Shown here: positions 1 through 64,000 of the stretch, piece after piece | Position numbering within the stretch: the stretch's first letter is position 1 | Layout of the letters: every line of letters starts with the position of its first letter | NCBI GenBank assembly: GCA_038888155.1 | Contig: JAWAJB010000001.1 | Coordinates: forward strand, 256,001-320,000 | Direction: 5' to 3' | DNA: 64,000 nucleotides | From: Desulfurococcaceae archaeon | GTDB taxonomy: Archaea > Thermoproteota > Thermoprotei_A > Sulfolobales > Desulfurococcaceae | The notes under the pieces: model-generated | Databases searched by the model: none | Told to the model about the DNA's origin: nothing | The model's input: only the letters and a program-made list of their open reading frames with translations | Position numbers and translations under genes: made by a program

Positions 1-386
1 ACAACTTTGAAATAGGTTTTGCTATATGCCACGACTTGAGGTTCCCAGAGCTCTTTAGAGTTTACGCCAACTTAGGGGTAAAGCTGGTAATTGTGCAGGC
101 TGCTTGGATAAAGGGGCCGCTAAAGGAGGAGATCCTAGATAAACTGGCTTCGTCTAGGTCGCACGAAAACGCGCTCTACCTCATAGTGGCAAACCAAGTC
201 GGTGAAATGTTCACTGGGAGAAGCGGAGTATTTAACCCGCTAGGATACCGCGAGCTAGATATGGGGAATGGGGAGAAGTACTCCGAGCACACTCTGTTTC
301 TCGAGGAAGTTGAGAGGGCGAGGTCAACTATGCCTATACTGAGACAGGCATTTGAGAAGTGGGAGGTAAAGATAAAGCAAGCATAG
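1..386 (+). CDS. carbon-nitrogen hydrolase/nitrilase family protein (5' truncated by window edge)
   Basis: Frame is open from position 3: NFEIGFAICHDLRFPE matches the nitrilase ICxDxRFPE catalytic Cys motif; RSHEN..ANQVG..G.S in C-terminus. Confidence 0.85.
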   Translation, partial: NFEIGFAICHDLRFPELFRVYANLGVKLVIVQAAWIKGPLKEEILDKLASSRSHENALYLIVANQVGEMFTGRSGVFNPLGYRELDMGNGEKYSEHTLFLEEVERARSTMPILRQAFEKWEVKIKQA

Positions 387-424
387 GTCGTTAAGTTAAA
401 AACTGCTAGGGTTGGGCTAGGTTC

Positions 425-1108
425 TCAGGCGCACGATTTAATCTTTGGTAGCAACTGCGCTAGCTCAGTAAGGTCCTTTACTGTTGTAGGCCAGGTGTAG
501 CCTAGGCCCCGGTCAACTAGAACAGTTGTAGCCCCTAGCTCGCTTGCTGGCTTTAAGTCATATTGAGGATAAGCGGAGACGTGTATAGCTTGGCTGGGAG
601 CTATAGAGAGCAGATCGTAGGCCTTTAAGAATGCATCCTTGAGGGGCTTGTACGACTTTACGTCTTCAGCTGTTATAACGTAGTCGAAGAGGGGCTTGAG
701 GCCGCTCAAGGTGATATCTATTAATTCTCTGTCTGTGTTTGAGAGTACGCATGTCTTTAGCCCCTGCTCCCTAAGCTTTTTAATGCCGTAAACCGTGTCT
801 GGGTACGGCGGGGACTTCGCGAACGTTAATATAAATGAATCCACTACATTCCTATCCGCTCTTACGCCGTAATCTGCAGCTAGTTCTAACAAGCACTTCT
901 CGAGTACCTGCCTGTAGGGCCTGTAAATTGAGATTTCCCTAATATCGCACTCAAAGTACTTGCTTAGCGCTCCAGGGGAAACGAAGAACTCAACAAAGGA
1001 CCCTATTGCGTAATTCCAGTTCACGAGAGTCCCGTAGAGGTCAAATATAACGAGGCTGCCTCTAGTCGCTTTGTTGAGAGGGGAGTTGCGCGGACTAGAC
1101 ATGAGCAC
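425..1108 (-). CDS. HAD-superfamily hydrolase (haloacid dehalogenase type II-like)
   Basis: FDLYGTL motif I, LSN motif II, YKP motif III. Confidence 0.85.
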   Translation of the reverse strand: MLMSSPRNSPLNKATRGSLVIFDLYGTLVNWNYAIGSFVEFFVSPGALSKYFECDIREISIYRPYRQVLEKCLLELAADYGVRADRNVVDSFILTFAKSPPYPDTVYGIKKLREQGLKTCVLSNTDRELIDITLSGLKPLFDYVITAEDVKSYKPLKDAFLKAYDLLSIAPSQAIHVSAYPQYDLKPASELGATTVLVDRGLGYTWPTTVKDLTELAQLLPKIKSCA

Positions 1109-1124
1109 ACCACGCCACTATATC

Positions 1125-2300
1125 TCAGTATTCCTGCTTAGCTCTAATTAACTTTACACACATTAAGTAGAGAGACTTCAGGGCTTCACTTAATAGGCAG
1201 ATGCCTTCTTCTCTAGGCCGATCTACTTCAAGGAAAATAGTTCCCTGCCCAAACCAAGCCCTCCTGCAAGCTGTGCCCAAGGATTTAGCTAGAGCGCGCA
1301 CTTCAGCTTGATCTGGGCCTTTAATCCCCTCTACCTCTCCTCTGGAAGCTACTTTCATTTTTACACAGGTCAGTCCGTGCGCGTGCAAATTAGCCATACA
1401 AGCGTATGGGTAAAACACCAGCCCCCGCTTGCGGGCATATCGAGCGATTTTCACCTTAATATCGCCTGTGTATACACTGTACTGCGCGCGAGGCCTCATT
1501 TTATCTAGTCTAATTGGGAGCCTTTTGCTGACCTCCCCTAATTCTAGGCCTATCTCCTTTAGGTTGTTGAATACATCCCTTGTAATCCTCAAGGAGCCTG
1601 CAACGACGCCTACAGCTCCGTGCTCTACTGCGAGATCAATTATTTCCTCGTATTCTCTCTCAGTAATTCCAGGGATTATAGGCCTTAGGAATAGGAAAGG
1701 CTGTAGGCCAGCCCCTCTGAGGTTTCTCAAGGTCTCGAGTCTCCTCTCTGGTGGGGGCGCATAGGGCTCAAGCTCCCTGTGCGCCTTAAGTGTAACAACC
1801 GTAACTAGCGGAGAGATTTTTCCCCCGCTCAACTCTGCTAGCTTCTCGGCCTCGCTACTGCTCAAGCTCGACTTCGTGGAGAACTGGACTGGGTTACCTA
1901 GGTACTTGTACAGCGCCTCGATGTACTCGAAAGACTTGCCCTTTGTAATTGGGTGAAAGGGCTCAGTTACGCTACCTATAGCGAGGTAAGTGCCGCGTTT
2001 ACCAGGAACAAAGCACCTATTTGAGAGCAGAGCGTAGACTAGCTGTAGGCCCGTTAGCAGGTAGGGCTTTAGAGCTGCACTAAAGCCCATGGTATATATA
2101 TAGCAGTACCTACACTGGTATGGACACCCAGTGCCCGAGTGCACTGTTATGCCGCATAGCCTGGGGTACCTCGTCGCGTGCGGGTCTCTTATAGCGTATT
2201 TGCTCTCCTGGTCGCTCAATAGGGCCTTAACTTTCTCCCTAAGCTCCTCTTTTTCCTTGAGCAGCCTGGCGACGTAATTAACTGGTCCCACTTCATTCAC
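1125..2300 (-). CDS. radical SAM protein (SplB/photolyase-like group)
   Basis: CPYQCRYC (CxxxCxxC), GSVTEPF, STK, LEPYAPPPERRL. Confidence 0.8.
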   Translation of the reverse strand: MNEVGPVNYVARLLKEKEELREKVKALLSDQESKYAIRDPHATRYPRLCGITVHSGTGCPYQCRYCYIYTMGFSAALKPYLLTGLQLVYALLSNRCFVPGKRGTYLAIGSVTEPFHPITKGKSFEYIEALYKYLGNPVQFSTKSSLSSSEAEKLAELSGGKISPLVTVVTLKAHRELEPYAPPPERRLETLRNLRGAGLQPFLFLRPIIPGITEREYEEIIDLAVEHGAVGVVAGSLRITRDVFNNLKEIGLELGEVSKRLPIRLDKMRPRAQYSVYTGDIKVKIARYARKRGLVFYPYACMANLHAHGLTCVKMKVASRGEVEGIKGPDQAEVRALAKSLGTACRRAWFGQGTIFLEVDRPREEGICLLSEALKSLYLMCVKLIRAKQEY

Positions 2301-2437
2301 GCTCTCGAGAGTAGGCTAAGAATGTTCTTTTTCCCCTTTACTCTCAGTGAAGGCATACTGCATAGAATCTATTAAGCTATTTACCCTGCTCATTTAAGGT
2401 TAAAAAACCGCATACACACTATTCTTAACCTGGACTT

Positions 2438-2522
2438 GCGGGGGTGCCCGAGCTTGGTCAAAGGGGTCGGGTTGAGGACCCGGTGGCGTAGGCCTGCGTG
2501 GGTTCGAATCCCACCCCCCGCA
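2438..2522 (+). tRNA. tRNA-Leu(GAG)
   Basis: GCGGGGG/CCCCCGC acceptor stem, TCGGG-TTGAGGA-CCCGG anticodon arm, long variable arm, GGTTCGAATCC T loop. Confidence 0.95.
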
Positions 2523-3204
2523 CTAGGTAAACTCTAGAGTTCCTATGGCTTATTGCCTGCAGAGAGTAGAGGGCGCGGAGAGCTCTGCTTCACAGATTAA
2601 GGAATACTAGGCTTTTGCCTAGATTTCAGCACATTGTTTAGCGGAAATTACATATGGTATAAATGCGAGTACCTGACGAATTGGTGGATCTAAGGGCGAA
2701 GTGCGGGGCGCCTTTAAAAATTTTTGGGCGAAAAGTACGGGAAATCGTGGGGCATAGGGAGGCGATATCTAGAGGAACTTTATGCCCTTTGCCAATTGCC
2801 GCCGTGGAATACCCTTTTTACTGGGGCATTTATTGCACCGAAGACTTAATTTGCCAGCCCTTATCTCGTCAAGCGCAGTTACAGATTTAGAGCCCTTAAT
2901 ACTAATGGTTGTGGGCCAAATTATCCTTTGCACGGCATAATCTAAAAATTTCTGCATCGATTGTTGAAGTCTCTCCCTATTTTACTTCTACTATAAGGCT
3001 GGCGAGAGCCTCGCTAGGCCAGCGAGCTAACATTTCAGCCAAGTGTTCTCCAACTTACCATAAACATGTATGGAGCTAGCGTGAATATCCTTTAAGTGCT
3101 ATTCAAAATATAGTTGAAAGATTTTTGAGAATTTTTATTGGGTTTCTGCACTACAAGAGTAAGTTGGATTACTTGGGTATAGGGTACTGTGTGGGGTAGT
3201 CCTC

Positions 3205-4011
3205 ATGAGTAGATTGTATGCAGTTCTGCTTGAGGTTTGCCTAGTGGCTCTCTCCACACTCCTTGTCTGGTGGCTCTTAGAGGTCTATTTAGGGTGGCTT
3301 AAATTCTGGGGGCACCTCTTTAAGGCCCTTTGGGTGCCCTTAATTCTTTGCGCTATCATACTGTCCAGAAGAAGTTTTAGGGACTACGGCTTTCTGCCTA
3401 GAAGCCTGCGCCTCGCTCTGAAGTGGAGTTTAATATTTATAGCAACTTTTACCCTGCCGGCAATAGTTTTGATCTCAGCGTCCGTGGCTTTAGGCGCGGC
3501 TAAGCCCGTAGGGCTGTCGCCGCTGGAGATAGCCTTGAATATAATCTGGTATATGGTCTTCGTTGGATTGGTCGAGGAGGCTTATTTTAGGGGCTACGTG
3601 CAGTCTAGGCTCAACGAGATCTTTGAGAGGCGCTGGCATGAGTTCATCTTTAAGGCTTGGAAAGTTGACTGGGGAGTGAGTTTACTTTTAACTTCTATGA
3701 TCTTCGCCCTAATGCATATAGCTAACTACTGGAACCCGCTTGCGTCTAGGTGGGAGCCGGCTTGGTATATGCCCATACACATCCTTGGAGGCTTCGCCTT
3801 TGGATGTCTAGCCGGGGCCTTGAGAGAAGCTTCGGGCGATGTTTACGTCCCATCCTCTCTGCACGGGGGGTTAATGACCGCCTACACATTTTTATCAATT
3901 TATACAAATGAATTGGCCCTGAATATCAGCCTCTTCATCAGCTGGTTCATTTTCTTCTACATGTTAGCTATTTTCTTTCACGAATTTGAGAGCTTAAAGT
4001 TCGTAGCTTGA
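3205..4011 (+). CDS. CPBP/Abi (CAAX protease-like) intramembrane metalloprotease
   Basis: Multiple TM segments, VEEAYFRG, FALMH and SLHG motifs. Confidence 0.85.
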   Translation: MSRLYAVLLEVCLVALSTLLVWWLLEVYLGWLKFWGHLFKALWVPLILCAIILSRRSFRDYGFLPRSLRLALKWSLIFIATFTLPAIVLISASVALGAAKPVGLSPLEIALNIIWYMVFVGLVEEAYFRGYVQSRLNEIFERRWHEFIFKAWKVDWGVSLLLTSMIFALMHIANYWNPLASRWEPAWYMPIHILGGFAFGCLAGALREASGDVYVPSSLHGGLMTAYTFLSIYTNELALNISLFISWFIFFYMLAIFFHEFESLKFVA

Positions 4012-4142
4012 GGCAAGGTGGACTAAATAGATCTATGTGTCGCGCAATCTTAAATAGCAGTCCAATAAGCAGGAGGGTAGCGCGCATCATTAACTACGCT
4101 TTTTTCTCTGAACTTGTTTAAAATATAAATCGTGGTGAGATT

Positions 4143-5276
4143 TTGAAGCTATACGAGCATGAAGCTAAGGAGATAGCCTCAAAGTACGGCATTCCGGTAC
4201 CCAGAGGCAGATTAGCTTGTACTCCAGAAGAGGCATATAGAGCTGCGAGCGAGATAGGCCCGGTAGTTGTTAAGGCTCAAGTCCTCGTTGGCGGCAGGGG
4301 CCTAGCTGGGGGCATTAAGAAAGGATCTACACCTGAGGAGGCCGCCGAAGCAGCTAGGATGCTTTTGGGCTCTCATATACGAGGGGAAAAAGTGAGTAGC
4401 CTACTAGTTGAAGAAATCGTGTGCACCCAAAAGGAGCTGTACTTATCGCTAACAGTGGACCGAGCAACGAGAAAACTGGTTTACATAGTCTCAGAGATGG
4501 GGGGCGTTGAAGTAGAGGAAATTGCTAAGAAGCACCCAGACAGAGTTTACATGATACACGTTGACCCCGAAGTTGGGTACACAGAGTACATGAGCCGCGT
4601 TGCTTTAACTGCGCTGAGGCAAAGCTGGGGAATGCTGCAGGACTTAGCTACAATAATGAGATCAATGTACAGAATTATGCTTGACTACGATGCTGAGCTA
4701 GTAGAGTTTAACCCGCTAGCAGTTACCTGCAACAGCAAATTAATGCCGCTGGACGCAAAGATAGTCATTGACGACAACAGCCTGCACAGGCACCCAGAAA
4801 TTCAGAGAAATTACGGGAGGGAGCTCAAGGAGTACGAAAGAAAAGCAAAGGAGCTCGGCTTTAGCTACGTTGAGCTCGATGGTGATATAGGCATTATTAG
4901 CAATGGGGCTGGGTTAACTATGGCTACTATGGACTTAATACTGCATTACGGCGCTCTACCCGCGAACTTCCTTGACATTGGTGGTGGAGGCTCCAAGGAA
5001 AGAGTAAAGGAGGCAATTAAGCTCATGCTTGCGCACCCCAGGCCTAAGGTATTGCTGGTGAACATATTCGGTGGAATAACGAGGTGCGACGAAGTAGCTT
5101 TAGGCGTTGTCGAGGCCCTAAGGGAAACTGGGACAACAAAGCCCGTAGTTGTGAGGATGCTCGGAACAAATGAAGAGGAGGGGAGAAGAATACTCCTCGA
5201 GAACAATGTGCCGGTGCACGTTGAAATGGAGGACGCCGTTAAGGCGGCAGTTGAGCTGTCTAGGGGGCGGTTGTGA
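4143..5276 (+). CDS. sucC: succinate--CoA ligase beta subunit
   Basis: MKLYEHEAK, KAQVLVGGRGLAGG, NGAGLTMATMD, ANFLDIGGG, NIFGGITRCD. Confidence 0.95.
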   Translation: MKLYEHEAKEIASKYGIPVPRGRLACTPEEAYRAASEIGPVVVKAQVLVGGRGLAGGIKKGSTPEEAAEAARMLLGSHIRGEKVSSLLVEEIVCTQKELYLSLTVDRATRKLVYIVSEMGGVEVEEIAKKHPDRVYMIHVDPEVGYTEYMSRVALTALRQSWGMLQDLATIMRSMYRIMLDYDAELVEFNPLAVTCNSKLMPLDAKIVIDDNSLHRHPEIQRNYGRELKEYERKAKELGFSYVELDGDIGIISNGAGLTMATMDLILHYGALPANFLDIGGGGSKERVKEAIKLMLAHPRPKVLLVNIFGGITRCDEVALGVVEALRETGTTKPVVVRMLGTNEEEGRRILLENNVPVHVEMEDAVKAAVELSRGRL

Positions 5277-6154
5277 TGGGCATTCTAGTCAACTCAAAGA
5301 CCGCTGTAGTTGTACAGGGAGCCACTGGAAGGGAGGGCAGCTTTCACGCCAAGCTCATGCTAGAGTACGGGACAAGAGTTGTTGCAGGCACTTCGCCTGG
5401 TAAAGGAGGTACATATATTCACGGGATCCCTGTTTACAACACTGTATACGAGGCAAGCAGAGAGCAGGGGCCAATAGATGCATCAATTGTGTTTGTCCCA
5501 GCTAGGTTTGCCGCAGATGCAGTTTACGAGGCTGTAGACAGCGGAATTAGGGTCGTAGTCGTGATAACAGAGGGCATACCGCTACACGAAGAGATTAGAT
5601 TCGTAAACTACGCAAAGAAAAAGGGCGCTACCGTAGTTGGGCCTAATACTCCAGGCGTTATGACAGTGGGAGAGTGCAAGCTAGGCATAATGCCGTCTCG
5701 CGTATTCACTAGGGGGAGCGTTGGGCTAGTCTCTAGGAGCGGCACGCTCACTTATGAAATAGCTAGAGAGCTGGGCAAGGCAGGCTACGGCATATCAACA
5801 GTGCTCGGAATTGGAGGAGATCCCATTACAGGAGTGAACTTCACTGAGGCGTTTGAAATGTTCGCAAAAGACCCAGATACAGATGCTGTAGTAATTATAG
5901 GGGAAATAGGCGGAGATGCCGAGGAGAGGTTCGCTAGGTATTACGCAGGGTTAACGGCGAAGAAGCCGGCAGTAGCGTACATTGCAGGCCGTGCAGCTCC
6001 TCCAGGCAAGAGGATGGGGCACGCGGGCGCCATAATATCTATGGGCGTAGGGGACTACTACTCCAAGAAAGGGTCGCTAGAGGCTTCAGGTGTACCAGTA
6101 GCTACTACGCCTTCGCAAATTCCCTCAGCGCTTTCAGCGCTTCTAAAGAAGTAG
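5276..6154 (+). CDS. sucD: succinate--CoA ligase alpha subunit
   Basis: [27 protein letters not shown] phospho-His motif; coupled to sucC stop. Confidence 0.95.
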
Positions 6155-6212
6155 AAAAATTTTTTACTCCGCGTTGCTTTCAACTATCCTAGTGCGCTTT
6201 AGGTGTGACTGC

Positions 6213-6749
6213 ATGAGGAACTTAGAGAAAGTTGGTCCGGGAGAGAAAGCACCGGAAGAAGTTAATGTACTGATAGAGATACCTATGGGGAGCGGAGTTA
6301 AGTACGAGCTAGATAAAGAGAGCGGCATCCTAGTTGTAGATAGGATTTTGTACACATCAATGGTCTACCCATTTAACTACGGCTTCATACCTGGGACGCT
6401 AGAGGAGGACGGAGACCCTGTTGATGTCTTAGTTGTTTCATATGATCCACTGATACCCGGCTCTGTTATAAGGGCTAAGCCCATAGGCACTTTGGATACA
6501 GAGGACGAGAAGGGCCTAGACACGAAAGTTGTCGCTGTGCCTTCAGAGAAGATCGACCCAAGGTTTCAAAATATAAAGGACGTAGGAGATCTGCCCGAAT
6601 CTATAAGGCGGAGAATAGAGCACTTTTTCGCCCACTACAAAGAGCTAGAGAAGGGTAAGTGGGTCAAGGTAATTGGCTGGAACAATAGAGCTGTTGCCCT
6701 CGAGAAGATAAAGAGGGCCATTAAAAGACAGGGGGAGATCAGCGGGTAA
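6213..6749 (+). CDS. ppa: inorganic pyrophosphatase
   Basis: [28 protein letters not shown] motif; ATG at 6213 preceded by AGGTG. Confidence 0.95.
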
Positions 6750-6941
6750 GGCCCGCTAGCTAGCGAATCGGCCTAAACTGCAGGAGGACGGCTACAGCCC
6801 CTAAACAAGGGGACTGCAACCATTGAGGGGGGTATGGGAATTTTAGGAGTGACTAGCCCGCTTTATTAAACCCTGTTACCCAGAGGTATGAGCGTAGATA
6901 TGAAGGGCTCTACCTGCAGTGTTCAGCGCTGGGGACCGTTG

Positions 6942-7256
6942 CTATTTTCCGAACACCTTCTTTTTAAATTCTGCTGGTTGATGAATAAAGAGCTCTACTA
7001 GAGAATATATGTCTTCATCTATGCCTAAGGCCTGCGCTACTGGCTTAACGAAGATCTCCCTTGCAATAAAAGCAACAGTCTCTTTGTTTTGGTAAATCTC
7101 GCTGAGCGCCTGGACTATTAGCTCGGGATTAGAGAGCAGCGCGTCGAACACGCTTACGCCTCCCCTTAACATGCAGTGCAGGTTGAGCATCGCTAGTAGG
7201 CCTGGAGCTATTGACGAAGCTTTCGCTTTTATAGAGCTAATAATATTGCTCTCCAT
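6942..7256 (-). CDS. small helical hypothetical protein (resembles 23071..23283)
   Basis: ATG at 7256 just after the permease stop; PGLL..L.L...LL..P......L..IY pattern. Confidence 0.55.
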   Translation of the reverse strand: MESNIISSIKAKASSIAPGLLAMLNLHCMLRGGVSVFDALLSNPELIVQALSEIYQNKETVAFIAREIFVKPVAQALGIDEDIYSLVELFIHQPAEFKKKVFGK

Positions 7257-7276
7257 GTCTTGCCACACAGCGCTTG

Positions 7277-8023
7277 CTACCTCTTCTCGAGAACCATAAG
7301 GGCACCCTGGCGGGTCTTGTAAAGGGTAACGGCAGTAAGCAGTAGGGTCAGGGAGATGAGGTATGCAAGGGAGTAGCTGACGGGAACGCCCTCCTGAAAG
7401 CCAACACTCAACCTCAACAAACAAACAATGTGCGTAAATGGGTTAAAGAGCATGACAGTTCTCCAGGGCTGGTAAATGCCCTTTAACGTGTAGTAGAGCG
7501 GGGTTGCAATAGCCAACAAGATTATTAAAAGGGTGAGGAGGGGCTCTAACCTGTACCTGTTCCTAACAGTTAAGCCTAGGAGCACAGCGATGTTCGGGAA
7601 CAACAAGGCCGAAATGAGCAAGCTGAGGAAGACGTAGATCCAGTTCAGCCCTCCAGCTGCAACTAAGAGTAGCGCTACTCCTAGAGCGACTGGCGGTATG
7701 CTAAAGAGGAGCTGAGATACAATGTAGGATGCAAACAGCTCCCTCAAAGAGATAGGCAGAGATGCGTGTAGCTCTAGTACTTGCTCTTCAAACGTATTAG
7801 CAACAGTTACGGCAACGGGGTAAACTAGCGTCGAGAAGCACGCCATTACTACATAGCCCGTTAAGCCCACTAGGAAAGATTCAGCGCTGCCTCCAGAGGA
7901 GAGAACCACCACTGCCATATACGTAAGCGGCAACAGCACTGTTACTGTCACTAAGCTCGTCCAGTAAAGCCTGTACATCTTGAGATTGAACAAAATTGAC
8001 TTAATTAAGGTCCTAGGAGCCAT
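7277..8023 (-). CDS. ABC-2 type exporter permease
   Basis: About six TM segments, NPFTH motif, directly downstream of ABC ATPase. Confidence 0.8.
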   Translation of the reverse strand: MAPRTLIKSILFNLKMYRLYWTSLVTVTVLLPLTYMAVVVLSSGGSAESFLVGLTGYVVMACFSTLVYPVAVTVANTFEEQVLELHASLPISLRELFASYIVSQLLFSIPPVALGVALLLVAAGGLNWIYVFLSLLISALLFPNIAVLLGLTVRNRYRLEPLLTLLIILLAIATPLYYTLKGIYQPWRTVMLFNPFTHIVCLLRLSVGFQEGVPVSYSLAYLISLTLLLTAVTLYKTRQGALMVLEKR

Positions 8024-8026
8024 GTA

Positions 8027-8932
8027 TTACCCCCTGCTAGTTACCGCCTTGGTGAGGATTGTTTCAACAGATGGGTACTCTAAGTAAACCCTAATGTCAT
8101 CTCTGTACTCCCCATTAATTACTAATTGCTCTAGCTCCTGTAGCGCATCGACGAGCTTTTGATACTTTACAACTACGATGTTCTCGCCTACGTTCACATC
8201 CCCCCTTGTGAAGAGCTGCGCAAGTTTGCCGGCAAACCTACTGATGATCTTTACTTCTGCCCAAGTGTGCAAGCTATCAAGCGATGAAAGCACGTCAACC
8301 ACTCTACCGTACAGCATTAAGTACACTCTATCGCACAGCCTCCTCACTTCCTCTAGATCGTGGCTAACTAGCAGGAGCGTCTTTCCCTTACTCTTCTCAT
8401 ACGCGAGCACGTCCCATACTGCTCTTTTCTTTAACACGTCAATGTAGCTTGTCGGCTCGTCTAGTATCATTAGCTCGCTGTCCTTAACTAAGGCTTGGGC
8501 TAGCAGCAATAGCTTCCTCTGGCCCACTGAGAGCTGGTAGCCCAACCTGTCTCGGAAATCCCATAGCCCCAGCAGCTCGAGAACTTCCTGCACCCTTGTG
8601 TGCGGCGTGCCCGCTAAATCCGCTACATACCTGACTACTTCTATAACTCTGTGGGCTGGGAACACTAGGGGCAGTTGAGGGACATACGCAACGCTTCGCC
8701 TAATCGCCTCTTGCCTCTCAACTGGATTGAACCCGAGGACTGTTATTCTTCCACTAGTTGGCTTCAACAACCCCATTATCTGCCTCACAAGGGTTGTTTT
8801 ACCAGCGCCGTTAGGTCCCATAATGCAAGCTGTTTCACCGCTACATACCTCTAGAGATACGTCTGCGTTGGCCTTTACGCCGTTGGGGTAGACTTTAGTG
8901 ATCTTTTCAGCGACTATAACCCTATTGTACAT
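8027..8932 (-). CDS. ABC exporter ATP-binding protein
   Basis: GPNGAGKTT Walker A, LSVGQ signature, ILDEPT Walker B, SHD; start could also be 8944. Confidence 0.9.
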   Translation of the reverse strand: MYNRVIVAEKITKVYPNGVKANADVSLEVCSGETACIMGPNGAGKTTLVRQIMGLLKPTSGRITVLGFNPVERQEAIRRSVAYVPQLPLVFPAHRVIEVVRYVADLAGTPHTRVQEVLELLGLWDFRDRLGYQLSVGQRKLLLLAQALVKDSELMILDEPTSYIDVLKKRAVWDVLAYEKSKGKTLLLVSHDLEEVRRLCDRVYLMLYGRVVDVLSSLDSLHTWAEVKIISRFAGKLAQLFTRGDVNVGENIVVVKYQKLVDALQELEQLVINGEYRDDIRVYLEYPSVETILTKAVTSRG

Positions 8933-10241
8933 CTCTAACCACATCCCTGTACTTCGATATCGCGTAAGCTCGGACGAGCCTCTCGAGGTTGTGTTCACCG
9001 TATAAGGCTATAAGGCAGGTAGAGGCGCCCTTGGACTTCAAGTAAATGCAACCACCATAGCAGATTGGGGCGTATTTGCAGCTCTTAGTGCACTCGGGGT
9101 CATTTATTATTGGCGCCATTCTCTCAGGGGATATAGACGCTAGCCCATTGCCTAGAATTCTGCCCAGCGGCTTATCGTACATGTATGCTGGGCACATGTA
9201 TATATTCAACTTCTCGTCTACGGCGTAGCCGTTGCTGAACTTGCATATACACGGCCCCTTGATAAAGACCTTTGAGATCCTAAATCCCCTGCCTACAGCG
9301 TACTCTAGCGCTTCAACTATTCCCCTTGAGATATTCGAGTAGTACTCGCGGTAATTACTTGAGGCCTTAAACGGCCTATAAGCACTCGCTTGATCTGGGT
9401 GCACGGGAGAGAGGTCTATGCCCCAAACCTTGCTCTGGATCCCGAGGCTCGAGAGGAGATCTATGAGCTCAAAGGACCTCTCAACGTTGAACTCGTCGAC
9501 GTTTACTCGAATGCCTATGCGCTTGCCGTGTTTATCTATGAATTTAAGGGTGTTCTCTAGCACTATGTCAAATGTCCCCGTTCGATCTTTGAAGGGCCTC
9601 CTAGAGTTGTGTACATCACGCGGTCCATCAATAGTTACCTGAACGCTGTCAACGCTGTTGACAACTTCTTCAACTTCACCATCGAGAACTGTGGCATTAG
9701 TAATAAGGTCGACTTCTTTCCTGATGCCGTATTCCAAGACTAATTCGTCTATCTCTTTTGTGACTCTCTTGGCAATAGCAGGATTAAGTAGAGGCTCGCC
9801 GCCGTAAAGGGCTAAGGCCAGCATTTCGCTGCCGCTGTTGATTTTCCTCTCTAGGAACCCCCTCACTATTTCCCACTCCTTGGCGCTCATGTCATACCCC
9901 TCTACGTTGGGTCTGTAGGACTCGTAGCAGTACACGCACGCTAGGTTGCACCTATTGGTTAGCGACAGGAACATTGAGACTACTTTGCTTGAAAACCTAA
10001 CCTCTCTAGTTAGGCGAGAGTAGTGCTCCTCTTCGCTGAAGTCGTCGTCAATTAAAATTCGCTGGGACTTAAGCTGTGCAAAGACTTCAGAATCCGCTTC
10101 AAGCCTCTTCAACTCGCCAGAGCGAAGGGCTGAGCTTACATCTCTATCTACCAACAACAGAGTGCCGTAAAGGGAATTATAAACAAGATCGAAGTCTTGG
10201 GAGTACGGAAAAAACATGTTGAACTTTGATAGCTTGGTCAC
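8922..10241 (-). CDS. radical SAM/SPASM-domain peptide maturase
   Basis: CNLACVYC, YGGEPLL; C-terminal SPASM cysteines (GPC..YMCP..CTKSCKYAPICYGGC..C); ~85-aa N-terminal extension of RRE-like character. Confidence 0.9.
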   Translation of the reverse strand: MTKLSKFNMFFPYSQDFDLVYNSLYGTLLLVDRDVSSALRSGELKRLEADSEVFAQLKSQRILIDDDFSEEEHYSRLTREVRFSSKVVSMFLSLTNRCNLACVYCYESYRPNVEGYDMSAKEWEIVRGFLERKINSGSEMLALALYGGEPLLNPAIAKRVTKEIDELVLEYGIRKEVDLITNATVLDGEVEEVVNSVDSVQVTIDGPRDVHNSRRPFKDRTGTFDIVLENTLKFIDKHGKRIGIRVNVDEFNVERSFELIDLLSSLGIQSKVWGIDLSPVHPDQASAYRPFKASSNYREYYSNISRGIVEALEYAVGRGFRISKVFIKGPCICKFSNGYAVDEKLNIYMCPAYMYDKPLGRILGNGLASISPERMAPIINDPECTKSCKYAPICYGGCIYLKSKGASTCLIALYGEHNLERLVRAYAISKYRDVVRDVQ

Positions 10242-10263
10242 TCACGGCACCTGCTTTGTAATA

Positions 10264-10383
10264 TTAGTTTGGAAGTATATAGTAACCCGTGCATACGAGC
10301 CTGCAGAAAGGACCGCAGAAATTCGACTCCCTCGCGTTAGTCATTCCCCTTTCTAGAACTATGACTTTGGGCTTGGACTTCAT
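10264..10383 (-). CDS. putative RiPP precursor peptide, 39 aa MKSKPKVIVLERGMTNARESNFCGPFCRLVCTGYYILPN
   Basis: Hand-translated ATG(10383)-TAA(10264); same strand, 22 nt upstream of the SPASM gene; Cys23/27/31; BRE/TATA-like GAAAAACTTAAAAA upstream; below ORF-track cutoff. Confidence 0.8.
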   Translation of the reverse strand: MKSKPKVIVLERGMTNARESNFCGPFCRLVCTGYYILPN

Positions 10384-10515
10384 AATGTCGACCGATTAGA
10401 ATAATAGAAATTTTGAGATTTTTAAGTTTTTCGTATTTTTCCGAATAAGCAAATAATCAAAAATAAGCGCTTAGCTATTTTAGAACCTGCTGTATGATTA
10501 ATTATAGGGTAAACT

Positions 10516-11073
10516 ATGAGCAGCGATCCAATAACTGAGTGCAGCAAGAAAATATACATTGGGACATACGGAGCTGTCACTAAGGAGCTCGCAATATTAG
10601 AGAGCTCTACGAGGAAAGCTATTATTTACCAGCTGGCCGTTAATGGCCCTATGACAATCAAGGAGCTGTCAGATTCGCTGGGGCTCTCGCCATCCACTGT
10701 CTACGACCACATCAGGAAATTAAAGGAAGCTGGCTACATAGAGGAGGCGTCAGAGCACCCAAAGAAGTTCAAGGTCGAAGTTTACTACAGGCTCTCAATA
10801 CCGTATATGTTCTTCAGCGAGATAAGCTCGCTTGAGCCGCATTTATCGCCTCAACTTGAGAAGCTCAAAGGGGCAATCCGCAATACTCTCAGCAACATAG
10901 AGTCCACGCTAAAGGAGTCGCGCCTCAAGTGCGTTGAGTACTTACCCCAAAACTTAAAGGAGAGCTTCATTCACCGCCTATCTCTTGTTCTAATGACTCA
11001 GGCATTCGCCATGATACTGGGAGAGCTTACGGGCGAAACTTTCGTGTACGCGCTTATAGAGGATAGAAAATAA
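10516..11073 (+). CDS. ArsR/TrmB-like winged-HTH transcriptional regulator
   Basis: TRKAII..L...PMTIKELSDSLGLSPSTVYDHIRKLKEAGYI; divergent from the RiPP operon. Confidence 0.85.
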   Translation: MSSDPITECSKKIYIGTYGAVTKELAILESSTRKAIIYQLAVNGPMTIKELSDSLGLSPSTVYDHIRKLKEAGYIEEASEHPKKFKVEVYYRLSIPYMFFSEISSLEPHLSPQLEKLKGAIRNTLSNIESTLKESRLKCVEYLPQNLKESFIHRLSLVLMTQAFAMILGELTGETFVYALIEDRK

Positions 11074-11089
11074 AATAGCTCTAGCTGCT

Positions 11090-12145
11090 TCAAGCAATAT
11101 CTCTCTTCAAGGCCCAGCTCGCATCTCGCGGATTGAGCCTCTTGACGTTGCCCGCTACCAAGCCGTGAGCAATAAGCGGTAACGCTATTGTTGCGTCTAC
11201 GTGAACTGTTCTCTTCTTCGCTACTGGCGAAACCTTTCCCCAGCTGACAGCCTCCTCAAGTGTAGCTCCGCTCAACCCTCCCCACTGAGGCATATCTGTT
11301 GTGAACTGGACTATGTACTCGAAGCCCTTGTAGTAGTCTAGCTTGCCTTCCTCGATCTCGGCTATGAGCGTAAGGGCTACAGTCATTAAGTTGACGTAGT
11401 CCTTTGGTACCCCTCCGCCAACGTATATTGCAGAAATCTTACCGGCGCCCCTGCCGATTTCAACTAGTTGGTGGAAATCCTTAACCATGTCTAGCACTAT
11501 TCTCTTTTTCTTCTTGAGGCCAGTTACTAGGGCTATGCCGTAGGCGCTGTCCACTATCGCGGGAGAGAAAACTGGCACTCTTGCCCTATACGCTGCAGCA
11601 ACTATGCTGTCTATGTTCTTCTCGTTGAGGTACTTCCCAAACTCGTGCAGGAACTCAGCTGTAGAGTACACGGCGTTATCCGGTAGCGTCTCGATAAACT
11701 CCCTTATCAAGGACTCCATTTTCCTGTAGTCGAGCTCGCTTGCTACAGTGTCGTAGAATCTATCGTACTTGAGCTTGAGCAACATGGAGTCATCGACGCA
11801 GGGGTTTACCTTGTAGTACTTGAAGCCCATTGCCTCGAAAATGTCCTCGCTTATGATAGCGCCCGTTGACACTACAACGTCTACATACCTCTGCTCTACG
11901 AGCCACTTAATGACCTTCCAGACGCCCGCTGTGCTCATGGAGCCAGCTAAGCCCATGAAGATCGTGTTATCGGGATCCCTGAACATGTCCAATAAAACGC
12001 GGTAGGCTTCACCGAGCGACCTGCCCTGAAAGGAAATATCTGACATGTCTAGGAGCAACTCGTGTATGTTCCTCTCCTTAACGTCAATTGATTTAACTAA
12101 GCCGTATGCAAAATCAGGTATGGAGTCGTCCACTGACTTCACCAC
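11090..12145 (-). CDS. dys: deoxyhypusine synthase
   Basis: FQGRSLGEA, STGA, GGGVPKD, GGLSGATLEEAVSWGKV, DATIALP. Confidence 0.9.
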   Translation of the reverse strand: MVKSVDDSIPDFAYGLVKSIDVKERNIHELLLDMSDISFQGRSLGEAYRVLLDMFRDPDNTIFMGLAGSMSTAGVWKVIKWLVEQRYVDVVVSTGAIISEDIFEAMGFKYYKVNPCVDDSMLLKLKYDRFYDTVASELDYRKMESLIREFIETLPDNAVYSTAEFLHEFGKYLNEKNIDSIVAAAYRARVPVFSPAIVDSAYGIALVTGLKKKKRIVLDMVKDFHQLVEIGRGAGKISAIYVGGGVPKDYVNLMTVALTLIAEIEEGKLDYYKGFEYIVQFTTDMPQWGGLSGATLEEAVSWGKVSPVAKKRTVHVDATIALPLIAHGLVAGNVKRLNPRDASWALKRDIA

Positions 12146-12354
12146 AGGTTACTCTAATTTAACTTAGAATTTTAAATATTGCGTGAGGACACCTGCAACT
12201 AATTTGGCGATCGAGGTGTATGGCGCCTGCTTGGCGCAGTTGACTGCAGTCAATTATAAGTGGAAAACCAATAATATAGAGAGATACTTAAGTGTATAAA
12301 TGTGCTGTCGGCTGTAGTCAAATGAGCAGTTTATTGACGGGCGAGGATTGAACA

Positions 12355-13365
12355 ATGGGCTCAGGCAGTTCAGTTAAAGCTGTTGGAGAGGCCCTGCTTG
12401 TAGCTGGATACGGCGGACACGCTGGATACGCTTACGCGGTTGCCCACGAGCTGCGCAAAGCTGGCCTTACAGAGAGCGTTATACTTGTAGCTGAAAATTA
12501 CGGGTACCTCGTTGAGAAGTTCAAGGACTTAGGCAGAGTACACACTCTAGTGCTGCCGAGGAAGCCGGGAGAGCCGCTTTACGCGGGCCTAAGCAGGTGG
12601 GCAAAGGCTCTCTACCACTCAATTAAGTTGGCTGTAAAGTACCCAGTTAAAGTAGTCTTTGCGAGCGGCTCGAACTTCTCAATACCCCCCTCTATTGCCT
12701 CGAAGGCAGTGCGGGGGGCGAGCATATACACGCTAGAGGCAATAGAGCACTTCACAAAGCCCTCGCGATCAATAAAGGTTCTCGAAGGGGTAAAAGCCCG
12801 CGTTTTCCTGCACTGGGAGGAGCAACTTGAGATCTTCCCTAAGGGGGTAGTAGTTGGGCCTGTTTACGAGCCGCCCCTGTACACACCTTGCGACAGCGGC
12901 TACGTCTTAGTCACTACTGGCACGTTAGGGTTTAAGGAGCTGTTCAATTCCGTTGAAGAGCTAAAATTGGAGAAAGTTGTAGTGCAGACTGGCGACGTTG
13001 ACCCAGAACCATACATTAAGAGGAATCCCTCGTGGGTTGCTTTCAGGTACACAAGCGATATACACAAGTGGATAGCGGGAGCAAGCGTAGTTGTAGCGCA
13101 GCAGGGCTTGACGGCTTCAATAGCTACTCTAGCGTACGGCAAGCCCACTGTAATAGCCTGGAATCCAAGAGTAGTTCTAGGGGCTCCGAGGCTGGACGTT
13201 AAATTGTACGCAGAGAAAATAGGGGCGTTTTTCCTGGAAGAGCCTAGGCCAGATCAGCTGAGGAAGGCAATTGAACATGCTAGCAAACCGAGGAGAGAGT
13301 ACCCCAGTGGAGCGGCTGCAATTGCAGAGACAATGCTGAAATCCCTAGGCTCGATAAATAGGTGA
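12355..13365 (+). CDS. GT-B glycosyltransferase (GT28 / Alg14-Alg13-like)
   Basis: AGYGGH N-terminal motif, VLVTTGT, VVQTG. Confidence 0.75.
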   Translation: MGSGSSVKAVGEALLVAGYGGHAGYAYAVAHELRKAGLTESVILVAENYGYLVEKFKDLGRVHTLVLPRKPGEPLYAGLSRWAKALYHSIKLAVKYPVKVVFASGSNFSIPPSIASKAVRGASIYTLEAIEHFTKPSRSIKVLEGVKARVFLHWEEQLEIFPKGVVVGPVYEPPLYTPCDSGYVLVTTGTLGFKELFNSVEELKLEKVVVQTGDVDPEPYIKRNPSWVAFRYTSDIHKWIAGASVVVAQQGLTASIATLAYGKPTVIAWNPRVVLGAPRLDVKLYAEKIGAFFLEEPRPDQLRKAIEHASKPRREYPSGAAAIAETMLKSLGSINR

Positions 13366-13532
13366 AATAGAGCAGGGAATTAGGGCTTCCGAGAGCATAG
13401 TGTGGCGAGGAATTTAACTTCTTCTCCCCTGGAGAGAGCTGCTGTCGAGGTAGAAATAAAGGGGTGCTCCCCACAATGGTGAGGGAAAAAAGCTCGCTGT
13501 TGGGGGAATTCTTCTCCCTCTTCAACCAATTC

Positions 13533-14018
13533 TCACTTTCTCTCGGCGAGGTGCTCGTCGAGCTCTAGCAACCCAGCCGCGCTGTCCTTAACAAGCTCTA
13601 CTTTAGAGAGCAGGTCCATTGCCAGCTTTTCTTCTTCTACTTGCTCGTTTACAAACCAATGGAGAAATGCCTCTGTGGCTTTATCGCCGTGTTTTCTTGC
13701 TAAGTCAACTAAATCCCATATTCTCTGAGTGTTGGCTACCTCTGCGCTGTAGAAATCCTTGGCGGCCTCCAAGGTGCTTTTCCACTCCTTTTTCAACACT
13801 GGGACATCGTAGAGATCAACCCGCTGGCCTCTACTAACGATGTACTCGTAGATTTTGAGGGCATGCCCTATCTCTTCCTTGGCCTGCACCTTGAAGAAGT
13901 GCGAAAAGCCGCTTAGAGCTGTGCCGTCGAAGTATGCTGACATAGCGAAGTATAGGTACGCGTTCTGTAGCTCTTGATTTAACTGCTTGTTTAGTGCGCT
14001 CAGTAATTCGCTGTTCAA
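13533..14018 (-). CDS. ferritin
   Basis: LNKQLNQEL..AYLY, EEIGHA, FLHWFVNEQVEEE ferroxidase motifs. Confidence 0.93.
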   Translation of the reverse strand: MNSELLSALNKQLNQELQNAYLYFAMSAYFDGTALSGFSHFFKVQAKEEIGHALKIYEYIVSRGQRVDLYDVPVLKKEWKSTLEAAKDFYSAEVANTQRIWDLVDLARKHGDKATEAFLHWFVNEQVEEEKLAMDLLSKVELVKDSAAGLLELDEHLAERK

Positions 14019-14397
14019 GGGCGACCACCGACTGCAACTATGTAAAACTTAGGTAATTAACTTAACAAATCCCTCTGCAGGCTAGAGCACGTAGATTTGT
14101 GTGGGTTTGTTGGAGAGCTGAAAACTGCCTGCCCCGAGCGCCTGAAGGGCCTAGCTCAACGATGAATCTAAGGGCAAATGGCTAGGAAGAACGCACGGGC
14201 AAAAATGCACGTAATGGCCCACTGGCTTTGACCGCACTTGGTGGAAGGAGGCATATTTTCATTTGGGGGATAGCCGCTTGAGCCCGCCTGCCTAAGTCCC
14301 AATGGGGGGTGTTGATCTAGGTTGCTTAAATTAGAGAGATGGGAGAAACAGATATCGTTATTAAGGTGCTAAGCGAAAATCTCAACTCGGTGTTACA

Positions 14398-15606
14398 TTG
14401 AAGAATTTCACACCTGCGTTAATAATACTGGCGCTAGTTCTCCTCTCGCTGGGTGTAGCCCCAGCGCAGGCCTACAACAGCTCAACTGTCCGCGTTGTTA
14501 TAGGCATTAAGAACGAGCTGGACTACAACCAAGCGCTAAAGGCGCTCTCGGCCCTCGGTGCATTAAGCGCGGAGATCCCCGAGATAAGGGCAGTAGTGGC
14601 AGATGTTCCTGCTACGGCATTATATCATGTAGCTAAGTTGCCGTTCGTTAGATACGTTGAAGAGGATAAACCAGTTAAAGCCCTTGGAGAAGTTCAGTGG
14701 AATATTGAAGCAGTGAATGCAACTGATGTTTGGGGAGAGTACTATTTAATTTATGGGGACGCCGCACATGGAGCTGGCGTTCAAGTCGCTGTTGTAGACA
14801 CTGGCATTGACTACGCTCACAAAGACCTCCAGGGGTCTGTCGCGTACTGCATAGTTTCGCTGAGAAACAGCAAGACGTACTACAGGGGCACAAACCTGAA
14901 GAACTGCGCTGATCCCAACGGGCATGGAACGCACGTAGCTGGAATAATTGCCGCGAGGCTGAACAGCATTGGAGTTGTCGGCGTAGCTCCAAAGACTAGC
15001 TTGTACGCTGTTAGAGTTCTAGACGCATCTGGCTCGGGGTACGTGAGCGACGTGGCTAAGGGAATTGTAGAGGCCGCAAAGGGACCAGATAACGTGGTTG
15101 GCACAGAGGACGATGCAGATGTAATATCCATGTCGCTCGGTGGTCCAGCTTCACAAATTCTACAGGATGCAGTTAAGTACGCGTATGAAAGCGGGGCTGT
15201 TTTAGTGGCTGCTGCAGGAAACGAGGGAGCTCCCAACCCAAGCTACCCAGCCAACTACCCAGAGGTAATAGCTGTTGGCGCCGTAGACTCGAACTACACT
15301 CTAGCTTCTTGGAGCAACAGGTACCCCGACGTAGTTGCCCCAGGCGTAAAAATATACAGCACATACAAGAACGGAGGATATCGCTCCCTCAGCGGCACCT
15401 CTATGGCTTGCCCGCACGTGTCTGGGGCAGTAGCCCTCGTTCAGGCGCTGAGAGTAGCTGCTGGGCTATCTAAGTTGACGCCCGAGGACGTAAGCGAGCT
15501 AATTAAGAGCACGGCAATTGACTTAGGCGAAGAGGGCTACGATGAAATGTACGGTAGCGGGCTCATTGATGCATACGCGGCTGTTGCTGCATCGCTACAA
15601 AAGTGA
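14398..15606 (+). CDS. secreted subtilisin-family (S8) serine protease with propeptide
   Basis: Signal peptide (AQA), VVDTG, HGTHVAG, AAAGN, GTSMA catalytic motifs. Confidence 0.95.
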   Translation: MKNFTPALIILALVLLSLGVAPAQAYNSSTVRVVIGIKNELDYNQALKALSALGALSAEIPEIRAVVADVPATALYHVAKLPFVRYVEEDKPVKALGEVQWNIEAVNATDVWGEYYLIYGDAAHGAGVQVAVVDTGIDYAHKDLQGSVAYCIVSLRNSKTYYRGTNLKNCADPNGHGTHVAGIIAARLNSIGVVGVAPKTSLYAVRVLDASGSGYVSDVAKGIVEAAKGPDNVVGTEDDADVISMSLGGPASQILQDAVKYAYESGAVLVAAAGNEGAPNPSYPANYPEVIAVGAVDSNYTLASWSNRYPDVVAPGVKIYSTYKNGGYRSLSGTSMACPHVSGAVALVQALRVAAGLSKLTPEDVSELIKSTAIDLGEEGYDEMYGSGLIDAYAAVAASLQK

Positions 15607-15867
15607 AGGAGTTCACAGCGCTAAATGGGCTTCAGACTGAAAATTAAGACCTGGTTTTTACTCCCTTATTATCCCGCTTAGGGTCTCGCAACTTAATGGA
15701 GCTCTGTCCTGCGAGCCCCTGTAGACATTTTTGCGCTTTTGCGAGTTTTAAAGAAATGTTTAAATATTGTGTAGGCGCGTTTCCACAACTCTCTACAAAT
15801 AAATTAGGGGAAAAGTTTCGCTTAAGTCGCAGGCATAAATTGCCCCAGCAAGAATGCGGTGATTTGA

Positions 15868-16032
15868 GTGAGCGTATGCGATCAAGCGCACGCAATGGTT
15901 CTGCTGAGCTACGTGCAGAGGAGGATATCTAAGAACTGCAGGGATAGGGGAGTTGAGTGCGCCCTCGAGGAAATTGAAAAAATTAAGGCCTCAATCGAGG
16001 AAATACTCATAGAGGAGTTCCGGAACCTATGA
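15868..16032 (+). CDS. small helical hypothetical protein (54 aa)
   Basis: Hand-translated GTG..TGA with GGTGA SD at 15858; ...CALEEIEKIKASIEEILIEEFRNL. Confidence 0.45.
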   Translation: MSVCDQAHAMVLLSYVQRRISKNCRDRGVECALEEIEKIKASIEEILIEEFRNL

Positions 16033-16266
16033 GAAGCACGTGAGCAAGCACTCGCCCCTCTCTGTTTTTGCACACACTTTTTTAACAAAGGGAGCTTTAA
16101 CCGCCTTAACTTCCACAAGCCCTAGCTCCTCTAAGGCGCTTATGTAGTCGCTTATAGTGGCTACTCTTATTCTCAGCTTCTCGGCAATGTCGCTTATTGA
16201 GGACTCGCCGTCGCACGCCTTTAGCACTTCTAGCATTCTCTTAAACGCTTCAACGTTTCTCTGCAT
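16027..16266 (-). CDS. small winged-HTH regulator
   Basis: SISDIAEKLRIRVATISDYISALEELGLVEV. Confidence 0.8.
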   Translation of the reverse strand: MQRNVEAFKRMLEVLKACDGESSISDIAEKLRIRVATISDYISALEELGLVEVKAVKAPFVKKVCAKTERGECLLTCFS

Positions 16267-16328
16267 AAACGCTCCACCATTATTACATAAGTGCATATAT
16301 ATTAATACCATATTTTGACTATTTTATG

Positions 16329-16357
16329 ACTTTACGTATTAACGTAAAGTTTAAAAA
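16329..16357. promoter_or_regulatory. perfect 9-bp inverted repeat ACTTTACGT-ATTA-ACGTAAAGT abutting a TTTAAAAA TATA-like box
   Basis: Read directly; lies between the divergent wHTH and TFB-like genes. Confidence 0.6.
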
Positions 16358-16503
16358 CCGTGTTTATGACAATATATAAATGGTGTTGAATGTGGAGGAC
16401 AGGGCGGAAGGAGAGACCGGGACTCTAGGCGAGCCGGCAACGGTGCGCTCCCAGCAAGATCTGGCATCTCGAGGGGCAGGGAGACCTCCTCGAGGCGAGC
16501 GAA

Positions 16504-17046
16504 GTGAAGGAGCGCAAGCTAGTATATGATTACGCGGAGGGCTACGTCATAGACGCTGAAACTGGCGAAGTTGTTGAGAGGATTTACGACTGCTCTCCGC
16601 CCAAGATAGCGCGGGCGGGCGCACTTGAAAGAAGAGGTAAGAGGGCTAGGAAGCCAAAGGCGAAGTTGCGAAGGCTTGTAGAGCGGTACAGGGAGCTGGC
16701 AAACTACGAAGCGCGCGGATACTTAGTTGACTACGAGAAGGTGTTCAGCGAAAGGATGATAAAATCGCTGAAGCACGAGAGGAGCGCTAAGGCGGAGAGA
16801 TTCTTTGCCGAGAAAGGGCTACTGGACAAGCTCGCGAGTATAGTTGAGGAGCTCGACGCGAGGGGTTTAACGAGCGGGATGACGCTCCGAGGGAGGTTGG
16901 TATTAGCTTACGCGCTTTATTCGCTATCCCGCGGCGAAGTCCCAAAATACAGTGAGCTCGGGGCAGTGATATCGGAGTCTACTTTTAGGAGGATCAAGAG
17001 CAGAGTGGAGAAGCTACATGGGTCGTGGAGGGCAGGCACTAAGTAG
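16504..17046 (+). CDS. truncated TFB/TFIIB-like protein (degenerate Zn-ribbon plus partial cyclin-like region)
   Basis: LVYDYAEGYVIDAETGEVVERIYD resembles the crenarchaeal TFB ribbon; C-terminal GLTSG..RGRLVLAYALY..SESTFRR resembles a TFB cyclin repeat. Confidence 0.6.
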   Translation: MKERKLVYDYAEGYVIDAETGEVVERIYDCSPPKIARAGALERRGKRARKPKAKLRRLVERYRELANYEARGYLVDYEKVFSERMIKSLKHERSAKAERFFAEKGLLDKLASIVEELDARGLTSGMTLRGRLVLAYALYSLSRGEVPKYSELGAVISESTFRRIKSRVEKLHGSWRAGTK

Positions 17047-17200
17047 CCTTAATAATATTTTTCTCGTATCGCTTAACGCTAGATCTGTCAGTCCTAAAAT
17101 TTAGAAAAGCTGATGGAGAGACTTTTCCCGAGAAGCGCTGAAATAGCTATTCCTGGATCTATTGTGGAGACTAGCGCCCAAGTTAATAGGCGGAGCGCGC

Positions 17201-19282
17201 TCACTTAAGCCACTTATTCAGCGCGTTGTATAGGGATAGGGCGTGTGCCTCGGCTGCTTTTAGTTGCTCTTGAATGGGTAGCTCTAGCTTGTAGACATAT
17301 CTGTTGAAGCCAGCGTCAAGTACGAGGTAGAATGCACTGGAGAGCGGCGCTGAAACATCGTTCAACCCGGGCCTAACAACACAGCCCTTAGCGCCCTGAC
17401 CACTGTAGACTACTAACCTACCGAGCACTTTTGACTTGAACTTAATAACGGCGTTAGCTATGCCAACCGCTACTTTAAATCCCCACAGCGGGTTTGTCTC
17501 AGGGATTGAGGGCACAATGTATCTAGCTATGAAGCCTCCTTCGCGGTATTCGTGAAAGCCCGCACTGGTGTGGGCTAGAATGTAGTCCATAAGGCCCCTT
17601 ACGACTACGTCCTCTCTACGCCTATAGATGAAGCCTTTGTGCTTAAGCTCTACTTCTACGCGAGCGGGAGTAATGCAGTTTCTAACAGTAGACCCCAGCG
17701 CCGAGAGCTCTAACGCCCCGTTTCTGCAAATGAGGCGGGAAAGGGCTTTCTCAGCGCTAGTGTTTATCCTAATGAAGCTGTAGTCTCCCCCGTGCTCTAC
17801 GTTCACGCTTAGCGCGGGCTCGGGGATCTCTACAACCTCTACTTTTAGGGGGATAAGCTTCTTGGAGGTCCCAGCGACGGAGTCAACAGCAACTGGCTCA
17901 ATGCTCGCTGGCACTTCGCCCATGCAAATAGAGTTTTTGCCCGCTCTCACCTCTTTACCCTCAACCAGGACCTTAACTCTGCTTGGTGCTTTTACCTCTT
18001 TTACGTCTAGCTCTAGGAGGGATAGACCGCCGCACTCGTGCACCCCTGTGCTAGTGAATGCCTTGGCATAAGCATTTACTTCTACCTTCGATGCTGGGCT
18101 CTCAATGGACGCTCCAATCGAGCCCAGGATGTGACGAATTTCGACGTTAAAATAGCAGGGCTCTAAGACGCTAGCCTCTTCATTTACTATCTCTAGCGAG
18201 CTTCCCAGTTTAACGCGGCGAGTCGTGTTATATGTAACTAGGGCTGGGACCTCAGGAGCAACTCTAACTGCGTGTTGCTCTTTCGCGGAGTCGCTTGGGG
18301 AGTCTAAGTATATGAAGGAATGCACTGGCTCGATTACTCCGCACATGCCCATCGTGCAGCAGAATACCTTGCCCTCAGTGCTCCAGCACCGAGAAGCGCT
18401 ATCCTTCTGCGCATTAATCGCGGGCTTTAAGCTTACATCGTGGACGGATAGAGCTTCACCTGAGTCTACTACAATGAAGTCGCTCGCAGTGACTAAAGCT
18501 TTCGCGGGAAGGCTAACGTTTAATTCTACTAGCGCTCCTCCCTCGAGCCTGTGCAATTTGTTTTGTACCTTAAAGACGGGTAAAGACTGGTGGAATCCAG
18601 TGAACTCCGCGCTCGCATCCCTGAGTAGAATAGTGGGCCTTGGGATATCTGGCTCCATCCACACGAGCCAGCCACTGCTCCTAGCCAAGAGCACGCTGTT
18701 AACGAGCGCGACGGCCTCTAGGGGAAATCCCGCTTCGAAGATCCTATCCTCAGTGACTAGGACGGTCCTGCCGTTACTGAAGACAACGCTGTATGACCTA
18801 TATCCAACTGCAGCCTTTACTGGCCTGCCCTTAAACGCCCTCTCGAGCTGTTGCGCGCCGCTGTAAGATGATGTAGCTACGTGAGTCCAGGGCGGATCGT
18901 AGAGAGCGACAATCAAGGCTCCTGGTACCTGCGAGTAAACAGCTTCGCCGCCAAAGAGCTTTACTCCATCTCCGAATTCAACAGCGTAGCCTTTAGCAGT
19001 TTTCACGAGCGCTAGACCGTGCTCTTCGTGAGAGAAGCCCGCTAGGGCGCCGCAGAGGTGTTCATCCCTATTGATGTAGACTGCGCTCTCACAGCCTTCT
19101 GCTTTCTCTACCCACGCCGAGCCGTGGACTCCTGTAGCTGTGATCTTTGGGTGTAACGCTAACCCTTTTAGAACAACTGACTCCATGTCGTAGGGACTTA
19201 AAGTGGGCTCGTAATCTAATAGCGGTAGCTCTAAATGAGATTTCACGCTGTATGGTAGCCTGATCCTCACGCCTGAAGTCAC
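17201..19282 (-). CDS. large beta-rich hypothetical protein (693 aa), downstream of pilin and VirB3-like genes
   Basis: Long ORF, no signal peptide or TM seen, start abuts upstream stop. Confidence 0.75.
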   Translation of the reverse strand: MTSGVRIRLPYSVKSHLELPLLDYEPTLSPYDMESVVLKGLALHPKITATGVHGSAWVEKAEGCESAVYINRDEHLCGALAGFSHEEHGLALVKTAKGYAVEFGDGVKLFGGEAVYSQVPGALIVALYDPPWTHVATSSYSGAQQLERAFKGRPVKAAVGYRSYSVVFSNGRTVLVTEDRIFEAGFPLEAVALVNSVLLARSSGWLVWMEPDIPRPTILLRDASAEFTGFHQSLPVFKVQNKLHRLEGGALVELNVSLPAKALVTASDFIVVDSGEALSVHDVSLKPAINAQKDSASRCWSTEGKVFCCTMGMCGVIEPVHSFIYLDSPSDSAKEQHAVRVAPEVPALVTYNTTRRVKLGSSLEIVNEEASVLEPCYFNVEIRHILGSIGASIESPASKVEVNAYAKAFTSTGVHECGGLSLLELDVKEVKAPSRVKVLVEGKEVRAGKNSICMGEVPASIEPVAVDSVAGTSKKLIPLKVEVVEIPEPALSVNVEHGGDYSFIRINTSAEKALSRLICRNGALELSALGSTVRNCITPARVEVELKHKGFIYRRREDVVVRGLMDYILAHTSAGFHEYREGGFIARYIVPSIPETNPLWGFKVAVGIANAVIKFKSKVLGRLVVYSGQGAKGCVVRPGLNDVSAPLSSAFYLVLDAGFNRYVYKLELPIQEQLKAAEAHALSLYNALNKWLK

Positions 19283-19609
19283 CTACTCGTTTTCGCTCCT
19301 CCGCCTTGGTCGCACTAAGGCGCAGAATAGCGATAGGAGCAACGAAAGCGATTTTGCCTCAAAGCTCATTGAGCCGCGCGAGAAGAGCGATGACAGTATG
19401 CCCGTGATCCCAGCAGCACACCCAAGAGCTAGTGGAGCGGGCACTCCGCGCAGCCCGCCCCATAAGAGGATTATTGCAGGGAAAAAATACAGCAAGTGTT
19501 TGACTCGAAACAGACCGAAAACGCGCTCGTTTAAGATGCCAATATCCCCAATTGATATGAACTTACGCTGCCTACTCTCGAACTCAACCACGCCCTTCCC
19601 CGTTTTCAA
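19283..19609 (-). CDS. PrgI/VirB3-like small membrane protein
   Basis: ERVFGLFRVKHLLYF followed by two TM helices and a basic tail; near the VirB4-like gene. Confidence 0.55.
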   Translation of the reverse strand: MKTGKGVVEFESRQRKFISIGDIGILNERVFGLFRVKHLLYFFPAIILLWGGLRGVPAPLALGCAAGITGILSSLFSRGSMSFEAKSLSLLLSLFCALVRPRRRSENE

Positions 19610-19710
19610 ATGCGTAGCTTATAAGCAAGCGGGTAGTTGAACTCCCAATTGCGCTTAATTGGTCTACCCCCCTTACCTTTAAGATTTCATAGGCGAGAGA
19701 CCTCGAGTTG

Positions 19711-20832
19711 CTAGGGACTAACTGCTTCAGCGGCAAGAGAAACTGTTGCAGAGAGCGACCCCGCGAGAGCCTCGATGCCGACTAGTATGTAGGCCTCGCT
19801 CAGGGCGAGGTCTGCTAGGCTAGCGTTCACGCAGTAGGTTTTGCTCCAAGACTTAGCGCTCACTGGCCCCTCCTCGAGCTTTACTCTGGCTAGCCACGAG
19901 GAGGGCCTGTAGTTCTCAGCGTGGTAGAGTATTGTGGCGCCACCAGTGTAAGCCCCCACTGAATTGTAGGTAGTGACAGGGGACGAAATGTCGTAGCTCG
20001 CGTCGTATACATATACTACGGGCACGAAGCTCACGCTAGCAGACGAGCTCACGGAAAAGTGCGCGGAGAGCGAGACGATATCTGCACCGGACGCCCTCAC
20101 GACTCTGTACACTTGCGCGTAGCCGCCTCCTGAGACAATAGTCACAGAGTCGTTCTGGACTGCGTACGAAACTGTTTTCCCGCAGCCGCTCAGCGATCCG
20201 CTGCTCCTGTTGTACGTCAGCGCAGAGAAGGCGCAGTATGGCACGCCAGTTGACGTGGCGAAAATGTCCACGTTGTTGGCGCCGAACTGCGCATAGGGGT
20301 ATATAGATGGACCGCTAACTAAGGCGTCTGCGGAGGCTGAAGAGCCGACGAACATCTTGAAACCAACTGGGAGGACCGCTACGCGCGGTCTCGAAAGGGA
20401 GTCTCGAAGATGATCGAGCAGCTGGGCAACCCCTCCATAGGGGTCCCAAGTGAAAACGTTGCCGAGCGATGTGACAGCCACGAGGTGAGCCCGTCCGCTC
20501 TTCACGGCCTCTGCAGTTGATCTATCGGCTACAAGTTGCGTCCAATTCAGAGCTACGAACAAGCTCTCGCGGCCTTCATATATAACTCCGTCCTCGTTGT
20601 AGGAAGCAATGTACAAAACCCTTGAGCCCACTGTAGAGCGCGCGTATATCGCGCCGTTGGAGTAGTAGAAGTAGAGCTGCTCGGCCCTTCTAGCCGCGTC
20701 GAGCTGTGCTATCTCCGATGCCTCCTGCAACTGCCTTGAAGCAGACCTCGTAACGAGGCTGTAGGCAACAAGGCCCAGCAGTATTAGCGCGGATATGACA
20801 ATTGCCCCAACAGCCTCTGCCTGCCCCCTCAC
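19711..20832 (-). CDS. archaeal type IV pilin-like protein (minor pilin/adhesin)
   Basis: Class III signal peptide MRG|QAEAVGAIVISALILLGL. Confidence 0.75.
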   Translation of the reverse strand: MRGQAEAVGAIVISALILLGLVAYSLVTRSASRQLQEASEIAQLDAARRAEQLYFYYSNGAIYARSTVGSRVLYIASYNEDGVIYEGRESLFVALNWTQLVADRSTAEAVKSGRAHLVAVTSLGNVFTWDPYGGVAQLLDHLRDSLSRPRVAVLPVGFKMFVGSSASADALVSGPSIYPYAQFGANNVDIFATSTGVPYCAFSALTYNRSSGSLSGCGKTVSYAVQNDSVTIVSGGGYAQVYRVVRASGADIVSLSAHFSVSSSASVSFVPVVYVYDASYDISSPVTTYNSVGAYTGGATILYHAENYRPSSWLARVKLEEGPVSAKSWSKTYCVNASLADLALSEAYILVGIEALAGSLSATVSLAAEAVSP

Positions 20833-20836
20833 GCTC

Positions 20837-21193
20837 TCACTCCCCGAACTTCTTCACGGGTAGTATCCCCTCGCTGTCCGCGTAAGCGCAAGTGGCGTTC
20901 GAGGGCGCTACGTAGAGGACTTTGCACTCTCCAGGGCCCAGAGCGCCTACTTTCACGCGGCTTTCTCCGCAGATTACTGTTGCTTCTGCTCTCGGCGCAC
21001 TGCCGTAATTTACTGCAATTACTGCGTTATGAGTTGAGTTAAACCGCAGCGCGATTGCTGTGACCGGCAATGCGCCTGCAATCCTCATTGAAGCTACTCG
21101 CTCCACGTTGCTTCTCGCGTGCTGAAACAGCGCGGCTCCACCTGTAAGGACTACGAGGGCTAATGCTATTCCGGCGACAAAGCTAGATGCCAT
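20837..21193 (-). CDS. small pilin-like membrane-anchored protein
   Basis: N-terminal hydrophobic helix plus short beta domain (VNYG..P); operonic with the pilin. Confidence 0.5.
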   Translation of the reverse strand: MASSFVAGIALALVVLTGGAALFQHARSNVERVASMRIAGALPVTAIALRFNSTHNAVIAVNYGSAPRAEATVICGESRVKVGALGPGECKVLYVAPSNATCAYADSEGILPVKKFGE

Positions 21194-21243
21194 GGGGTCT
21201 CGCCCATTGATAATAGCCTGCTTTTAAAGCACAAGCGCAACTA

Positions 21244-23070
21244 GTGGGAAGCTGGTTGAGGGGAGTTAATAAAAGCAGAGGATATGAGTGGTACAGGCTT
21301 CAAGGAGTGAGCTTCGCGATACTGTCCTACGAGGAGAGGGACTCCGTTTTATCTGAATTCAGCGCCCTGCTAGGGGCCGTGAAGCGAGGTGCTGTCCTAG
21401 TTAGGAGGATCCCCAGCTCGTTCAAGTACTCTGGGTACGAATTCGCCGTAGTTAAGACTGAGTTCTACTTGAGGGCGGAAAGAGGGAGCCAAGTGCTACA
21501 CTTCAACGCAGAGAAAGTGAAAGAGGTGGACAGACCGCAGATCAAGAGGCTGGTCAATCCATATACTCTCCTCCTCGATGGAGGTCAGTACGCGAGAGTG
21601 CTAGCTGCTTACAAGTTCCCTGCCCTACTGCCCGAGGGCTTTCTGTATACGCTGTTTAGCGAAGCGTCCGAAATAGCGCTTGTGTTCAGAGAAGTAGAGC
21701 GCAGTAGAGCTGTTTCAACGGCAGAGCTTGCTAGGAAGAGGCGCTTGACGTCTGCTAGCGGTAGAGTAGAGGATGCATGGGAGGCTGGAGCGCTAGAGGA
21801 GCTCGCGACGCGCGTGTTAGCGGGCTCGTCGCTCTTCGAGCACTACTTGTTGATAACGATATCTGCGTATAGCGTTGAAGAGCTAGCAACTAGGGAGAGG
21901 GCAGTTAGGGTAGCACTTAAGGGCTTTGGCTTAGAAGCTGAGGCCCCGCCTATACAGGAAGACCTGTACAGGCTAAACCCCTGCCCGCTTCTCTGCGTTG
22001 AAAAGCGCTACGCGGACGGCGAGAGCCTAAAGGCGCTATTCCCCCTAGTGGATGAGGAGCTACAAGACGTTAACGGCGTCTTCTTGGGTGTAAGCGGCAC
22101 TGGCTCACCAGTTCTCATAGACGTGTGGTCCAAGCATAACTTGAACTTCGTGGTAGCGGGCGTGACGGGCAGCGGCAAGTCAGTAACTGCTAAAGTTTAC
22201 TTGAAGAGACTGCGCGAGCTAGACCGCAAAATAGTGTACGTAGGAGTAGACCCTGAATCAGAGTACACAAGAGTAGCCCGGCATTTCGGTGCTCAAGCAG
22301 TAGAGATAGGAGAGAACCAGGGGCTCGGTTTAGACCCAATTAAGCTAATGAGAGAGGGAGCGCTCGAGATATCGCAGGTCTCGGATGTACTCGCTGAGAT
22401 ATACGGAGTACCGGAGCGCCTACAGGGTGTTCTACGTAAAGAGCTCTTCTTGAGCGCAGACTTCTTGGATGATGTAACAGAATTCGCCAGCAGCGTGAAA
22501 GACTCCGAGCTAGCGAGGTATCTTCAAGGAGCTACAGTTCCACCGGACTTGCTGGTATACGAGGGAAATCCGCCCCCTTTAGGCGGCTCAACGATCTTTG
22601 GGCTTAGGAATGTCCGTAGCAAGAGGCTAAAAGTACTCATATCCGCGCTGATATCTGCGTACGCCTACAGCAAGTTGCTAACGAGGGCCCAGAGATCAGT
22701 TTTCTTTGTCGACGAAGCGTGGCTCTTCATGGAGACGCCCTCTATTATCAACTTGTTTGAAGACACAGCGCGCAGAGGGCGCAAGCACGGCGTCGCGTTC
22801 ATCTACATATCACAGAGAGCCGAAGATCTAGCCAGGTCGCCCCAAGGGAGAGCAATACTAGAGCAAAGCTCTACAGTTCTACTATTGAGGCAGGAGCCCC
22901 AGGGGAGAGATGCAGTTAGAGAAATATACAAGCTCTCAAGCGCTGAAGCAGACTACCTAGTGAGCGCCCGAGTGGGGAGCGGCATCCTCAAAGCGAGTAG
23001 GAAGAGGATAACTCTGCAGGTGTTGCCCACGCAAGAGGAGCTCGAACTCTTCTCCACTACGGTGCAGTAG
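21244..23070 (+). CDS. VirB4/TrbE-like type IV secretion ATPase
   Basis: NFVVAGVTGSGKS, VDPESEY, FFVDEAWLF, RRGRKHG, ISQ motifs. Confidence 0.88.
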   Translation: MGSWLRGVNKSRGYEWYRLQGVSFAILSYEERDSVLSEFSALLGAVKRGAVLVRRIPSSFKYSGYEFAVVKTEFYLRAERGSQVLHFNAEKVKEVDRPQIKRLVNPYTLLLDGGQYARVLAAYKFPALLPEGFLYTLFSEASEIALVFREVERSRAVSTAELARKRRLTSASGRVEDAWEAGALEELATRVLAGSSLFEHYLLITISAYSVEELATRERAVRVALKGFGLEAEAPPIQEDLYRLNPCPLLCVEKRYADGESLKALFPLVDEELQDVNGVFLGVSGTGSPVLIDVWSKHNLNFVVAGVTGSGKSVTAKVYLKRLRELDRKIVYVGVDPESEYTRVARHFGAQAVEIGENQGLGLDPIKLMREGALEISQVSDVLAEIYGVPERLQGVLRKELFLSADFLDDVTEFASSVKDSELARYLQGATVPPDLLVYEGNPPPLGGSTIFGLRNVRSKRLKVLISALISAYAYSKLLTRAQRSVFFVDEAWLFMETPSIINLFEDTARRGRKHGVAFIYISQRAEDLARSPQGRAILEQSSTVLLLRQEPQGRDAVREIYKLSSAEADYLVSARVGSGILKASRKRITLQVLPTQEELELFSTTVQ

Positions 23071-23283
23071 ATGAGCCTTGAAGAGTGCATTGAGGTGTAC
23101 TTGAAGGCTAGAATGCCTGGACTGTATTACGCCTTATCCCTCGTTGCTAGGATCGAGCACCGCGCTGAATTCGAAGAGCTACTAGTGCGCGATAGATGGA
23201 AAGCTCTCAGCACAGCAAGGAAGCTCTACGGTGAAGAAGCTACCTCGTTCTTGTTAAAGGTGCTTGAAGAAGCGTGTTTCTAA
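23071..23283 (+). CDS. small helical hypothetical protein
   Basis: ATG immediately after the VirB4 stop; resembles 6942..7256. Confidence 0.6.
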   Translation: MSLEECIEVYLKARMPGLYYALSLVARIEHRAEFEELLVRDRWKALSTARKLYGEEATSFLLKVLEEACF

Positions 23284-23564
23284 ATAAGCAAAGAGAGGGG
23301 CAGGAAGCATGGGGGAAGCGGGCACGAGCGCTGTTAGCTGTTCCTTTATTCCGGTAATATTCTAGAGACAAAGGAACTTGCACGGATGAGGGGCTACAGT
23401 AATTCCAGGATTAGCTACTCGAGCTCCCTGGGGGGCTGGGCAGGATACCCGGTTCGCTGCCTGAACGTGCGAGAAAATGTTAAAAGAAGCTTTACAGGAC
23501 AAAAGGTCAGACTGCTTTGCGCCAGACCCTCTTCGCGTTTTAAAGCCGAAAATACTCACGGGAA

Positions 23565-25676
23565 TTGATAGTGGCTGACATATGGGAGCTGATTTCGTAT
23601 GGGCTGTGGATCGCCTCTGCGTGTGGGCTGAGCAGCTTTATATATGGAGTGATACTCAGAGCGCTGGGCAGAGAAGACTACAGTAGATTCATTGCAGGCG
23701 GTCTATCCGCAGTGCTCGTTGTTGCCTTTGGGTGGGGACTAGTCCAAGCACTCTACGGGGGCGCAGAGCCGCCGGCTCCATACGGCTGGGTTTTCTACGC
23801 AATAGCAGGCGCGCTACTAGCGTGCGCTGCTGTATACTTAGCTATTGGGAAGACGCACGAGGGCTCTCAGTCTCTAATAGGTGCGCTATTAATTGTTGGC
23901 ATAGGCTTCTTCGCGGCATCGCTAGCTACTGGCGTGGAAGTAGGCCCCAGTGGAGCGATATCTGTCACGGCTGTCCCATCGACAACTATGCTCAAGAACA
24001 ACGAGGAGCTCAAGATAGCGGTTATCCCAGCTGGTGGAGACCCGCCTTACTACGTTAGCGTTGACTGGGGAGATGGAGAAAGTAGCGCAGGCTCAACGAG
24101 CGCGAACATATCTTTCACGAAGAGGTACGACTTGCCGGAGGAGAAGCCAGCGGACTCTTTTACAATTAAAGTAGATGTTGCAGATGTAAAGGGGAGGGTA
24201 GGGTTTAACATATTAGCGGTTACAGTGCAGAACCAGGACTACTGTCCACTACCTTGGCCCTTCAGCCTGCTGTGCGGGTTCTACGAGCTCGTATCAGCCG
24301 TAGTGCCGGCAATTGATTTGCAGAAGCTAGTAGAGTGCCCCCTGTTCCCAACGAGCGGCGACCTCCACGATCTATACAATTTCATACTAAGCGCCTCAAT
24401 GGGCGCTCTCGGATTGTTCCTCGCGTTTAATTTAGCGTGGAGAGTTGTTGGGGGAGAGGATGTAGCTGGAGGGCTGGTGCAGTCCCTGAAAGAAAGTGTT
24501 ACCGTAGTTGCACTAGCTCTCCTCGCACCTTACGTCTACAACGCTACGGCTCAGGTCCTCAACGCAGTATCCTACCAGCTAGTGAGTAGAATAGCTATAG
24601 GCTGGGTCTTCGCGTGGATAATGCTGCAGATAGCGCTCGGAGTGGTTATAGGCTACTTCGTGCCCTTTATGGCGCAATACGCTGCTTTCATGGCTGTAAC
24701 GCTCTTTTTAGCAAGTACTGTAGTGTACGCGAGATATATTTTAATAATAACACTAGTAGCTGCCTCGCCGCTACTAGCCGTAAGCTATTTGCACCCGAGT
24801 CTAAGAGGCGTGGTCAGGCACATGGTAGCGATTCTCGCAGGGTTAATGCTCGCGGGGCCACTAGCTGCAGTATTCCTAGTAGTGCTAAACAAGGTTATAC
24901 CCGGGCAGGACATAGTCTTCGGAATACTTTACCCCTTGATAGTTGGTGCGCTACCCTCAATGCTGGGGGTATTTGGAAGCGGGGCGCTGGGGGGCATGGC
25001 AGGAGCAGTTAGAGGGGGACTAGCTACTCTTGGCGGGACAGTTGGGAGAGCGATGGGTAGGAGAGAAGCGGGGGCTACAGCGATTACCAGCTTCCAAGGA
25101 GCCACGGTAGTAGCACCCTCTACGATAAAGCTGAGGGCACCGGCAGTCTCGGCAACACCTAAGAGAGCAACTGGCTTGTATCCAAAATTGGAAACACCGA
25201 CAACTTCGAAGCCACGGATTGAAGGCGCGAGGGTAGCAGAGGTACTGGTTGACGTCTCGAAGCCAGCGCCGATAATTAGGCCCGGGCTCATCAAGCACGC
25301 TGGAGCTGAGGCAAGTCTAAAACGAGAAGTAGCCGAGTCGGTGAGAGAGGTTCAGGCGCTAGGACCGGGCATAGCATACACACTTGAAGGAGCCGAGAAA
25401 GCTAAACGTATAGAGCAAGAAGTAAAACGAGAACTAGTAAGACCAAGATGGGAGAGCCTTAAAGAGTTCACAAAAGACCAGGCAGGGCTAAGCTGGAGAC
25501 AATTGAAGACAAACACAAGAGCCTACGCTCAACATTTCAAGGAGGGGTTAAAGTATCATGTAGAAAGAGAGCTAGGAATAAAGATAGAGAGAGCAGTTGC
25601 TGATACGCATGAAACCAAGGGTACTTATGTAGATAGTGCATCGAGGAGAATTAGGCGTGTTGTTCTCCGCAGTTAG
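23565..25676 (+). CDS. VirB6/CedA-like polytopic membrane protein with PKD/Ig-like domain
   Basis: Many TM segments, PPYYVSVDWGDG PKD motif, RYILIITLVAASPLLAV VirB6-like segment, long hydrophilic tail. Confidence 0.7.
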   Translation: MIVADIWELISYGLWIASACGLSSFIYGVILRALGREDYSRFIAGGLSAVLVVAFGWGLVQALYGGAEPPAPYGWVFYAIAGALLACAAVYLAIGKTHEGSQSLIGALLIVGIGFFAASLATGVEVGPSGAISVTAVPSTTMLKNNEELKIAVIPAGGDPPYYVSVDWGDGESSAGSTSANISFTKRYDLPEEKPADSFTIKVDVADVKGRVGFNILAVTVQNQDYCPLPWPFSLLCGFYELVSAVVPAIDLQKLVECPLFPTSGDLHDLYNFILSASMGALGLFLAFNLAWRVVGGEDVAGGLVQSLKESVTVVALALLAPYVYNATAQVLNAVSYQLVSRIAIGWVFAWIMLQIALGVVIGYFVPFMAQYAAFMAVTLFLASTVVYARYILIITLVAASPLLAVSYLHPSLRGVVRHMVAILAGLMLAGPLAAVFLVVLNKVIPGQDIVFGILYPLIVGALPSMLGVFGSGALGGMAGAVRGGLATLGGTVGRAMGRREAGATAITSFQGATVVAPSTIKLRAPAVSATPKRATGLYPKLETPTTSKPRIEGARVAEVLVDVSKPAPIIRPGLIKHAGAEASLKREVAESVREVQALGPGIAYTLEGAEKAKRIEQEVKRELVRPRWESLKEFTKDQAGLSWRQLKTNTRAYAQHFKEGLKYHVERELGIKIERAVADTHETKGTYVDSASRRIRRVVLRS

Positions 25677-26254
25677 AGAAATTTGAGTTCAACCAGATCT
25701 GCTTCGTAATACAGAAAACCCACATCCATGGCCAGGCCCACGGCAATAGCAAAGTTTTTCCTCAAAGCCTCCTCCGTCTCACCAAAGAATCCGGGAACGT
25801 CGCGGGCGTAAATGGTCGCTATTATTCCATGTAGGTCTCCGAGAGTTATGCCCGGATTCGCTTCGATGTTAGCTATGACGTTTAATAGCGCGCCTGGTTC
25901 TATGCGGAATCTAACACCGTCAAACCGCTCTATCACTAGTCGGTCACCATCCGGATCTGGTCTTTCTTCAATGGTCTTATACCTTGGGTATATTAGGATT
26001 TTGTCTAGTTTCTCTAGGAACGTGTAAATGTGGGTTCCCTTATCTGTGCAGTCCACGATTCCAAGGTAACACGGTTGTTCGTCCGGGCTTCCAAGTAGAA
26101 GCCTAGAGTCAAGCAATATTGCGTTCTCTCTATCATCTACGTGTGCTCTAAGCATAGCTGGTTTGTAAACACTAACCCATTCGCCCTGAGGAGTTCTAAC
26201 AGCATAAAGTATTTTCTTCTCTCTCATCTTTTCAGGGGCGGTTTTAGCGTCCAT
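25673..26254 (-). CDS. hypothetical protein
   Basis: 193-aa ORF with ATG start and upstream TTTATAAA. Confidence 0.65.
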   Translation of the reverse strand: MDAKTAPEKMREKKILYAVRTPQGEWVSVYKPAMLRAHVDDRENAILLDSRLLLGSPDEQPCYLGIVDCTDKGTHIYTFLEKLDKILIYPRYKTIEERPDPDGDRLVIERFDGVRFRIEPGALLNVIANIEANPGITLGDLHGIIATIYARDVPGFFGETEEALRKNFAIAVGLAMDVGFLYYEADLVELKFL

Positions 26255-26299
26255 TGAGATTCCCTGATAATGATTTCACAACTTTATAAATTGAACAGT

Positions 26300-26506
26300 T
26301 CAGTAATATTTTCGTTCAAGCTCTTTTATGGCATTTAACAACTCATCGACATCGTTGCGTAGCGGATCATTGGCTGGCTCTCTACATAGAGCGGCTTTAC
26401 AGCACTCAAGGATCCCTTTACGCTTCACGAGTATTTCTCTTAGTGTGAGAAGAGATAAAAAACCTCCTTGAAAATGCTCAGCCCCATGATTTTTCTTACA
26501 ATCCAT
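26300..26506 (-). CDS. small hypothetical protein
   Basis: ORF track; AT-rich segment. Confidence 0.4.
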   Translation of the reverse strand: MDCKKNHGAEHFQGGFLSLLTLREILVKRKGILECCKAALCREPANDPLRNDVDELLNAIKELERKYY

Positions 26507-26540
26507 AATGCAATAAATCTTACTAATAAAAATGCAATTA

Positions 26541-26768
26541 TTAACAATATAATGAATGTTGTCGTATCTGTCGGTGGTTGTAGTAAGTTGTAGTTGAATA
26601 GCGATACACCGAACTTACCAATGAAATAATAAAAGCCATTATTGCTATAAGTATACCGATAGCTCCACCAGAAATAGATCCCATTGCAATTATAAGCTCC
26701 TTAGTTTCTTTTACTATTTCCTTACATTGGTCTATGGTAACTTCTTGATGTTTAGTGTCATTACACAT
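26541..26768 (-). CDS. small membrane protein
   Basis: One hydrophobic helix; AT-rich segment. Confidence 0.4.
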   Translation of the reverse strand: MCNDTKHQEVTIDQCKEIVKETKELIIAMGSISGGAIGILIAIMAFIISLVSSVYRYSTTTYYNHRQIRQHSLYC

Positions 26769-26793
26769 GATTTACACTCTCAACATGGGCAGT

Positions 26794-26997
26794 CTATTCC
26801 GCTTTGTAATATATTAGGGCTTTCCGTCTCTTCCCCTCTATCTCTAGTTCTAGCACTCTCGCTATGAGGAAGTCTCCTTTCTCCCAGCCGAGTTCTTTAA
26901 CCAGTATAGAGGGCACTGTAGCAACATACTGTGTTCCAGAGGGCTTGAGCTTCCTAGCCTGTAGCTTGACGACTTCTATCGGCAAAGCCTCACCCAC
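26794..26997 (-). CDS. AbrB/MazE/SpoVT-family DNA-binding protein
   Basis: KPSGTQYVATVPSILVKELGWEKGD swapped-hairpin pattern; GGAGGTG at start. Confidence 0.75.
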   Translation of the reverse strand: MGEALPIEVVKLQARKLKPSGTQYVATVPSILVKELGWEKGDFLIARVLELEIEGKRRKALIYYKAE

Positions 26998-27256
26998 CTC
27001 CGTTTATATCAACAAACAGTTATAAACGTAGTGTGGCTTAACAACTAGCTACAACAGGTAATTTTATAAATCCCTTAACGACTAGTAATCAATGGTGACA
27101 ACATTAAACAACTATAATCCCTCAAGTCTAAAATGAATAGATTTAAACAAGTCATCTACGTTGTGGAGAAGTCTAAGACACAAGAGGGAGCACTTGAGAA
27201 GCTGTCAAGGTCACTAGAGGAGCTGGAGGCAGGGTCCAATGCGCTGTTGATCGAGG

Positions 27257-27796
27257 ATGAGAAGCGCTCGGTTTTTAAAGGCAGTGTCTCCGGCTGAGGG
27301 GTTGAATGTGAAGATTGATGCGTGTCCTCGCTGCGGGGCACCCGGCTACTTGATCATCGATGAAAGGGAGCTTAAATCCGGCACGCAAGTCTACTACTTT
27401 GTCCTGCATAAATACAGAGACCCAGCTACAGGCAAGCTGAGGACAAAGAAGTGTAGTATTGGTAGCGAGGGATACATATACGTTACTAAGACCCACACGC
27501 TACCATACCATGGCATATCGCTGAGGCTGAGTAATATTGTTGAAGCTGAGAAGCTCGCCGAGCTAGCTGTGAAAACATTAGAGAACATTGAGAAATACTT
27601 GAAGAGGCTCAGCCCAGAGAAGCGGGAAGAGGAGATCAAGAGGCTTGGGCCGAGGATCGAGCGGCTCGCTGAGATCATCGCGCTCCTCAGCGAGCTTGAA
27701 CCGAGCCTGTATCCAAATTTGGAAACACTGAGAAGAAGCCCGGGAAGGAGCCCCGGAGACCCGAGTTCGACCACGAGTACGATGGGAGAGCTGTGA
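27257..27796 (+). CDS. Zn-ribbon/beta-sheet DNA-binding protein typical of crenarchaeal mobile elements
   Basis: CPRCGAPG..YYFVLH..KKCSIG followed by a coiled coil; true start probably 27302/27308. Confidence 0.65.
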   Translation: MRSARFLKAVSPAEGLNVKIDACPRCGAPGYLIIDERELKSGTQVYYFVLHKYRDPATGKLRTKKCSIGSEGYIYVTKTHTLPYHGISLRLSNIVEAEKLAELAVKTLENIEKYLKRLSPEKREEEIKRLGPRIERLAEIIALLSELEPSLYPNLETLRRSPGRSPGDPSSTTSTMGEL

Positions 27797-27933
27797 AGGT
27801 GCTTCTGCATAATGGTACTACTATAGTTGGCAAAGCTGAAACATCCAAGTACTGGCTGAAGATGCAGGTTGCCGGCGGCAGGTGCATCTACGTGAACAAA
27901 GCCTACGTAGTGATGATCGAGCCGGCGGAGTAG
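27793..27933 (+). CDS. Hfq/Sm-like small protein (46 aa)
   Basis: Hand-translated MKVLLHNGTTIVGKAETSKYWLKMQVAGGRCIYVNKAYVVMIEPAE; GTGA overlap with upstream stop; Sm1 L.NG...G and Hfq Sm2-like YVNKAYV..IEP. Confidence 0.6.
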   Translation: MKVLLHNGTTIVGKAETSKYWLKMQVAGGRCIYVNKAYVVMIEPAE

Positions 27934-28153
27934 GCTTCACACTACAGCTGTTTTTAAAACTACACCTTTTTACAGGGTTGCGCTTTGACGAAAAACAGTG
28001 AAAAAGGTGGAAAGGTGTGCCCGCGTGAACCCCGATAAGCCTCCAACAGATGAATCCGGGCTTAAAAAGCGAGTGGGCGGGCTATCGGTCAGCGTCTCGG
28101 GGAGCTTGTGCTCCTGGATGAGAAAGATGTAGAAACAGTGCGGGGCGTGCTCT

Positions 28154-30004
28154 ATGGTAAACTCCGGTAGAGAGGATAATAAAGCAATCGTTGGCGTCGA
28201 GGTCAAGGAGCTGAGGCCCCTGGTTCTCGCGCGAAACGAGGGCTGGTTCAAGCTCGGGAACGCCTACGTTGTTCTGAGGTTCTCGAAGGATAGGACAGTT
28301 AAGGTAACCGTGATCAATGGGGACGGCGTTGCTGGCGGCTACGTCATATATAGTAATGTGAATTGCTCCATTACTCAGATAGTTGTCGACGGAGTTGACA
28401 TATGCAACGAGTTGGTGAAGGTTATAAACAACTACAACGAGCTCGTTGAGCAGTACGAGCTAGTTGAGAGAGCCAAAGCCGCGAGGATTTTGGACGATAG
28501 AATGGTTCCGAGAATGCCGAGGGAGTTCAACGTACTGCTCTACTCTCTCACGAAGAAGGTCCTGGACACGAGGATCGTTAAGACGTTCTACATATACGAG
28601 GGAGCCAGGGAGGTTGTCCTGGGGATCTACTGCTACGATGGAGGCTACTACCGGGAGTGCGAGGAAACGCTGAAGAACGAGCTGACGAAGGTCGTTGCAG
28701 ACAGCGGATTATTGGAAATGCAACTGGCTCCGACCGTTGCTGGCCTTGTTGTCAAGAACATAGAGATGAGGACAATGGAGTACTACAGCCCTGCCAGGCG
28801 TTGCCTACTGTTTAAGAACAAAGTATTCTGCTGGGACCAATTCCTAGAGACAAAGGATATAGAGAAATCACTTATGGAGCCAAGCCCAGATTTAATTGTT
28901 ACACACAAGGTACCGTGGGAGCTGAAGCCCGACATACTGAAGAAAGCCCGAGAAGGATTGCTCAAGTACGTGCCCCCCAAAGACATCAATGATCTAGTTG
29001 AGTTGTTCAAGGCGCTAGCACCAAAAAGCTTCAAGGCGTTCCTGAACTGGGTTAAGAAGCCTGGCGAGGACGAGAAGGATGCTTATCCAAGAGTAGTATT
29101 ACTACTAGAAATAATAGGATATACTTTGTACCCGCACGACTACCCCTTCCACAAGGCAATCCTGCTCGTTGGAGAGGGCTCCAATGGGAAATCAACTTAC
29201 CTGAAACTTATTGAGACAATACTGTCGAAGGCAAACGTGTCAAACGTGAGCTTATCGGATCTGGACCCGCTGATAAACCGCTTCGCCGCGGCGGATCTCT
29301 ACAACAAACTGGCTAACATCTCGAGCGAGCCCCCGAAGAGGGCGTTCGAACCAACGCTGTTCAAGATGCTGACGGGCGAGGACTTGGTCAGGATGGAGCG
29401 GAAGTTCAGAGATTCTTTTAACGCATACAACTACGCGAAGATGATATTCGCAGCGAATGAGCTCCCACAGATCACAGAGGATACATACGCGTATTGGAGG
29501 AGATGGATAGTGATAGAGTTCCCGAACAGATTCGACCCAGACCCCACATTTTTCGAGAGAACGTTCACGCCCGATGAGATTGAAGTAATCATACTGCTGG
29601 CGCTACACGCCTTCCGATTAGTCCTCGAGAGAAAAGCGTTCTCGGAGTCAGGTGTCGAAGACGTTAGAGAAGAGTGGTTGAGCAGAGCTAACCCAGTCTA
29701 CAGAGTCGTGAAGAGAATGCTTGACGACGGAATCATAGAGCTGGATCCCAAAGGCGTAGTAGTAAAGTCGGACCTGTACCAGCTCTACAAGAAGTACGTT
29801 GATGTATTGAATGACGAAGGATACGAGCCACCCGTGCTAGAGCAGAAGGACTTCACCAAGAGCTTGACACGGTACTTCCCGATCAGAAGCGGGTCTACTC
29901 GGATTCTGGGGAGAGGTAAAAACGTCTACTTCAGTGTTAAAATAAAGAACTACGACAAAGCACTCGAGCTGACGGGGCGTCTTGAAACACCAAGAGGTCT
30001 GTAA
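28154..30004 (+). CDS. superfamily 3 helicase (D5/P4 plasmid primase C-terminal type)
   Basis: LLVGEGSNGKST Walker A, KLANISSE, FKMLTGED, IFAANELP, AYWRRW, C-terminal wHTH. Confidence 0.9.
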   Translation: MVNSGREDNKAIVGVEVKELRPLVLARNEGWFKLGNAYVVLRFSKDRTVKVTVINGDGVAGGYVIYSNVNCSITQIVVDGVDICNELVKVINNYNELVEQYELVERAKAARILDDRMVPRMPREFNVLLYSLTKKVLDTRIVKTFYIYEGAREVVLGIYCYDGGYYRECEETLKNELTKVVADSGLLEMQLAPTVAGLVVKNIEMRTMEYYSPARRCLLFKNKVFCWDQFLETKDIEKSLMEPSPDLIVTHKVPWELKPDILKKAREGLLKYVPPKDINDLVELFKALAPKSFKAFLNWVKKPGEDEKDAYPRVVLLLEIIGYTLYPHDYPFHKAILLVGEGSNGKSTYLKLIETILSKANVSNVSLSDLDPLINRFAAADLYNKLANISSEPPKRAFEPTLFKMLTGEDLVRMERKFRDSFNAYNYAKMIFAANELPQITEDTYAYWRRWIVIEFPNRFDPDPTFFERTFTPDEIEVIILLALHAFRLVLERKAFSESGVEDVREEWLSRANPVYRVVKRMLDDGIIELDPKGVVVKSDLYQLYKKYVDVLNDEGYEPPVLEQKDFTKSLTRYFPIRSGSTRILGRGKNVYFSVKIKNYDKALELTGRLETPRGL

Positions 30005-30022
30005 ATAGGGGTCTGCCATGAT

Positions 30023-30119
30023 TGCAATTACTGAGTTTCAACTCTTTACCCCCTATACCCCACCCCTCTGCAAAACCACCCCCCTATACGGGGTAAAGAC
30101 TCAAAAATCAGTAATTGCA
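30023..30119. other. long imperfect inverted repeat, candidate replication origin
   Basis: TGCAATTACTGA(30023)/TCAGTAATTGCA(30108) and TCTTTACCCC(30043)/GGGGTAAAGA(30090); internal direct repeat CCCCCTATAC. Confidence 0.6.
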
Positions 30120-30186
30120 GAGTTTATAAACTTTTCGCTACTGTTCACATTACAGCGTTTCATGAGATGTACAGGTGTTATACAGT

Positions 30187-31227
30187 ATGGGCAAGCTTGA
30201 TTTCATAGAGTATCTGAGGGAGTACTTTAGGGGTCCTACGGGGTTGGCGGAGGATCGTGAGTTGTTCATCTGCAGGGGGGATCCTGCTAGTAGTAGGGTT
30301 AAGGACAGGGGGGTTGTCTGGCTCCACGGCTTGGACGCCTACCTATCTACATATGTTAAATCACTGAGAAGGCTCAAGGAGCGGAACATCTACATGGGGG
30401 TTGGTTTTCTATCGGAGCATGGGGAGACGGCTCCTGTAGTTGATAAGATGCTGTACGATCGCCTCAGCTTCGACTTCGACAGCGAAGACAACCCAACTAA
30501 CGCGGTTGTGGAAGCCCTCGGGTTTGCCCAGTACATCAGCACGAAGTACAAAGCGACACCGATCGTGTTCGAGACTGGCTTCAAGGGTGCACACGTTGTT
30601 GTACCATTATCTAAGCCCGTGGACTGGGAGGGCTACCAGTTGCTGTGGAAGCACCTCTACGGCGAGATACCCCTTGAAACAAGGAAGCTCGTGGATGTAA
30701 ACATGCTTCAATGGAACCGCGTTGATAGAGTACCCTTAACCTACAACGTCAAGGAGAACGATGCTAGGTTCTGCAGAGTCATCTACCCGAGAGAGTTCTC
30801 CTGGGGGGACTTCAGCTGGAGGGAGCTCAAGCCTCTTGACCCAGCTAGCGTTAGACCAGTCAAGATAGTAGTTCCCCAGGTCGTTAAACCCAAGATCATC
30901 GCTTCTACTAAGCACGAGAGCTCCTGGGTTTGGGAAGTGGTTGAATCCGGTCTGCCGGATGGGCGCAAAAGGTTCATACTATACGTGTTAATACCGTACT
31001 TAGTCAACATCGTTAACAAGAGCGAGGACGAGGTTCTCGAGGTGTGCAGAGAGTTCCTGGAGAACAGTTGCAGAAACCACGGGAAGTGCAGCAAGGTCTA
31101 CGACTCGTGGATACGCTCGGTTATCAGGAGCGCGAGGAGCAGGAAGTTCAACGGCTTTAGCCTAGAGAAGTTCAAGGATAAAAACCAGGACGTCAAAGAT
31201 GTCGTTGAGAAGCTGTTGGGCGAGTAG
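30187..31227 (+). CDS. archaeo-eukaryotic primase-polymerase with C-terminal PriX-like domain
   Basis: FDFDSED (DxD), ETGFKGAHV motif II, RVDRVPLTYN; C-terminal DGRKRFILYV..YLVN..YDSWIRSV. Confidence 0.82.
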   Translation: MGKLDFIEYLREYFRGPTGLAEDRELFICRGDPASSRVKDRGVVWLHGLDAYLSTYVKSLRRLKERNIYMGVGFLSEHGETAPVVDKMLYDRLSFDFDSEDNPTNAVVEALGFAQYISTKYKATPIVFETGFKGAHVVVPLSKPVDWEGYQLLWKHLYGEIPLETRKLVDVNMLQWNRVDRVPLTYNVKENDARFCRVIYPREFSWGDFSWRELKPLDPASVRPVKIVVPQVVKPKIIASTKHESSWVWEVVESGLPDGRKRFILYVLIPYLVNIVNKSEDEVLEVCREFLENSCRNHGKCSKVYDSWIRSVIRSARSRKFNGFSLEKFKDKNQDVKDVVEKLLGE

Positions 31228-31230
31228 AGC

Positions 31231-31671
31231 ATGGGCGTTGAACCCCTCCACAGGGGTTTTCTGAGGAGGTTTGAAAACCACGACGCTAAGTCAAGGGACT
31301 ACGGGGTCAAGCCACCGGTTCTCTCCGAGTGGTGGAGCAGGGTTCTCGAGTCTTACCGGAACGGGTTTAGATGTGAGTACTGCGGCAGGCAATTGAAGCT
31401 TGAAGGGAGTCCTGACGACCCAGACCTCTGGACAATAGACCACAGGATCCCACTGAAGCTCGGTGGGGACAACAGTGCGGGAAACATAGCAGTAGTCTGC
31501 AACAGGTGCAACCGGGCAAAGTCCTCCTTACCCGCAGACCTCTACCTTAAGCTACTGGACGCTGTTAGAAAAGTATACGGCGAAGATGTCCTCGAGCAAA
31601 TCCTCTACTACTTGTCAATACCCGGTAAAGCCAAGAAGGTTGAAACTTGGAGCCGGGCAAAACATAGCTAG
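31231..31671 (+). CDS. HNH endonuclease
   Basis: CEYCG..TIDHRIPLKLGG.N...N....CNRCNRAK. Confidence 0.9.
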   Translation: MGVEPLHRGFLRRFENHDAKSRDYGVKPPVLSEWWSRVLESYRNGFRCEYCGRQLKLEGSPDDPDLWTIDHRIPLKLGGDNSAGNIAVVCNRCNRAKSSLPADLYLKLLDAVRKVYGEDVLEQILYYLSIPGKAKKVETWSRAKHS

Positions 31672-31713
31672 CAAAACATCTCATGTTTCCAAATTTGGAT
31701 ACCCAGGTCTTGT

Positions 31714-31929
31714 TTAAACCGCTTTAACCCACGTAGCATCAGCCTTCATTCTCGCTTCTACCACTAGTGATCTGATCTCGTCTAGTTCTCTGTGAACCCA
31801 GTAGAGCCTTGACCGTAGCCGCTACGGCGCGAGCTCTATTCTTCTCTGCAGCTCGTCTATTCTGTCAATGCACTCCTCGAGGACGCGGACTACCTCCTCG
31901 ATAAGCCAGCACCTCTCACTAGAAGACAT
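31714..31929 (-). pseudogene. small coiled-coil gene interrupted by an in-frame TAG
   Basis: MSSSERCWLIEEVVRVLEECIDRIDELQRRIELAP*RLRSRLYWVHRELDEIRSLVVEARMKADATWVKAV. Confidence 0.45.
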
Positions 31930-32183
31930 AGAGGCTTAAAAAGCAGAAGCACAAAAGCACAAGCTCGTGCAAACCGGGGATCAATGCTTCTGCCACGCCC
32001 CATATAACAGATCGTGTGAATGGTATCCAAATTTGGATACGGTTCCGAGGTTTCTTCCCGCACTCGGTATTAATCGAAAACACGTGAATAAATACTATCA
32101 AAGTATTCAAGTGAATGCTTTGTGGAAAATCAGTCAGGTAACCTGATGCGGTTTTCCTTGACTACCGACCAAGATCCCGGGTT

Positions 32184-32474
32184 TCAATACACTTCCTCCC
32201 CCTCCTCTTCCTCTTCCATCTTTTCTTCCGCTACCCCCTCTGCTTTTGCTTCTCCGAGCTCGTTGAGCCATGTTCCATGTTCAACGATAGCTTTGTACTC
32301 GTCATCCGTGATACCCAGAATTCTCTTCAACTCGTCCTCCAGTTGGCTTCCATGGTTTCTGAAGATATCCTCGGCGACAGTGTTCAGGTCTCCACTATGG
32401 TGAGAAGCAATTACCTCCACTATCCTCCACGCACTACACTCCAGTAGTGCTCGCGATATGGGCGGAGATTGGGA
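32184..32474 (-). pseudogene. orphan C-terminal fragment resembling the end of a type IIG R-M protein
   Basis: Open frame without a convincing start; LEDELKRILGITDDEYKAIVE plus acidic tail. Confidence 0.35.
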
Positions 32475-32478
32475 TTAT

Positions 32479-33582
32479 TTATGGATGTGGATTCTTCACG
32501 CTTTCTCGGTCTTCGTTTTCTTGAGAATTTTTTTGAGGAGACGAGACCAGATTTAATGCGTCTTTTAATTTCTCTTTATCGACATAACCGTCAAGAATAC
32601 GCACAATCTCTTTGAACTCGGGTCTTAAAGCGAGATGCCTAAAGGCGATTTCCTGGTTCGAATACTTGCTCCACGCTATTTTCCTAGATAGTTGACTGGA
32701 GAGATCCGATATCTTTCTTCTAATGTCCTCTGGTACGGTCTTCCAGGATAAGCCGGCTACGATGATCGCTATCGCAGGCCTAGCGAACTGATCTCTTATA
32801 AACGACCTTCCTATCTCAATAACCTTATAAGCTAGGTAGTTCAACACACCCGCGTAGTAGTAGGCTTGGTCCTGGTTTTCGCACTCTAGATATGCGACAT
32901 GGCTTTCGGATACTGCTTTCGTGAGGTCCGTTGGTACGCATGCTGAGAACGTCCTCTGACATCTGTATATTACATAGTAGCGATTTTCGTCGAACATATC
33001 TATAAATGTCTTAAGCTCCGTAATTAGGGCATTAAGGTAGTTGAAGTCTCTTTGAGGCATTGCGTTTCGATTTAGCTCCACGAGGGTTTTCAGGAACTTC
33101 TTTAGGTCTTCATCGCCTCTCTTCGAGAGCAGAACGTTGTAAGTTCTGCAGCTGAACGGGTTTACCAGGCCCCTGTAGTATATTTTGTAGATGTCAACAC
33201 CATACCTGTTCATTAAGTCGATCGGTACGTTGTACGACTTGGTGAGGTTGCAGAGTCTAATGGATACGATTCCGCTCTTCGTACTGTACTGCTCTACAAT
33301 AAGTCCTGCGTACCCCGATTTACCCTTCTTCTTCTCACCTCCGAATAAACCCATTATGTAGCCTCCTTTTGGAACAACTCTTAGAACACCTAGTTCTCTT
33401 GCTATTCTCTCTGAGTCTTCCACAGCCCATGAAACCATTGGAGCAATGTAGTCGTCGTAGCTTGACTTAAGCTCCTCTATTTTCAATAAACTCTCTACTT
33501 CTTCTAGTGTCTTATTCTTTGAAATCCTTGAACTAGCTGTCTCCGCTGTGATCCTCAGTAGCTTAACCGGCACGCATCTCAC
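32479..33582 (-). CDS. putative target-recognition (specificity) subunit of the adjacent R-M system
   Basis: Overlaps MTase 3' end; YYVIYRCQR..AYYYAGVLN TRD-like pattern; GGTGA SD precedes an internal GTG (PVKLL). Confidence 0.6.
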   Translation of the reverse strand: MRCVPVKLLRITAETASSRISKNKTLEEVESLLKIEELKSSYDDYIAPMVSWAVEDSERIARELGVLRVVPKGGYIMGLFGGEKKKGKSGYAGLIVEQYSTKSGIVSIRLCNLTKSYNVPIDLMNRYGVDIYKIYYRGLVNPFSCRTYNVLLSKRGDEDLKKFLKTLVELNRNAMPQRDFNYLNALITELKTFIDMFDENRYYVIYRCQRTFSACVPTDLTKAVSESHVAYLECENQDQAYYYAGVLNYLAYKVIEIGRSFIRDQFARPAIAIIVAGLSWKTVPEDIRRKISDLSSQLSRKIAWSKYSNQEIAFRHLALRPEFKEIVRILDGYVDKEKLKDALNLVSSPQKNSQENEDRESVKNPHP

Positions 33583-35764
33583 CGGAGTATATCTTCTCCA
33601 TGATCTTTTTAACTACAACTACTGCGGGGTAGTTTCCATGCCCAAACGCATCGTAGTCAACGTCTATTAGCTTAACATCGCACTTTTCGAAGCTACTTCC
33701 ACAGATCTTCTCGATAATAGCGTAGGTTAAAAGAACGCCAGATCTCATCGGGCTTCTGGCATAGAACGACTGTTCTCTCGGCATCACGAATCCAACGCCC
33801 TCTTGTGCTATCTCAAGCGCTTTGTAAAGGGACATGCAGGCTACATCGGAACCGGTGACAACGGATGCCACTCTTTTTGCGTCGATCTTCAACACGTCAT
33901 TTAGGATTTTTTTGGCTTTTTCCCTGATAGACTCAATGTAAGTGGACTTATACCTAGTCATCGGAACCCAGGGTGGATTGGTAATTATCACGTGCGGTTT
34001 GAGAACTGTGGCCATGGATGGCATGATAGATGAAATTATGGTTGTAGCCCAGACACCGTTACCATACTTCTTTACCAACGTGCTCAACTTCTGAACAAAA
34101 TCGGTTTCATCTACTATTTTTTCAAACACATGCACCAGAAGATCTTCCTCTCTCAGATTCCTCAGATTCTTCAGCAGGTAATCTTTCAGCTCGTTCTCGA
34201 AACCCTCGTTGCTGGACAGGGAGATCTTTATACCAAGTGCGAGCAGTTGCTCTATCCTTGAGAGGGAAGTTAATAGTCGAAGGGGGTCCATCCGAGCGAA
34301 CGCAGATCCTTGCTCAATTTTCTTTGCATTAACGTGACTAATGACCGTGTTCACCACTCTCGTGTACTCCGGGTCCTTAAGGTCGAGGGCTTCTCCACCG
34401 TACCAAGCTGCGAGTGTGTCGGTGTGGTATATGCGTGGAGGAGATGGAGGGTTTTTTCCTGATACTCTACGAAAGGCAATTATCAGCTCAGCCCTAGCGA
34501 TAGCTACTGCGAGGGGGTTTACGTCGAACCCTACTAGTTCCTCGTAGGCGTTCTCCGGCTCTTCCTTTTCCTCATAGACTTTTCTGTAGAACGCTCTCAC
34601 CAGGAATGTTCCTGAACCGCAAAATGGGTCCATGACCAGCTTACCCTTGAGCTTGAATTCTTTTAGAATCATGTCTACTATCCACAGCGGTGTGTAGTAT
34701 TCACCTATTCTCCTGCGGGTCTCAGGCTCTACGAGAAACTCGTATAACTCTCTAAAGACATCTTCACCGGAGCCGAGCTCCCAGTCAACGAGGCGAGCTC
34801 TAGCAACCACTTCCTCGGCTACGTTCTCCACCTTGCTCTTGTATTCCTCTTTCATCTCTGGATGCGCTATCTTCCACCAGTTAAGGTATGGGAGTGCTAT
34901 GTCCAAGCTGTTACTATTAAAGGTCAGCAGAACACCGCTGCAAAGGTCGATTGGTTCGCCTACCAGTTTCAGTGCAGCTGCGAGACTAGCCATGACCATC
35001 ATGTGCATGAGGGTGTGTTTGACGAAGAGGTCTGCGTAGAAGCCCTCACCTACTGATTCGTCCTCACCATCCGACCTGTCTTCACCATAGAGTTGCTTCA
35101 TGATCTTCTTGTAAGCTTCGAAGAGGGGTCTTACTTTATCGTTTTCTCTAATACTATCGAACACTTCGCGCAACTCCTTGATCAACTTATCTGCGTTTAC
35201 AGTGTACAATGCCTCTATTGAGGCTGGATGTGGAGGTATTTTCAGGGCCTCCACTTTATCGGTGATTATTTGCTTTAGTACACTTACGGCTCCACTTCCT
35301 CCGTCTTCGTATATCCTCTCAAGTTTTATCTTGGGATCCCTCTGAACTCTGTAAATTCGCCATGAATCATAGTTTGTTACTACAAAGTACTCTACTTTCT
35401 TGAGGTGTGGTAAGTACTTGCTTGTAGCGTTCTCCACGGCCTGATCGAACTCTCTCTCACTGGACTTGTAATCAAACGCTATCGTTCCTCCAAACACAGC
35501 ATCAACTCTATACCTCTCGCTTCCAACGTACACCTCTTGAGGCATTAGAACTACAATGCCCTCCGAGACTTTGTCCTCGAGAAGGGATTGAAGAAGAACG
35601 AGCTCAAGACTCGGTTTAATCTTGGATCTCTCTCTTACAATACTTCTAAGAATGTTTATCAGTTCCATAGATACCTGCAACCTAACATTCTCATGCCAAG
35701 CTAATTTGCTACTGGACTTAACCTGGTCAAAACTAATGTATTTGTTATGTGTCACACTCGACAC
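33563..35764 (-). CDS. type IIG-like restriction endonuclease / N6-adenine methyltransferase fusion
   Basis: N-terminal RVDAV..AFDYK nuclease motif and VTNYDSW; GEYYTP, DPFCGSGTF, NPPW MTase motifs. Confidence 0.88.
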   Translation of the reverse strand: MSSVTHNKYISFDQVKSSSKLAWHENVRLQVSMELINILRSIVRERSKIKPSLELVLLQSLLEDKVSEGIVVLMPQEVYVGSERYRVDAVFGGTIAFDYKSSEREFDQAVENATSKYLPHLKKVEYFVVTNYDSWRIYRVQRDPKIKLERIYEDGGSGAVSVLKQIITDKVEALKIPPHPASIEALYTVNADKLIKELREVFDSIRENDKVRPLFEAYKKIMKQLYGEDRSDGEDESVGEGFYADLFVKHTLMHMMVMASLAAALKLVGEPIDLCSGVLLTFNSNSLDIALPYLNWWKIAHPEMKEEYKSKVENVAEEVVARARLVDWELGSGEDVFRELYEFLVEPETRRRIGEYYTPLWIVDMILKEFKLKGKLVMDPFCGSGTFLVRAFYRKVYEEKEEPENAYEELVGFDVNPLAVAIARAELIIAFRRVSGKNPPSPPRIYHTDTLAAWYGGEALDLKDPEYTRVVNTVISHVNAKKIEQGSAFARMDPLRLLTSLSRIEQLLALGIKISLSSNEGFENELKDYLLKNLRNLREEDLLVHVFEKIVDETDFVQKLSTLVKKYGNGVWATTIISSIMPSMATVLKPHVIITNPPWVPMTRYKSTYIESIREKAKKILNDVLKIDAKRVASVVTGSDVACMSLYKALEIAQEGVGFVMPREQSFYARSPMRSGVLLTYAIIEKICGSSFEKCDVKLIDVDYDAFGHGNYPAVVVVKKIMEKIYSGEMRAG

Positions 35765-35767
35765 CGT

Positions 35768-35965
35768 TTATTTTCTGGGTTTCATCTTGACTACAAAAAC
35801 TGTGTGCTTACCCCTCGGCGAAGTACCCTCATAGTGGTTGAACACGCCTTTACACTTAGGGCACTCGAGCATTCTGACCTCGTAGAACCCGTACCTCCAG
35901 GGCTCCCGCAGTAGCTTAAAGCTGCTTGCATCGGATTCGAAACTGCAGAACGGGCACTTAACCAC
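35768..35965 (-). CDS. small Zn-ribbon protein (CPFC..CPKC)
   Basis: GTG at 35965 with GAGGTGA SD; VKCPFC..WRYGFYEVRMLECPKCKGVF. Confidence 0.7.
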   Translation of the reverse strand: MVKCPFCSFESDASSFKLLREPWRYGFYEVRMLECPKCKGVFNHYEGTSPRGKHTVFVVKMKPRK

Positions 35966-35970
35966 GCTGC

Positions 35971-36120
35971 TCACCTCTGCGCTTTCCTGATGTGGATTGC
36001 ACTGTTCTCGAAAACCCACTCGATCTCATCGTTCTCCCTCAGCTCAAGGAGCTTGCGAACCTCCCTGGGAACAGTTGCCCCGTAGTACCCGCCGATCCCG
36101 GTTCGAGCCACAACGAGCAT
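35971..36120 (-). CDS. AbrB/MazE/SpoVT-family DNA-binding protein (49 aa)
   Basis: ATVPREVRKLLELRENDEIEWV..IHIRKA. Confidence 0.75.
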   Translation of the reverse strand: MLVVARTGIGGYYGATVPREVRKLLELRENDEIEWVFENSAIHIRKAQR

Positions 36121-36388
36121 AAACCCTGCAGCACCCACTATAGAAAACCCCCGCTCAAGCATAAAACCTTTCACAAAGACAAACAAGCACAAAACAGGAC
36201 AAACCAAGCAGAAAGCAAACAAAACAATTGGGTGAAGACACGGCAACTTTGTCCCAACGCGTTCTGATTGACTCCACACTGTTAGAATGAGTCAGCGCAG
36301 TGTATAACGCCGTGCAACACGTCTCTACAACTGTGTAACAGCAATAGTACTGTTTTAAAACGGTTTCTATATACTACGGGTGAGCTGA

Positions 36389-36757
36389 GTGCCGAGGAGA
36401 CCTAGGAGAGAGGTTGACTACGAGTACAGTGTGAAAGCCTTGATGAGCAAAGACGAGAGAAAAGAGATCGTCGCGGCAATACTCGAAACACTGGCCAAGG
36501 AGCCCTTGACGACAAGCGAGGTCTCCCGCCGGGTCATCGCGGCGATGGGTAAACCGGTTCCAAGGTGGAGGATATACAGGACGCTACGGCTCCTCGAGAA
36601 GTACGGCTTCGTGAAGGCGAGGAAAATAATGTTCGAGAAGCAGTTGCTCTGGTGCACTACCGAGAGAACTGAATCGCTGCTGAGTACACTTCGCGGCCAT
36701 CGGGATCATACACAACAACCCTCCCATCGCGCACGGCAACAAAGTAGCCAGCACTGA
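36389..36757 (+). CDS. winged-HTH (PadR/ArsR-like) DNA-binding protein
   Basis: AILETLAKEPLTTSEVSRR..RIYRTLRLLEKYGFVKA. Confidence 0.75.
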   Translation: MPRRPRREVDYEYSVKALMSKDERKEIVAAILETLAKEPLTTSEVSRRVIAAMGKPVPRWRIYRTLRLLEKYGFVKARKIMFEKQLLWCTTERTESLLSTLRGHRDHTQQPSHRARQQSSQH

Positions 36758-39557
36758 TGAAACCGATGAGAATGCCGTACTCCTTCTCATCAACGCAAAC
36801 CCTAAACCCACCGGACACCGCGAGCTCTCTGCACTGCTGAGAGATCCGGCCAGGCTCACCAAGTGCAGTAACCACGGGCTCAGCGGCAACAGGCTTCTCC
36901 TCGCCGGCGGCTTGCACAGCTGGAGAAGCAGCCGCGGCTTCCTCCACGCGAGCAATCTTAGCTTCCTCCATCTTCACCGAGAATATCTTTACTTTGCCGT
37001 GGACTTCTCCGTGCTTCTCATACAGCTGCCTGAGCTTCTCGAAGCATTTCTCATCGGTCCAGCTGTGGATCTCCTTAAAGTCCTTGGCGGATTCTTTAAT
37101 CCAGTTTCTCACCACATGCTCTGGATGCGTCTCGAGCTCATTACAGGACTCTACCTCTATAGCAACAGCATTAGAGTAGAGGGGTCTCCAAGTCGATTTA
37201 TCGACTGGTACCGCCACGAGGTCCGGTCTAGCCTTGACCGATGGATCTTGCTTAGCGGGTAGAACCACGTATCCCTTACCATAGTATTTCAGCAAAACCC
37301 TTCTAGCTATCCCGTACCCCTCTTCGCTCGGAGCCGCCTGCTTAAGACCCCTGAACAGTCCTTTAATATAGACCAACATCTTTCTATTTCCTTCACGTTC
37401 AACCTCAATGTAGCCTAGTGCGCTAAGCCGGGCAACAGCGTCCTCGAGGTCTCTTCTGGGAGCACCAAGCCTTGTGGCTAAATCGGTGAGAGCTATTCTC
37501 TTAGACTTGTATATCTCGTATAATGCAAGCATTTCAAGGGGTCTAACAGGGTCTATGTATTTTAGCAATGTGTTGAGCATGCTCTTCAAATCAGCTTTAA
37601 CCGCTTCATCGGGATCAAAGATCTTCGTATATATGTTCTCTCTTGCAACTCTATGCTCTACATAGTCCATTTGCACTAAAACAGGTGGAGGTTGTTGCTC
37701 ACCTGGTCGAGCAGTAACTTTCACTACGGCTCTACCAATCGTTAAGCCCGTCAAAGCCTCTGCCAAAGCGTCTGCGAAAGAAGCATCCATCATTGATAAT
37801 CTTTTAATATCGCTACCGCCGACCATGAACGCTACTTTCACAGCGCAGTTTGTTAGAATGGACTGTAGTAGCGTCTGCGGTATCTGCCCTGTATGTTGAT
37901 GCGCTATAATCAAGTGCAACCCATACTTTCTCGCCTCCGAGAGAACAGTATCGATAACCGGTAAATCGGCTACGAACTGGAACTCATCTATGATCAGGAA
38001 TACAGGTGTTCTGGGTCTGTTTAAACGTGCACGCGCTAGAGCTTCGAACCACAGCTTCATCACTATGGTGCTAGCTACTAGTCTTGCAAAGTTCTCCCCT
38101 AGGTCTGCCTTGGGTATCGAGAATATGGTGATCGATCCAGGCGATAGAAGCTTATCCATATCTATAGTTGTTTTAGATGTCAGCCTCAAGAGCAACTTGT
38201 CATGTGCATAAGCTTCAAGCCTTGAAAGCGCTGAAATAAATGTCTGGTCCTGCATGTTCTGCAATGCTTCCAACTGCGCTTGCCACTCAACATCATCTAT
38301 ATCTAAGTCTAATTCTCCCTTGTATAGAGCTAGAATTGCATTGTAAAGATCTGCCATCTTGGGAGAATCCGATTTAGAGTAGAGCGCTCGTAATATTACC
38401 TGCAACAAGTACTTCACGTTTACGGCAGTCTCCATCAGCTTCAAGACCTCTTTGAAAATCTCTAACAGAATGTCTATAGCGATAGACACAGCGTGGTCTC
38501 TGTCCTCGATCTTTGGGAGGTCTAACGGGTTTAACCCAAACGGGCTCTTGATGGGGCATAGGTATATCGACTCGGGGATTTCCTCGGCCAATTCTCGTGC
38601 CATGTCTCCATGGGGGTCCACTATAACTATCGAGGCGCTTCCAAGCTCTTTCAACCTATGAACAAGTAGCTTGATGAAAGAGGTTTTGCCGGATCCTGTT
38701 TGCCCAATAACGTATACGTGCCTAAACATGTCCTCTAGGCCTAGCCTGAACTCGCGACCATCCTCCAAGACGCCTATGCGAAAGCTCCTTTCACCAGTTC
38801 TCTCGGGTATGACTAGAGGTAGAGGCGACCCCCTCACGAAGCCTATCTTGTGTAGGCTTGGATCTGGCAACCTCATGATTTCGTGGAGCAGATCCTCGGT
38901 AAGCACTATTTTGTTTCTTTCGCCGATCAGCCTTTCAAGAAAGCCTAGCTTAGGTGGTTGCAACAGCCTCTCTAAATCGCATTGTTTCCTAGCCTTCTTC
39001 CTCTCCCAGGAGAGCCTTACGCTGCATGAGCCCTCTACGAGCTTTTCTATGAGCTTACGCGATTTCTTGTCCGGCGCTAGGAGTAGTACCTTGCCCAATA
39101 CAACTTTGCTTACGCGGTTTCGCAGTAGCTTAGCCCTCTCCCTGTATGCTTGATTATTATACTTCACTGATTTATTCATCAGCTTCGAGATCTCATTAGC
39201 GAAGACCATCTTTAAGCCCGGGTCTCGGGCGATGCTTACGCAAACTCCGCTTACACTATTAAGCGAGTTCACGAGGCCGGCTATATCTGAAACAACGATG
39301 TCCGTGAACCAGAAGTCAAAGCAGTTCTTTAACCTTGCATCCGATGCGTGTATTTCACTATTGAATAATTGTAATATGCTGTTGTAGCTAGCTTTTGAGA
39401 CACCGAAGAAGTTCTTCAGCGTGTCAATAGATATTGGTGTTTCTACAAATACGTGTAGCTTCTTTGAGTCGTTCACAATGCACAGCGTGAACTCAGGCCC
39501 AAAGACAGAGAATGGCGGCTTCGAGGAGCCAACTCTGGGCAAGAGCTCAACGAGCAC
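36657..39557 (-). CDS. VirD4/TraG (HerA-FtsK superfamily) coupling ATPase with C-terminal wHTH and PD-(D/E)xK-like domain
   Basis: RHVYVIGQTGSGKT, VDPHGD, LIIDEFQ, EARKYGL, AHQ; RPDLVA..AIEVES near the C-terminus. Confidence 0.85.
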   Translation of the reverse strand: MLVELLPRVGSSKPPFSVFGPEFTLCIVNDSKKLHVFVETPISIDTLKNFFGVSKASYNSILQLFNSEIHASDARLKNCFDFWFTDIVVSDIAGLVNSLNSVSGVCVSIARDPGLKMVFANEISKLMNKSVKYNNQAYRERAKLLRNRVSKVVLGKVLLLAPDKKSRKLIEKLVEGSCSVRLSWERKKARKQCDLERLLQPPKLGFLERLIGERNKIVLTEDLLHEIMRLPDPSLHKIGFVRGSPLPLVIPERTGERSFRIGVLEDGREFRLGLEDMFRHVYVIGQTGSGKTSFIKLLVHRLKELGSASIVIVDPHGDMARELAEEIPESIYLCPIKSPFGLNPLDLPKIEDRDHAVSIAIDILLEIFKEVLKLMETAVNVKYLLQVILRALYSKSDSPKMADLYNAILALYKGELDLDIDDVEWQAQLEALQNMQDQTFISALSRLEAYAHDKLLLRLTSKTTIDMDKLLSPGSITIFSIPKADLGENFARLVASTIVMKLWFEALARARLNRPRTPVFLIIDEFQFVADLPVIDTVLSEARKYGLHLIIAHQHTGQIPQTLLQSILTNCAVKVAFMVGGSDIKRLSMMDASFADALAEALTGLTIGRAVVKVTARPGEQQPPPVLVQMDYVEHRVARENIYTKIFDPDEAVKADLKSMLNTLLKYIDPVRPLEMLALYEIYKSKRIALTDLATRLGAPRRDLEDAVARLSALGYIEVEREGNRKMLVYIKGLFRGLKQAAPSEEGYGIARRVLLKYYGKGYVVLPAKQDPSVKARPDLVAVPVDKSTWRPLYSNAVAIEVESCNELETHPEHVVRNWIKESAKDFKEIHSWTDEKCFEKLRQLYEKHGEVHGKVKIFSVKMEEAKIARVEEAAAASPAVQAAGEEKPVAAEPVVTALGEPGRISQQCRELAVSGGFRVCVDEKEYGILIGFISAGYFVAVRDGRVVVYDPDGREVYSAAIQFSR

Positions 39558-39671
39558 GAGGGCTCACCTTTTGCGGTGGATCCAAATTTGGAAACCACGG
39601 ATCATCTTACACACCTCCATTGGAAGAGCGCGTGCTTTAAAAGCACTCCACATCTTAAACGGGGGTGTATT

Positions 39672-39992
39672 ATGAGGGTTTGCTTAAAGCCGAAGAGAGC
39701 GTTGGTCCCAATAACAACGCTACTTGCTCTAGCAGCCAATGCAGCTGTAGCCCAGCAGGTGCCAATAACAGTTGTGCCATCTCCACCGCCGGGCATCTCA
39801 GAGCCCATACAGAGGCTGCTCAGCTGGCTCGCGTGGGGCGGGTGGATAGCTGTAGCAGCTGCCTTCATTTTAGGCGCAATAAACTTCATAGTGGGGGACA
39901 GCGAGAAGGGGAAGAAGTACATTGCGGGGGCAATAATTGGGGCTATAATTATGGCCTTCTACTCAGCGTTAATAGCTGGGCTTATAGGATAG
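39672..39992 (+). CDS. VirB2/TrbC-like conjugative pilin (TedC/CedA1-type)
   Basis: Signal peptide ending AVA|QQ; two hydrophobic helices separated by GDSEKGKK. Confidence 0.7.
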   Translation: MRVCLKPKRALVPITTLLALAANAAVAQQVPITVVPSPPPGISEPIQRLLSWLAWGGWIAVAAAFILGAINFIVGDSEKGKKYIAGAIIGAIIMAFYSALIAGLIG

Positions 39993-40224
39993 CCTCTACG
40001 CAGCTTTTCGCTACGCTCAACCTATTACCTCGGGTTTCTACTCGCTGTGCCCTGCACTTTTGTGCAATAGCGCGACTTCGGGACAACGCAAGTGAGAGCA
40101 GCTCAATGAATCTCAGCGAGTGCGCTTTTTCAACCGCTCCTCTAAAATTGGAGACAAAGGCAGATTAAGCGAGCTCCTTGGAGCGCGGCTTTTTAAGCTC
40201 AAATTAGTTCTTCGGGGTACAGCT

Positions 40225-40674
40225 TTGAAAGAGAAGAAGGCCATTAAGGGCGTCAGCGAGCTGATCACCATTATCAGCATACTGCTAGTAGCTGTAGTAG
40301 CTGTGTTCTCTTTTAGGGCCTGGGTCTCCTCGCAACAGCAGAGAATGGGCAGCATTGACATGGCCACTGCAACGTACAGCGTCCAGTACACTTCACCCGG
40401 CAACGCAGCTGTATCATTGCTTGTGAGGAACAACATGCCCAGTAGCATAAATGTAGCGAACGTGACTGCGATACTGTCAAACAACGCAGTGCTTTTCGCG
40501 GGCCAGAACTTCACAACTACGCCCGCTATTCCAGTTTCAACCTCAGCGAAATCTGACACTTTAATCTTCCTGACGATCTCAGGGCTACAGAACGCTGCAA
40601 TTAGGGAGCTGAGCGTGCAAATAGTTGACCCATCCACTAACCAAACGCAGTGGATTAAAGCTGTAGGGGGCTAG
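40225..40674 (+). CDS. archaeal type IV pilin
   Basis: TTG start; class III signal KKAIKG|VSELITIISILLVAVVAVF. Confidence 0.8.
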   Translation: MKEKKAIKGVSELITIISILLVAVVAVFSFRAWVSSQQQRMGSIDMATATYSVQYTSPGNAAVSLLVRNNMPSSINVANVTAILSNNAVLFAGQNFTTTPAIPVSTSAKSDTLIFLTISGLQNAAIRELSVQIVDPSTNQTQWIKAVGG

Positions 40675-40697
40675 AGCAACAGCTTCACCTAAACCCC

Positions 40698-42167
40698 ATG
40701 CACTCTTTTTTAACCCCTCTTTCTTCAATGGAGAGGGCCTTGAAGATTAAGCTCAGACCATCTTTAACGCTAAAGCTAAAGAGAGCAAGTTCTTTGGCAC
40801 TCCTCCTTGGGAGAGGGGCAGAGAAGAGAGTTCAGCAGACCCTAGTTAGGGGATCTGAGGAGCCATTCAACGCCGTTACAAGCTACGGCATTGGCGCCTA
40901 CCTCGTCTCAATAGTTGAATCTGGGGGCAAACTCGAGTACGTAGTTCTACCCGTCTCAGAGCTAGAGGAGATGCGGAACGCTGTAAGCAAGAAGCTCGAC
41001 GACATAGTGCTGCTCTTGAGAAAAGGCAACGACCCCGGCGACATCCTATCCGCTGTCTTGAAAGTGCCGCGAAATAGAGTGGCCGATGCCCTGTATGTTC
41101 TTAGAACGTTAACGGGGTACGGCAAGCTGCAGGTTCTCCTCGACGACCCATACATTCAAGACATAAGCGCAGAGGGACCAGGCAGAATATGGATAAGGCA
41201 CTCCCTTGTGGAGGCGCTCAAGCCGGAGCAGGACTTCCTCCCCACTAACATCTACTTGAGCAGCGTTGAGGAAGTCGTAACGCTACAGCAAATCATAGCC
41301 ACTAAGTGCAACACGTACATCTCAACTTCCAACCCAATAGTTGACGCGCAGCTACCAACCCACGATGGAGGGCACAGGGCTCACTTGGTTTTCCCGACGA
41401 TATCTCAGAGCAGGCCCGAAATAGTCATTAGGAAGAGGTTGCCCCAGCCGCCTCGCCTAGATCAATTGGTTGACGCAGGAGTTTTGCCGAGAGCTGTTGC
41501 GGATTTATTCAGCTTAGTAATTAGAGGAAGAGGTTCCATAGTTATAGCTGGCCCGCCTGGCTCTGGCAAGACAACGCTGCTTCGGAGCGTGCTCTACAGC
41601 CTCACGCCGAAGACCTGGAAGGTAATAGTCATCGAGGATACAGGCGAGATTGATCCTCCCGCTGGGTCTCCGTGGACAAGGTACACTGCGTTCGAGCTCG
41701 GAGCAGTGAGGGTCGACCTATTTGACCTAGCCAAGGCCTCGTTGCGCTCGTCTGGGACGCGTTTAATAGTAGTGGGCGAGACGCGAGGGGCTGAAGCACA
41801 AGTCTTAAGCCAGGCGCTACTCGTGGGATTGGGGGCGCTCACTACTTTCCACGGCTCATCCCCAGAGGAAGTAATAGCCAGGCTCATGAGCCCTCCAATA
41901 GGCTTAACGCAGGGGCAGATAGGCATGTTCCACTATATCGCTGTCATGGGCTTTGGCGAGAAGCCCAGAAGGCAGCTAAAGCTCCTCTCTGAATTAGTTT
42001 ACAGCGCAAGCGAGAGCAAATTAAGCGCAAGAGCGCTTTGGAGGAGGGAGCAGGATGGATTAAACACATCGCTCGAGGACCTCGTCTCTAGGTCTGCTAG
42101 ATTTAATGAGCTGAAGGCGAGGCTCGAGGCACCGCAAAACAGCTCTCTGAGAGCAGAAGAAGGGTGA
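40698..42167 (+). CDS. type II/IV secretion (VirB11/UpsE/TadA-like) pilus assembly ATPase
   Basis: GYGKLQVLLDDP, GPPGSGKTT, IEDTGE, VGETRG, TTFH. Confidence 0.9.
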   Translation: MHSFLTPLSSMERALKIKLRPSLTLKLKRASSLALLLGRGAEKRVQQTLVRGSEEPFNAVTSYGIGAYLVSIVESGGKLEYVVLPVSELEEMRNAVSKKLDDIVLLLRKGNDPGDILSAVLKVPRNRVADALYVLRTLTGYGKLQVLLDDPYIQDISAEGPGRIWIRHSLVEALKPEQDFLPTNIYLSSVEEVVTLQQIIATKCNTYISTSNPIVDAQLPTHDGGHRAHLVFPTISQSRPEIVIRKRLPQPPRLDQLVDAGVLPRAVADLFSLVIRGRGSIVIAGPPGSGKTTLLRSVLYSLTPKTWKVIVIEDTGEIDPPAGSPWTRYTAFELGAVRVDLFDLAKASLRSSGTRLIVVGETRGAEAQVLSQALLVGLGALTTFHGSSPEEVIARLMSPPIGLTQGQIGMFHYIAVMGFGEKPRRQLKLLSELVYSASESKLSARALWRREQDGLNTSLEDLVSRSARFNELKARLEAPQNSSLRAEEG

Positions 42168-43621
42168 TGCCTATCCTCGCGGGACTTGAGGAGAAGTACA
42201 AGCGCATTGTCGCAACTGCGAACCCCAATGTTGGGAAGTACGCGAGTGCTCCAAGGGAGCTCCGCCTTGCGATCATCTCATCTGTAGTGCTGTTATCGTC
42301 AACTGCCGCACTACACTGCGCAGGCGCACTAGACTTCTCTAATCCACTAGTAGCTGTTATTGTAGCGGCCTTGCCTGCTGTCCTGTGGCTCAAGGTAGCT
42401 GACACTGTTGCAGGCGTCTCATCGCTGCGCAGAAAGGTAGAGGAAGAGCTAGCCTTTCTCGTTGTGGCTTCAGCCGCTGTGAGCAAGACTGGACTAGAGC
42501 TAGCTGAGATGTTGAAATACGCAGCGAGCAGCAAGGTGTTTAGGGGCGTTAAGGCTCTCGGAGAGCGGTTTGCTCAACTAAGTAGTCTCTTTGGGGCTAA
42601 CCAAGCAATGCACGCGCTTTCTAGAATAGCTAGCGGCAAGGCCAGGCTACTGCTCACTGAGTACGCTGCATCCCTATCGGCGGGCACAGCTCTCTACCTT
42701 CTCAGAGATCGCGCGGGGGAATTCGTGAGGGCCGCAGCTTTAGATGCAGATAGGGCTGTTCAATCGAGGGCTGCCCTTGGATTAGTGCTAACTACTATCT
42801 TCGGCGTTGCCCCAAGCCTATTCAGCGGCATGCTAATGCTTCAGGGCATTGGAGTGGAGGGAAACATAGCTGAGCCAGGAATTGAAGCCTACGCGTACTC
42901 TTTAGCGATTGCGGCTTTCTCGCCCCTAGTTTTAGCGATGATACCTGGCTACCCGCTCTCAATGAGCGTCGTTTTAGACAAGAGGCTAGTTAAGTTGCTG
43001 AACGCCCTGACTGCCGCTGGGACTGCCCTGCTAGCTCTACCAGCCGTTGCGCTTGTCATCAACGGAAGCGAATTTAAGGGCAGCGCCCTCAAGCTTGCCC
43101 CTATATCTATAGCGCTGGGCTCGGCGGGATTTGCCTTAATCCTATCGGCTATGTTTACCTCTAGAGTAGATGCCTCAGTTGAAGAAATGCTGAACCACGT
43201 GAGGGTGTGGCGCAGCTTGCACCTCTACAGGCCCAGCGCTCTCGAGAGAGAGGAGAGGAGGGGGGCGAGGCTCTGGACCGCAGACTACCTAGCAGAGGCC
43301 TTGAGCTTCTTCAGGCAAGTTGGCGACTGCGATCCAGCAGTCTTCGAGCTGCTCGCAATGTATGTCCACGAGTGCAAGCGCTCGGCGAAGAAGTGCCTTC
43401 AAACTCTCGCGGTAATGCTAGCAGTAGTTCTCATTTCACCTGCTATGAATGCTTCTATGTTGAGCTTAGGCGCTAGGGCATTCCCGCAGTACATCCTGCT
43501 TGGGTATTTATCGAGCGTTGCCTATGGATTTATTGCGAGCAAGGTAGCTCTAGGGGAGAGCAAGAGCACTCTCCTCCCCGCTCTTTCAGCTCTAATCTTC
43601 GCCCTAGTTGCTCCAGATTGA
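42164..43621 (+). CDS. TadC/UpsF-like pilus membrane platform protein
   Basis: Polytopic, VEEELAFL motif, coupled to the ATPase. Confidence 0.7.
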   Translation: MMPILAGLEEKYKRIVATANPNVGKYASAPRELRLAIISSVVLLSSTAALHCAGALDFSNPLVAVIVAALPAVLWLKVADTVAGVSSLRRKVEEELAFLVVASAAVSKTGLELAEMLKYAASSKVFRGVKALGERFAQLSSLFGANQAMHALSRIASGKARLLLTEYAASLSAGTALYLLRDRAGEFVRAAALDADRAVQSRAALGLVLTTIFGVAPSLFSGMLMLQGIGVEGNIAEPGIEAYAYSLAIAAFSPLVLAMIPGYPLSMSVVLDKRLVKLLNALTAAGTALLALPAVALVINGSEFKGSALKLAPISIALGSAGFALILSAMFTSRVDASVEEMLNHVRVWRSLHLYRPSALEREERRGARLWTADYLAEALSFFRQVGDCDPAVFELLAMYVHECKRSAKKCLQTLAVMLAVVLISPAMNASMLSLGARAFPQYILLGYLSSVAYGFIASKVALGESKSTLLPALSALIFALVAPD

Positions 43622-43675
43622 GTGGCAGGCGAGATCGCGTGTGCTCTGCTGATCTCCAGCCAGATAATTAAAGAG

Positions 43676-43753
43676 TGGTGCGGCGGCCGGGATTTGAACC
43701 CGGGATCTCCGGCGTGGCAGGCCGGCGTCCTAGACCAGCTAGACTACCGCCGC
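43676..43753 (-). tRNA. tRNA-Gly(GCC), CCA encoded
   Basis: GCGGCGG/CCGCCGC acceptor stem, CCGGC-CTGCCAC-GCCGG anticodon arm, GTTCAAATC. Confidence 0.95.
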
Positions 43754-43890
43754 GCCATGTTTAAACTAGTAATTGAAGCGCTTTAAAAGTTTACCTCTCA
43801 GCGCCCTTGCCGCAACAACTACTGCCGAGAAAATCGAGGGGACACACATAAATACCTCAAGAGAACTTTGGTTTTATCTAGGTGCTATTT

Positions 43891-44940
43891 ATGGCTAGAG
43901 CCCCCGTGCGCGTTGTAGTTAACGGCTACGGAGTTATAGGCAAGAGAGTTGCTGACGCCGTTATGCGCCAACCAGACATGAAGCTAGCTGGCGTTTCAGA
44001 TGTAGCTGCTGACTGGAGAATTAAGGTAGCCGCAACGAGGGGAATTCCCATTTACGCGTCCTTAGCTGAGAAAGCCCCAGAGATGGCCAAGAGAGGGCTA
44101 AAGGTAGAGGGAACCCTTGAGGAGCTCCTCAAGAGCGGCTCAGTTGATGTAGTAGTGGACTGCACTCCTGGTGGCATTGGAGCTAAGAACAAGTCACTTT
44201 ACGAGAAGTACGGAGTTAAGGCTGTTTTCCAAGGAGGCGAGAAACACGAAGTCGCTGGCACTTCCTTTGTCGCCCAGAGAAACTACAGCGAATCCCTAGG
44301 AAAGCAGTTCACTAGAGTAGTTAGCTGCAACACGACGGCTATCTGCAGAGTAATAGGGGGAATTCACGAAAAGATAGGCGTGAAGAAAGCCAGAGTAGCG
44401 ATATTTAGGAGAGCTGTTGACGTTTGGGAGTCGAGTAGAGCTGGAATAATGAACACTGTTGTCCCAGAGCTACGCGTTCCCTCCCACCAAGGACCTGACG
44501 TCCAAACTGTCATAAAGGGCCTAGACATAGTGACTATGGCGGCTAAGGGTAGCCACAACTTATACCACCTCCACATGGCAATGGCTGAAGTGAGAGCAAA
44601 GACTACGCGCGAGGAAGTTTTAAGGGCAATTGAGGAAGAGCCTAGAGTGATATTCGTGAGCGGCGAGGACGGCTTCGAAGGGCTTAACTCTATATTCGAG
44701 CTCTCTAGGGATCTTGGGCGCCCTCGCGGAGATCTCTACGAAATACCCGTCTGGGCGGACAGCGTTTCAGTTTCGCGTGACGGAGCAGAAGTATACTTGA
44801 TCTGGGCTACTCCTAACGAGTCAAACGTAATTCCCGAAAACGTAGACGCCATTAGGGCCCTCACAGAGATTGAGGCTAGCGCTAAAGCTTCTATAGCGAA
44901 AACTGACAGCTACCTCGGCGTTTTGAAGAAAGTCTACTGA
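43891..44940 (+). CDS. gap: archaeal type II glyceraldehyde-3-phosphate dehydrogenase
   Basis: NGYGVIGKRVADA, FQGGEK, VVSCNTT, VIPENVDAIRA. Confidence 0.93.
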   Translation: MARAPVRVVVNGYGVIGKRVADAVMRQPDMKLAGVSDVAADWRIKVAATRGIPIYASLAEKAPEMAKRGLKVEGTLEELLKSGSVDVVVDCTPGGIGAKNKSLYEKYGVKAVFQGGEKHEVAGTSFVAQRNYSESLGKQFTRVVSCNTTAICRVIGGIHEKIGVKKARVAIFRRAVDVWESSRAGIMNTVVPELRVPSHQGPDVQTVIKGLDIVTMAAKGSHNLYHLHMAMAEVRAKTTREEVLRAIEEEPRVIFVSGEDGFEGLNSIFELSRDLGRPRGDLYEIPVWADSVSVSRDGAEVYLIWATPNESNVIPENVDAIRALTEIEASAKASIAKTDSYLGVLKKVY

Positions 44941-45118
44941 TTGTAGGGCGCTTAAGCTCTAAGCTCACAAGACAAGCTCGATAAACCAAACTTTTTAAGT
45001 CCAGTTGAGCGAGCAGAGCTTCCTTGAACTAAATGATAATGATCTTACTTTAAGCGGGCAATTTAGGGCTTTACTGCGCTGTTTACCTATATAAACTCAG
45101 CCTGCGCTTAGGGATTTA

Positions 45119-46060
45119 GTGGTGTTTAGTGCTATGAAGCGCGCTTTATCTCTACCTGGCATTGAAGTACATGAAGTCCCAGTGGGACTAGAGCCGCACC
45201 CAGAGCTCATAAAGGCGTACATATTCCTCGACGTAGACTCAAAGATCATGCTACTCGCAGACCCAGGCCCGCTTTCGAGCTACAACGCAGTTAGAGGCGG
45301 AGTTGAGGTGTTCCTCGACAAGGGCTACGAGCTTCCATCTATCCTAATTACGCACATACACATAGATCACTACGGAGCTGCTACTCGCCTCGCAAAGGAG
45401 CTCGGCGCAAAAGTTCTCCTACACCCTAGAGCAGTTAAGCACGTAGCAGAGCCGTCGAAGCTGTGGGCTTCCTCTTTAGAGGTAATGGGCAACAGGGCGA
45501 ACGAGTACGGCAAGCCGTACCCGCTCGAAGAAGAGCTCGTGAGGCCTGTCAACGACGGAGAGCTACTTAAGTGGGGAAGAGTGCAGGTAGAGACATTACA
45601 CACCCCTGGCCACGCCCCCCACCACCAAGTGTACATTTTAAACGACATCCTGCTCGTCTCTGGCGACGCCGCTGGAGGCTATAACAGGGACTTAGACGTA
45701 GTCTTCACGACCTCTCCGCCTGGCTTGCGGCTAGACCTCTACATGGAGTCTCTTGACAAAATTGAGGCCAAGGGCTTTAAGTACTTAGCAGTAACTCACA
45801 TGGACATCGCCGAGAAGGGAAAAGAGGCGCTCAAGAGGCACCGCAGGCAGATGGAGGCGTGGAGGCAGAAAGTCTCTGAGCTATTGGGCAGGGGCGTTGA
45901 GCCTAAATTGGCGGATCTCCTCGAAGTCGACGCAGAGCTATCCCGCTACATGGAGTCCTTGAGAAAAACGGGCTTGTACCCCTCCATTGAAGGCACAATT
46001 AAGAGCGGCTTTGTAGCAGTAGTAATGGAAGTTCGCAGATTAATGAGCTCTCAGGGCTAA
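45119..46060 (+). CDS. metallo-beta-lactamase fold hydrolase
   Basis: THIHIDHYG, TPGHAPHH, SGD. Confidence 0.9.
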   Translation: MVFSAMKRALSLPGIEVHEVPVGLEPHPELIKAYIFLDVDSKIMLLADPGPLSSYNAVRGGVEVFLDKGYELPSILITHIHIDHYGAATRLAKELGAKVLLHPRAVKHVAEPSKLWASSLEVMGNRANEYGKPYPLEEELVRPVNDGELLKWGRVQVETLHTPGHAPHHQVYILNDILLVSGDAAGGYNRDLDVVFTTSPPGLRLDLYMESLDKIEAKGFKYLAVTHMDIAEKGKEALKRHRRQMEAWRQKVSELLGRGVEPKLADLLEVDAELSRYMESLRKTGLYPSIEGTIKSGFVAVVMEVRRLMSSQG

Positions 46061-46172
46061 GCGCGAGAGGATAGAGGCAAGGTCTTCATTGAAATAAAAA
46101 CAAGTGCACAGCTTTAGGTATTTAGGGTCTCCTCTCCTAGCAAATGCGAGCTCTCACTGGATTCCCTACGCG

Positions 46173-46790
46173 CTACTTGGCTTTTAATCTCTTAACTAGG
46201 CTCTCCAGCTTCTCTAGGCCGCTCTCCAGCAGCGGGTCCCCGTGGCCTGGCATTACGTGCTTGAACTTGTAGCTCAGCAACTTCGCAATAGACTCCCTGT
46301 TTTTAGCGGGATCTTGAGTGTACTGTTGATCTACCTCGTGTAGCTCTTTGTTCTCTTCGTATACTAAGTCCCCTACAAATAGGGCCTCCCTCTCTAAGTC
46401 TAAGTAGCAAGCGCTTCCAGGGGTATGCCCTGGTGAGTGAATAACTTGAAAACCGGCTATAACGTCTCCGTGGCTGAGCAGTATATCAGCGGAAACTCCC
46501 TCCTTGCTCAGCAGCTCTTCTTCGTCTTTGTGTGCGGCTACTTTAGCCCCAGTGTACTCCTTTAGCCTCGGCAACCCATTTATGTGATCCCAGTGATAGT
46601 GAGTTACCAGTATGTACTTCACCTGGTTAGGCTTCAAGCCCAGGCTCTCAATGCTAGATATCACTAGCGGCGGGTCCTGCTGAGAGCCAGCGTCAATTAA
46701 GACGTAGCCACCTTGTTTTGCAACGAGGTAGATGTTCGATATCTCCCCCCTAATGAGGAAGACTCCCTTTAAGACTTCCACTAGTGTCAC
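46173..46790 (-). CDS. metallo-beta-lactamase fold hydrolase
   Basis: THYHWDH, PGHTPG, VGD, PGHG. Confidence 0.9.
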   Translation of the reverse strand: MTLVEVLKGVFLIRGEISNIYLVAKQGGYVLIDAGSQQDPPLVISSIESLGLKPNQVKYILVTHYHWDHINGLPRLKEYTGAKVAAHKDEEELLSKEGVSADILLSHGDVIAGFQVIHSPGHTPGSACYLDLEREALFVGDLVYEENKELHEVDQQYTQDPAKNRESIAKLLSYKFKHVMPGHGDPLLESGLEKLESLVKRLKAK

Positions 46791-46937
46791 CCAAGAGTAT
46801 GTATGTAGAGAGGGAAAATATCCTTGCTGGGAGTTAGCGCTCAGTTGACTTGCGCAGTCCGGGCGCTCGAGGCTAGATGCCTCTAATTTGAGCAGATTTA
46901 AATAGACTTGTCGCCCTATATTTTAAGCGGTGTCGGG

Positions 46938-47291
46938 ATGTATATTCCTTCATCAGCTCTATACGTTAAGGGGAGCTTGAGCAACACCGAGAGGGGATTT
47001 AAGTTCACCCTCAAGAACACGCTAGTTGACGCAACTATATTGGGCCCAATTAGCCTCGTAGTAGACGGGAAGTCCGTAGAGCAGGGCAAAATAAAGGTGA
47101 TCTCCCAGGGAAAGGAAATGGCTAACTCTGAGATATCAGCGGCAAACCCCACGGTGTTCTACATCAACATGCCCGTCGAGGTAATCGTTGAGGGCGCTAA
47201 GCTCGAGCCTGGAGAGCACGTAATTGTAGTTGAGACCCCTACAGTGTACGGCGTCGTGAAGTTTGAGATCAAAGATCAAGTTACAACATAA
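46938..47291 (+). CDS. conserved-looking beta-sandwich hypothetical protein
   Basis: LYVKGSL.N...GF.F.LKN pattern; ATG with GGTG upstream. Confidence 0.7.
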   Translation: MYIPSSALYVKGSLSNTERGFKFTLKNTLVDATILGPISLVVDGKSVEQGKIKVISQGKEMANSEISAANPTVFYINMPVEVIVEGAKLEPGEHVIVVETPTVYGVVKFEIKDQVTT

Positions 47292-47521
47292 GCGCAACTG
47301 TCCATTAGTATAAAATAGAAAGCCCCGAAGGCCTGAGGATCCTTTATATATTTTTTGCTTCCCATTTACCTCGGGCAAAGCGCGCCCACGAGCCCATTTT
47401 ATGCCCTCACGCTTGCATATGTCTTCTGCACAGAGTTTAATTGCCTTTAACATCTCAAAGGGCAACTTAAATATAAGCTGTAGGCCCTATAACCTATCCT
47501 GTTTGTGCAGGTGCAAGCTTT

Positions 47522-48862
47522 ATGGAGAGCAGGATTAAAGAGAGAGCTCTAAGCCTCCTCGAAGACCTAGTGTCCTTCAACACAGTGAATGACCCCGCTA
47601 GGGGCATTAAGCCAAGCGACGAGCTCCCCAAGTATATTGTCTCGTGGCTCGAGCAGAACGGCATAACTTCTGAGATCGTGGAGTCCAATGGCTACTACAG
47701 CGTGTTAGGCTTCTTGGGCCCAAAGCCGCCGTGCTTAGGCTACTTTGCTCACTTTGACACCGTCCCCGTAGTTAGAGAGAGGTGGAGATATGACCCATTC
47801 AAGTTAACAGTTGAGGGCAACAGGGCTTACGGCCGCGGATCATTCGATGACAAAGCCAATGTAGTCGCTATAATGGTTGCGCTCAGCGAGCTAGCCAAAG
47901 AGCCACTAGAGTGCGGAATAGTTTTCTCATTTAACGGCGACGAGGAAATAGGCGGCAGCAACGGCGCTTACATTATAGCTCAAGCCCTCAAATCCCAGGG
48001 GCTTTTGCCGAAATACCTAGTAAACGGCGATGGACTAGACTTAGCTCCAATTGTTAGGAGGAGGAAGATATTCACAGTAGAGCTGACCCTTCCCTCCAAG
48101 AAGAGAGGGATGAGGGGGACAGTTAAGAGGGCGAAGTTCGCAGCTAACTACCCTATCTCTCAGCACGCTCACGCAGCGTACTTCGTTGGCGGAGTTGACT
48201 CGCACCCGCTGATAGCTGCCTCTGTTTTAGCTAGGGAGAGCAAGGCCTACGCCTTAAGGCTCACTGGGAAATTCGTGAAGTCTAATGCAATTCCACCAGA
48301 AGTTGAACTAGAGTACTTAATCCCAGACCCCAACGGCAATGAAGTTGAAGTAGACGAGGGGCTAACTCAGCTGCTCAAGGCAGTTTTGCCGCTGTCTAGG
48401 GCGCCTGTTAAGACGAGCATTATCAGCGACTACGGCGTTTCAATTACTCCAAACTTCTACCAGCTCGAGGAAAGCAAGCACAAACTAGTGATTGACGTAA
48501 GGGCTATGGCTACACTGAGCGACGTAGAGGATGCCTTTAAGGCAGTAGTTGAGAGCGTTATACCCGAGGCAAAAGTCAAGGTAGAGACTGACCCTGGAGG
48601 CTGCTTAAATACTTCCCCGAGGTCAACCCTCGTGAGGGCAACGCTCAGCGCCATACAAGAGCTGGGCGATCAGGCCTCGCCGTTTGAAGCCGCTGGAGCT
48701 AGCGACTCTAGGTACTTCGTGCCGCTGGGCGTAGAGGCTATAGACTTAGGCCCGCGAGGCGGAGGGGTCCACGGCGACGATGAATACGTGGAAGTAGACT
48801 CGCTTGTAAAGCTAACCCAAATATACTACAAACTGCCTAAATACCTATGCAAGCACTGCTGA
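47522..48862 (+). CDS. M20/M25/M40 family metallopeptidase (ArgE/DapE-like)
   Basis: AHFDTVP, GRGSFDDKA, DEEIG, GASD, VHGDDEYV. Confidence 0.9.
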   Translation: MESRIKERALSLLEDLVSFNTVNDPARGIKPSDELPKYIVSWLEQNGITSEIVESNGYYSVLGFLGPKPPCLGYFAHFDTVPVVRERWRYDPFKLTVEGNRAYGRGSFDDKANVVAIMVALSELAKEPLECGIVFSFNGDEEIGGSNGAYIIAQALKSQGLLPKYLVNGDGLDLAPIVRRRKIFTVELTLPSKKRGMRGTVKRAKFAANYPISQHAHAAYFVGGVDSHPLIAASVLARESKAYALRLTGKFVKSNAIPPEVELEYLIPDPNGNEVEVDEGLTQLLKAVLPLSRAPVKTSIISDYGVSITPNFYQLEESKHKLVIDVRAMATLSDVEDAFKAVVESVIPEAKVKVETDPGGCLNTSPRSTLVRATLSAIQELGDQASPFEAAGASDSRYFVPLGVEAIDLGPRGGGVHGDDEYVEVDSLVKLTQIYYKLPKYLCKHC

Positions 48863-49006
48863 CATTTGGCAGTGAAGCGCTCTAGAGCAAAATTTTTTAA
48901 CGCTCCTCGGTGTGGGCAGCATCACGCTTAAGTTTTAGGCTGAAGTGCTAGGAGCCCAAGTAGAGCTAAGTGAAACGTTAAAAAAAGTCAGCTTACTGAG
49001 CGCCCT

Positions 49007-49840
49007 CTATTGCTGGGTCAGGATATAAGTTGCTATCTCCTCGGCTGTAGCAACCCATACGTCTTGCCTGTTTCTCGTAATGTATGTTAGGAACTCATCG
49101 AGGGCTTTTGCCCTTGACGGCTGGCCTATTTGCTGGGGGTGGCCTATGAACATTAGGTACAAGCTCTCGCTGCATATAACATCAAGCTCGTCGATCCAGA
49201 CCTGCAGCGCTGTTCTCGGGCTCTCGGGGCCCGTCCGCCTATACTCTAGCGGTGGGAAGTAGTTAAACCCGAAGTACACCCAGTCGTCCATAACCCACCT
49301 GAAAGGGAGCTCAACTATTCTTCCAGCGGGGGTTTTAATGATATACGGCAGGTCGTCGTCCATCATGCTGCTATCGTAGACCATTTTGTTCTTAGCTATT
49401 AGCTCGTGAGTCTTCTCCCCGAGGCCTTCTCCTGGAGACCTGTACCCCGCAGGCCTAACCCCGAACGCTCTCTCGAGGGCCTCTATCCCTCTTTTGAACT
49501 CTTCTTCCTCCATCTCGGGCGTAAGCCTTGACGGGACAATGTGATTGTGGCCGTGGTGAGCGATCTCGTGTCCGTCCCTCAATATGCCCATGAGAGTGTC
49601 CCTGTATTTTTCAGCTACTACTCCCGGTATGAAGAAGGTGGCCTTGATGCCGTGCTTTCTCAGTATGCTCAGCACTCGCCCTATCCCCCTTTTAATTTCG
49701 TAAATCCCCTGCGAAAGTACTACTGGCTCATCCCTCTCTATGTTGTTCCTCCTGAGGATCTGCCTCCAAGAAATATCTGCGTCGACGTCAAAGCTTATGC
49801 AGACAGCGCACTTCTTACTGCCGGGCCACTTAAGGCTCAT
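49007..49840 (-). CDS. polysaccharide deacetylase family protein (PgdA/PuuE-like)
   Basis: SFDVD, ATFFIPG, HEIAHHGHNH, GYRSP, YDSS, HPQ. Confidence 0.88.
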   Translation of the reverse strand: MSLKWPGSKKCAVCISFDVDADISWRQILRRNNIERDEPVVLSQGIYEIKRGIGRVLSILRKHGIKATFFIPGVVAEKYRDTLMGILRDGHEIAHHGHNHIVPSRLTPEMEEEEFKRGIEALERAFGVRPAGYRSPGEGLGEKTHELIAKNKMVYDSSMMDDDLPYIIKTPAGRIVELPFRWVMDDWVYFGFNYFPPLEYRRTGPESPRTALQVWIDELDVICSESLYLMFIGHPQQIGQPSRAKALDEFLTYITRNRQDVWVATAEEIATYILTQQ

Positions 49841-49920
49841 TTATTTCCCCTGCTTTCATATGGGGCAAGTGAGATATAAAGCCTGCAGCAGTGGTGGGTA
49901 AAATGGAGTAGCAAATCCTA

Positions 49921-49984
49921 GGGCTGCTAAGCTGGAGGGCTTGCAACCGAGAGGCCCCGCGTTCAAATCCCGGCCGGTCCACCA
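49921..49984 (+). pseudogene. degenerate tRNA-Ala(TGC) / tRNA 3' fragment
   Basis: GG-CTTGCAA-CCGAG AGGCC CCGCG TTCAAAT CCCGG CCGGTCC ACCA; 5' part shortened and mismatched; T-stem mismatch. Confidence 0.7.
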
Positions 49985-50299
49985 CACTCTTACTCAGTTC
50001 CTTTAGTTCCTGCCTGAGGTTATCCACAACGTATTGGGCTATGCGTCAGAGTGTGCGTGGGGTCCATGCATGGATAACTGTTATCCCTGACTGTACTGCT
50101 TGGTGCGTCTCTGGGAGTCAGCCCTTAGTGGGATTTATCATAGCAGTACTGTTAATTATCATCGGATCGTACTTCTATCGTGCTAGAGAAAGAGAAGTTT
50201 TATTAACTCATTAAGATATGGTCTCTCTGATTAGAAGTTTTGTTGTGTTATCTAAAAATAAATTAAAGACGAGATTATTTTGATTATGTTGTTGTTTGT

Positions 50300-50817
50300 A
50301 TGGGTGAGCCTCAGCCAAAGAAGGTTGTGGGCAAGTCTGTTGCGATTGCTTTAGGACTTATATGTGCTGTCTTGTCTACTGGTCTGGTTGGTGCGGTGAC
50401 ATATTACACGTCAATAATCAATCAGAAGGACTCAGAGATAGCTGAACTGCAGGGACAGATCTCCGCACTGCAGTCGCAGGTAAACGAGCTTAGAGCCATA
50501 GTAAACCTCGAGAAAGTCGCAGCAATAGCTGACCACAGGATAATTAATCAGCCGCCAAGCTCGGCCACCACCTGGCCCTCCCGGCGAATTACGCTGGGTA
50601 CGAAGTCATTCAGATACACTCCTCCACAACGGATAAGACTTACGTCGAGGTGATCGTGAACAGCAATGTTGGAGCATCCTATAAGTTGACGTGGAGTGTG
50701 GGCTCAAGCGGCACCGTGACCGCACCAGTATTGCCGGGCTCAGTTCTCATTCAGTTAGGGAACAATAATATACTTAGCGGAGCAACCATGGAGGTATCAA
50801 TAAAGTACTGCTATTAA
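50300..50817 (+). pseudogene. frameshifted membrane-anchored coiled-coil plus beta-domain protein
   Basis: ORF 50300..50653 continues in another frame as ..YAGY..STTDKTYVEV..PVLPG..KYCY* ending at 50817. Confidence 0.6.
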
Positions 50818-51035
50818 TTCCTTAACGTATTTTTAAGCGTGGAATTCCACAAGGTCTTTTGCTAATCAAGACCTTAAAATAATCCTCTCGAGGAGCACGA
50901 GCATCTGGGCTTTAGTGCAAGTCACGGATTAACCACCGAGTATGGGTTAGGCGGGGGGGTATACATAAGCCTTTATGTAACTCCGTTCCATAGACTGAGG
51001 TCCCACCGAAAGTATCGGGGATCAACTCTGTGTGG

Positions 51036-52163
51036 TTAAGGCCTTGATTTCTTTGTTTCTAGTTGGGATCTGGACCTCATAGTCAATAGGTCCATGTAGA
51101 ACTTAGCCATGCCTGGGTGGAGGGCTAGGAGGTAGATGTGCGTTATGGGTTCTTCGGTTTTGCAGATGAACTGTCCGCCTTTAGCACGTCTAGTTACTAT
51201 CACATTTGTTGCTTCCAGTTTTGCTGTTAGAGTGATTAAGTAGCCTAGTAATTCTCTTTTATTACCCTCATTTTTATAGACTTTAGCCATTTTAACGTGT
51301 TGTAGGATCCCTTTCTCTAGATCTTCTATAGTTGTGACTTCTTTTTCTTCAGGTATTAGATTTGCTGGTTGGGTTGTTTCCTCGCCTACTCGCTCTATGC
51401 TGTACCTACTGCTTCCCAGTGCCTTCAGTCTTTTTTCTGCGAGCGACCGAGGTAAAAAAACTACAGGGATGGGTCTTAGCAACTCCGTTCCAGGGATTGG
51501 CGTGAGCGGTGCAATCATCATCAGTATTCTTGAAGACTTGCCTCTCTTACCACCTCTAAAGCAGTTGTTCACCGTGTAATCCTCAATGAGTCCCTCAACC
51601 CATTCGCTGAATACGTCTCTATGGGCTTTTTCATTCTCAACGTACTTGGTGTACGCTAAGTATGCTGAAACTACTAGCGAGCTGATTATGAATGTTGATG
51701 TGTAGATAGCGTAGGTGTCAAATAACGGCGTTAAAACGAGAGGACCTCCGTAGTATATTGCGTAGTGATCAACGATCGATATCACCAGAACTAGCAGGGC
51801 ATAATACGAGAACCAGAACACAATAGTGAATATCACGAACTTGCCCGATATTCTATCATTAATGTCGTCTAAGAAGCACGTCTCGCCAAGACGCTCAAGC
51901 AACTCAGGCACCTCACCAATGTTGAAACCTTCCTCAGCTGCCTCCCTTAATGCGTTAAGGATCCTCTGCCTAAGATAGGGTAGTAAGCTAACATAAGAAG
52001 CTAGAAACACTATCACGAAGAGCGGGTGCCAGTAAGTAATCCATGAGACCCCGAATAGAAGCCTGATCAGCCAGTAGAAGAGGACAGATAGACACACATG
52101 CACTACTAACCGGGGCTTTCTAGCGACGCCCCCTATCAGCTCATACATTAACGAGTCAATCAT
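51036..52163 (-). CDS. hypothetical membrane protein
   Basis: 375-aa ORF with about four TM segments. Confidence 0.65.
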   Translation of the reverse strand: MIDSLMYELIGGVARKPRLVVHVCLSVLFYWLIRLLFGVSWITYWHPLFVIVFLASYVSLLPYLRQRILNALREAAEEGFNIGEVPELLERLGETCFLDDINDRISGKFVIFTIVFWFSYYALLVLVISIVDHYAIYYGGPLVLTPLFDTYAIYTSTFIISSLVVSAYLAYTKYVENEKAHRDVFSEWVEGLIEDYTVNNCFRGGKRGKSSRILMMIAPLTPIPGTELLRPIPVVFLPRSLAEKRLKALGSSRYSIERVGEETTQPANLIPEEKEVTTIEDLEKGILQHVKMAKVYKNEGNKRELLGYLITLTAKLEATNVIVTRRAKGGQFICKTEEPITHIYLLALHPGMAKFYMDLLTMRSRSQLETKKSRP

Positions 52164-52309
52164 GAGCCCAAAGTAAAATACTCTACAGCAACTATATAAA
52201 GAGAGAATCTAATAAGTTGCCTAAAACTCTATAGCCTCCTAAGACTACCCTCATGTTTAAGTAGTCCCTTATAGCCTGTCGATTCCGCCATGGCTTTTCC
52301 TTCTCTGCG

Positions 52310-53036
52310 TTAATAATTGAGGTGTGAGTAGTGTTCTAGCGTTGTTTTTACTGCGTTTACTATGATCTTCTTGTGTTCTTCCGTGACGGGACTGGCTTTG
52401 AGGTGTTGCTCCAGTCACAGCCCGCTCTCTCTTATTTTCTGTTTGGGGGAGTGTCTTCCGAGCCACTGGTCTGATGGCCTGCAGAGCCCGCAACCCGCTA
52501 CCGTCCCTATGAGGACTCTCTAACTCCTTAATCCTCCCTACATCTGAGGGGTTCTCTAATGCGATGAACCTGAATGTGAAGTTTTCCCTAAGTATTCTCG
52601 TGATTTCTGCTTCTATAGCCTTCTCCTTCTCTATGTCCCTGAGGTGGCTGAAGAGCTCCTTGTTCTTCCTAGGCGTGAAGTCCTTCTCCCATACCTGCAG
52701 GTATGGATCGCTATCTCTGTTGAGGAGGGCTCTCCCAATGTTCTTCCTGAAGACGCTCCTGTCGGAGGGCTTCGGCTTATCTTTATCGAAGTTCATCCGT
52801 GACTCGTCAAGGAGGAAGTGCTCTCCCATCCGGCTCCTGAAGTTGCCCTCCCCGCTGTGCGTGCCGATCCTGACGATCCTCGGCTTAACCCCTCCGTGCC
52901 TCCAGATCTCCCCCTTCTCGTAGAAGAAGTATATCCCGCTTTTAGGGAGCCGCTCAAGCTCGAAGGGATACCTAATCATGGGGAGCTGTTCCAGCTGCTC
53001 ATGTAGCCACTTACAGAGCTCAGACACCAGACTCAC
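52310..53036 (-). pseudogene. GIY-YIG-like nuclease, frameshifted near 52505
   Basis: GIYFFYE..RIVRIGTH..RSVFRKNIG; C-terminus IGTV..PSDQWLG..SGLW in another frame. Confidence 0.65.
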
Positions 53037-53436
53037 CTAATTTCCTCGAGATGCTTAAATAGCCTCACCCTACCTCTCAGCTTAGTCTCTCTCAGTAATC
53101 TCCTGTACAGTGGGTGGAAGCGTCTGGGATTGTGATAGAACCATATCTCATCGTAGCCTGTAAGCTTTCTATCGAAGTCTTCTAGGAGTTTATTAAACTC
53201 TTCTTCAGTAACCGTGCCCGGATCCTTCTCGTACCACCCATGCTCGACATCTGGAAACTAAACACCGTAGAGGTCGTAAAATATTGCCCACTCAACCACC
53301 ACCTCCTTACACCTCCTTATAAACCTCTTAATGTAGGTGGCTTATACAACTTATCCGGAGTCACATTCCTCCCAGTACCTCTCAATGAATCATCCTTCTT
53401 AGCAGAGCAGTGAGTTAAGTAGACCCGTTGCCTCAC
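53033..53436 (-). pseudogene. DUF6884/YaaA-like gene remnant (frameshift plus TAG)
   Basis: LTHCSAKKD..PDKLY / WAIFYDLYGV*FP..WYEKDP; GTGA-coupled to the nuclease. Confidence 0.5.
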
Positions 53437-53467
53437 ACACCACCTTAGACCAGCTTTTCGGGCACAA

Positions 53468-53654
53468 TCATTCCTTCTTTTTGGCTACTATCCTCATTGT
53501 GAAGTTTTTGTATTTGCCTGTAGGGTCTACTTGGTACCTGAACTTACCACTGCATCTCGGGCACTGATGGAGGTTGACGTTCCAGAAGCGAACCTCCACG
53601 ACTTAAGGGTCTTGAACTCATCCTCATATAACTACAGAAAGGACACTTAACCAT
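53468..53654 (-). pseudogene. frameshifted paralog of the 35768..35965 Zn-ribbon protein
   Basis: MVKCPFC..FKTLKSWRF..FWNVNLHQCPRCSGKFRYQVDP across frameshifts. Confidence 0.6.
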
Positions 53655-53871
53655 TATAATCACCTTGATGTATTACGGCCCCGGCCTAGTTAAACCTCTA
53701 TTTCCTTGTGGTTGTTGTATTTTTCCGTAGTGTTGTATGTCTGGTGTTGTTTGGTTGTAGCACTATCCAGTTGATACTCTTCAGGTTTACTTTGCGGCTT
53801 GCCTAGAGCTTCAGCAGGAGCTCATCAGCCACGGGTTCTACGTTCCTAAGAGTCCTGATGAGAGGTTCCTC

Positions 53872-54581
53872 ATGCCGGTGCCGCTGATCTACTCCAACTT
53901 TCGTGGGAGGTTGAAGCCTGTCGAGCCTGTGACTGTTGAGAGGCTCATGCCTCCTGATTGGCTTGGGCTCACGCCGCAGCAACTCGGCTGGGTCGAGACT
54001 CTCAGGGGTGGGAAGGAGGTGTACGTTAATGTGGGGGTGGAGGACGACAAGGTTGTTATGGACTTAGATGTTAGGGGGTACCACCTTGAGAGGACGTCGA
54101 TCAGGGGCGTTAATCCCAATAAGTGGACTAACTGGGCTATGCTTTATGTCAGCGTTGAGTACCTCAATGAGCTTATCGCTTCTCTCAGGGGTTTCCTGCC
54201 TAGCCGTTACGGCTTGCTAGTTCCGGGAGGGTTCCTTAGCGGAGGAGGGAGGTCCAGCAGGGAGGTAAGGAAGTCACGTACTACGTTGAGGTTTCTGTGA
54301 GGGACTTCAGTCCCTGTCTAGGGTGTTTTGATTTGGCTAGACGCTACCACAATGTCAAGGCTGGAGAGCACTGCGTGATCGACTCTAACTCGTCCCTCCG
54401 CTAAGGAACCCCCAACTCTGTTGTCAGTGTCATGAAGCTGAGGCTGAAGCGTAGTCCCGCCGTCAAGTCATTCGCTAAGGTGGACGTGGCTAGGATATCA
54501 GGTAAGAGGCCGCAGGCGATGGTGAAGCTTGCTTCCGAGGAGCCCAGAATCACGATTCGTGGAGTGCTGAAGGACTCATAG
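53872..54581 (+). pseudogene. hypothetical gene remnant (frameshift and internal stop)
   Basis: ORF 53872..54300 continues in another frame (REVQQGGKE..SLR*GTPNS..GVLKDS). Confidence 0.5.
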
Positions 54582-54907
54582 CTAGACTTATTCAGCTCTA
54601 TGCGTTTGAACACCTTACTCACGTCCTCCTTACCGCAGAGCCTCAGCTCGGCCAGCCTCGGAACGTAGTACATTTACTGCTTGAGTGTGAACTCCCTCAA
54701 GCCCGGATTATCCTTAACCAGCCACGCCCTGAACTCTCCAACAAGCTCCAGAGTTATCTCAACGCACTCATGGATAACTTTACGCCTGGAATCACTGCTC
54801 AGTCCTGGGCGGTAGTGGGCTATCTCCTCTCTATTTTCCAACTGTTGTTCTGCGTGGAGATAAATTTAATAAAGGCCTTGACTTTTTCAGCGATTGGGTG
54901 TGTAAGT

Positions 54908-55282
54908 ATGAAGTGGAGTGCAGTATACGCGCTTATTTACTCTATTTTCGCTCTCTCGTACGTCCTTCCCTGGGCAACGCTAAACGGGGAAGCCCTCTAC
55001 GGCTTCTCCATCCAGCCCTTCTCCCTTCCCTACTTGATAGGCGCCGCAGTGGGGCTGCTAACCTTTGTCTCTAAGCGCAGGTTAACGCTACTAGTATTAA
55101 TTGCGGGCTTACTGGGGGTAATTGGAGTTCTCCTAGTGGCTTTCTGGTGGTACGGGCTAGCCCTCCACTACTTCGCTGGTAGCGGAGTTAAGGTATTGCT
55201 CGAGCCAGGCGCTTGGTTAGCCCTTGTATCATCAGCGCTCTACGCAGCGCTCGGCGCACTTATCCGCAGGAGGTACGCTTAG
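54908..55282 (+). CDS. small membrane protein
   Basis: Four TM segments, LPW and GAWL motifs. Confidence 0.65.
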   Translation: MKWSAVYALIYSIFALSYVLPWATLNGEALYGFSIQPFSLPYLIGAAVGLLTFVSKRRLTLLVLIAGLLGVIGVLLVAFWWYGLALHYFAGSGVKVLLEPGAWLALVSSALYAALGALIRRRYA

Positions 55283-55343
55283 TTAAACAGCGCGATGAAG
55301 TTAAGGAGGGTAGTTTAAGGGTTAGAGCAGAGCAAAAAAGTTG

Positions 55344-55679
55344 TTAGCCCCATTTGTTCTTCTTCATGTGGACTTCAAGCTCAGCTTTTATCTTCTGAGT
55401 TGTTATGAGCGCGAAGTCTTTTGCCTCAACGAAAATTTTGTAGCAGCCTGGGTCTAGGTTGTCCTGTATGCCTTTGTCCGCTATTTCGAGCAACTCCTCT
55501 AGGAGGACAAGCGCTTTCATGTGTAGGAAGTTGCTTAGCCTAGACCTCAATATCAGCTTCTCTTCCTCTTCAGTTAGCTGCCTGAATTTCTCCCTCGGGG
55601 CTCCACACCTAGGGCATTTCTCAGGTGCCTCTGGGCCCTCGTACACTAGGCCGCACACGCTACACTTCCACATTGTCAT
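55344..55679 (-). CDS. rubredoxin-like domain protein
   Basis: WKCSVCG..PEKCPRCGAP plus helical C-terminus (NLDPGC). Confidence 0.85.
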   Translation of the reverse strand: MTMWKCSVCGLVYEGPEAPEKCPRCGAPREKFRQLTEEEEKLILRSRLSNFLHMKALVLLEELLEIADKGIQDNLDPGCYKIFVEAKDFALITTQKIKAELEVHMKKNKWG

Positions 55680-55981
55680 GCAAACTCATCTCTTCTAGAA
55701 ATAGAAATAGAGGAAAGAGTTATTAAACCTGTTTATTCAAAGAGCTAACTTTTTCACGCGGAGTTTTAACTGCTCTAAAGTTCGCCAGTGAAATAAGCGA
55801 ATTTGAGCCCCCTAAAGCTTAATAACTTAATGGGGTTTTGAAGAGGAGCTCGCGCCTATGGAAATAAGCTGTTGCCTTGCGTTATCACGAGCGCAGAGGT
55901 GGGTTAAGTCAACGTTTTCGGGGATAGGGAGAGAGGCGCTTTTGCGCTCAAGCTGCAAGCCTACACTGGAGGGGGAAGGAA

Positions 55982-58900
55982 ATGAGCAGGGTCTCTACGG
56001 GTAGCGTTCTCTCGAGTAAAGGTTACAGCTACCTCAGCTACGTAGAGCCAGGGTCTGATCCCCGCACAACAAGCGCGCTCTTTAAGGACGTAGTGCCAGA
56101 GCTATCTCTTCTCGATATTGGCGGGCAGAGGCTATATGCTCATCAGCATGTAGCTTACTCGAAGCTCAGAGAGGGCCTAAACGTAGTCCTAAGGGCGGGT
56201 ACAGGTAGCGGAAAGACAGAGGCCTGGACGCTCTACTTCCTCGAGCAGGTGAAGAGCTCTAGGGATTACTACGCTATTGCGCTCTACCCCACGCTGGCTC
56301 TAGCTAATGATCAAATCAAGAGGCTAGAAAAATACTTGGGCGCAGTCAACAAGAAGCTGCTCCAACTGGATAGCGTAAAGAAAGAAGAGCTCTCGAAGAG
56401 ATCAAGGCTGAGCGAGTTGAAAAATACAGTGGCTTTATCTAACCTCGTTGTAACTAACCCAGCGTTTTTGCTCCACGACTTAAAGAAATACTTCACTAGA
56501 AAGGAGTCCTCTCTCTTATCCCCTCTCTACAGCAAGCTTAACCTGCTAGTAATCGACGAGCTGGACTTCTACGGTCCCCGCAGCTTGGCACTATTACTAG
56601 CCATGATATCGCTCCTCTCTAGAGTGAGCGAGAGGAATGTACAGGTGGCTATTCTATCTGCAGGCATTGCCAACCCAGAGGAGCTCTGCTCCTTCCTCGA
56701 AGAAAATACGAGCCGCAAGTGCGTCAGCGTCGAGGGGGAGCCTTTTCGCGTGGTGAACTACGGGTATATTGTTCTGGGTAAAAACATAGAAGCCCTGTGG
56801 AAAAACATTAGAGAGGAGTGGCCCAGCATTTTAAGCAAGAACCCAGAGCTCAAGGGCCTCTCGGATGCTGTAAACAACTTCGAAGAGTTCAAGGGGAGGG
56901 CCTACCAAGTAGTATCAGTTATTGAGAGCTTAGGCTACACTGCTCCAAGCCTCAGCGTAGACATCTCCGAACTAGTGCCCGAGTACTTCAAGGACAGCTA
57001 CGTTACCCTAGTGTTCACTAGGAGCATTAGCGCAGCTGAAGAGCTCGTGAGAAGCGTAAAATCTAAGCTCGGCGAGGGCGCCCCAATTGCAGCTCACCAC
57101 CACTTAGTTTCAAAGAAGCAGAGAGAGGAAATTGAGGATAAGGTCAGGAGGGGAGAAGTAAAAGTCGTTGTATCTCCGCGAACTCTTTCACAGGGAATTG
57201 ACATAGGGCTTGTAGCCAGAATAGTCCACCTCGGGCTACCAGACGACGTTAGGGAGTACTACCAGAGAGAGGGGAGGAAGGGGCGGAGAAAGGAGGTTGA
57301 GTTCTCGGAGACAGTTATAATACCTCACTCGAGGTGGGACAGAGAGCTGTTGAGCAATGGAGTAGATGCGTTTAAGTCTTGGCTAAACTTAGGCCTAGAG
57401 AGAACGCTTGTGAACTCGGGCAACTTGTACATATACTTGCTAACGGGCCTCATTAAGTTGATATCTCCTTGGTTTAAACAGGACTTAAGCGCTAGGGAGA
57501 GAGAGGCGCTAGAGAGAGCAGGCGCAATTACAGCTGAGGGGCATTTAAGCGAGGACAGGCTCAGGGAGATATTCGATAAAATCAACTTCTACGAGTACGC
57601 CCCGCCGTACGGGATTAAGAGATACATTGAGAGAGAGGGGAAGCTTCAACCGCTAGAGCCTATAGGGCACTGCGACTTAGTTGAGAAGTTTCAGCCAGGG
57701 TGCATAGACTACGGAGAGGAAGCCCTCGTAGTAGCGCTAGAGCAGGGCAAAACCTCGAGGCTGATTAAGAGCGTAGTAGAGAAGAGGATCCGCGAAATAG
57801 ATTTCAAATCCTACGACGGGCTCGCAGAGGCTCTCGAAGAGTACAGGTACTCTAAGTTAAAGTGGAACGAGTCTCCCCACATAATAAAGGACCTCCTCGC
57901 CGGGAGAGTAACTAGCGAAATGATGTGCATAGTGTACACTCCTAGAAACGGCTTCGGAAGGTACACTAAAGTACCTGAGAGGTGCATTTGGGTAGTGCGC
58001 TCTGAGAGGCCGAAGTACGTGCTCGCCCGCGGAAAGCCGCTTGTGTACTACGACAAGAGGGCAATATACGTGCCAATGCCAATTGGAGGAGAGTACAGGG
58101 ACTTCACCTACGGTTTTACGTACTCAATTGACACACGCGAAAACGCCGACCTAGTCAGGCTTGGGCTGGCCCTCATTATGGTTGCAGTGAGGAGGTTTCT
58201 AGGCATACCCTTTGAGACAATTATGTACGATGTAGCTAAAATTGGCGAGTACAAGTACTTCTCACTGCACGAGCCTGAATCTGCTGGAATTATAGAGAAA
58301 ATAGATTGGCTAGGCCTCAGAGGGATAGTGGGGTCTTACTCACCCGATGATCTTGACCGCGTGCTGATATCCCAAATAGATGACATAGCCTACTCGACAT
58401 TAGTGACAATAGACTTCAACTGGGATATAGTCAAGGAGACCGCAATAAGAGTTATCGATTACATACTCGCGAGAGATAAAATCAAAGCTGTAGTTAAGGG
58501 CGTAGAAGTCGCCATACCCAGGCCCAGCCCCGCCTTAAAGATAATTTCCCTCGCTACTGTAAGCGAGGTACTAGAGAGCGAGTCCCTTATGCCATCGCTG
58601 ATCACTGCCCTAGGCGTTTACGATGGCTCTGAGTTTTGGGGAGAAGTTGATTTATACCCTCCTATACCGTTTATTAAGCCCCCGCAGTCGCTCCTAGACC
58701 TAGAGAGCTTTATCACAGATAAAGTGCTCTACGAAGACTACAAGCTGCTCGTTGAGAGCAGAGAGAGCACGATCTCCCAGCTCAAGCAGTCTAACTTGAG
58801 GAGGCTTGTATCTCTAATAGAGGGCAGTAGAGAGAGCTCAATAGACCTATCGGACATCGCTAAAAACAGAGGGATAGGCAAGTTGAGCGTAGAGGAAGTA

Positions 58901-59107
58901 GCAACTGCCTCTGGGCTCTCGCCCGCAACAATAGGCCACGCAACTATTAGAAGCATCCTAGGGAAAGTAAGGGAGCACAAGAGAATACTCGAGAGGGAAA
59001 AGGGGCTAATTCTGAAGTACATAGAGGAGAAGTGCAGAAGCCTCTACATTGCTTACTTAGTTGTAGATACCTTGTCCAGGCAAGGCAGTATTAAGGGCCT
59101 CGCGTGA
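55982..59107 (+). CDS. SF2 DExD-box helicase (YprA/MrfA/Hrq1-like)
   Basis: LYAHQ Q motif, GTGSGKT, YPTLALANDQ, DELD, QGIDIG, QREGRKGR. Confidence 0.85.
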   Translation: MSRVSTGSVLSSKGYSYLSYVEPGSDPRTTSALFKDVVPELSLLDIGGQRLYAHQHVAYSKLREGLNVVLRAGTGSGKTEAWTLYFLEQVKSSRDYYAIALYPTLALANDQIKRLEKYLGAVNKKLLQLDSVKKEELSKRSRLSELKNTVALSNLVVTNPAFLLHDLKKYFTRKESSLLSPLYSKLNLLVIDELDFYGPRSLALLLAMISLLSRVSERNVQVAILSAGIANPEELCSFLEENTSRKCVSVEGEPFRVVNYGYIVLGKNIEALWKNIREEWPSILSKNPELKGLSDAVNNFEEFKGRAYQVVSVIESLGYTAPSLSVDISELVPEYFKDSYVTLVFTRSISAAEELVRSVKSKLGEGAPIAAHHHLVSKKQREEIEDKVRRGEVKVVVSPRTLSQGIDIGLVARIVHLGLPDDVREYYQREGRKGRRKEVEFSETVIIPHSRWDRELLSNGVDAFKSWLNLGLERTLVNSGNLYIYLLTGLIKLISPWFKQDLSAREREALERAGAITAEGHLSEDRLREIFDKINFYEYAPPYGIKRYIEREGKLQPLEPIGHCDLVEKFQPGCIDYGEEALVVALEQGKTSRLIKSVVEKRIREIDFKSYDGLAEALEEYRYSKLKWNESPHIIKDLLAGRVTSEMMCIVYTPRNGFGRYTKVPERCIWVVRSERPKYVLARGKPLVYYDKRAIYVPMPIGGEYRDFTYGFTYSIDTRENADLVRLGLALIMVAVRRFLGIPFETIMYDVAKIGEYKYFSLHEPESAGIIEKIDWLGLRGIVGSYSPDDLDRVLISQIDDIAYSTLVTIDFNWDIVKETAIRVIDYILARDKIKAVVKGVEVAIPRPSPALKIISLATVSEVLESESLMPSLITALGVYDGSEFWGEVDLYPPIPFIKPPQSLLDLESFITDKVLYEDYKLLVESRESTISQLKQSNLRRLVSLIEGSRESSIDLSDIAKNRGIGKLSVEEVATASGLSPATIGHATIRSILGKVREHKRILEREKGLILKYIEEKCRSLYIAYLVVDTLSRQGSIKGLA

Positions 59108-59157
59108 ATACTTATCGCGGGGATACAAATTTGATCTTTATCGGCCAAGAGGTTTTA

Positions 59158-59493
59158 ATGCTACACAAGCTAGTAGCTCTACTAATGTTTGTCCTCTTAG
59201 TTATGATCTCGCTCCTCGAGATGAAGGGCTTGACTAAGCTCCTTTTATCTATAGTCCTTGCGTCTCTGTTCATCACAAACTACTTAGTTTTGCTCTACAT
59301 CTCCCGCTACGTTGACCTTGCAGTATACCCGCTATTTGTAGTGGAGTCTACTTCCAAGGGGTCAACTTTATACATTGATCTTGGGCAGGTATCAGCGCTG
59401 CTTGCAGCGCTAATTTGGAGGAACAGCATATTAAAACTAGTGGAGCCCGTCAATAGGTATTTAAAGCGCATTGCAGGCAAGATTAAAGGGTAG
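59158..59493 (+). CDS. small membrane protein
   Basis: Hydrophobic ORF; ATG after GAGG. Confidence 0.6.
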   Translation: MLHKLVALLMFVLLVMISLLEMKGLTKLLLSIVLASLFITNYLVLLYISRYVDLAVYPLFVVESTSKGSTLYIDLGQVSALLAALIWRNSILKLVEPVNRYLKRIAGKIKG

Positions 59494-59679
59494 CCTATGC
59501 TTAGAGCTCTATTTTGCAGTAGGTTGCTTTAAGCAGGAAGCGCTCCCTTGGATCTACTTAGACCACACGCAGTAGATAGGGCTTTTGGGGGCTCAGCCAG
59601 CTCCTCTAGCTCGCCTATCAGGTTAGCGCAAAAAATCTTTAAGTTCTAGGGGTCAATATTAATAATCGGGATAGTTTCC

Positions 59680-60906
59680 ATGTTGATACCCTACTCGCCG
59701 TATAAGCAGCTCACATCTCTATCGGCTATTTATTTACCCAAGAAAGTTGTCTTCGAGCTGGGGGGCACCTTTAGGCTTCTAGAAGAGCTGAAGCTCTTGG
59801 GCGTTGACAGGGGATCTGGAGTACTGCTCGTGCTAGATCCGGCTGTCAAACACCTAGACCAAGTAGTTAAGGGAGTCAAGCTACTAGAGGAGGCTGGATA
59901 CCGAGTTGACGCTTACACAGACATTGAGTACGAGCCCACTATAGAGTGCGCCAAGAGGCTAGCTGAGTACGCGTGGAGAGGGGACTACAGAGCTGTTGTA
60001 GGAATTGGCGGGGGCTCAACTATAGACCTTGCCAAAGTAGCCGCTGTGGGGAGGGACAACCCAGGCAAAGACATTGAGTTATTTATAGGCCTAGATAAAG
60101 TGCCCAGGAGGCTAACCCCGCTTATAGCTTTACCTACAACTGCTGGAACAGCAGCAGAAGTGAGCAGGTTCTCAATTTTCACTAAGGGCTACAGCAAGAC
60201 TGGAATACACGGGGTACACGTAATGCCCGACGTAGCAGTTGTAGACCCGGCGCTCACCTACTCGTTGCCGCCTAGAGTAACTGCGGGCACGGGCCTAGAC
60301 GCGTTAAGCCACGCTGTTGAAGGCCTATTATCCTATGATTCTACTCTATTCTCAGATGTAGCGGCCTATTTATCAATTGAGCTGATATTCAAGTACCTGA
60401 GAAGAGCGTACTTTAAGGGCTCTGACGTAGAGGCTAGGTATTTTATGTCCCTAGCCGCTACTACTGCTGGAATTCCCTTAAATGTAGCTAGGGTAATCCT
60501 AGGCCACAGCATATCGCAGGTCGTTGGGCCAACTTACAAGTTACACCACGGGGCGGCTTGCGGCATGGCGCTACCCTATATAATGGATTTCTACTTCCCA
60601 GTTGCCCAAGAAAAGCTCGCAGTAATTGCCAGGGCTGCTGGAGTAGATACTGCGCTGCTGGATGTCCAGGGAGCTGCAGAGGAAGCTGTTAGAGCGACGT
60701 GGGACTTAGTTATGGACCTAGATATACCCCTAAGCCTCAGAGAGGTTGGGGTCTCTAGGGCCGAGCTAGAGGCTCTCGCAGAAAGAACTGTTAAGGAGTG
60801 GCCGAGGCCTAACAGTCCAATAGATTTAACCAAGGAGAGAGTCCTCAAAGTATACCAAGCTATGTACGAAGGCAGCCTAGTGAGGGTCAAGGTCGGCCAG
60901 TCGTGA
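59680..60906 (+). CDS. iron-containing alcohol dehydrogenase
   Basis: GIGGGSTID, PTTAGTAAE, DALSHAVE, GH..HHG. Confidence 0.92.
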   Translation: MLIPYSPYKQLTSLSAIYLPKKVVFELGGTFRLLEELKLLGVDRGSGVLLVLDPAVKHLDQVVKGVKLLEEAGYRVDAYTDIEYEPTIECAKRLAEYAWRGDYRAVVGIGGGSTIDLAKVAAVGRDNPGKDIELFIGLDKVPRRLTPLIALPTTAGTAAEVSRFSIFTKGYSKTGIHGVHVMPDVAVVDPALTYSLPPRVTAGTGLDALSHAVEGLLSYDSTLFSDVAAYLSIELIFKYLRRAYFKGSDVEARYFMSLAATTAGIPLNVARVILGHSISQVVGPTYKLHHGAACGMALPYIMDFYFPVAQEKLAVIARAAGVDTALLDVQGAAEEAVRATWDLVMDLDIPLSLREVGVSRAELEALAERTVKEWPRPNSPIDLTKERVLKVYQAMYEGSLVRVKVGQS

Positions 60907-61101
60907 GCTCGCAAGGACGCGTTATCCCCTAAGGAGAAATTTTTAGCTTACACAGTCACAAAGGGGGAGTAGAGTTTAGAGCTCGAGCCCCAGTAGTTGA
61001 GGGAGTGAGGCAAGCGAGTTGTACCCCCAGTGGAGTTTGAAAAGGCTGAAGGGCGTTCACGCTTCTGCAAGGGCGAGGATATTTTAGGCTGTAGACAACT
61101 G

Positions 61102-61848
61102 ATGATCAGAGGTGATACGCAACTGGCTCGGGAAATTGCAACGCTTATTAGCGGACTCGAGCTACAGGAGTGTATTATCCTGAAAAGGAACAACCTGTTC
61201 ACATTAGAGGCGCTCATGAGAGGTAGTACGAAGATTGTCTATATCAACAACACTGGGAGGCTCGCGGGCGTCCTCGAGAGGGGGAAAAAGGGCTATTGCG
61301 CGAAGAACGCTAGTGGAAGCCTGGCCTTCAGAATTATAGGAGTAGAGGAGGGGGAGTACGCCACGCTCGTGGATACTATGCTGCAGGAGAGGGCCTTCCT
61401 GATTGCCCAGAGGGAGGGACTTATCAAGTGGCTTCTTGACTGCCGCCTCCTCAAGAGGAACTACAGGCTGGACTCCGAGACAATCGATCTAGCGTACGCG
61501 TGTGGCGATCAACTTGTACTCGTTGAGCTTAAAAGCGCTATTATGAAGCTGGCTGGAGGCTACGCCGGTTACCCCGACGCCCCTACGGTAAGAGGCAGGA
61601 GGCAGATCAAGGCACTAGCGGACTACGTTAAGGGCGGCGGTAGGGCAGTATTGGTCTTCATTGCTGGAGTGCCATTCGCTAGCGGATTTAAGCTGTACTG
61701 CCGCGCAGACAGAGAAATTAAGGACGTTATAGACTACGCAGCTCAATCCGGCCTCGAGCTGAGGGCTGTGAACACCTGCTTAGACCCACAGAGTAAGAGC
61801 GTTATTCTGCTAGGGGGCGACCTACCGGTTGAATTGAGTTGTGCTTAA
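61102..61848 (+). CDS. sfsA: DNA/RNA nuclease SfsA
   Basis: INNTGRL, IDL..VELKS, YPDAPTVRGRRQ; start uncertain (61030-61102). Confidence 0.85.
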   Translation: MIRGDTQLAREIATLISGLELQECIILKRNNLFTLEALMRGSTKIVYINNTGRLAGVLERGKKGYCAKNASGSLAFRIIGVEEGEYATLVDTMLQERAFLIAQREGLIKWLLDCRLLKRNYRLDSETIDLAYACGDQLVLVELKSAIMKLAGGYAGYPDAPTVRGRRQIKALADYVKGGGRAVLVFIAGVPFASGFKLYCRADREIKDVIDYAAQSGLELRAVNTCLDPQSKSVILLGGDLPVELSCA

Positions 61849-61889
61849 AATAAGACTTAAAAAACCCCGTGCAAGTTTCTATCTTAGGC

Positions 61890-61991
61890 GCCGCCGTAGT
61901 ATAGCCCGGTCAAGTATGCGGGCCTCTCGAGCCCGTGACACCCTAGGCCCGGTGGGTGCGGGAAACCCGGGTTCAAATCCCGGCGGCGGCA
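61890..61991 (+). tRNA. tRNA-Glu(CTC) with 27-nt intron at non-canonical position 45/46 (61938..61964)
   Basis: GCCGCCG/CGGCGGC acceptor stem, CGGGC-CTCTCGA-GCCCG anticodon arm; removing 61938-61964 restores TGAC-CCGGG-TTCAAAT. Confidence 0.9.
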
Positions 61992-62094
61992 TTAGCTCTT
62001 ACTGAGCTCCTCCAGCTTTTGACCACAACTATAATCTTGAAGGGCTACAACAATTCGCCTTTTCTCAGGGCGAGAGCTCCAAGAGCTCCTCCCG

Positions 62095-62916
62095 CTATAG
62101 AAGACTTACGCCTTTGCCCGGAACGATGTTTAATTTAAATGAAGTTCTCCTGTGATTAGTCATCCTCATTTTCTTTACTATCAAGTACCTCTTGACTTCA
62201 TGTGCAGTCTCTACTTCTTCCATCCATAAGTGAAAAACTCCATCAGCTATGTGCTCTAGCCCAAATCCAAAAGTAGAGCGAGTAGTCATAGCGTACTGCG
62301 AAACAAGGTAGGCAGTTACGTTCTCCCTATGCGTGGCTATTTTCAAGTCGTAGCTGTACTTCCTAGCCATAGCCGGTTTATCGGCCCAAAACGCGCTGAG
62401 GGAGTCTATTATTAATCTCACGTGTTTATATGGCGATCTCGCCTTCTCGTCCTTAAGAACCTCGAGCGCTCTATAAGCTTCGTGTATTGCCGCTATGAGA
62501 GTTTGAATATCTAGCGCTGCGTATCGCCTCCTTTTAGCGCTATCTGCCTGCGCTTGGGATTGTTCGCTCATTTGCCTAGCTATCTTCAGCAGGCCAAATA
62601 TGTCAACTACAACTATATCGGGGGGGCTACCGGCCTCCTGCTTGCTTGAGATGTCGTAGACTCTGCGGGACTCAAAGTCCATGCCAAACATCTTTGCCTG
62701 CCTAACTATATCCCTGAACTCGGCCTCAGTTGTCACGTACACTACAGGGTCACCCATCAGCAGGCCTGCCCAAGCGTAGTGCATGCACATTATTGACTTC
62801 CCCGTTCCCGGCTCACCAGTAATTGCAACCCAGCTACCCTTAGGCACCCCTCCTTCAAGGGCTTCGTCTAATTCTTGAATTCCCGTTGACACCCTAACTA
62901 CGCTTGTGTGCGACAT
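62095..62916 (-). CDS. KaiC/RecA-superfamily ATPase (crenarchaeal KaiC-domain protein)
   Basis: VSTGIQELD..GEPGTGKS, IIDSLS, EHIADG, KMRMTNH. Confidence 0.9.
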   Translation of the reverse strand: MSHTSVVRVSTGIQELDEALEGGVPKGSWVAITGEPGTGKSIMCMHYAWAGLLMGDPVVYVTTEAEFRDIVRQAKMFGMDFESRRVYDISSKQEAGSPPDIVVVDIFGLLKIARQMSEQSQAQADSAKRRRYAALDIQTLIAAIHEAYRALEVLKDEKARSPYKHVRLIIDSLSAFWADKPAMARKYSYDLKIATHRENVTAYLVSQYAMTTRSTFGFGLEHIADGVFHLWMEEVETAHEVKRYLIVKKMRMTNHRRTSFKLNIVPGKGVSLL

Positions 62917-63079
62917 AGCTCCACCACGGTAATAATACTAAAGACTAAAAGATATCTGCCTAGGAATTCCTAGAGCTAAATTTGCCCCTAAAGCTCTGCA
63001 AGGGCATTTTCCGGTTGTAGGGGCAATAAGATAAACTGCATGCGCTGATTTAGGGGGCGCGGCGCTGTATAAGCTTAAA

Positions 63080-63709
63080 TCAATACTGTAGCTCCTTTAA
63101 GTACTGCTCTATGTATAAGGTGTGATCTACTATTCTTTCAATGTGCCTCATCAACAGGGCTTTACACGCAACTTCTCTACTAACTGTTTCGCTCTTCGTA
63201 ATCTCCTTTAAAACACTGCCGTACCTCTCGTCAACCTCGCGGTCTATGTTCAGCAGCACCTCTTCGCTGAGGGGCTTTAGCTTATCTATGTCCCCAACAA
63301 TAGCTTTAACTGCGCTCGCAACTAAGGCAAACGTGCTTTGTAATTCCTGTATTCTGCTTATGCTGCTCTCGGGCATCATTAACATGTCTATCTTGGCTAT
63401 TTCCCTACAATACCTCGATATCCTGTACATATCGTACGTAATGCTTATAATGATTTGAGCCTCCCTGAGCTCTAGCCCGAGCGGCTGCCTTCTAGCTATG
63501 AAAACTAAGACCTCTGTCACTATTTCTTTCCTCAAGTTTTCCAGTATTATCGATATCTCGTTGATTTCGTCCCACGCTTTTTCCCTCTCACTTAAGTTTA
63601 TATCGCTTGAAAATAGCGCGTAGATCTTATCTGTGCTCTCTCCTGTAAGCTTCGCCATTCGGAGTAGGGCGCCCCTAATTCTCTGTAGTCCCTCGGAAGA
63701 CAACTTCAC
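63080..63709 (-). CDS. phoU: phosphate uptake regulator PhoU
   Basis: [25 protein letters not shown]; downstream of pstB. Confidence 0.85.
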
Positions 63710-64000
63710 ACTTCACCTCTCAGAAACTTAGATGTAAACTCTGTCCTCGGACTTAAAAAGACTTGAGAGACTGGGCCCTGCTCGATTATCGAGCCGTTGT
63801 ATATCATCGCTACCTGGTCTGCAACTCTTGCTGCCTGGTGGGGGGAGTGAGTCACCATAATTATTGTGATGTCCTCCTTTAAAGCAGTTATTGCCTCCTC
63901 TATTTTTCGCGCGTTCAGCGGGTCTATGTTAGCAGTTGGCTCATCCAACAAGAGGAGCTTTGGCTTCATGGCAAGAGCTCTAGCTAAGCACAGCCTCTGC
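63706..64000 (-). CDS. pstB: phosphate ABC transporter ATP-binding protein (5' truncated by window edge)
   Basis: [40 protein letters not shown]. Confidence 0.88.

What the first reader, a model, noticed from the sequence alone, without database searches (positions are those of the whole stretch)
6942..11073. Archaeal RiPP cluster with a hidden 39-aa CxxxCxxxC precursor
Seen: an ORF missed by the track (10383->10264, MKSKPKVIVLERGMTNARESNFCGPFCRLVCTGYYILPN) lies 22 nt upstream of a radical SAM/SPASM gene, followed by an ABC ATPase, an ABC-2 permease and a small helical protein, with a divergent wHTH regulator. Known: RRE-bearing SPASM enzymes install thioether crosslinks in sactipeptides and ranthipeptides (e.g. 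SCIFF) whose precursors have a basic/hydrophobic leader and regularly spaced Cys. Inference: an exported, thioether- or aromatic-crosslinked peptide (Cys23/27/31; F22, F26, Y34, Y35) from a hyperthermophilic crenarchaeon, a group where such products are poorly characterised.
Basis: partly seen in the sequence, partly recalled or inferred. Interest (0 to 1): 0.85.

Follow-up and report, generated by a model that had tools for sequence, protein, structure and literature searches.

The report
Archaeal radical-SAM peptide cassette with hidden precursor
A small unannotated gene in a hot-spring archaeon encodes a cysteine-bearing peptide that sits beside, and very probably is modified by, a radical-SAM enzyme; it is a genuine but fairly conventional new example of a known type of modified-peptide gene cluster.

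Summary
A 39-aa ORF (10383..10264, minus strand) ends 22 nt before a 439-aa radical SAM gene. An ABC ATPase, an ABC-2 permease and a 104-aa helical protein follow, and an ArsR-type wHTH gene lies divergent.

The ORF is a real gene. All 9 same-genus loci with an intact maturase carry it, and its profile was found in no other genome of the genus. L10, E11, N21, C27 and C31 are invariant. Synonymous-only codon changes are enriched in its frame. A BRE/TATA-like promoter motif and GGTG ribosome-binding sites are conserved.

The enzyme model aligns end to end with the thioether-forming maturase CteB, N-terminal peptide-recognition domain included (Z 27.9). A complex model lays the leader on that domain and the Cys core in the active site (ipSAE 0.75, best control 0.00).

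The enzyme falls below every NCBIfam subfamily cut-off, and the peptide matches no family. The chemistry (thioether is my guess), export and biological role are untested. The ABC pair is absent or frameshifted in 5 of 9 loci.

Verdict: a new member of the rSAM/SPASM Cys-peptide RiPP kind, confined to one Desulfurococcaceae genus.

The parts
10264..10383 (-). Precursor peptide gene, 39 aa. The leader is about residues 1-21 (K-[VI][VI][VI]-L-E-[RK] ... [ED][PS]N). The core is about residues 22-39 (F-C-x3-C-x3-C plus a short hydrophobic tail).
   Evidence: ORF and sequence. Orthologous ORFs in 9 of 9 intact loci. Invariant L10, E11, N21, C27, C31. Synonymous-only codon changes are 326 of 1022 changed codon pairs in frame, against 89 of 978 and 77 of 966 in the shifted frames. 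Complex model contacts 4-17 (RRE) and 23-32 (active site).
10419..10448 (-). Conserved promoter-proximal motif TTATTCGGAAA-n-ACGAAA-n-TTTAAA. I read it as a possible operator half plus a BRE/TATA-like box. It ends 35 nt before the peptide ATG.
   Evidence: Alignment of the 9 divergent intergenic regions. Coordinates. The reading as BRE/TATA rests on general knowledge of archaeal promoters, not on a tool.
10470..10483 (.). Second conserved intergenic motif (CTAAAATAGCT-like), nearer the wHTH start. Probably the TATA region of the wHTH promoter on the + strand.
   Evidence: The function is inferred.
10516..11073 (+). Divergent ArsR-type winged-helix regulator, 185 aa. The wHTH is at about residues 25-90; the C-terminal ~95 residues have no family match.
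   Evidence: PF01022 53.5 bits and PF13412 49.2 bits. Present in 9 of 9 loci.
8922..10241 (-). RRE-radical SAM-SPASM peptide maturase, 439 aa, GTG start preceded by AGGTG. The RRE is about residues 1-85 (nt 9987-10241). The CX3CX2C motif is C98/C102/C105. The SPASM Cys are 331, 350, 384, 388, 394, 398 and 409, plus a clade-specific C333.
   Evidence: AF2 model pLDDT 90.8. CteB Z 27.9, model 5..432 against chain 1..448. Foldseek E 3.8e-16.
8027..8998 (-). ABC transporter ATPase of the DrrA/ABC-2 type. The true start is probably internal (M19 at 8944 or M23 at 8932), because the long ORF overlaps the maturase 3' end and orthologs align from about residue 20-34.
   Evidence: PF00005 109.5 bits. 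TIGR01188 160.8 bits, below its cut-off of 312. Ortholog alignments.
7277..8023 (-). ABC-2 family permease, 248 aa.
   Evidence: PF12698 35.2 bits and PF01061 28.5 bits.
6942..7256 (-). Small all-helical protein, 104 aa, of a NitrOD5/PH0832-like family. Its role in the cassette is unknown; I guess it is an adaptor or regulatory partner.
   Evidence: Start fixed by ortholog alignment. PF11537 hits are weak in 6 of 8 orthologs (best E 3.5e-4; the window protein scores 14.1 bits against a cut-off of 27). AF2 pLDDT 93.3. PH0832 (2p9x) gives Z 9.2 with 93 residues aligned, next hit 5.5. Present in 8 of 9 loci.

Best explanation
This is a ribosomal-peptide (RiPP) biosynthetic cassette. The 39-aa gene product is a precursor. 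Its N-terminal leader (basic residues, then K-V-I-V-L-E-R) binds as an added strand to the N-terminal RiPP-recognition element of the adjacent radical SAM/SPASM enzyme. The C-terminal core (F-C-G-P-F-C-R-L-V-C...) is threaded into the SAM/[4Fe-4S] active site next to the two auxiliary clusters. There the enzyme abstracts hydrogen atoms and, most likely, joins the Cys sulfurs to carbon atoms of nearby residues, giving sactionine- or ranthionine-type thioether rings and a small, rigid, heat-stable peptide. The operon is driven by its own conserved BRE/TATA-like promoter and is probably controlled by the divergent ArsR-type regulator. Where the ABC-2 pump is present, it exports the product or protects the producer. 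The small NitrOD5-like helical protein is an accessory partner of unknown role. Shown here: the gene is real and conserved, the enzyme architecture, the cassette structure, and its patchy distribution. Inferred: leader-RRE binding (model only), the thioether chemistry (about 50%), export, and the biological role (a competition or signalling peptide).
For: Conservation. The maturase is found in 10 of 17 genomes of the genus, G000 included. It is intact in 9 and broken in G009. Every intact copy has the short ORF 10-67 nt upstream; in G003 the ORF as listed overlaps the upstream-extended maturase ORF. The peptide profile hits exactly those 9 genomes in the genus and has one copy in the own genome.

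Coding signal. 326 of 1022 changed codon pairs are synonymous-only in frame, against 89 of 978 and 77 of 966 in the shifted frames. Differences by codon position are 506, 429 and 793. Start codons are preceded by GGTG-type SD motifs, and a conserved promoter motif lies upstream.

Enzyme. It has CX3CX2C plus 7 SPASM Cys, invariant in 80 of 80 aligned homologs. The best NCBIfam alignments are all to Cys-peptide maturases: CefB 185 bits, geopeptide maturase 178, TIGR04463 151, PapB 104. The AF2 model has pLDDT 90.8. The best structural match is CteB at Z 27.9, with 384 residues aligned from residue 5. anSME, which I recall lacks an RRE, aligns only from residue 86.

Complex model. ipSAE runs were 0.73, 0.75 and 0.84 (median 0.75); the best of 3 controls was 0.00. 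The tool's mark was reached by 58 of 80 solved complexes and 2 of 110 mismatched pairs. Partner pLDDT was at least 52 and contact agreement at least 77%. Peptide residues 4-17 contact enzyme residues 16-35 and 50-61. Peptide residues 23-32 contact barrel and SPASM residues. Solved leader-RRE complexes such as CteB and SuiB exist, so this pass may partly reflect likeness to them.

Leader likeness. Distant bacterial relatives of the enzyme have upstream peptides with a similar K-G-I-V-V-L-K-K-G-type leader and Cys cores. One scores weakly as 'geopeptide' (16.3 bits, cut-off 30).

Accessory nature. The cassette sits between the pyrophosphatase and deoxyhypusine synthase genes in 7 of the 8 other genus loci with an intact maturase. 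For 5 of these the flanks also held SucD. G005 showed deoxyhypusine synthase only, on a short contig, and G004 showed neither flank gene. That site is empty or holds only a 107-aa ORF in 3 genomes without the cassette.

RNA hint. Contigs of one metatranscriptome library cover 7498-10349 in pieces. One piece (10164-10349) spans the peptide 3' part and the maturase start.
Against: No modification has been observed, so the chemistry is inferred only from the nearest families.

The enzyme is below the curated cut-off of every NCBIfam maturase family. Pfam reports only Radical_SAM and Fer4_12 at E <= 0.01, not the SPASM or PqqD models.

The first Cys is absent in 1 of 9 peptides, and one peptide (G006) has a diverged core.

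The tail after the last Cys is only 2-9 residues. By my recollection this is too short for a classical sactipeptide hairpin.

The ABC pair is intact in only 4 of 9 loci, frameshifted in 2 and absent in 3, so dedicated export is not essential. No leader peptidase is in the cassette.

The RNA evidence consists of assembled contigs from one study. It cannot exclude DNA carry-over, and two sister runs showed nothing.
Confidence: 0.75

Rival explanations
1. The precursor-maturase pair is the same, but the chemistry differs: not a thioether but another rSAM/SPASM reaction. Candidates are a C-C or C-O crosslink, epimerisation, or a modification centred on the invariant Asn21 or on backbone atoms. The Cys residues would then act as cluster-binding or structural residues.
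For: The enzyme belongs to no characterised subfamily. rSAM/SPASM enzymes are known to make thioether, ether and C-C bonds (passages of review PMC10114670). N21 is as invariant as C27 and C31. A clade-specific extra Cys (C333: 18 of 18 close homologs, 0 of 62 others) could fully ligate auxiliary cluster I. By my recollection of CteB, where an open iron site binds the substrate Cys, that would argue against that mechanism.
Against: All of the best-scoring families act on Cys-rich peptides. The only invariant core residues are two Cys. Aromatic positions are not conserved. The closest solved structure is a thioether-forming enzyme.
Confidence: 0.25
2. The modified peptide is not a secreted antimicrobial. 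It is an intracellular or signalling molecule, such as a redox cofactor precursor like mycofactocin or PQQ, or an autoinducer read out through the wHTH and the helical partner.
For: The ABC pair is dispensable: it is absent in 3 and frameshifted in 2 of 9 loci, while peptide, enzyme and regulator are kept in 9 of 9 and the helical protein in 8 of 9. Relatives of the helical protein lie next to KaiC-like ATPase genes in 16 of 22 other loci (KaiC PF06745 confirmed for 3 of 3 tested). The weak Pfam hit is to a response-regulator output domain. SCIFF-type ranthipeptides have been linked to quorum sensing in clostridia (reference list of PMC13635244; that paper itself was not read).
Against: No partner oxidoreductase or receptor gene is in the cassette. 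Patchy presence within one genus (9 of 17 genomes intact), with a clean empty site in others, is typical of accessory competition loci. The frameshifts may be assembly errors in MAGs.
Confidence: 0.25
3. The short ORF is not a substrate. It would be a conserved 5' leader or regulatory upstream ORF of the radical SAM operon, and the enzyme would act on some other protein.
For: The ORF was not called in this genome. Short ORFs are abundant by chance (59 ORFs of 25 aa or more in 7 kb). A recent paper shows an archaeal SPASM enzyme acting on a larger Cys-rich protein (abstract of PMC13692751).
Against: The frame shows protein-level purifying selection and invariant Cys. An SD and start codon are present in all 9. 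Gene callers elsewhere have called it (9 clusters, all 'hypothetical protein' or unnamed). The complex model is confident and specific against its controls. No other Cys-rich gene is in the cassette.
Confidence: 0.04

Closest known systems
CteB / SCIFF system (ranthipeptide; PDB 5wgg, 5why)
   Same: It has the same three-domain architecture, N-terminal RRE + radical SAM barrel + SPASM with two auxiliary clusters. It is the best structural match (Z 27.9, 384-389 residues aligned; Foldseek E 3.8e-16) and the best PDB sequence hit (E 3.5e-10). A short Cys-bearing precursor is encoded directly upstream.
   Different: Identity is only 17-18% in the structural alignment. The SCIFF maturase model TIGR03974 scores 69.8 bits against a cut-off of 425. 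The peptide has 3 Cys in 39 residues rather than the six in about forty-five that give SCIFF its name (the name is recalled). The host is archaeal.
Geopeptide system (TIGR04280 maturase / TIGR04229 peptide) and its uncharacterised bacterial relatives
   Same: It is the second-best NCBIfam match, over nearly the full length (177.7 bits, residues 3-403). Upstream peptides of distant bacterial relatives share the basic - aliphatic run - [KE][KR]G leader followed by a Cys core.
   Different: The score is below the cut-off of 400. The window peptide has no hit to TIGR04229. The core here is C-x3-C-x3-C rather than the adjacent CC seen in those bacterial peptides. I found no paper on geopeptides in the library, so their chemistry is unknown to me.
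CefB 'Cys-every-fifth' maturase (NF038107), TIGR04463, and Clo7bot maturase
   Same: CefB is the best NCBIfam score (185.2 bits, residues 3-399). All are RRE-rSAM-SPASM enzymes paired with small Cys-rich peptides.
   Different: The score is far below the cut-off (600). Cys recur every fourth residue and only three times, and the peptide matches none of these peptide families.
PapB / freyrasin-type ranthipeptide maturase (NF047865)
   Same: It is a radical SAM/SPASM thioether-forming enzyme, with a partial alignment over residues 87-400 (104 bits).
   Different: The score is below the cut-off (340). The alignment excludes the N-terminal domain. The core has no Asp or Glu acceptor after the Cys (the Cys-x3-Asp rule is recalled).
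Thuricin-CD-type sactipeptides
   Same: By my recollection, not from any call, these carry the same C-x3-C-x3-C spacing.
   Different: Those peptides have a long C-terminal half that supplies the acceptor residues of a hairpin. Here only 2-9 residues follow the last Cys. The RumMC, AlbA and other sactipeptide maturase models score 77 bits or less.
CrpC/CrpA of Methanococcus voltae (PMC13692751)
   Same: It is an archaeal SPASM radical SAM enzyme with a predicted RRE that installs thioether (ranthionine) crosslinks on a neighbouring Cys-rich gene product (abstract and section headings).
   Different: Its substrate is a larger Cys-rich protein, not a 39-aa peptide. It is euryarchaeal and methanogenic. 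The paper does not mention Crenarchaeota, Thermoprotei or Desulfurococcaceae (0 occurrences). No sequence comparison was made here.

Membership tests
Radical SAM/SPASM RiPP maturase with RRE (architecture class) | CX3CX2C radical SAM cluster motif in a Radical_SAM domain | tested here: met
   C98-x3-C102-x2-C105 is invariant in 80 of 80 aligned homologs. PF04055 scores 58 bits against a cut-off of 29.5.
Radical SAM/SPASM RiPP maturase with RRE (architecture class) | C-terminal SPASM domain with 7 conserved Cys for two auxiliary [4Fe-4S] clusters | tested here: met
   C331, C350, C384, C388, C394, C398 and C409 are invariant in 80 of 80. The model aligns to the SPASM enzymes CteB and anSME through residue 432-434. 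Caveats: the Pfam SPASM model was not reported at E <= 0.01, and cluster binding itself cannot be tested here.
Radical SAM/SPASM RiPP maturase with RRE (architecture class) | N-terminal RiPP recognition element (strands followed by three helices) that binds the leader | tested here: met
   The model has strands 2-4, 8-12, 17-22 and 27-32, then helices 33-41, 44-48 and 51-59, at pLDDT 89-97. CteB and TigE align from residue 1-5, anSME only from 86. The leader is placed against strand 25-32 and helices 50-61 in the complex model. RRE-Finder/HHpred was not available, and no PqqD Pfam hit was found.
Radical SAM/SPASM RiPP maturase with RRE (architecture class) | Co-encoded short precursor with leader and core | tested here: met
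   Found in 9 of 9 intact loci.
Ranthipeptide / sactipeptide (product class) | Cys S-to-carbon thioether crosslinks in the mature peptide | not testable with these tools
   This needs mass spectrometry or NMR of the modified peptide.
SCIFF system (TIGR03974 maturase) | Maturase scores above the curated cut-off; precursor with six Cys in about 45 residues | tested here: not met
   69.8 bits against a cut-off of 425. The peptide has 3 Cys in 39 residues.
Geopeptide system (TIGR04280 / TIGR04229) | Maturase and peptide both above their curated cut-offs | tested here: not met
   177.7 bits against 400. The peptide has no hit at E <= 10.
CefB/CefA Cys-every-fifth system (NF038107) | Maturase above cut-off; Cys at every fifth residue of the precursor | tested here: not met
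   185.2 bits against 600. The Cys spacing is every fourth residue, three times.
PapB ranthipeptide maturase (NF047865) | Maturase above cut-off; acidic acceptor residues spaced after each Cys (recalled rule) | tested here: not met
   104 bits against 340. There is no D or E in the core after N21 of the window peptide.
NitrOD5 / DUF3227-like (PF11537) for the 104-aa protein | Score above Pfam gathering threshold | tested here: inconclusive
   The window protein scores 14.1 bits against a cut-off of 27. 6 of 8 orthologs hit weakly, best E 3.5e-4. The fold match to PH0832 (2p9x) is Z 9.2 with 93 of 98 residues aligned, and the profile hit to it is E 0.1. Whether PH0832 itself belongs to PF11537 was not tested.
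ArsR/SmtB-type wHTH regulator | HTH_5 domain above threshold | tested here: met
   PF01022 scores 53.5 bits against a cut-off of 22. The NCBIfam metalloregulator model scores 39.1 against 55, below cut-off, so it is a generic wHTH and not shown to be a metal sensor.

The most novel reading that the evidence does not exclude
The cassette is a peptide-signalling circuit of a hyperthermophilic crenarchaeon. The crosslinked, heat-stable peptide would be an autoinducer-like signal. Its production is controlled by the divergent wHTH, and it would be read out through the NitrOD5-like helical protein, whose relatives elsewhere are partners of KaiC-type signalling ATPases. The crosslink might also be of a new type, involving the invariant Asn21 and made by a SPASM domain with a clade-specific eighth Cys. 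This would be the first ribosomal peptide signal described in Thermoprotei.
Probability: 0.12. Interest if true: 0.8.

Novelty: new member of a known kind. Interest (0 to 1): 0.5.

Why it matters
Genome mining has predicted many rSAM-type RiPP clusters in archaea, but very few products have been identified (passages of PMC12144867). Archaeal ranthipeptides are described as only recently reported (passage of PMC13635244).

Here the substrate gene is pinned down for a whole clade of Desulfurococcaceae maturases. The leader motif, the invariant core residues and the promoter are defined, so the enzyme-substrate pair can be synthesised and tested directly. A thermostable RRE-rSAM-SPASM enzyme with a very small three-Cys substrate would be a convenient model for the open question of how these enzymes choose between thioether, ether and C-C products (question quoted from review PMC10114670). 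The patchy distribution and the decaying ABC genes also give a natural series for asking what the peptide is for.

It is not a new kind of system. The architecture is canonical, and standard RiPP miners would probably flag the enzyme.

Tried and rejected
1. I asked whether the C-terminal half of the wHTH regulator is homologous to the small helical protein, which would suggest an anti-regulator pair. hhalign gave probability 0.4% and E 0.17. Rejected.
2. The bacterial sigma-70 promoter and intrinsic-terminator scan found 5 promoter-like sites against 4.7 expected, and 1 terminator against 3.9 expected. It is uninformative and not suited to archaea.
3. Base composition is flat at GC 0.42-0.51 across 3-15 kb. 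The only dip is at the divergent intergenic region, so there is no sign of recent foreign origin.
4. The search for related loci with the maturase alignment returned only distant relatives (32% identity or less), mostly bacterial with a few archaeal, and not the genus orthologs. It was still useful for the leader comparison.
5. The Atlas look-up of the helical protein gave only archaeal 'hypothetical protein' clusters, score 0.90 or less.
6. The PDB profile search with the helical protein put designed helical repeats on top (E 8e-5). I regard these as spurious low-complexity likeness.
7. RNA runs X10 and X11 laid nothing on the stretch. X6 left 6900-7497 and 10350-10589 uncovered. These are contigs of one study and show neither absence nor transcript ends.
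8. Weak peptide-profile hits were not examined and are probably chance: G102 and G110 (E 3.8e-4 and 3.7e-3, inside 138-aa frames) and G197 (E 0.006).
9. Literature searches found nothing relevant. 'geopeptide', 'Cys-every-fifth', TIGR04280 and TIGR04463 gave 0 occurrences; only unrelated 'cefb' words matched. OhkG/FlmE with 'radical SAM' matched 0 papers. Desulfurococcaceae with RiPP matched 4 papers, none judged relevant from the search listing.
10. The CteB structure paper is not held, so statements on its open iron site are recalled.
Supplementary Data 1 of PMC12144867 (its list of archaeal BGCs) might already list this cluster, and I could not see it.

Full report
**Observation**

Its stop lies 22 nt upstream of the GTG start (10241) of a 439-aa gene, and that GTG is preceded by AGGTG. 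The genes around it are as follows.
- The 439-aa protein hits Pfam Radical_SAM and Fer4_12.
- Three genes follow on the same strand: a DrrA-like ABC ATPase (8998..8027), an ABC-2 permease (8023..7277) and a small helical protein.
- The long ORF 7424..6942 overlaps the permease. Ortholog alignment puts the real start of the helical protein at 7256, giving 104 aa.
- An ArsR-type wHTH gene (10516..11073) is divergent.
- The flanks are housekeeping genes: succinyl-CoA ligase alpha-like and inorganic pyrophosphatase on one side, deoxyhypusine synthase on the other.

A 39-codon ORF by itself is not evidence, since one search lists 59 ORFs of 25 aa or more in these 7 kb.

**Is the ORF a gene?**

I searched the maturase in 61 related genomes.
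- It is present in 10 of 17 genomes of the genus, the own genome included. Nine copies are intact at 45-58% identity; G009 holds a remnant with 4 stops.
- It was found in 0 of 20 genomes of other genera of the family.
- It was found in 2 of 24 genomes of other families of the order, at 32-34% identity.

Every one of the 9 intact copies has a short ORF of 32-42 aa just upstream. The aligned peptides share K-[VI][VI][VI]-L-E-[RK], six or seven variable residues, [ED]-[PS]-N-F, then C-x3-C-x3-C and a short hydrophobic tail. L10, E11, N21, C27 and C31 are invariant. Cys23 is replaced in one peptide (G004), and the G006 peptide has a diverged core.

Several signals show that the frame is translated.
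- Synonymous-only codon changes make up 326 of 1022 changed codon pairs in the peptide frame, against 89 of 978 and 77 of 966 in the two shifted frames. Third-position differences dominate, at 793 against 506 and 429. The sequences are kin, so this is a pattern and not a statistical test.
- All nine have a start codon a few residues before the basic N-terminus. Most have a GGTG/AGGTG motif 3-10 nt upstream.
- The nine divergent intergenic regions share a block TTATTCGGAAA-n-ACGAAA-n-TTTAAA. In the window it ends 35 nt before the ATG (10448..10419). From general knowledge of archaeal promoters I read it as a BRE/TATA box with an adjoining candidate operator.
- A second conserved block lies nearer the wHTH start.

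A profile of the peptides finds one copy in the own genome. Among 351 genomes of the class it finds exactly the nine genus genomes, plus one relative in another family (G189, E 1.8e-9) and three weak hits that I did not examine. In the 5.8-billion protein collection the profile finds 9 clusters. All are unnamed or 'hypothetical protein', and one is labelled Desulfurococcaceae archaeon. The window's own peptide was not among them, which fits its not having been called.

**The enzyme**

NCBIfam aligns it over nearly its full length to radical SAM/SPASM maturases of Cys-rich peptides, but always far below the curated cut-offs.

| Family | Score (bits) | Cut-off (bits) |
|---|---|---|
| CefB | 185 | 600 |
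| Geopeptide maturase | 178 | 400 |
| TIGR04463 | 151 | 525 |
| Clo7bot | 111 | 600 |
| PapB | 104 | 340 |
| SCIFF maturase | 70 | 425 |

In the large protein collection only 18 clusters are 47% or more identical. The named ones are 'Desulfurococcaceae archaeon', and the next hit drops to 30%.

In an 80-sequence alignment, C98/C102/C105 and seven C-terminal Cys (331, 350, 384, 388, 394, 398, 409) are invariant. C333 is present in all 18 close homologs and in none of the other 62.

The AlphaFold model (pLDDT 90.8, pTM 0.90) has an N-terminal unit of four short strands and three helices at residues 2-59, then the barrel and a C-terminal SPASM region. Structural matches were as follows.
- Foldseek ranks the SCIFF maturase CteB first (E 3.8e-16).
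- VIA-align gives CteB Z 27.9 (rmsd 4.1, 384 aligned, model 5..432 against chain 1..448).
- TigE gives Z 24.2, aligning from residue 1.
- anSME and ChlB align only from residue 82-87.

So the extra N-terminal ~85 residues match the recognition domain of RRE-bearing maturases. The Pfam SPASM and PqqD models were not reported at E <= 0.01. The domain calls therefore rest on Cys conservation and structure.

**Do they fit together?**

I ran a complex prediction with the enzyme alignment, the peptide alignment, three 4Fe-4S clusters and SAM.
- The three ipSAE runs gave 0.73, 0.75 and 0.84 (median 0.75). The best of 3 controls was 0.00.
- The tool's mark was reached by 58 of 80 solved complexes and 2 of 110 mismatched pairs.
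- Partner pLDDT was at least 52, and contact agreement at least 77%.
- Peptide residues 4-17 lie on enzyme residues 16-35 and 50-61, the last strand and helices of the N-terminal domain.
- Peptide residues 23-32, which hold the three Cys, contact barrel residues (89, 91, 142-146, 178-180, 201, 245, 278, 281) and SPASM residues (323-333, 350-352, 398-401).

This is the canonical leader-on-RRE, core-in-barrel arrangement. Solved complexes of this kind exist (CteB, SuiB, ChlB), so the pass may partly be memory of them. It supports binding but does not show it.

**Cassette structure and distribution**

In 7 of the 8 other genus loci with an intact maturase the cassette sits between the pyrophosphatase and deoxyhypusine synthase genes, or beside the one of them that the contig holds. 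For 5 of these the flanks also held SucD. G005 showed deoxyhypusine synthase only, on an 8.7-kb contig. G004 showed neither flank gene. In genomes without the cassette, that site is either empty (G008) or holds only a 107-aa ORF (G007, G010). Retention across the nine loci differs by gene.

| Component | State across the 9 loci |
|---|---|
| Peptide | 9 of 9 |
| Maturase | 9 of 9 |
| wHTH regulator | 9 of 9 |
| Helical protein | 8 of 9 |
| ABC pair | intact in 4, one frameshift in 2 (possibly assembly errors), absent in 3 |

In G015 and G002 the helical protein's ORF overlaps the maturase stop by 4 nt.

Two loci hold remnants. G009 carries a pseudogenised maturase elsewhere in its genome. G189, in another family, keeps the wHTH, a related peptide and a broken ABC ATPase, but no maturase either there or elsewhere in the genome with this query.

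GC content is flat across the region. The cassette therefore looks like an old, accessory, repeatedly lost element of this lineage.

**The helical protein**

It models confidently (pLDDT 93.3, seven helices). Its only clear structural neighbour is the uncharacterised PH0832 of Pyrococcus horikoshii (2p9x: Z 9.2, rmsd 2.8, 93 aligned, next hit 5.5; profile E 0.1). Six of 8 orthologs hit Pfam NitrOD5 weakly, below threshold.

The family is widespread and multi-copy in the class: 110 of 301 genomes, with 4 copies in the own genome. Outside the cassette, 16 of the 22 best loci have a KaiC-like ATPase gene adjacent. KaiC (PF06745) was confirmed for the 3 I scanned. This points to an adaptor or regulatory role rather than catalysis, but nothing shows what it does here. 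It is not homologous to the regulator's C-terminal half.

**Relatives of the leader**

Two archaeal genomes of another family have a 32-34% identical maturase preceded by 25-28-aa peptides. These have a [KR]-[IV]-[LV]-x-I-E-R leader and a different, conserved single-Cys core.

Several distant bacterial relatives (Nitrospirota, Deltaproteobacteria, Auribacterota MAGs) have upstream peptides with K-G-I-V-V-L-[KD]-[KE]-G-type leaders and Cys cores. One scores weakly as geopeptide, at 16.3 bits against a cut-off of 30.

The leader type thus seems older than the core. That fits recognition by a conserved RRE.

**Expression**

The DNA is held by hot-spring metagenome runs of two studies and by a sediment metatranscriptome run of a third. 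Contigs of that RNA library (X6) cover 7498-10349 in six pieces and 10590-10864. One piece, 10164-10349, spans the peptide 3' part and the maturase start. Two sister runs gave nothing. Contigs cannot show strand, ends or level, and DNA carry-over is possible, so this is only a hint of transcription.

**Mechanism**

I commit to a precursor-maturase pair that makes intramolecular crosslinks on the Cys core, most likely thioethers. My reasons are these.
- Every nearest family acts on Cys-rich peptides.
- The closest solved enzyme makes thioethers.
- The only invariant core residues are two Cys.

Which carbons accept the sulfurs is open. The tail after the last Cys has only 2-9 residues, and the core has no acidic residue. 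Neither the classical sactipeptide hairpin nor the Cys-x3-Asp ranthipeptide rule fits (both recalled). The invariant Asn21, two residues before Cys23, is a candidate acceptor or a cleavage site. The clade-specific C333 might complete the ligation of auxiliary cluster I, which would differ from CteB as I recall it.

No leader peptidase is encoded in the cassette. Export by the ABC-2 pump is plausible where it exists, but it is clearly dispensable.

**Comparison, novelty and literature**

The architecture is that of known rSAM/SPASM RiPP systems, but the locus is a member of none of the curated subfamilies I tested (see the membership table).

Archaeal genome mining with antiSMASH has reported ranthipeptide- and sactipeptide-type clusters across archaeal superphyla without products (passages of PMC12144867). 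A methanogen SPASM enzyme acting on a Cys-rich protein was characterised in 2026 (abstract and outline of PMC13692751). Archaeal ranthipeptides are called recently reported (passage of PMC13635244).

I found nothing on this peptide family or on Desulfurococcaceae RiPPs.

I rate it a new member of a known kind. It has moderate interest because the substrate is now defined for a thermophilic archaeal clade and is directly testable.

Noticed in passing
L011/L023 (G048:C12) and L012/L024 (G058:C1), just upstream of the maturase homolog: This looks like a second, different archaeal peptide family. 25-28-aa ORFs end 12 nt before a 32-34% identical RRE-rSAM-SPASM gene. They have a [KR]-[IV]-[LV]-x-I-E-R leader and a conserved single-Cys core G-R-C-x-Y-S-P-S-W-G. 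The maturases again score below the geopeptide and CefB cut-offs (221 and 227 bits).
   Followed up: partly
L157 (G189:C4:27485-30568), about 700-3084: This is a remnant cassette in another family of the order. It holds a homologous wHTH, a divergent 51-aa frame with a related peptide (leader I-A-V-L-E-K, core with four Cys), then a frameshifted ABC ATPase and a fragmented permease. There is no maturase there or elsewhere in that genome with this query.
   Followed up: partly
L123-L144, L145 (G000:C3), L147 (G041:C10): Homologs of the 104-aa helical protein form a multi-copy family in the class (110 of 301 genomes). They lie next to KaiC-like ATPase genes in 16 of 22 loci examined, sometimes in tandem KaiC-helical pairs. 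Some are the C-terminal half of proteins of about 240 aa.
   Followed up: partly
L025 (G009:C1:62000-75000), about 5900-7500: This locus holds a pseudogenised maturase (3 TGA and 1 TAA inside the match, with a frameshift) and a truncated ABC ATPase. It lies outside the usual pyrophosphatase/deoxyhypusine-synthase site. No peptide was found with the motif scan of this locus or with the peptide profile in that genome.
   Followed up: partly
window 8922-10241 (-), residue C333: An extra Cys two residues after the first SPASM Cys is conserved in 18 of 18 close homologs and in 0 of 62 more distant ones. It could be a fourth ligand of auxiliary cluster I.
   Followed up: no
whole assembly G000: The assembly holding the window has 2.42 Mb in 134 contigs with 6.4% estimated contamination. 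The 16 genus relatives have 0.9-1.5 Mb. It may be a mixed or duplicated bin. The cassette's flanks are syntenic with the genus, so the window itself looks native.
   Followed up: no
L035, L042, L066, L084 (bacterial MAG contigs), 100-350 nt upstream of the maturase homolog: Short ORFs with K-[GR]-I-[VS]-[VI]-L-[KD]-[KE]-G leaders and CC-containing cores precede distant bacterial relatives of the enzyme. Only one scores, weakly, as NCBIfam geopeptide.
   Followed up: partly
L112 (G010) 8004-8327 and L113 (G007) 6417-6740: In two genomes without the cassette, a 107-aa ORF with a wHTH-like N-terminus occupies the same site between the pyrophosphatase and deoxyhypusine synthase genes. Its relation to the cassette's regulator was not tested.
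   Followed up: no

Follow-up and report, generated by a model that had tools for sequence, protein, structure and literature searches.

The segment from 16.0 to 43.7 kb of the window (the whole stretch of 64,000 nucleotides that was analysed, from a hot-spring archaeon) contains T4SS-type genes, type IV pilus genes and a TFB-like gene (Table 1). It is read here, with moderate confidence, as an integrated copy of a Desulfurococcaceae-type conjugative plasmid that unites a pNOB8-type transfer core, a pRN1-type replicon and a composite mating apparatus; this pNOB8/pRN-type plasmid is probably immobilised. All the genes that an earlier note on this DNA had named were recovered where it had placed them.

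Table 1. Features of the locus, in order of position
Feature	Position	Strand	Basis
Winged-helix regulator, 94 aa	16027..16311	-	Pfam HTH_5 1.4e-7
TFB-like protein, 180 aa, with a ribbon lacking cysteines joined by a linker to a single cyclin repeat	16504..17046	+	Profile matches
All-beta protein, 693 aa, conserved core gene	17201..19282	-	Presence in relatives; AF2
108-aa protein, two TM segments, "VirB3-like"	19283..19609	-	Size and conserved position
Pilin-like protein, 373 aa, class III type N-terminus	19711..20832	-	N-terminus MRGQAEAVGAIV... (RG/QAE... type)
118-aa protein, hydrophobic N-terminus, pilin status uncertain	20837..21193	-	One TM segment, residues 5-23
VirB4/TrbE-like ATPase, 608 aa	21244..23070	+	Pfam AAA_10 6.6e-14; NCBIfam; pNOB8 homology
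TrbL/VirB6-like polytopic membrane protein, 703 aa, Ig-like outer domain	23565..25676	+	About 10 hydrophobic/TM segments; ESM Atlas; pNOB8
18-bp palindrome GTATCCAAATTTGGAAAC and near variants, five copies (25178, 27709, 31685, 32023, 39578)	25178..39595		Motif count
Conserved accessory gene, 193 aa	25673..26254	-	Homologues adjoin VirB6 in G034, G283
P4/pRN1-type replicative helicase, 616 aa	28154..30004	+	DUF5906 5.2e-21
Primase-polymerase fused to PriX, 350 aa	30175..31227	+	PriX 2.2e-26, LigD_Prim-Pol 2e-5
HNH endonuclease, 146 aa	31231..31671	+	HNH 2.9e-12
N6 DNA methyltransferase (733 aa) and overlapping 367-aa gene	32479..35764	-	N6_Mtase 5.9e-12, PglX-like 3.3e-10
Three small genes: 83-aa zinc-ribbon, 102-aa AbrB/MazE-type, 122-aa winged-helix	35768..36757		MazE_antitoxin 3.7e-6, TrmB 9.1e-5
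VirD4/TraG-like ATPase, 966 aa, C-terminal winged-helix extension, no TM segment	36657..39557	-	DUF87, TrwB_AAD_bind, TraG-D_C, T4SS-DNA_transf
VirB2-like conjugative pilin, 106 aa	39672..39992	+	Predicted fold; weak Pfam T4SS_pilin in family; pNOB8 homologue
Class III signal peptide pilin, 149 aa	40225..40674	+	N-terminus ...KKAIKG/VSELITIISILLVAVVAVF (KG/VSE... type)
FlaI/TadA-like pilus assembly ATPase, 489 aa	40698..42167	+	T2SSE 1.1e-21
TadC-like platform protein, 485 aa, 7 hydrophobic/TM segments	42164..43621	+	Weak UpsF match 1.6e-5
tRNA-Gly(GCC), 3' end toward cluster	43676..43753	-	ARAGORN

Regarding the T4SS part, the VirB4-like protein has intact Walker A and Walker B motifs, VirB4-type conjugal ATPases head its NCBIfam matches (3.7e-31), and it shares 38.3% identity with a pNOB8 protein over 99% of the length (E 7e-122); used as a query, it matched 24 plasmid records with at least 80% query coverage, and the best 15 of these 24 are all archaeal (14 Sulfolobaceae plasmids and one of Thermococcus nautili). 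The VirD4-like ATPase matches the models for VirD4-like CD1115 (2.9e-18) and CedD (5.7e-18), and it is 36.5% identical over 950 aa to a 1025-aa pNOB8 protein (E 2.6e-159); the copy in G108, a genome of another family, is closer to it (76% identity) than the one in G002, from its own genus (63%). In the VirB6-like protein, the ten best named ESM Atlas neighbours of residues 225-500 all belong to the TrbL/VirB6 family or clan (structure TM by query 0.62-0.69), residues 131-218 form a PamR-like domain, and a 604-aa ORF of pNOB8 is a homologue (E 3e-16). The gene for the VirB2-like protein occurs in 11 of the 13 related loci, and the predicted fold of its product is a hydrophobic N-terminal helix followed by a two-helix hairpin (pLDDT ~90). 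Pfam T4SS_pilin is hit weakly by six of ten members of the family, none of them reaching the cut-off (best E 0.0035), and a 106-aa ORF of pNOB8 is matched by the window copy with E 1.1e-4 and by relatives with E as low as 1e-8. Homologues of all four T4SS genes (VirB4, TraG-like, VirB6-like, VirB2-like) are therefore common to the plasmid and the locus, whereas the pilus module of the locus is unmatched in pNOB8. Grouping of the ATPases with housekeeping clades, which the earlier note had named as evidence against its reading, was not observed: VirB4 and VirD4 match the TrbE-like and TraG-like proteins of pNOB8.

Two further genes accompany this part in relatives. The 108-aa gene is kept in eight related loci; the name "VirB3-like" given to it earlier is tentative, being based on its two TM segments, size and conserved position, and a profile search of the PDB returned no match. 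Ten of the 13 related loci have the 693-aa gene, and in eight of these ten it comes immediately behind the 108-aa gene; its AF2 model (pLDDT 86) has beta-propeller and beta-sandwich domains and a C-terminal helix, fold comparison gave generic matches only, and the protein has 61 representatives among 1.84 billion proteins.

The pilus part is centred on an ATPase whose element-linked copies form one clade (99/99) and, together with CedB-linked copies, a wider clade (100/100) that excludes the genome's three other T2SSE paralogues, so that this ATPase too stands outside the housekeeping clades. Its nearest relatives lie in operons with CedB-like genes, the CedB-linked sister clade sharing one operon with a CedB-like ATPase in four genomes. 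The TadC-like gene follows the ATPase gene in 12 of the 12 loci that have it, and homologues of the 149-aa pilin, found in 11 of 13 loci, mostly adjoin the ATPase or TadC gene. The 373-aa pilin-like protein matches BasB weakly (1.1e-4), and its N-terminal homologues adjoin the clusters of G190, G067, G203 and G224. Of the three genes previously called pilins or pilin-like, this one and the 149-aa pilin do have class III type N-termini, but the 118-aa protein carries neither a charged-residue nor a glycine cleavage motif at its N-terminus, no protein family matches it, and the relatives lack a homologue.

The two modules occur together. Among 301 genomes of the order, 20 encode VirB4 (counting full-length copies with at least 54% identity, which leaves out two fragments in G008 and G187), and 19 of the 20 also encode the pilus ATPase at ≥54% identity; the two genes share a contig in 13 genomes and lie on different contigs in six. 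Eleven of the same-contig pairs are 5-17.6 kb apart, one is 42 kb apart (G190) and one 117 kb (G041). In the 13 fetched loci, from at least seven genera (tblastn), gene order is shuffled around a shared core of VirB4, VirB6-like, VirD4-like, VirB2-like, pilin, ATPase, TadC-like, 108-aa and 693-aa genes. The linkage of the pilus and T4SS modules is not chance, and unlinked genes in relatives, a result the earlier note had regarded as fatal, were not what the search returned. That the modules are accidental neighbours, the pilus genes serving ordinary surface adhesion unconnected with DNA transfer, is very improbable given these counts: archaeal genomes do carry several T4P loci (here three other T2SSE paralogues), the markers are far apart in G041 and G190, and G068, G051 and G239 have the ATPase with no VirB4 match at E 1e-20; but 11 of 13 same-contig pairs are less than 18 kb apart, the genomes measuring 1.2-2.4 Mb, the ATPase at E 1e-70 occurs in the window's family only in VirB4-carrying genomes (7/52), and the closest relatives of its clade are again linked to a DNA-transfer ATPase.

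Another reading, which we consider unlikely, makes the ATPase, the TadC-like protein and the pilins parts of one hybrid machine, with the ATPase as VirB11 equivalent and the pilins as a short pseudopilus or an assembly aid for the VirB2-like pilus. Besides FlaI (4.7e-44), the ATPase scores against the TadA family ("conjugal transfer-associated", 2.3e-38), TrbB (1e-27) and VirB11 (2.2e-23), the VirB2-like gene directly adjoins the pilin-ATPase-TadC set in the window, G034, G046 and G190, and the operons shared with CedB-like ATPases fit the same idea; against this, all these NCBIfam rows are far below their cut-offs, and 11 of 13 loci have every component of a T4P core, namely ATPase, polytopic platform and class III pilin; in archaea, cores of this type build filaments, as is established for T4P (Makarova 2016, PMC4858521).

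The replication and methylase segment (~26.3-36.3 kb), on which the earlier note was silent, as it was on the tRNA-Gly gene, links the locus to pRN-type plasmids. The helicase exceeds the TIGR01613 cut-off (119.3 against 108.7 bits), it shares 34% identity with pRN1 ORF904 in the helicase portion of that protein (E 5e-62), and its identity to the Rep proteins of pRN1, pRN2, pHEN7 and pDL10 is 32-36%; the 367-aa gene overlapping the methyltransferase has no family match. Replication or methylase genes occur in none of the 13 related loci, and for this reason the segment could be an element of its own that sits within the cluster. The palindrome, a putative operator, has five sites, each read on both strands and all within the element, with 0.03 expected in the window; it occurs in the T4SS part (25178, 39578) as well as in the replication part (27709, 31685, 32023), which ties both into one unit. 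Among the related element loci, only L018 showed its core motif, a single time; one more instance was seen in an unrelated bacterial locus, L055.

As for the other candidate regulators, the short TFB-like gene noticed earlier was borne out: the window copy has no Pfam match and lacks all the ribbon cysteines, and a profile of four homologues weakly matches, in the right order, the zinc ribbon of TFB (1PFT, E 0.0046) and the cyclin core of archaeal TFB (1AIS_B, E 0.0043). Its homologues are located in the clusters of G008, G190 and G108, and the 94-aa winged-helix protein is 79% identical to the product of a G008 gene that adjoins an archaeal-type integrase and the TFB-like gene. Of the small genes, the zinc-ribbon gene has counterparts that adjoin VirB4 in G046, G134 and G203, and the 122-aa winged-helix gene has one that does so in G002.

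Signs of mobility are mixed. The tRNA-Gly gene lies beside the cluster, and a tRNA gene abuts it in 6 of 14 loci (the window and five of the 13 related loci), the 3' end always toward the cluster; that VirD4 is closer to the G108 copy than to the one in its own genus is likewise a sign of mobility. The window and its contig contain no integrase of type PF16795 or PF00589, and the tRNA-Gly region has no direct repeat of at least 13 bp within the element, that is, no att repeat; an empty site is not definable, as synteny with five genomes of the genus stops at 12145, ~4 kb left of the cluster. No relaxase was found, an absence shared by all described archaeal plasmids (PMC9905601), and the sole prepilin peptidase gene of the genome is located outside the locus. 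Contrary to what had been proposed, the locus, with no integrase, att repeat or prepilin peptidase gene of its own, is not self-contained; since the window copy has no integrase, it would now be immobile or mobilised in trans only.

These observations bear on a third reading, possible but clearly less probable than the plasmid one, in which the T4SS and T4P genes are the host's chromosomal, domesticated DNA-exchange system (corresponding to Ced together with Ups, or to Ted), the replication/methylase segment being an unrelated small element that landed inside. In genus g24 the cluster is present in four of four genomes, and in the three compared it has common chromosomal surroundings and shows divergence (45-69%) similar to what the flanks show (63-78%); an archaeal-type integrase is missing from the entire genomes of G034, G067 and G108. 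The family is accordingly not always mobile. The absence of replication genes from related loci fits this reading, as does one contig of metagenome run X4 that omits 27924-31950, and an mLife 2025 article (PMC11868833), which lists VirB4 for Fervidicoccales, Thermoproteales and Desulfurococcus, describes it as complementing CedB/CedD and regards it as a conserved system of exchange. On the other side, VirB4 is rare in the window's own genus (found in 2 of 15-16 further genomes), an integrase is present in the relative G008, the tRNA junctions recur, the palindromes span both parts, and among named genes those most closely related to VirB4 and VirD4 come from plasmids, CedB scoring 27.6 bits (cut-off 700). 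Moreover, VirD4 lies within a high-depth, variant-rich stretch of the metagenome contigs: each flank (22.0-27.7 and 39.3-42.0 kb) is represented by a single exact contig with depth 61-70, the 27.3-39.3 kb portion reaches a summed depth of 81-412 with many variants 90-99% alike, and in two runs of one study contigs end at 27738 and 39292; these depths are sums over contigs of mixed communities, and the best run may come from the sample to which the window itself belongs. From the integrase-bearing G008 to the g24 copies, where the one genome searched throughout has no archaeal-type integrase, the relatives span the range between plasmid and domesticated system, in line with the intermediate position suggested earlier.

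The gene combination is already known in kind, because Krupovic 2019 (PMC6563490) reports thaumarchaeal ICEs with VirB4/VirD4, VirB6, VirB3, TadC, FlaI/PilT ATPases, pilins and TFIIB homologues; these ICEs, missing from the earlier account of prior knowledge, which was incomplete in that respect, resemble the locus in combining VirB4/VirD4, pilus genes and TFIIB-type homologues.

On the integrated-plasmid reading, the T4SS would consist of the VirB2-like pilin, with its signal-peptide-like N-terminus, the TrbL/VirB6-like channel protein, the VirB4 ATPase and the soluble TraG/VirD4-like ATPase, whose winged-helix tail may recruit DNA; the 108-aa membrane protein and the 693-aa all-beta protein would be family-specific partners. 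A dedicated type IV pilus part, made of the FlaI/TadA-like ATPase, the TadC-like platform and class III pilins presumably cleaved by the host prepilin peptidase, would provide cell-to-cell contact, the role of Ups pili in Sulfolobales. The TFB-like protein, the winged-helix and AbrB-type regulators and the five-copy palindromic operator may turn the set on. The contact-plus-DNA-transfer system proposed earlier stands as regards the linked T4P and T4SS genes; we infer contact, DNA transfer and its direction from the sequence. In conclusion, the pairing seen in relatives suggests joint inheritance of cell contact and DNA transfer as a single package.

The VirB4- and VirD4-like names that the earlier note gave to two genes of the cluster are well supported by Pfam, NCBIfam and plasmid matches, and the window holds this ATPase pair (VirB4 and VirD4/TraG) together with membrane partners. 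In addition, one operon carries the core of an archaeal type IV pilus (T4P), that is, an ATPase, a polytopic platform and a class III pilin, and this trio recurs in 11 of the 13 related loci fetched from other genomes of the order. Walker A and B motifs are intact in the VirB4-like, VirD4-like and pilus ATPases alike. No class III signal peptidase was found inside the element; one Peptidase_A24 gene occurs on another contig of the source genome, G000 (2.42 Mb, 134 contigs). The middle block, with the replication and methylase genes, has a lower GC content (0.44-0.47).

Coordinates of the cluster, its surroundings and related loci (positions in the window unless a contig or fetched locus is named)
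Feature	Location	Strand	Content
Cluster, ~28 kb	subtilase gene to tRNA-Gly(GCC)		three gene sets
Subtilase gene	14398-15606		left bound
Left block	16.0-26.3 kb		winged-helix regulator, TFB-like gene, two operons, closing 193-aa gene
Left block, first operon		minus	118-aa protein, 373-aa pilin-like protein, 108-aa two-TM protein, 693-aa protein
Left block, second operon		plus	VirB4-like ATPase, 70-aa protein, 703-aa polytopic protein
Middle block	26.3-36.7 kb		small ORFs, P4/pRN1-type helicase, PrimPol-PriX fusion, HNH nuclease
Middle block, further genes			N6 methyltransferase and 367-aa partner, three small DNA-binding/zinc-ribbon proteins
Right block	36.7-43.6 kb	minus	966-aa VirD4/TraG-like ATPase
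Right block, divergent genes			VirB2-like pilin, class III pilin, FlaI/TadA-like ATPase, TadC-like protein
tRNA-Gly(GCC)	43676-43753	minus	right bound
Left flank genes	12355-15606		glycosyltransferase, ferritin, subtilase
GAPDH-like gene	43882-44940
Right flank	43.9 to ~55 kb
Repeated segments	~61884-61994; ~49947-49991
Second deoxyhypusine synthase	G000 C29:377-1396
693-aa homologue, locus L029 (G190:C2)	12290-14380		internal stop
TadC-like gene, locus L029 (G190:C2)	5004-6450		matched as two pieces
Genes between T4SS genes, locus L030 (G190:C2)	16296-17246; 5011-6702		MoxR-type AAA ATPase, PQQ-like beta-propeller protein
Operons of loci L066-L069	G026:C19, G027:C2, G038:C32, G030:C28		class III pilin, ATPase, 7-TM platform, ~800-aa protein, CedB-like ATPase

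Regarding the association of the two machineries, 301 genomes of the order were searched with VirB4 and with the pilus ATPase. Full-length VirB4 with at least 54% identity occurs in 20 of them (fragments in G008 and G187 were left out), and in 19 of these 20 the pilus ATPase accompanies it, likewise with no less than 54% identity; the sole exception, G267, is 84% complete and has its VirB4 on a 3-kb contig. Both genes share a contig in 13 genomes and are on separate contigs in six; 11 of the 13 same-contig pairs lie within 18 kb (5.0-17.6 kb), and the remaining two are spaced by 42 kb (G190) and 117 kb (G041). The linkage of T4P and T4SS genes proposed in the earlier note is thereby borne out. 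Three genomes (G068, G051, G239) have the ATPase with no VirB4 match at E 1e-20, and in G135 a VirB4 of 40% identity is found 2.3 kb from an ATPase of 57% identity. When the window proteins were compared by tblastn with the 13 fetched loci, a common core was found everywhere, in shuffled order. A further search of genome contigs for related loci gave 23, of which 13 are archaeal and for the most part already known from the first search; the bacterial ones are short P-loop matches. Related clusters also occur in cultivable species of Desulfurococcus or Fervidicoccus. In one otherwise close relative of the window cluster, from G190, the defects of the 693-aa homologue and of the TadC-like gene are signs of decay. 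The second G190 locus in the table has a MoxR-type ATPase and a beta-propeller protein among its T4SS genes; the available excerpt of one paper reports MoxR/vWA sets near archaeal pilus loci (PMC4858521).

As for the origin of the transfer genes, the best plasmid match of the VirB4-like protein is pNOB8 (38.3% identity, 99% coverage, E 7e-122), followed by other conjugative plasmids of Sulfolobales; the same protein gets much poorer scores from the CedB and HerA models (1.1e-6 and 6e-5), its placement being based on E-values. The pNOB8 family (pNOB8, pKEF9, pING1, pHVE14 and others) shares with the window this VirB4/TrbE-like protein (38%), a TraG/VirD4-like protein of ~1000 aa, to which the 966-aa protein is 36.5% identical over 950 aa, C-terminal extension included (E 2.6e-159), a VirB6-like polytopic protein (E 3e-16), a 106-aa VirB2-like protein (E 1.1e-4 for the window copy and down to 1e-8 for its relatives) and the absence of a relaxase. 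When all pNOB8 ORFs of at least 50 aa were compared with the window, only the TraG-, TrbE- and VirB6-like genes were matched; in turn, tblastn against pNOB8 at E 1e-2 gave no match to the pilus ATPase, the TadC-like protein, the pilins, the 108-aa and 693-aa proteins or the TFB-like protein. The window differs from this family in having neither the pNOB8-type integrase nor ParA/ParB, in its host lineage, and in its replicon, which is of the pRN1 type: its SF3/P4-type helicase shares 34% identity with residues 384-838 of pRN1 ORF904 (E 5e-62) and 32-36% with the Rep proteins of the pRN1 family. The likeness to pRN1 is partial, since the primase-polymerase of the window is a separate PriX-fused gene without a match to the prim-pol domain of ORF904, and no homologue of ORF56 or ORF80 was found in the window. 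The window probably holds an integrated conjugative plasmid that lacks an integrase, with mixed pNOB8 and pRN1 ancestry and a transfer apparatus that includes a dedicated pilus module. The function of the element, the direction of DNA transfer and its regulation remain putative, as deduced from sequence.

Among the individual proteins, the 703-aa VirB6-like one has about ten hydrophobic segments, and the ten best named ESM-Atlas neighbours of its residues 225-500 all fall within the family or clan of TrbL/VirB6, with feature scores of 0.90-0.93 and a structure TM (by query) of 0.62-0.69; the PDB sequence-profile search with its family gave nothing meaningful. The VirB2-like protein is modelled as a signal-like helix followed by a hairpin (pLDDT ~90), a topology that fits a TedC-type pilin, and matches to Pfam T4SS_pilin, all below the cut-off (best E 0.0035), were obtained for 6 of the 10 members of its family. 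Its profile matched no pilin chain in the PDB, and Foldseek with VIA-align returned generic helical hairpins only, a result with no bearing either way on the pilin fold. The 108-aa protein, called VirB3-like in the earlier note, has the size, topology and position that suit the name, and the label has these as its sole basis; the PDB profile search of the family gave nothing meaningful.

The truncated TFB-like protein was followed with a four-homologue profile, whose positions 96-174 align with residues 112-193 of Pyrococcus TFB (1AIS_B), in the second cyclin repeat (E 0.0043). The same profile also matches the TFB zinc ribbon 1PFT (E 0.0046), the two matches being in the correct order, and one of four family members matches Zn_Ribbon_TF (E 0.0013); the ribbon cysteines are all gone from the window copy, while the G108 copy keeps a CxxC. 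A single cyclin repeat was matched and no second one was found; two are excluded because the protein, with 180 aa, is too short for them. Finally, the 693-aa protein has a confident all-beta model (pLDDT 86) and belongs to a family with 61 representatives among 1.84 billion proteins. The PDB profile search of the family gave nothing meaningful, Foldseek on the model returned only generic beta-propeller and Ig-domain proteins, and the ESM Atlas gave no usable match.

Several features of its borders, distribution and sequence speak for mobility of the element. The tRNA-Gly(GCC) gene is 55 bp from the last cluster gene with its 3' end toward the cluster, the arrangement of an insertion at a tRNA gene; a tRNA abuts 6 of the 14 clusters (the window and 5 of the 13 related loci), always with the 3' end facing the cluster, and two of the six are tRNA-Gly(GCC), from different families. 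VirB4 is found in 2 of the 15-16 other genomes of the genus, and the window VirD4 is nearer to that of G108, from another family (76%), than to that of G002, from the same genus (63%). An 18-bp palindrome has five sites, all confined to the element and distributed across its T4SS and replication parts, against an expectation of 0.03. In Logan contigs from hot-spring metagenomes, the depths over the 27.3-39.3 kb segment add up to 81-412, its many variants being 90-99% alike, and the flanks are single exact contigs with a depth of 61-70; such summed depths mix organisms, and the best run may come from the source sample itself. Two runs of one study have contig breaks at 27738 and 39292; short-sided contig joints (e.g., 25200 to 27709, with a side of 20, between palindrome copies) were left unused, as they may be assembly artefacts.

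Other findings speak against mobility. By tblastn, the replication and methylase genes are absent from all 13 related loci. No integrase and no att repeat was recovered: the contig of the window has no PF16795 or PF00589 match, tblastn with the G008 and pNOB8 integrases gave neither a match nor a remnant in the window, blastn-short of the tRNA-Gly region found no att repeat reaching 13 bp within the element, and the repeat search of the window gave no flanking direct-repeat pair. Compared with the whole assembly, in search of a spacer or a second copy, the element matched only a 35-nt tRNA fragment on contig C3. No synteny was found beyond 12145, either by DNA flank searches in five genomes of the genus or by tblastn of all window ORFs past the deoxyhypusine synthase; because synteny stops there, no empty site can be defined.

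The wider family of clusters spans mobile to fixed copies. In G008 an archaeal-type integrase adjoins a homologous winged-helix and TFB-like pair, with VirB4 reduced to a C-terminal fragment. In another genus, g24, the cluster is present in 4 of 4 genomes, and in the three compared it has the same flanking genes nearby and diverges about as much as its flanks. Genome-wide, G034, G067 and G108 have no PF16795 integrase, and their only Xer-type recombinase is distant from the cluster.

The surroundings of the element have features of their own. The nearest DNA matches of the glycosyltransferase, ferritin and subtilase genes are scattered and non-syntenic in the genomes of the genus. On the other side, DNA searches in five genus genomes gave no match to the 43.9 to ~55 kb stretch, and the GAPDH-like gene, the only one found in G000, shares 36-38% identity with its counterparts in the genus and 42-49% with those of other families; therefore, the variable region may reach past the tRNA. 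The two repeated segments of the table have 92-97% identity to tRNA T-arm sequence and to numerous sites in related genomes; ARAGORN called neither, and they are probably intron-containing tRNA genes. G000, at 2.42 Mb, is larger than the other genomes of the genus (0.9-1.5 Mb), its contamination is 6.4%, and it has a second copy of deoxyhypusine synthase (77% identical); the assembly may be a mix of two related organisms.

Other archaeal systems share parts of this design. In Sulfolobales, the Ced, Ups and TFB3 genes have comparable proposed roles, with the T4P for contact and the T4SS-like translocon for DNA, and the truncated TFB paralogue of the window is a possible activator, like TFB3; however, they form three separate loci instead of one cluster. 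Besides, the VirB4-like protein is not identified as CedB (model NF041017, 27.6 bits with a cut-off of 700), nor the TadC-like protein as an UpsF orthologue (23.9 bits with a cut-off of 400). The Ted system of Thermoproteales resembles the window in its VirB4-like and VirB6-like proteins, in a VirB2-like pilin whose signal peptide looks cleavable, and in the HerA/VirD4-like ATPase close by. The available part of its description presents Ted as a domesticated system of the chromosome, next to ParA and Rad50 and without a linked T4P (Beltran 2023, PMC9905601), whereas the window has the T4P module and its cluster a patchy occurrence within the genus, and no ParA or Rad50 domain was found in the locus, which lacks the conserved chromosomal neighbourhood of Ted.

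The closest parts list is that of the thaumarchaeal integrative and conjugative elements (ICEs), for which the accessible text reports VirB4/VirD4, VirB6, VirB3, TadC, FlaI/PilT ATPases, pilins and a TFIIB homologue, with variable gene order and no relaxase (Krupovic 2019, PMC6563490); this likeness is drawn from the published description and not from sequences. These ICEs belong to another phylum and, by the same account (PMC6563490), have integrases, a prepilin peptidase and ParB beside TFIIB, all absent from the window. The combination of VirB4/VirD4, pilus and TFIIB-type genes is thus already known from thaumarchaeal ICEs (PMC6563490), and Krupovic 2019 was the only work found that joins VirB4, TadC, pilins and conjugation in archaea. 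No published account of the combination in Desulfurococcaceae-type archaea was found in the portions available, and the supplements of Makarova 2016, Krupovic 2019 and the 2025 papers may list such loci.

The history of the pilus module was approached with a tree of 26 pilus ATPases, for which a long-branch warning was issued. The element-linked ATPases form one clade (99/99) and, with four further ATPases from G026, G027, G030 and G038 (41-46% identical to that of the window), a clade of 100/100 that stands well apart from the other three paralogues in the window genome. Of these three, one groups with a paralogue from Sulfolobaceae (98/97). In both Sulfolobaceae genomes with a true upsF, the pilus ATPase nominally has its best match in UpsE, which joins the clade weakly (51/90, long branches), so that orthology with UpsE is not established. 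The four further ATPases belong to operons that end in a CedB-like gene; the CedB-like proteins match the CedB model with E from 3e-70 to 9.5e-97 (best stretch), below its cut-off, and the ~800-aa protein has no TM segments. This pilin-to-CedB-like operon is present in 4 of the 5 genomes with both markers, those of G040 being on different contigs; because it is conserved there, a Ced-type ATPase is co-operonic with the pilus module in the families of G026, G027, G030 and G038. The CedB model has no match at E 1e-10 genome-wide in G000; each of the other 16 genomes in the genus has one to three weak matches, typically two ORFs ~8 kb apart.

Because this T4P clade stands beside VirB4/VirD4 in the family of the window and in an operon with CedB-like genes in others, it could have travelled with DNA-transfer ATPases. 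On this tentative and rather doubtful scenario, contact pili and translocon would first have been carried together, as one unit, on a plasmid. In Sulfolobaceae this unit would later have been split and domesticated into the separate Ups and Ced loci, and the element in the window would be a form that survives from the plasmid stage.

According to the excerpts available of the 2025 Ced/Ups papers, no lineage outside Sulfolobales has Ups genes, so that aggregation in the remaining Crenarchaea is either unnecessary or achieved with different appendages, and archaea have no VirB3 homologues (PMC11868833, PMC11823120). The present loci suggest that Desulfurococcaceae-type lineages have a dedicated pilus module physically tied to DNA-transfer genes of either the VirB4 or the CedB type, and these pilus-linked transfer loci are concrete candidates for the missing contact step outside Sulfolobales. 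They also bring in two core proteins that are as yet unstudied, namely the membrane protein of 108 aa and the beta protein of 693 aa. Finally, the series from the integrase-bearing copy, through the integrase-less copy of the window, to the genus-fixed copies offers a handle on how conjugative plasmids become DNA-exchange systems of their hosts.
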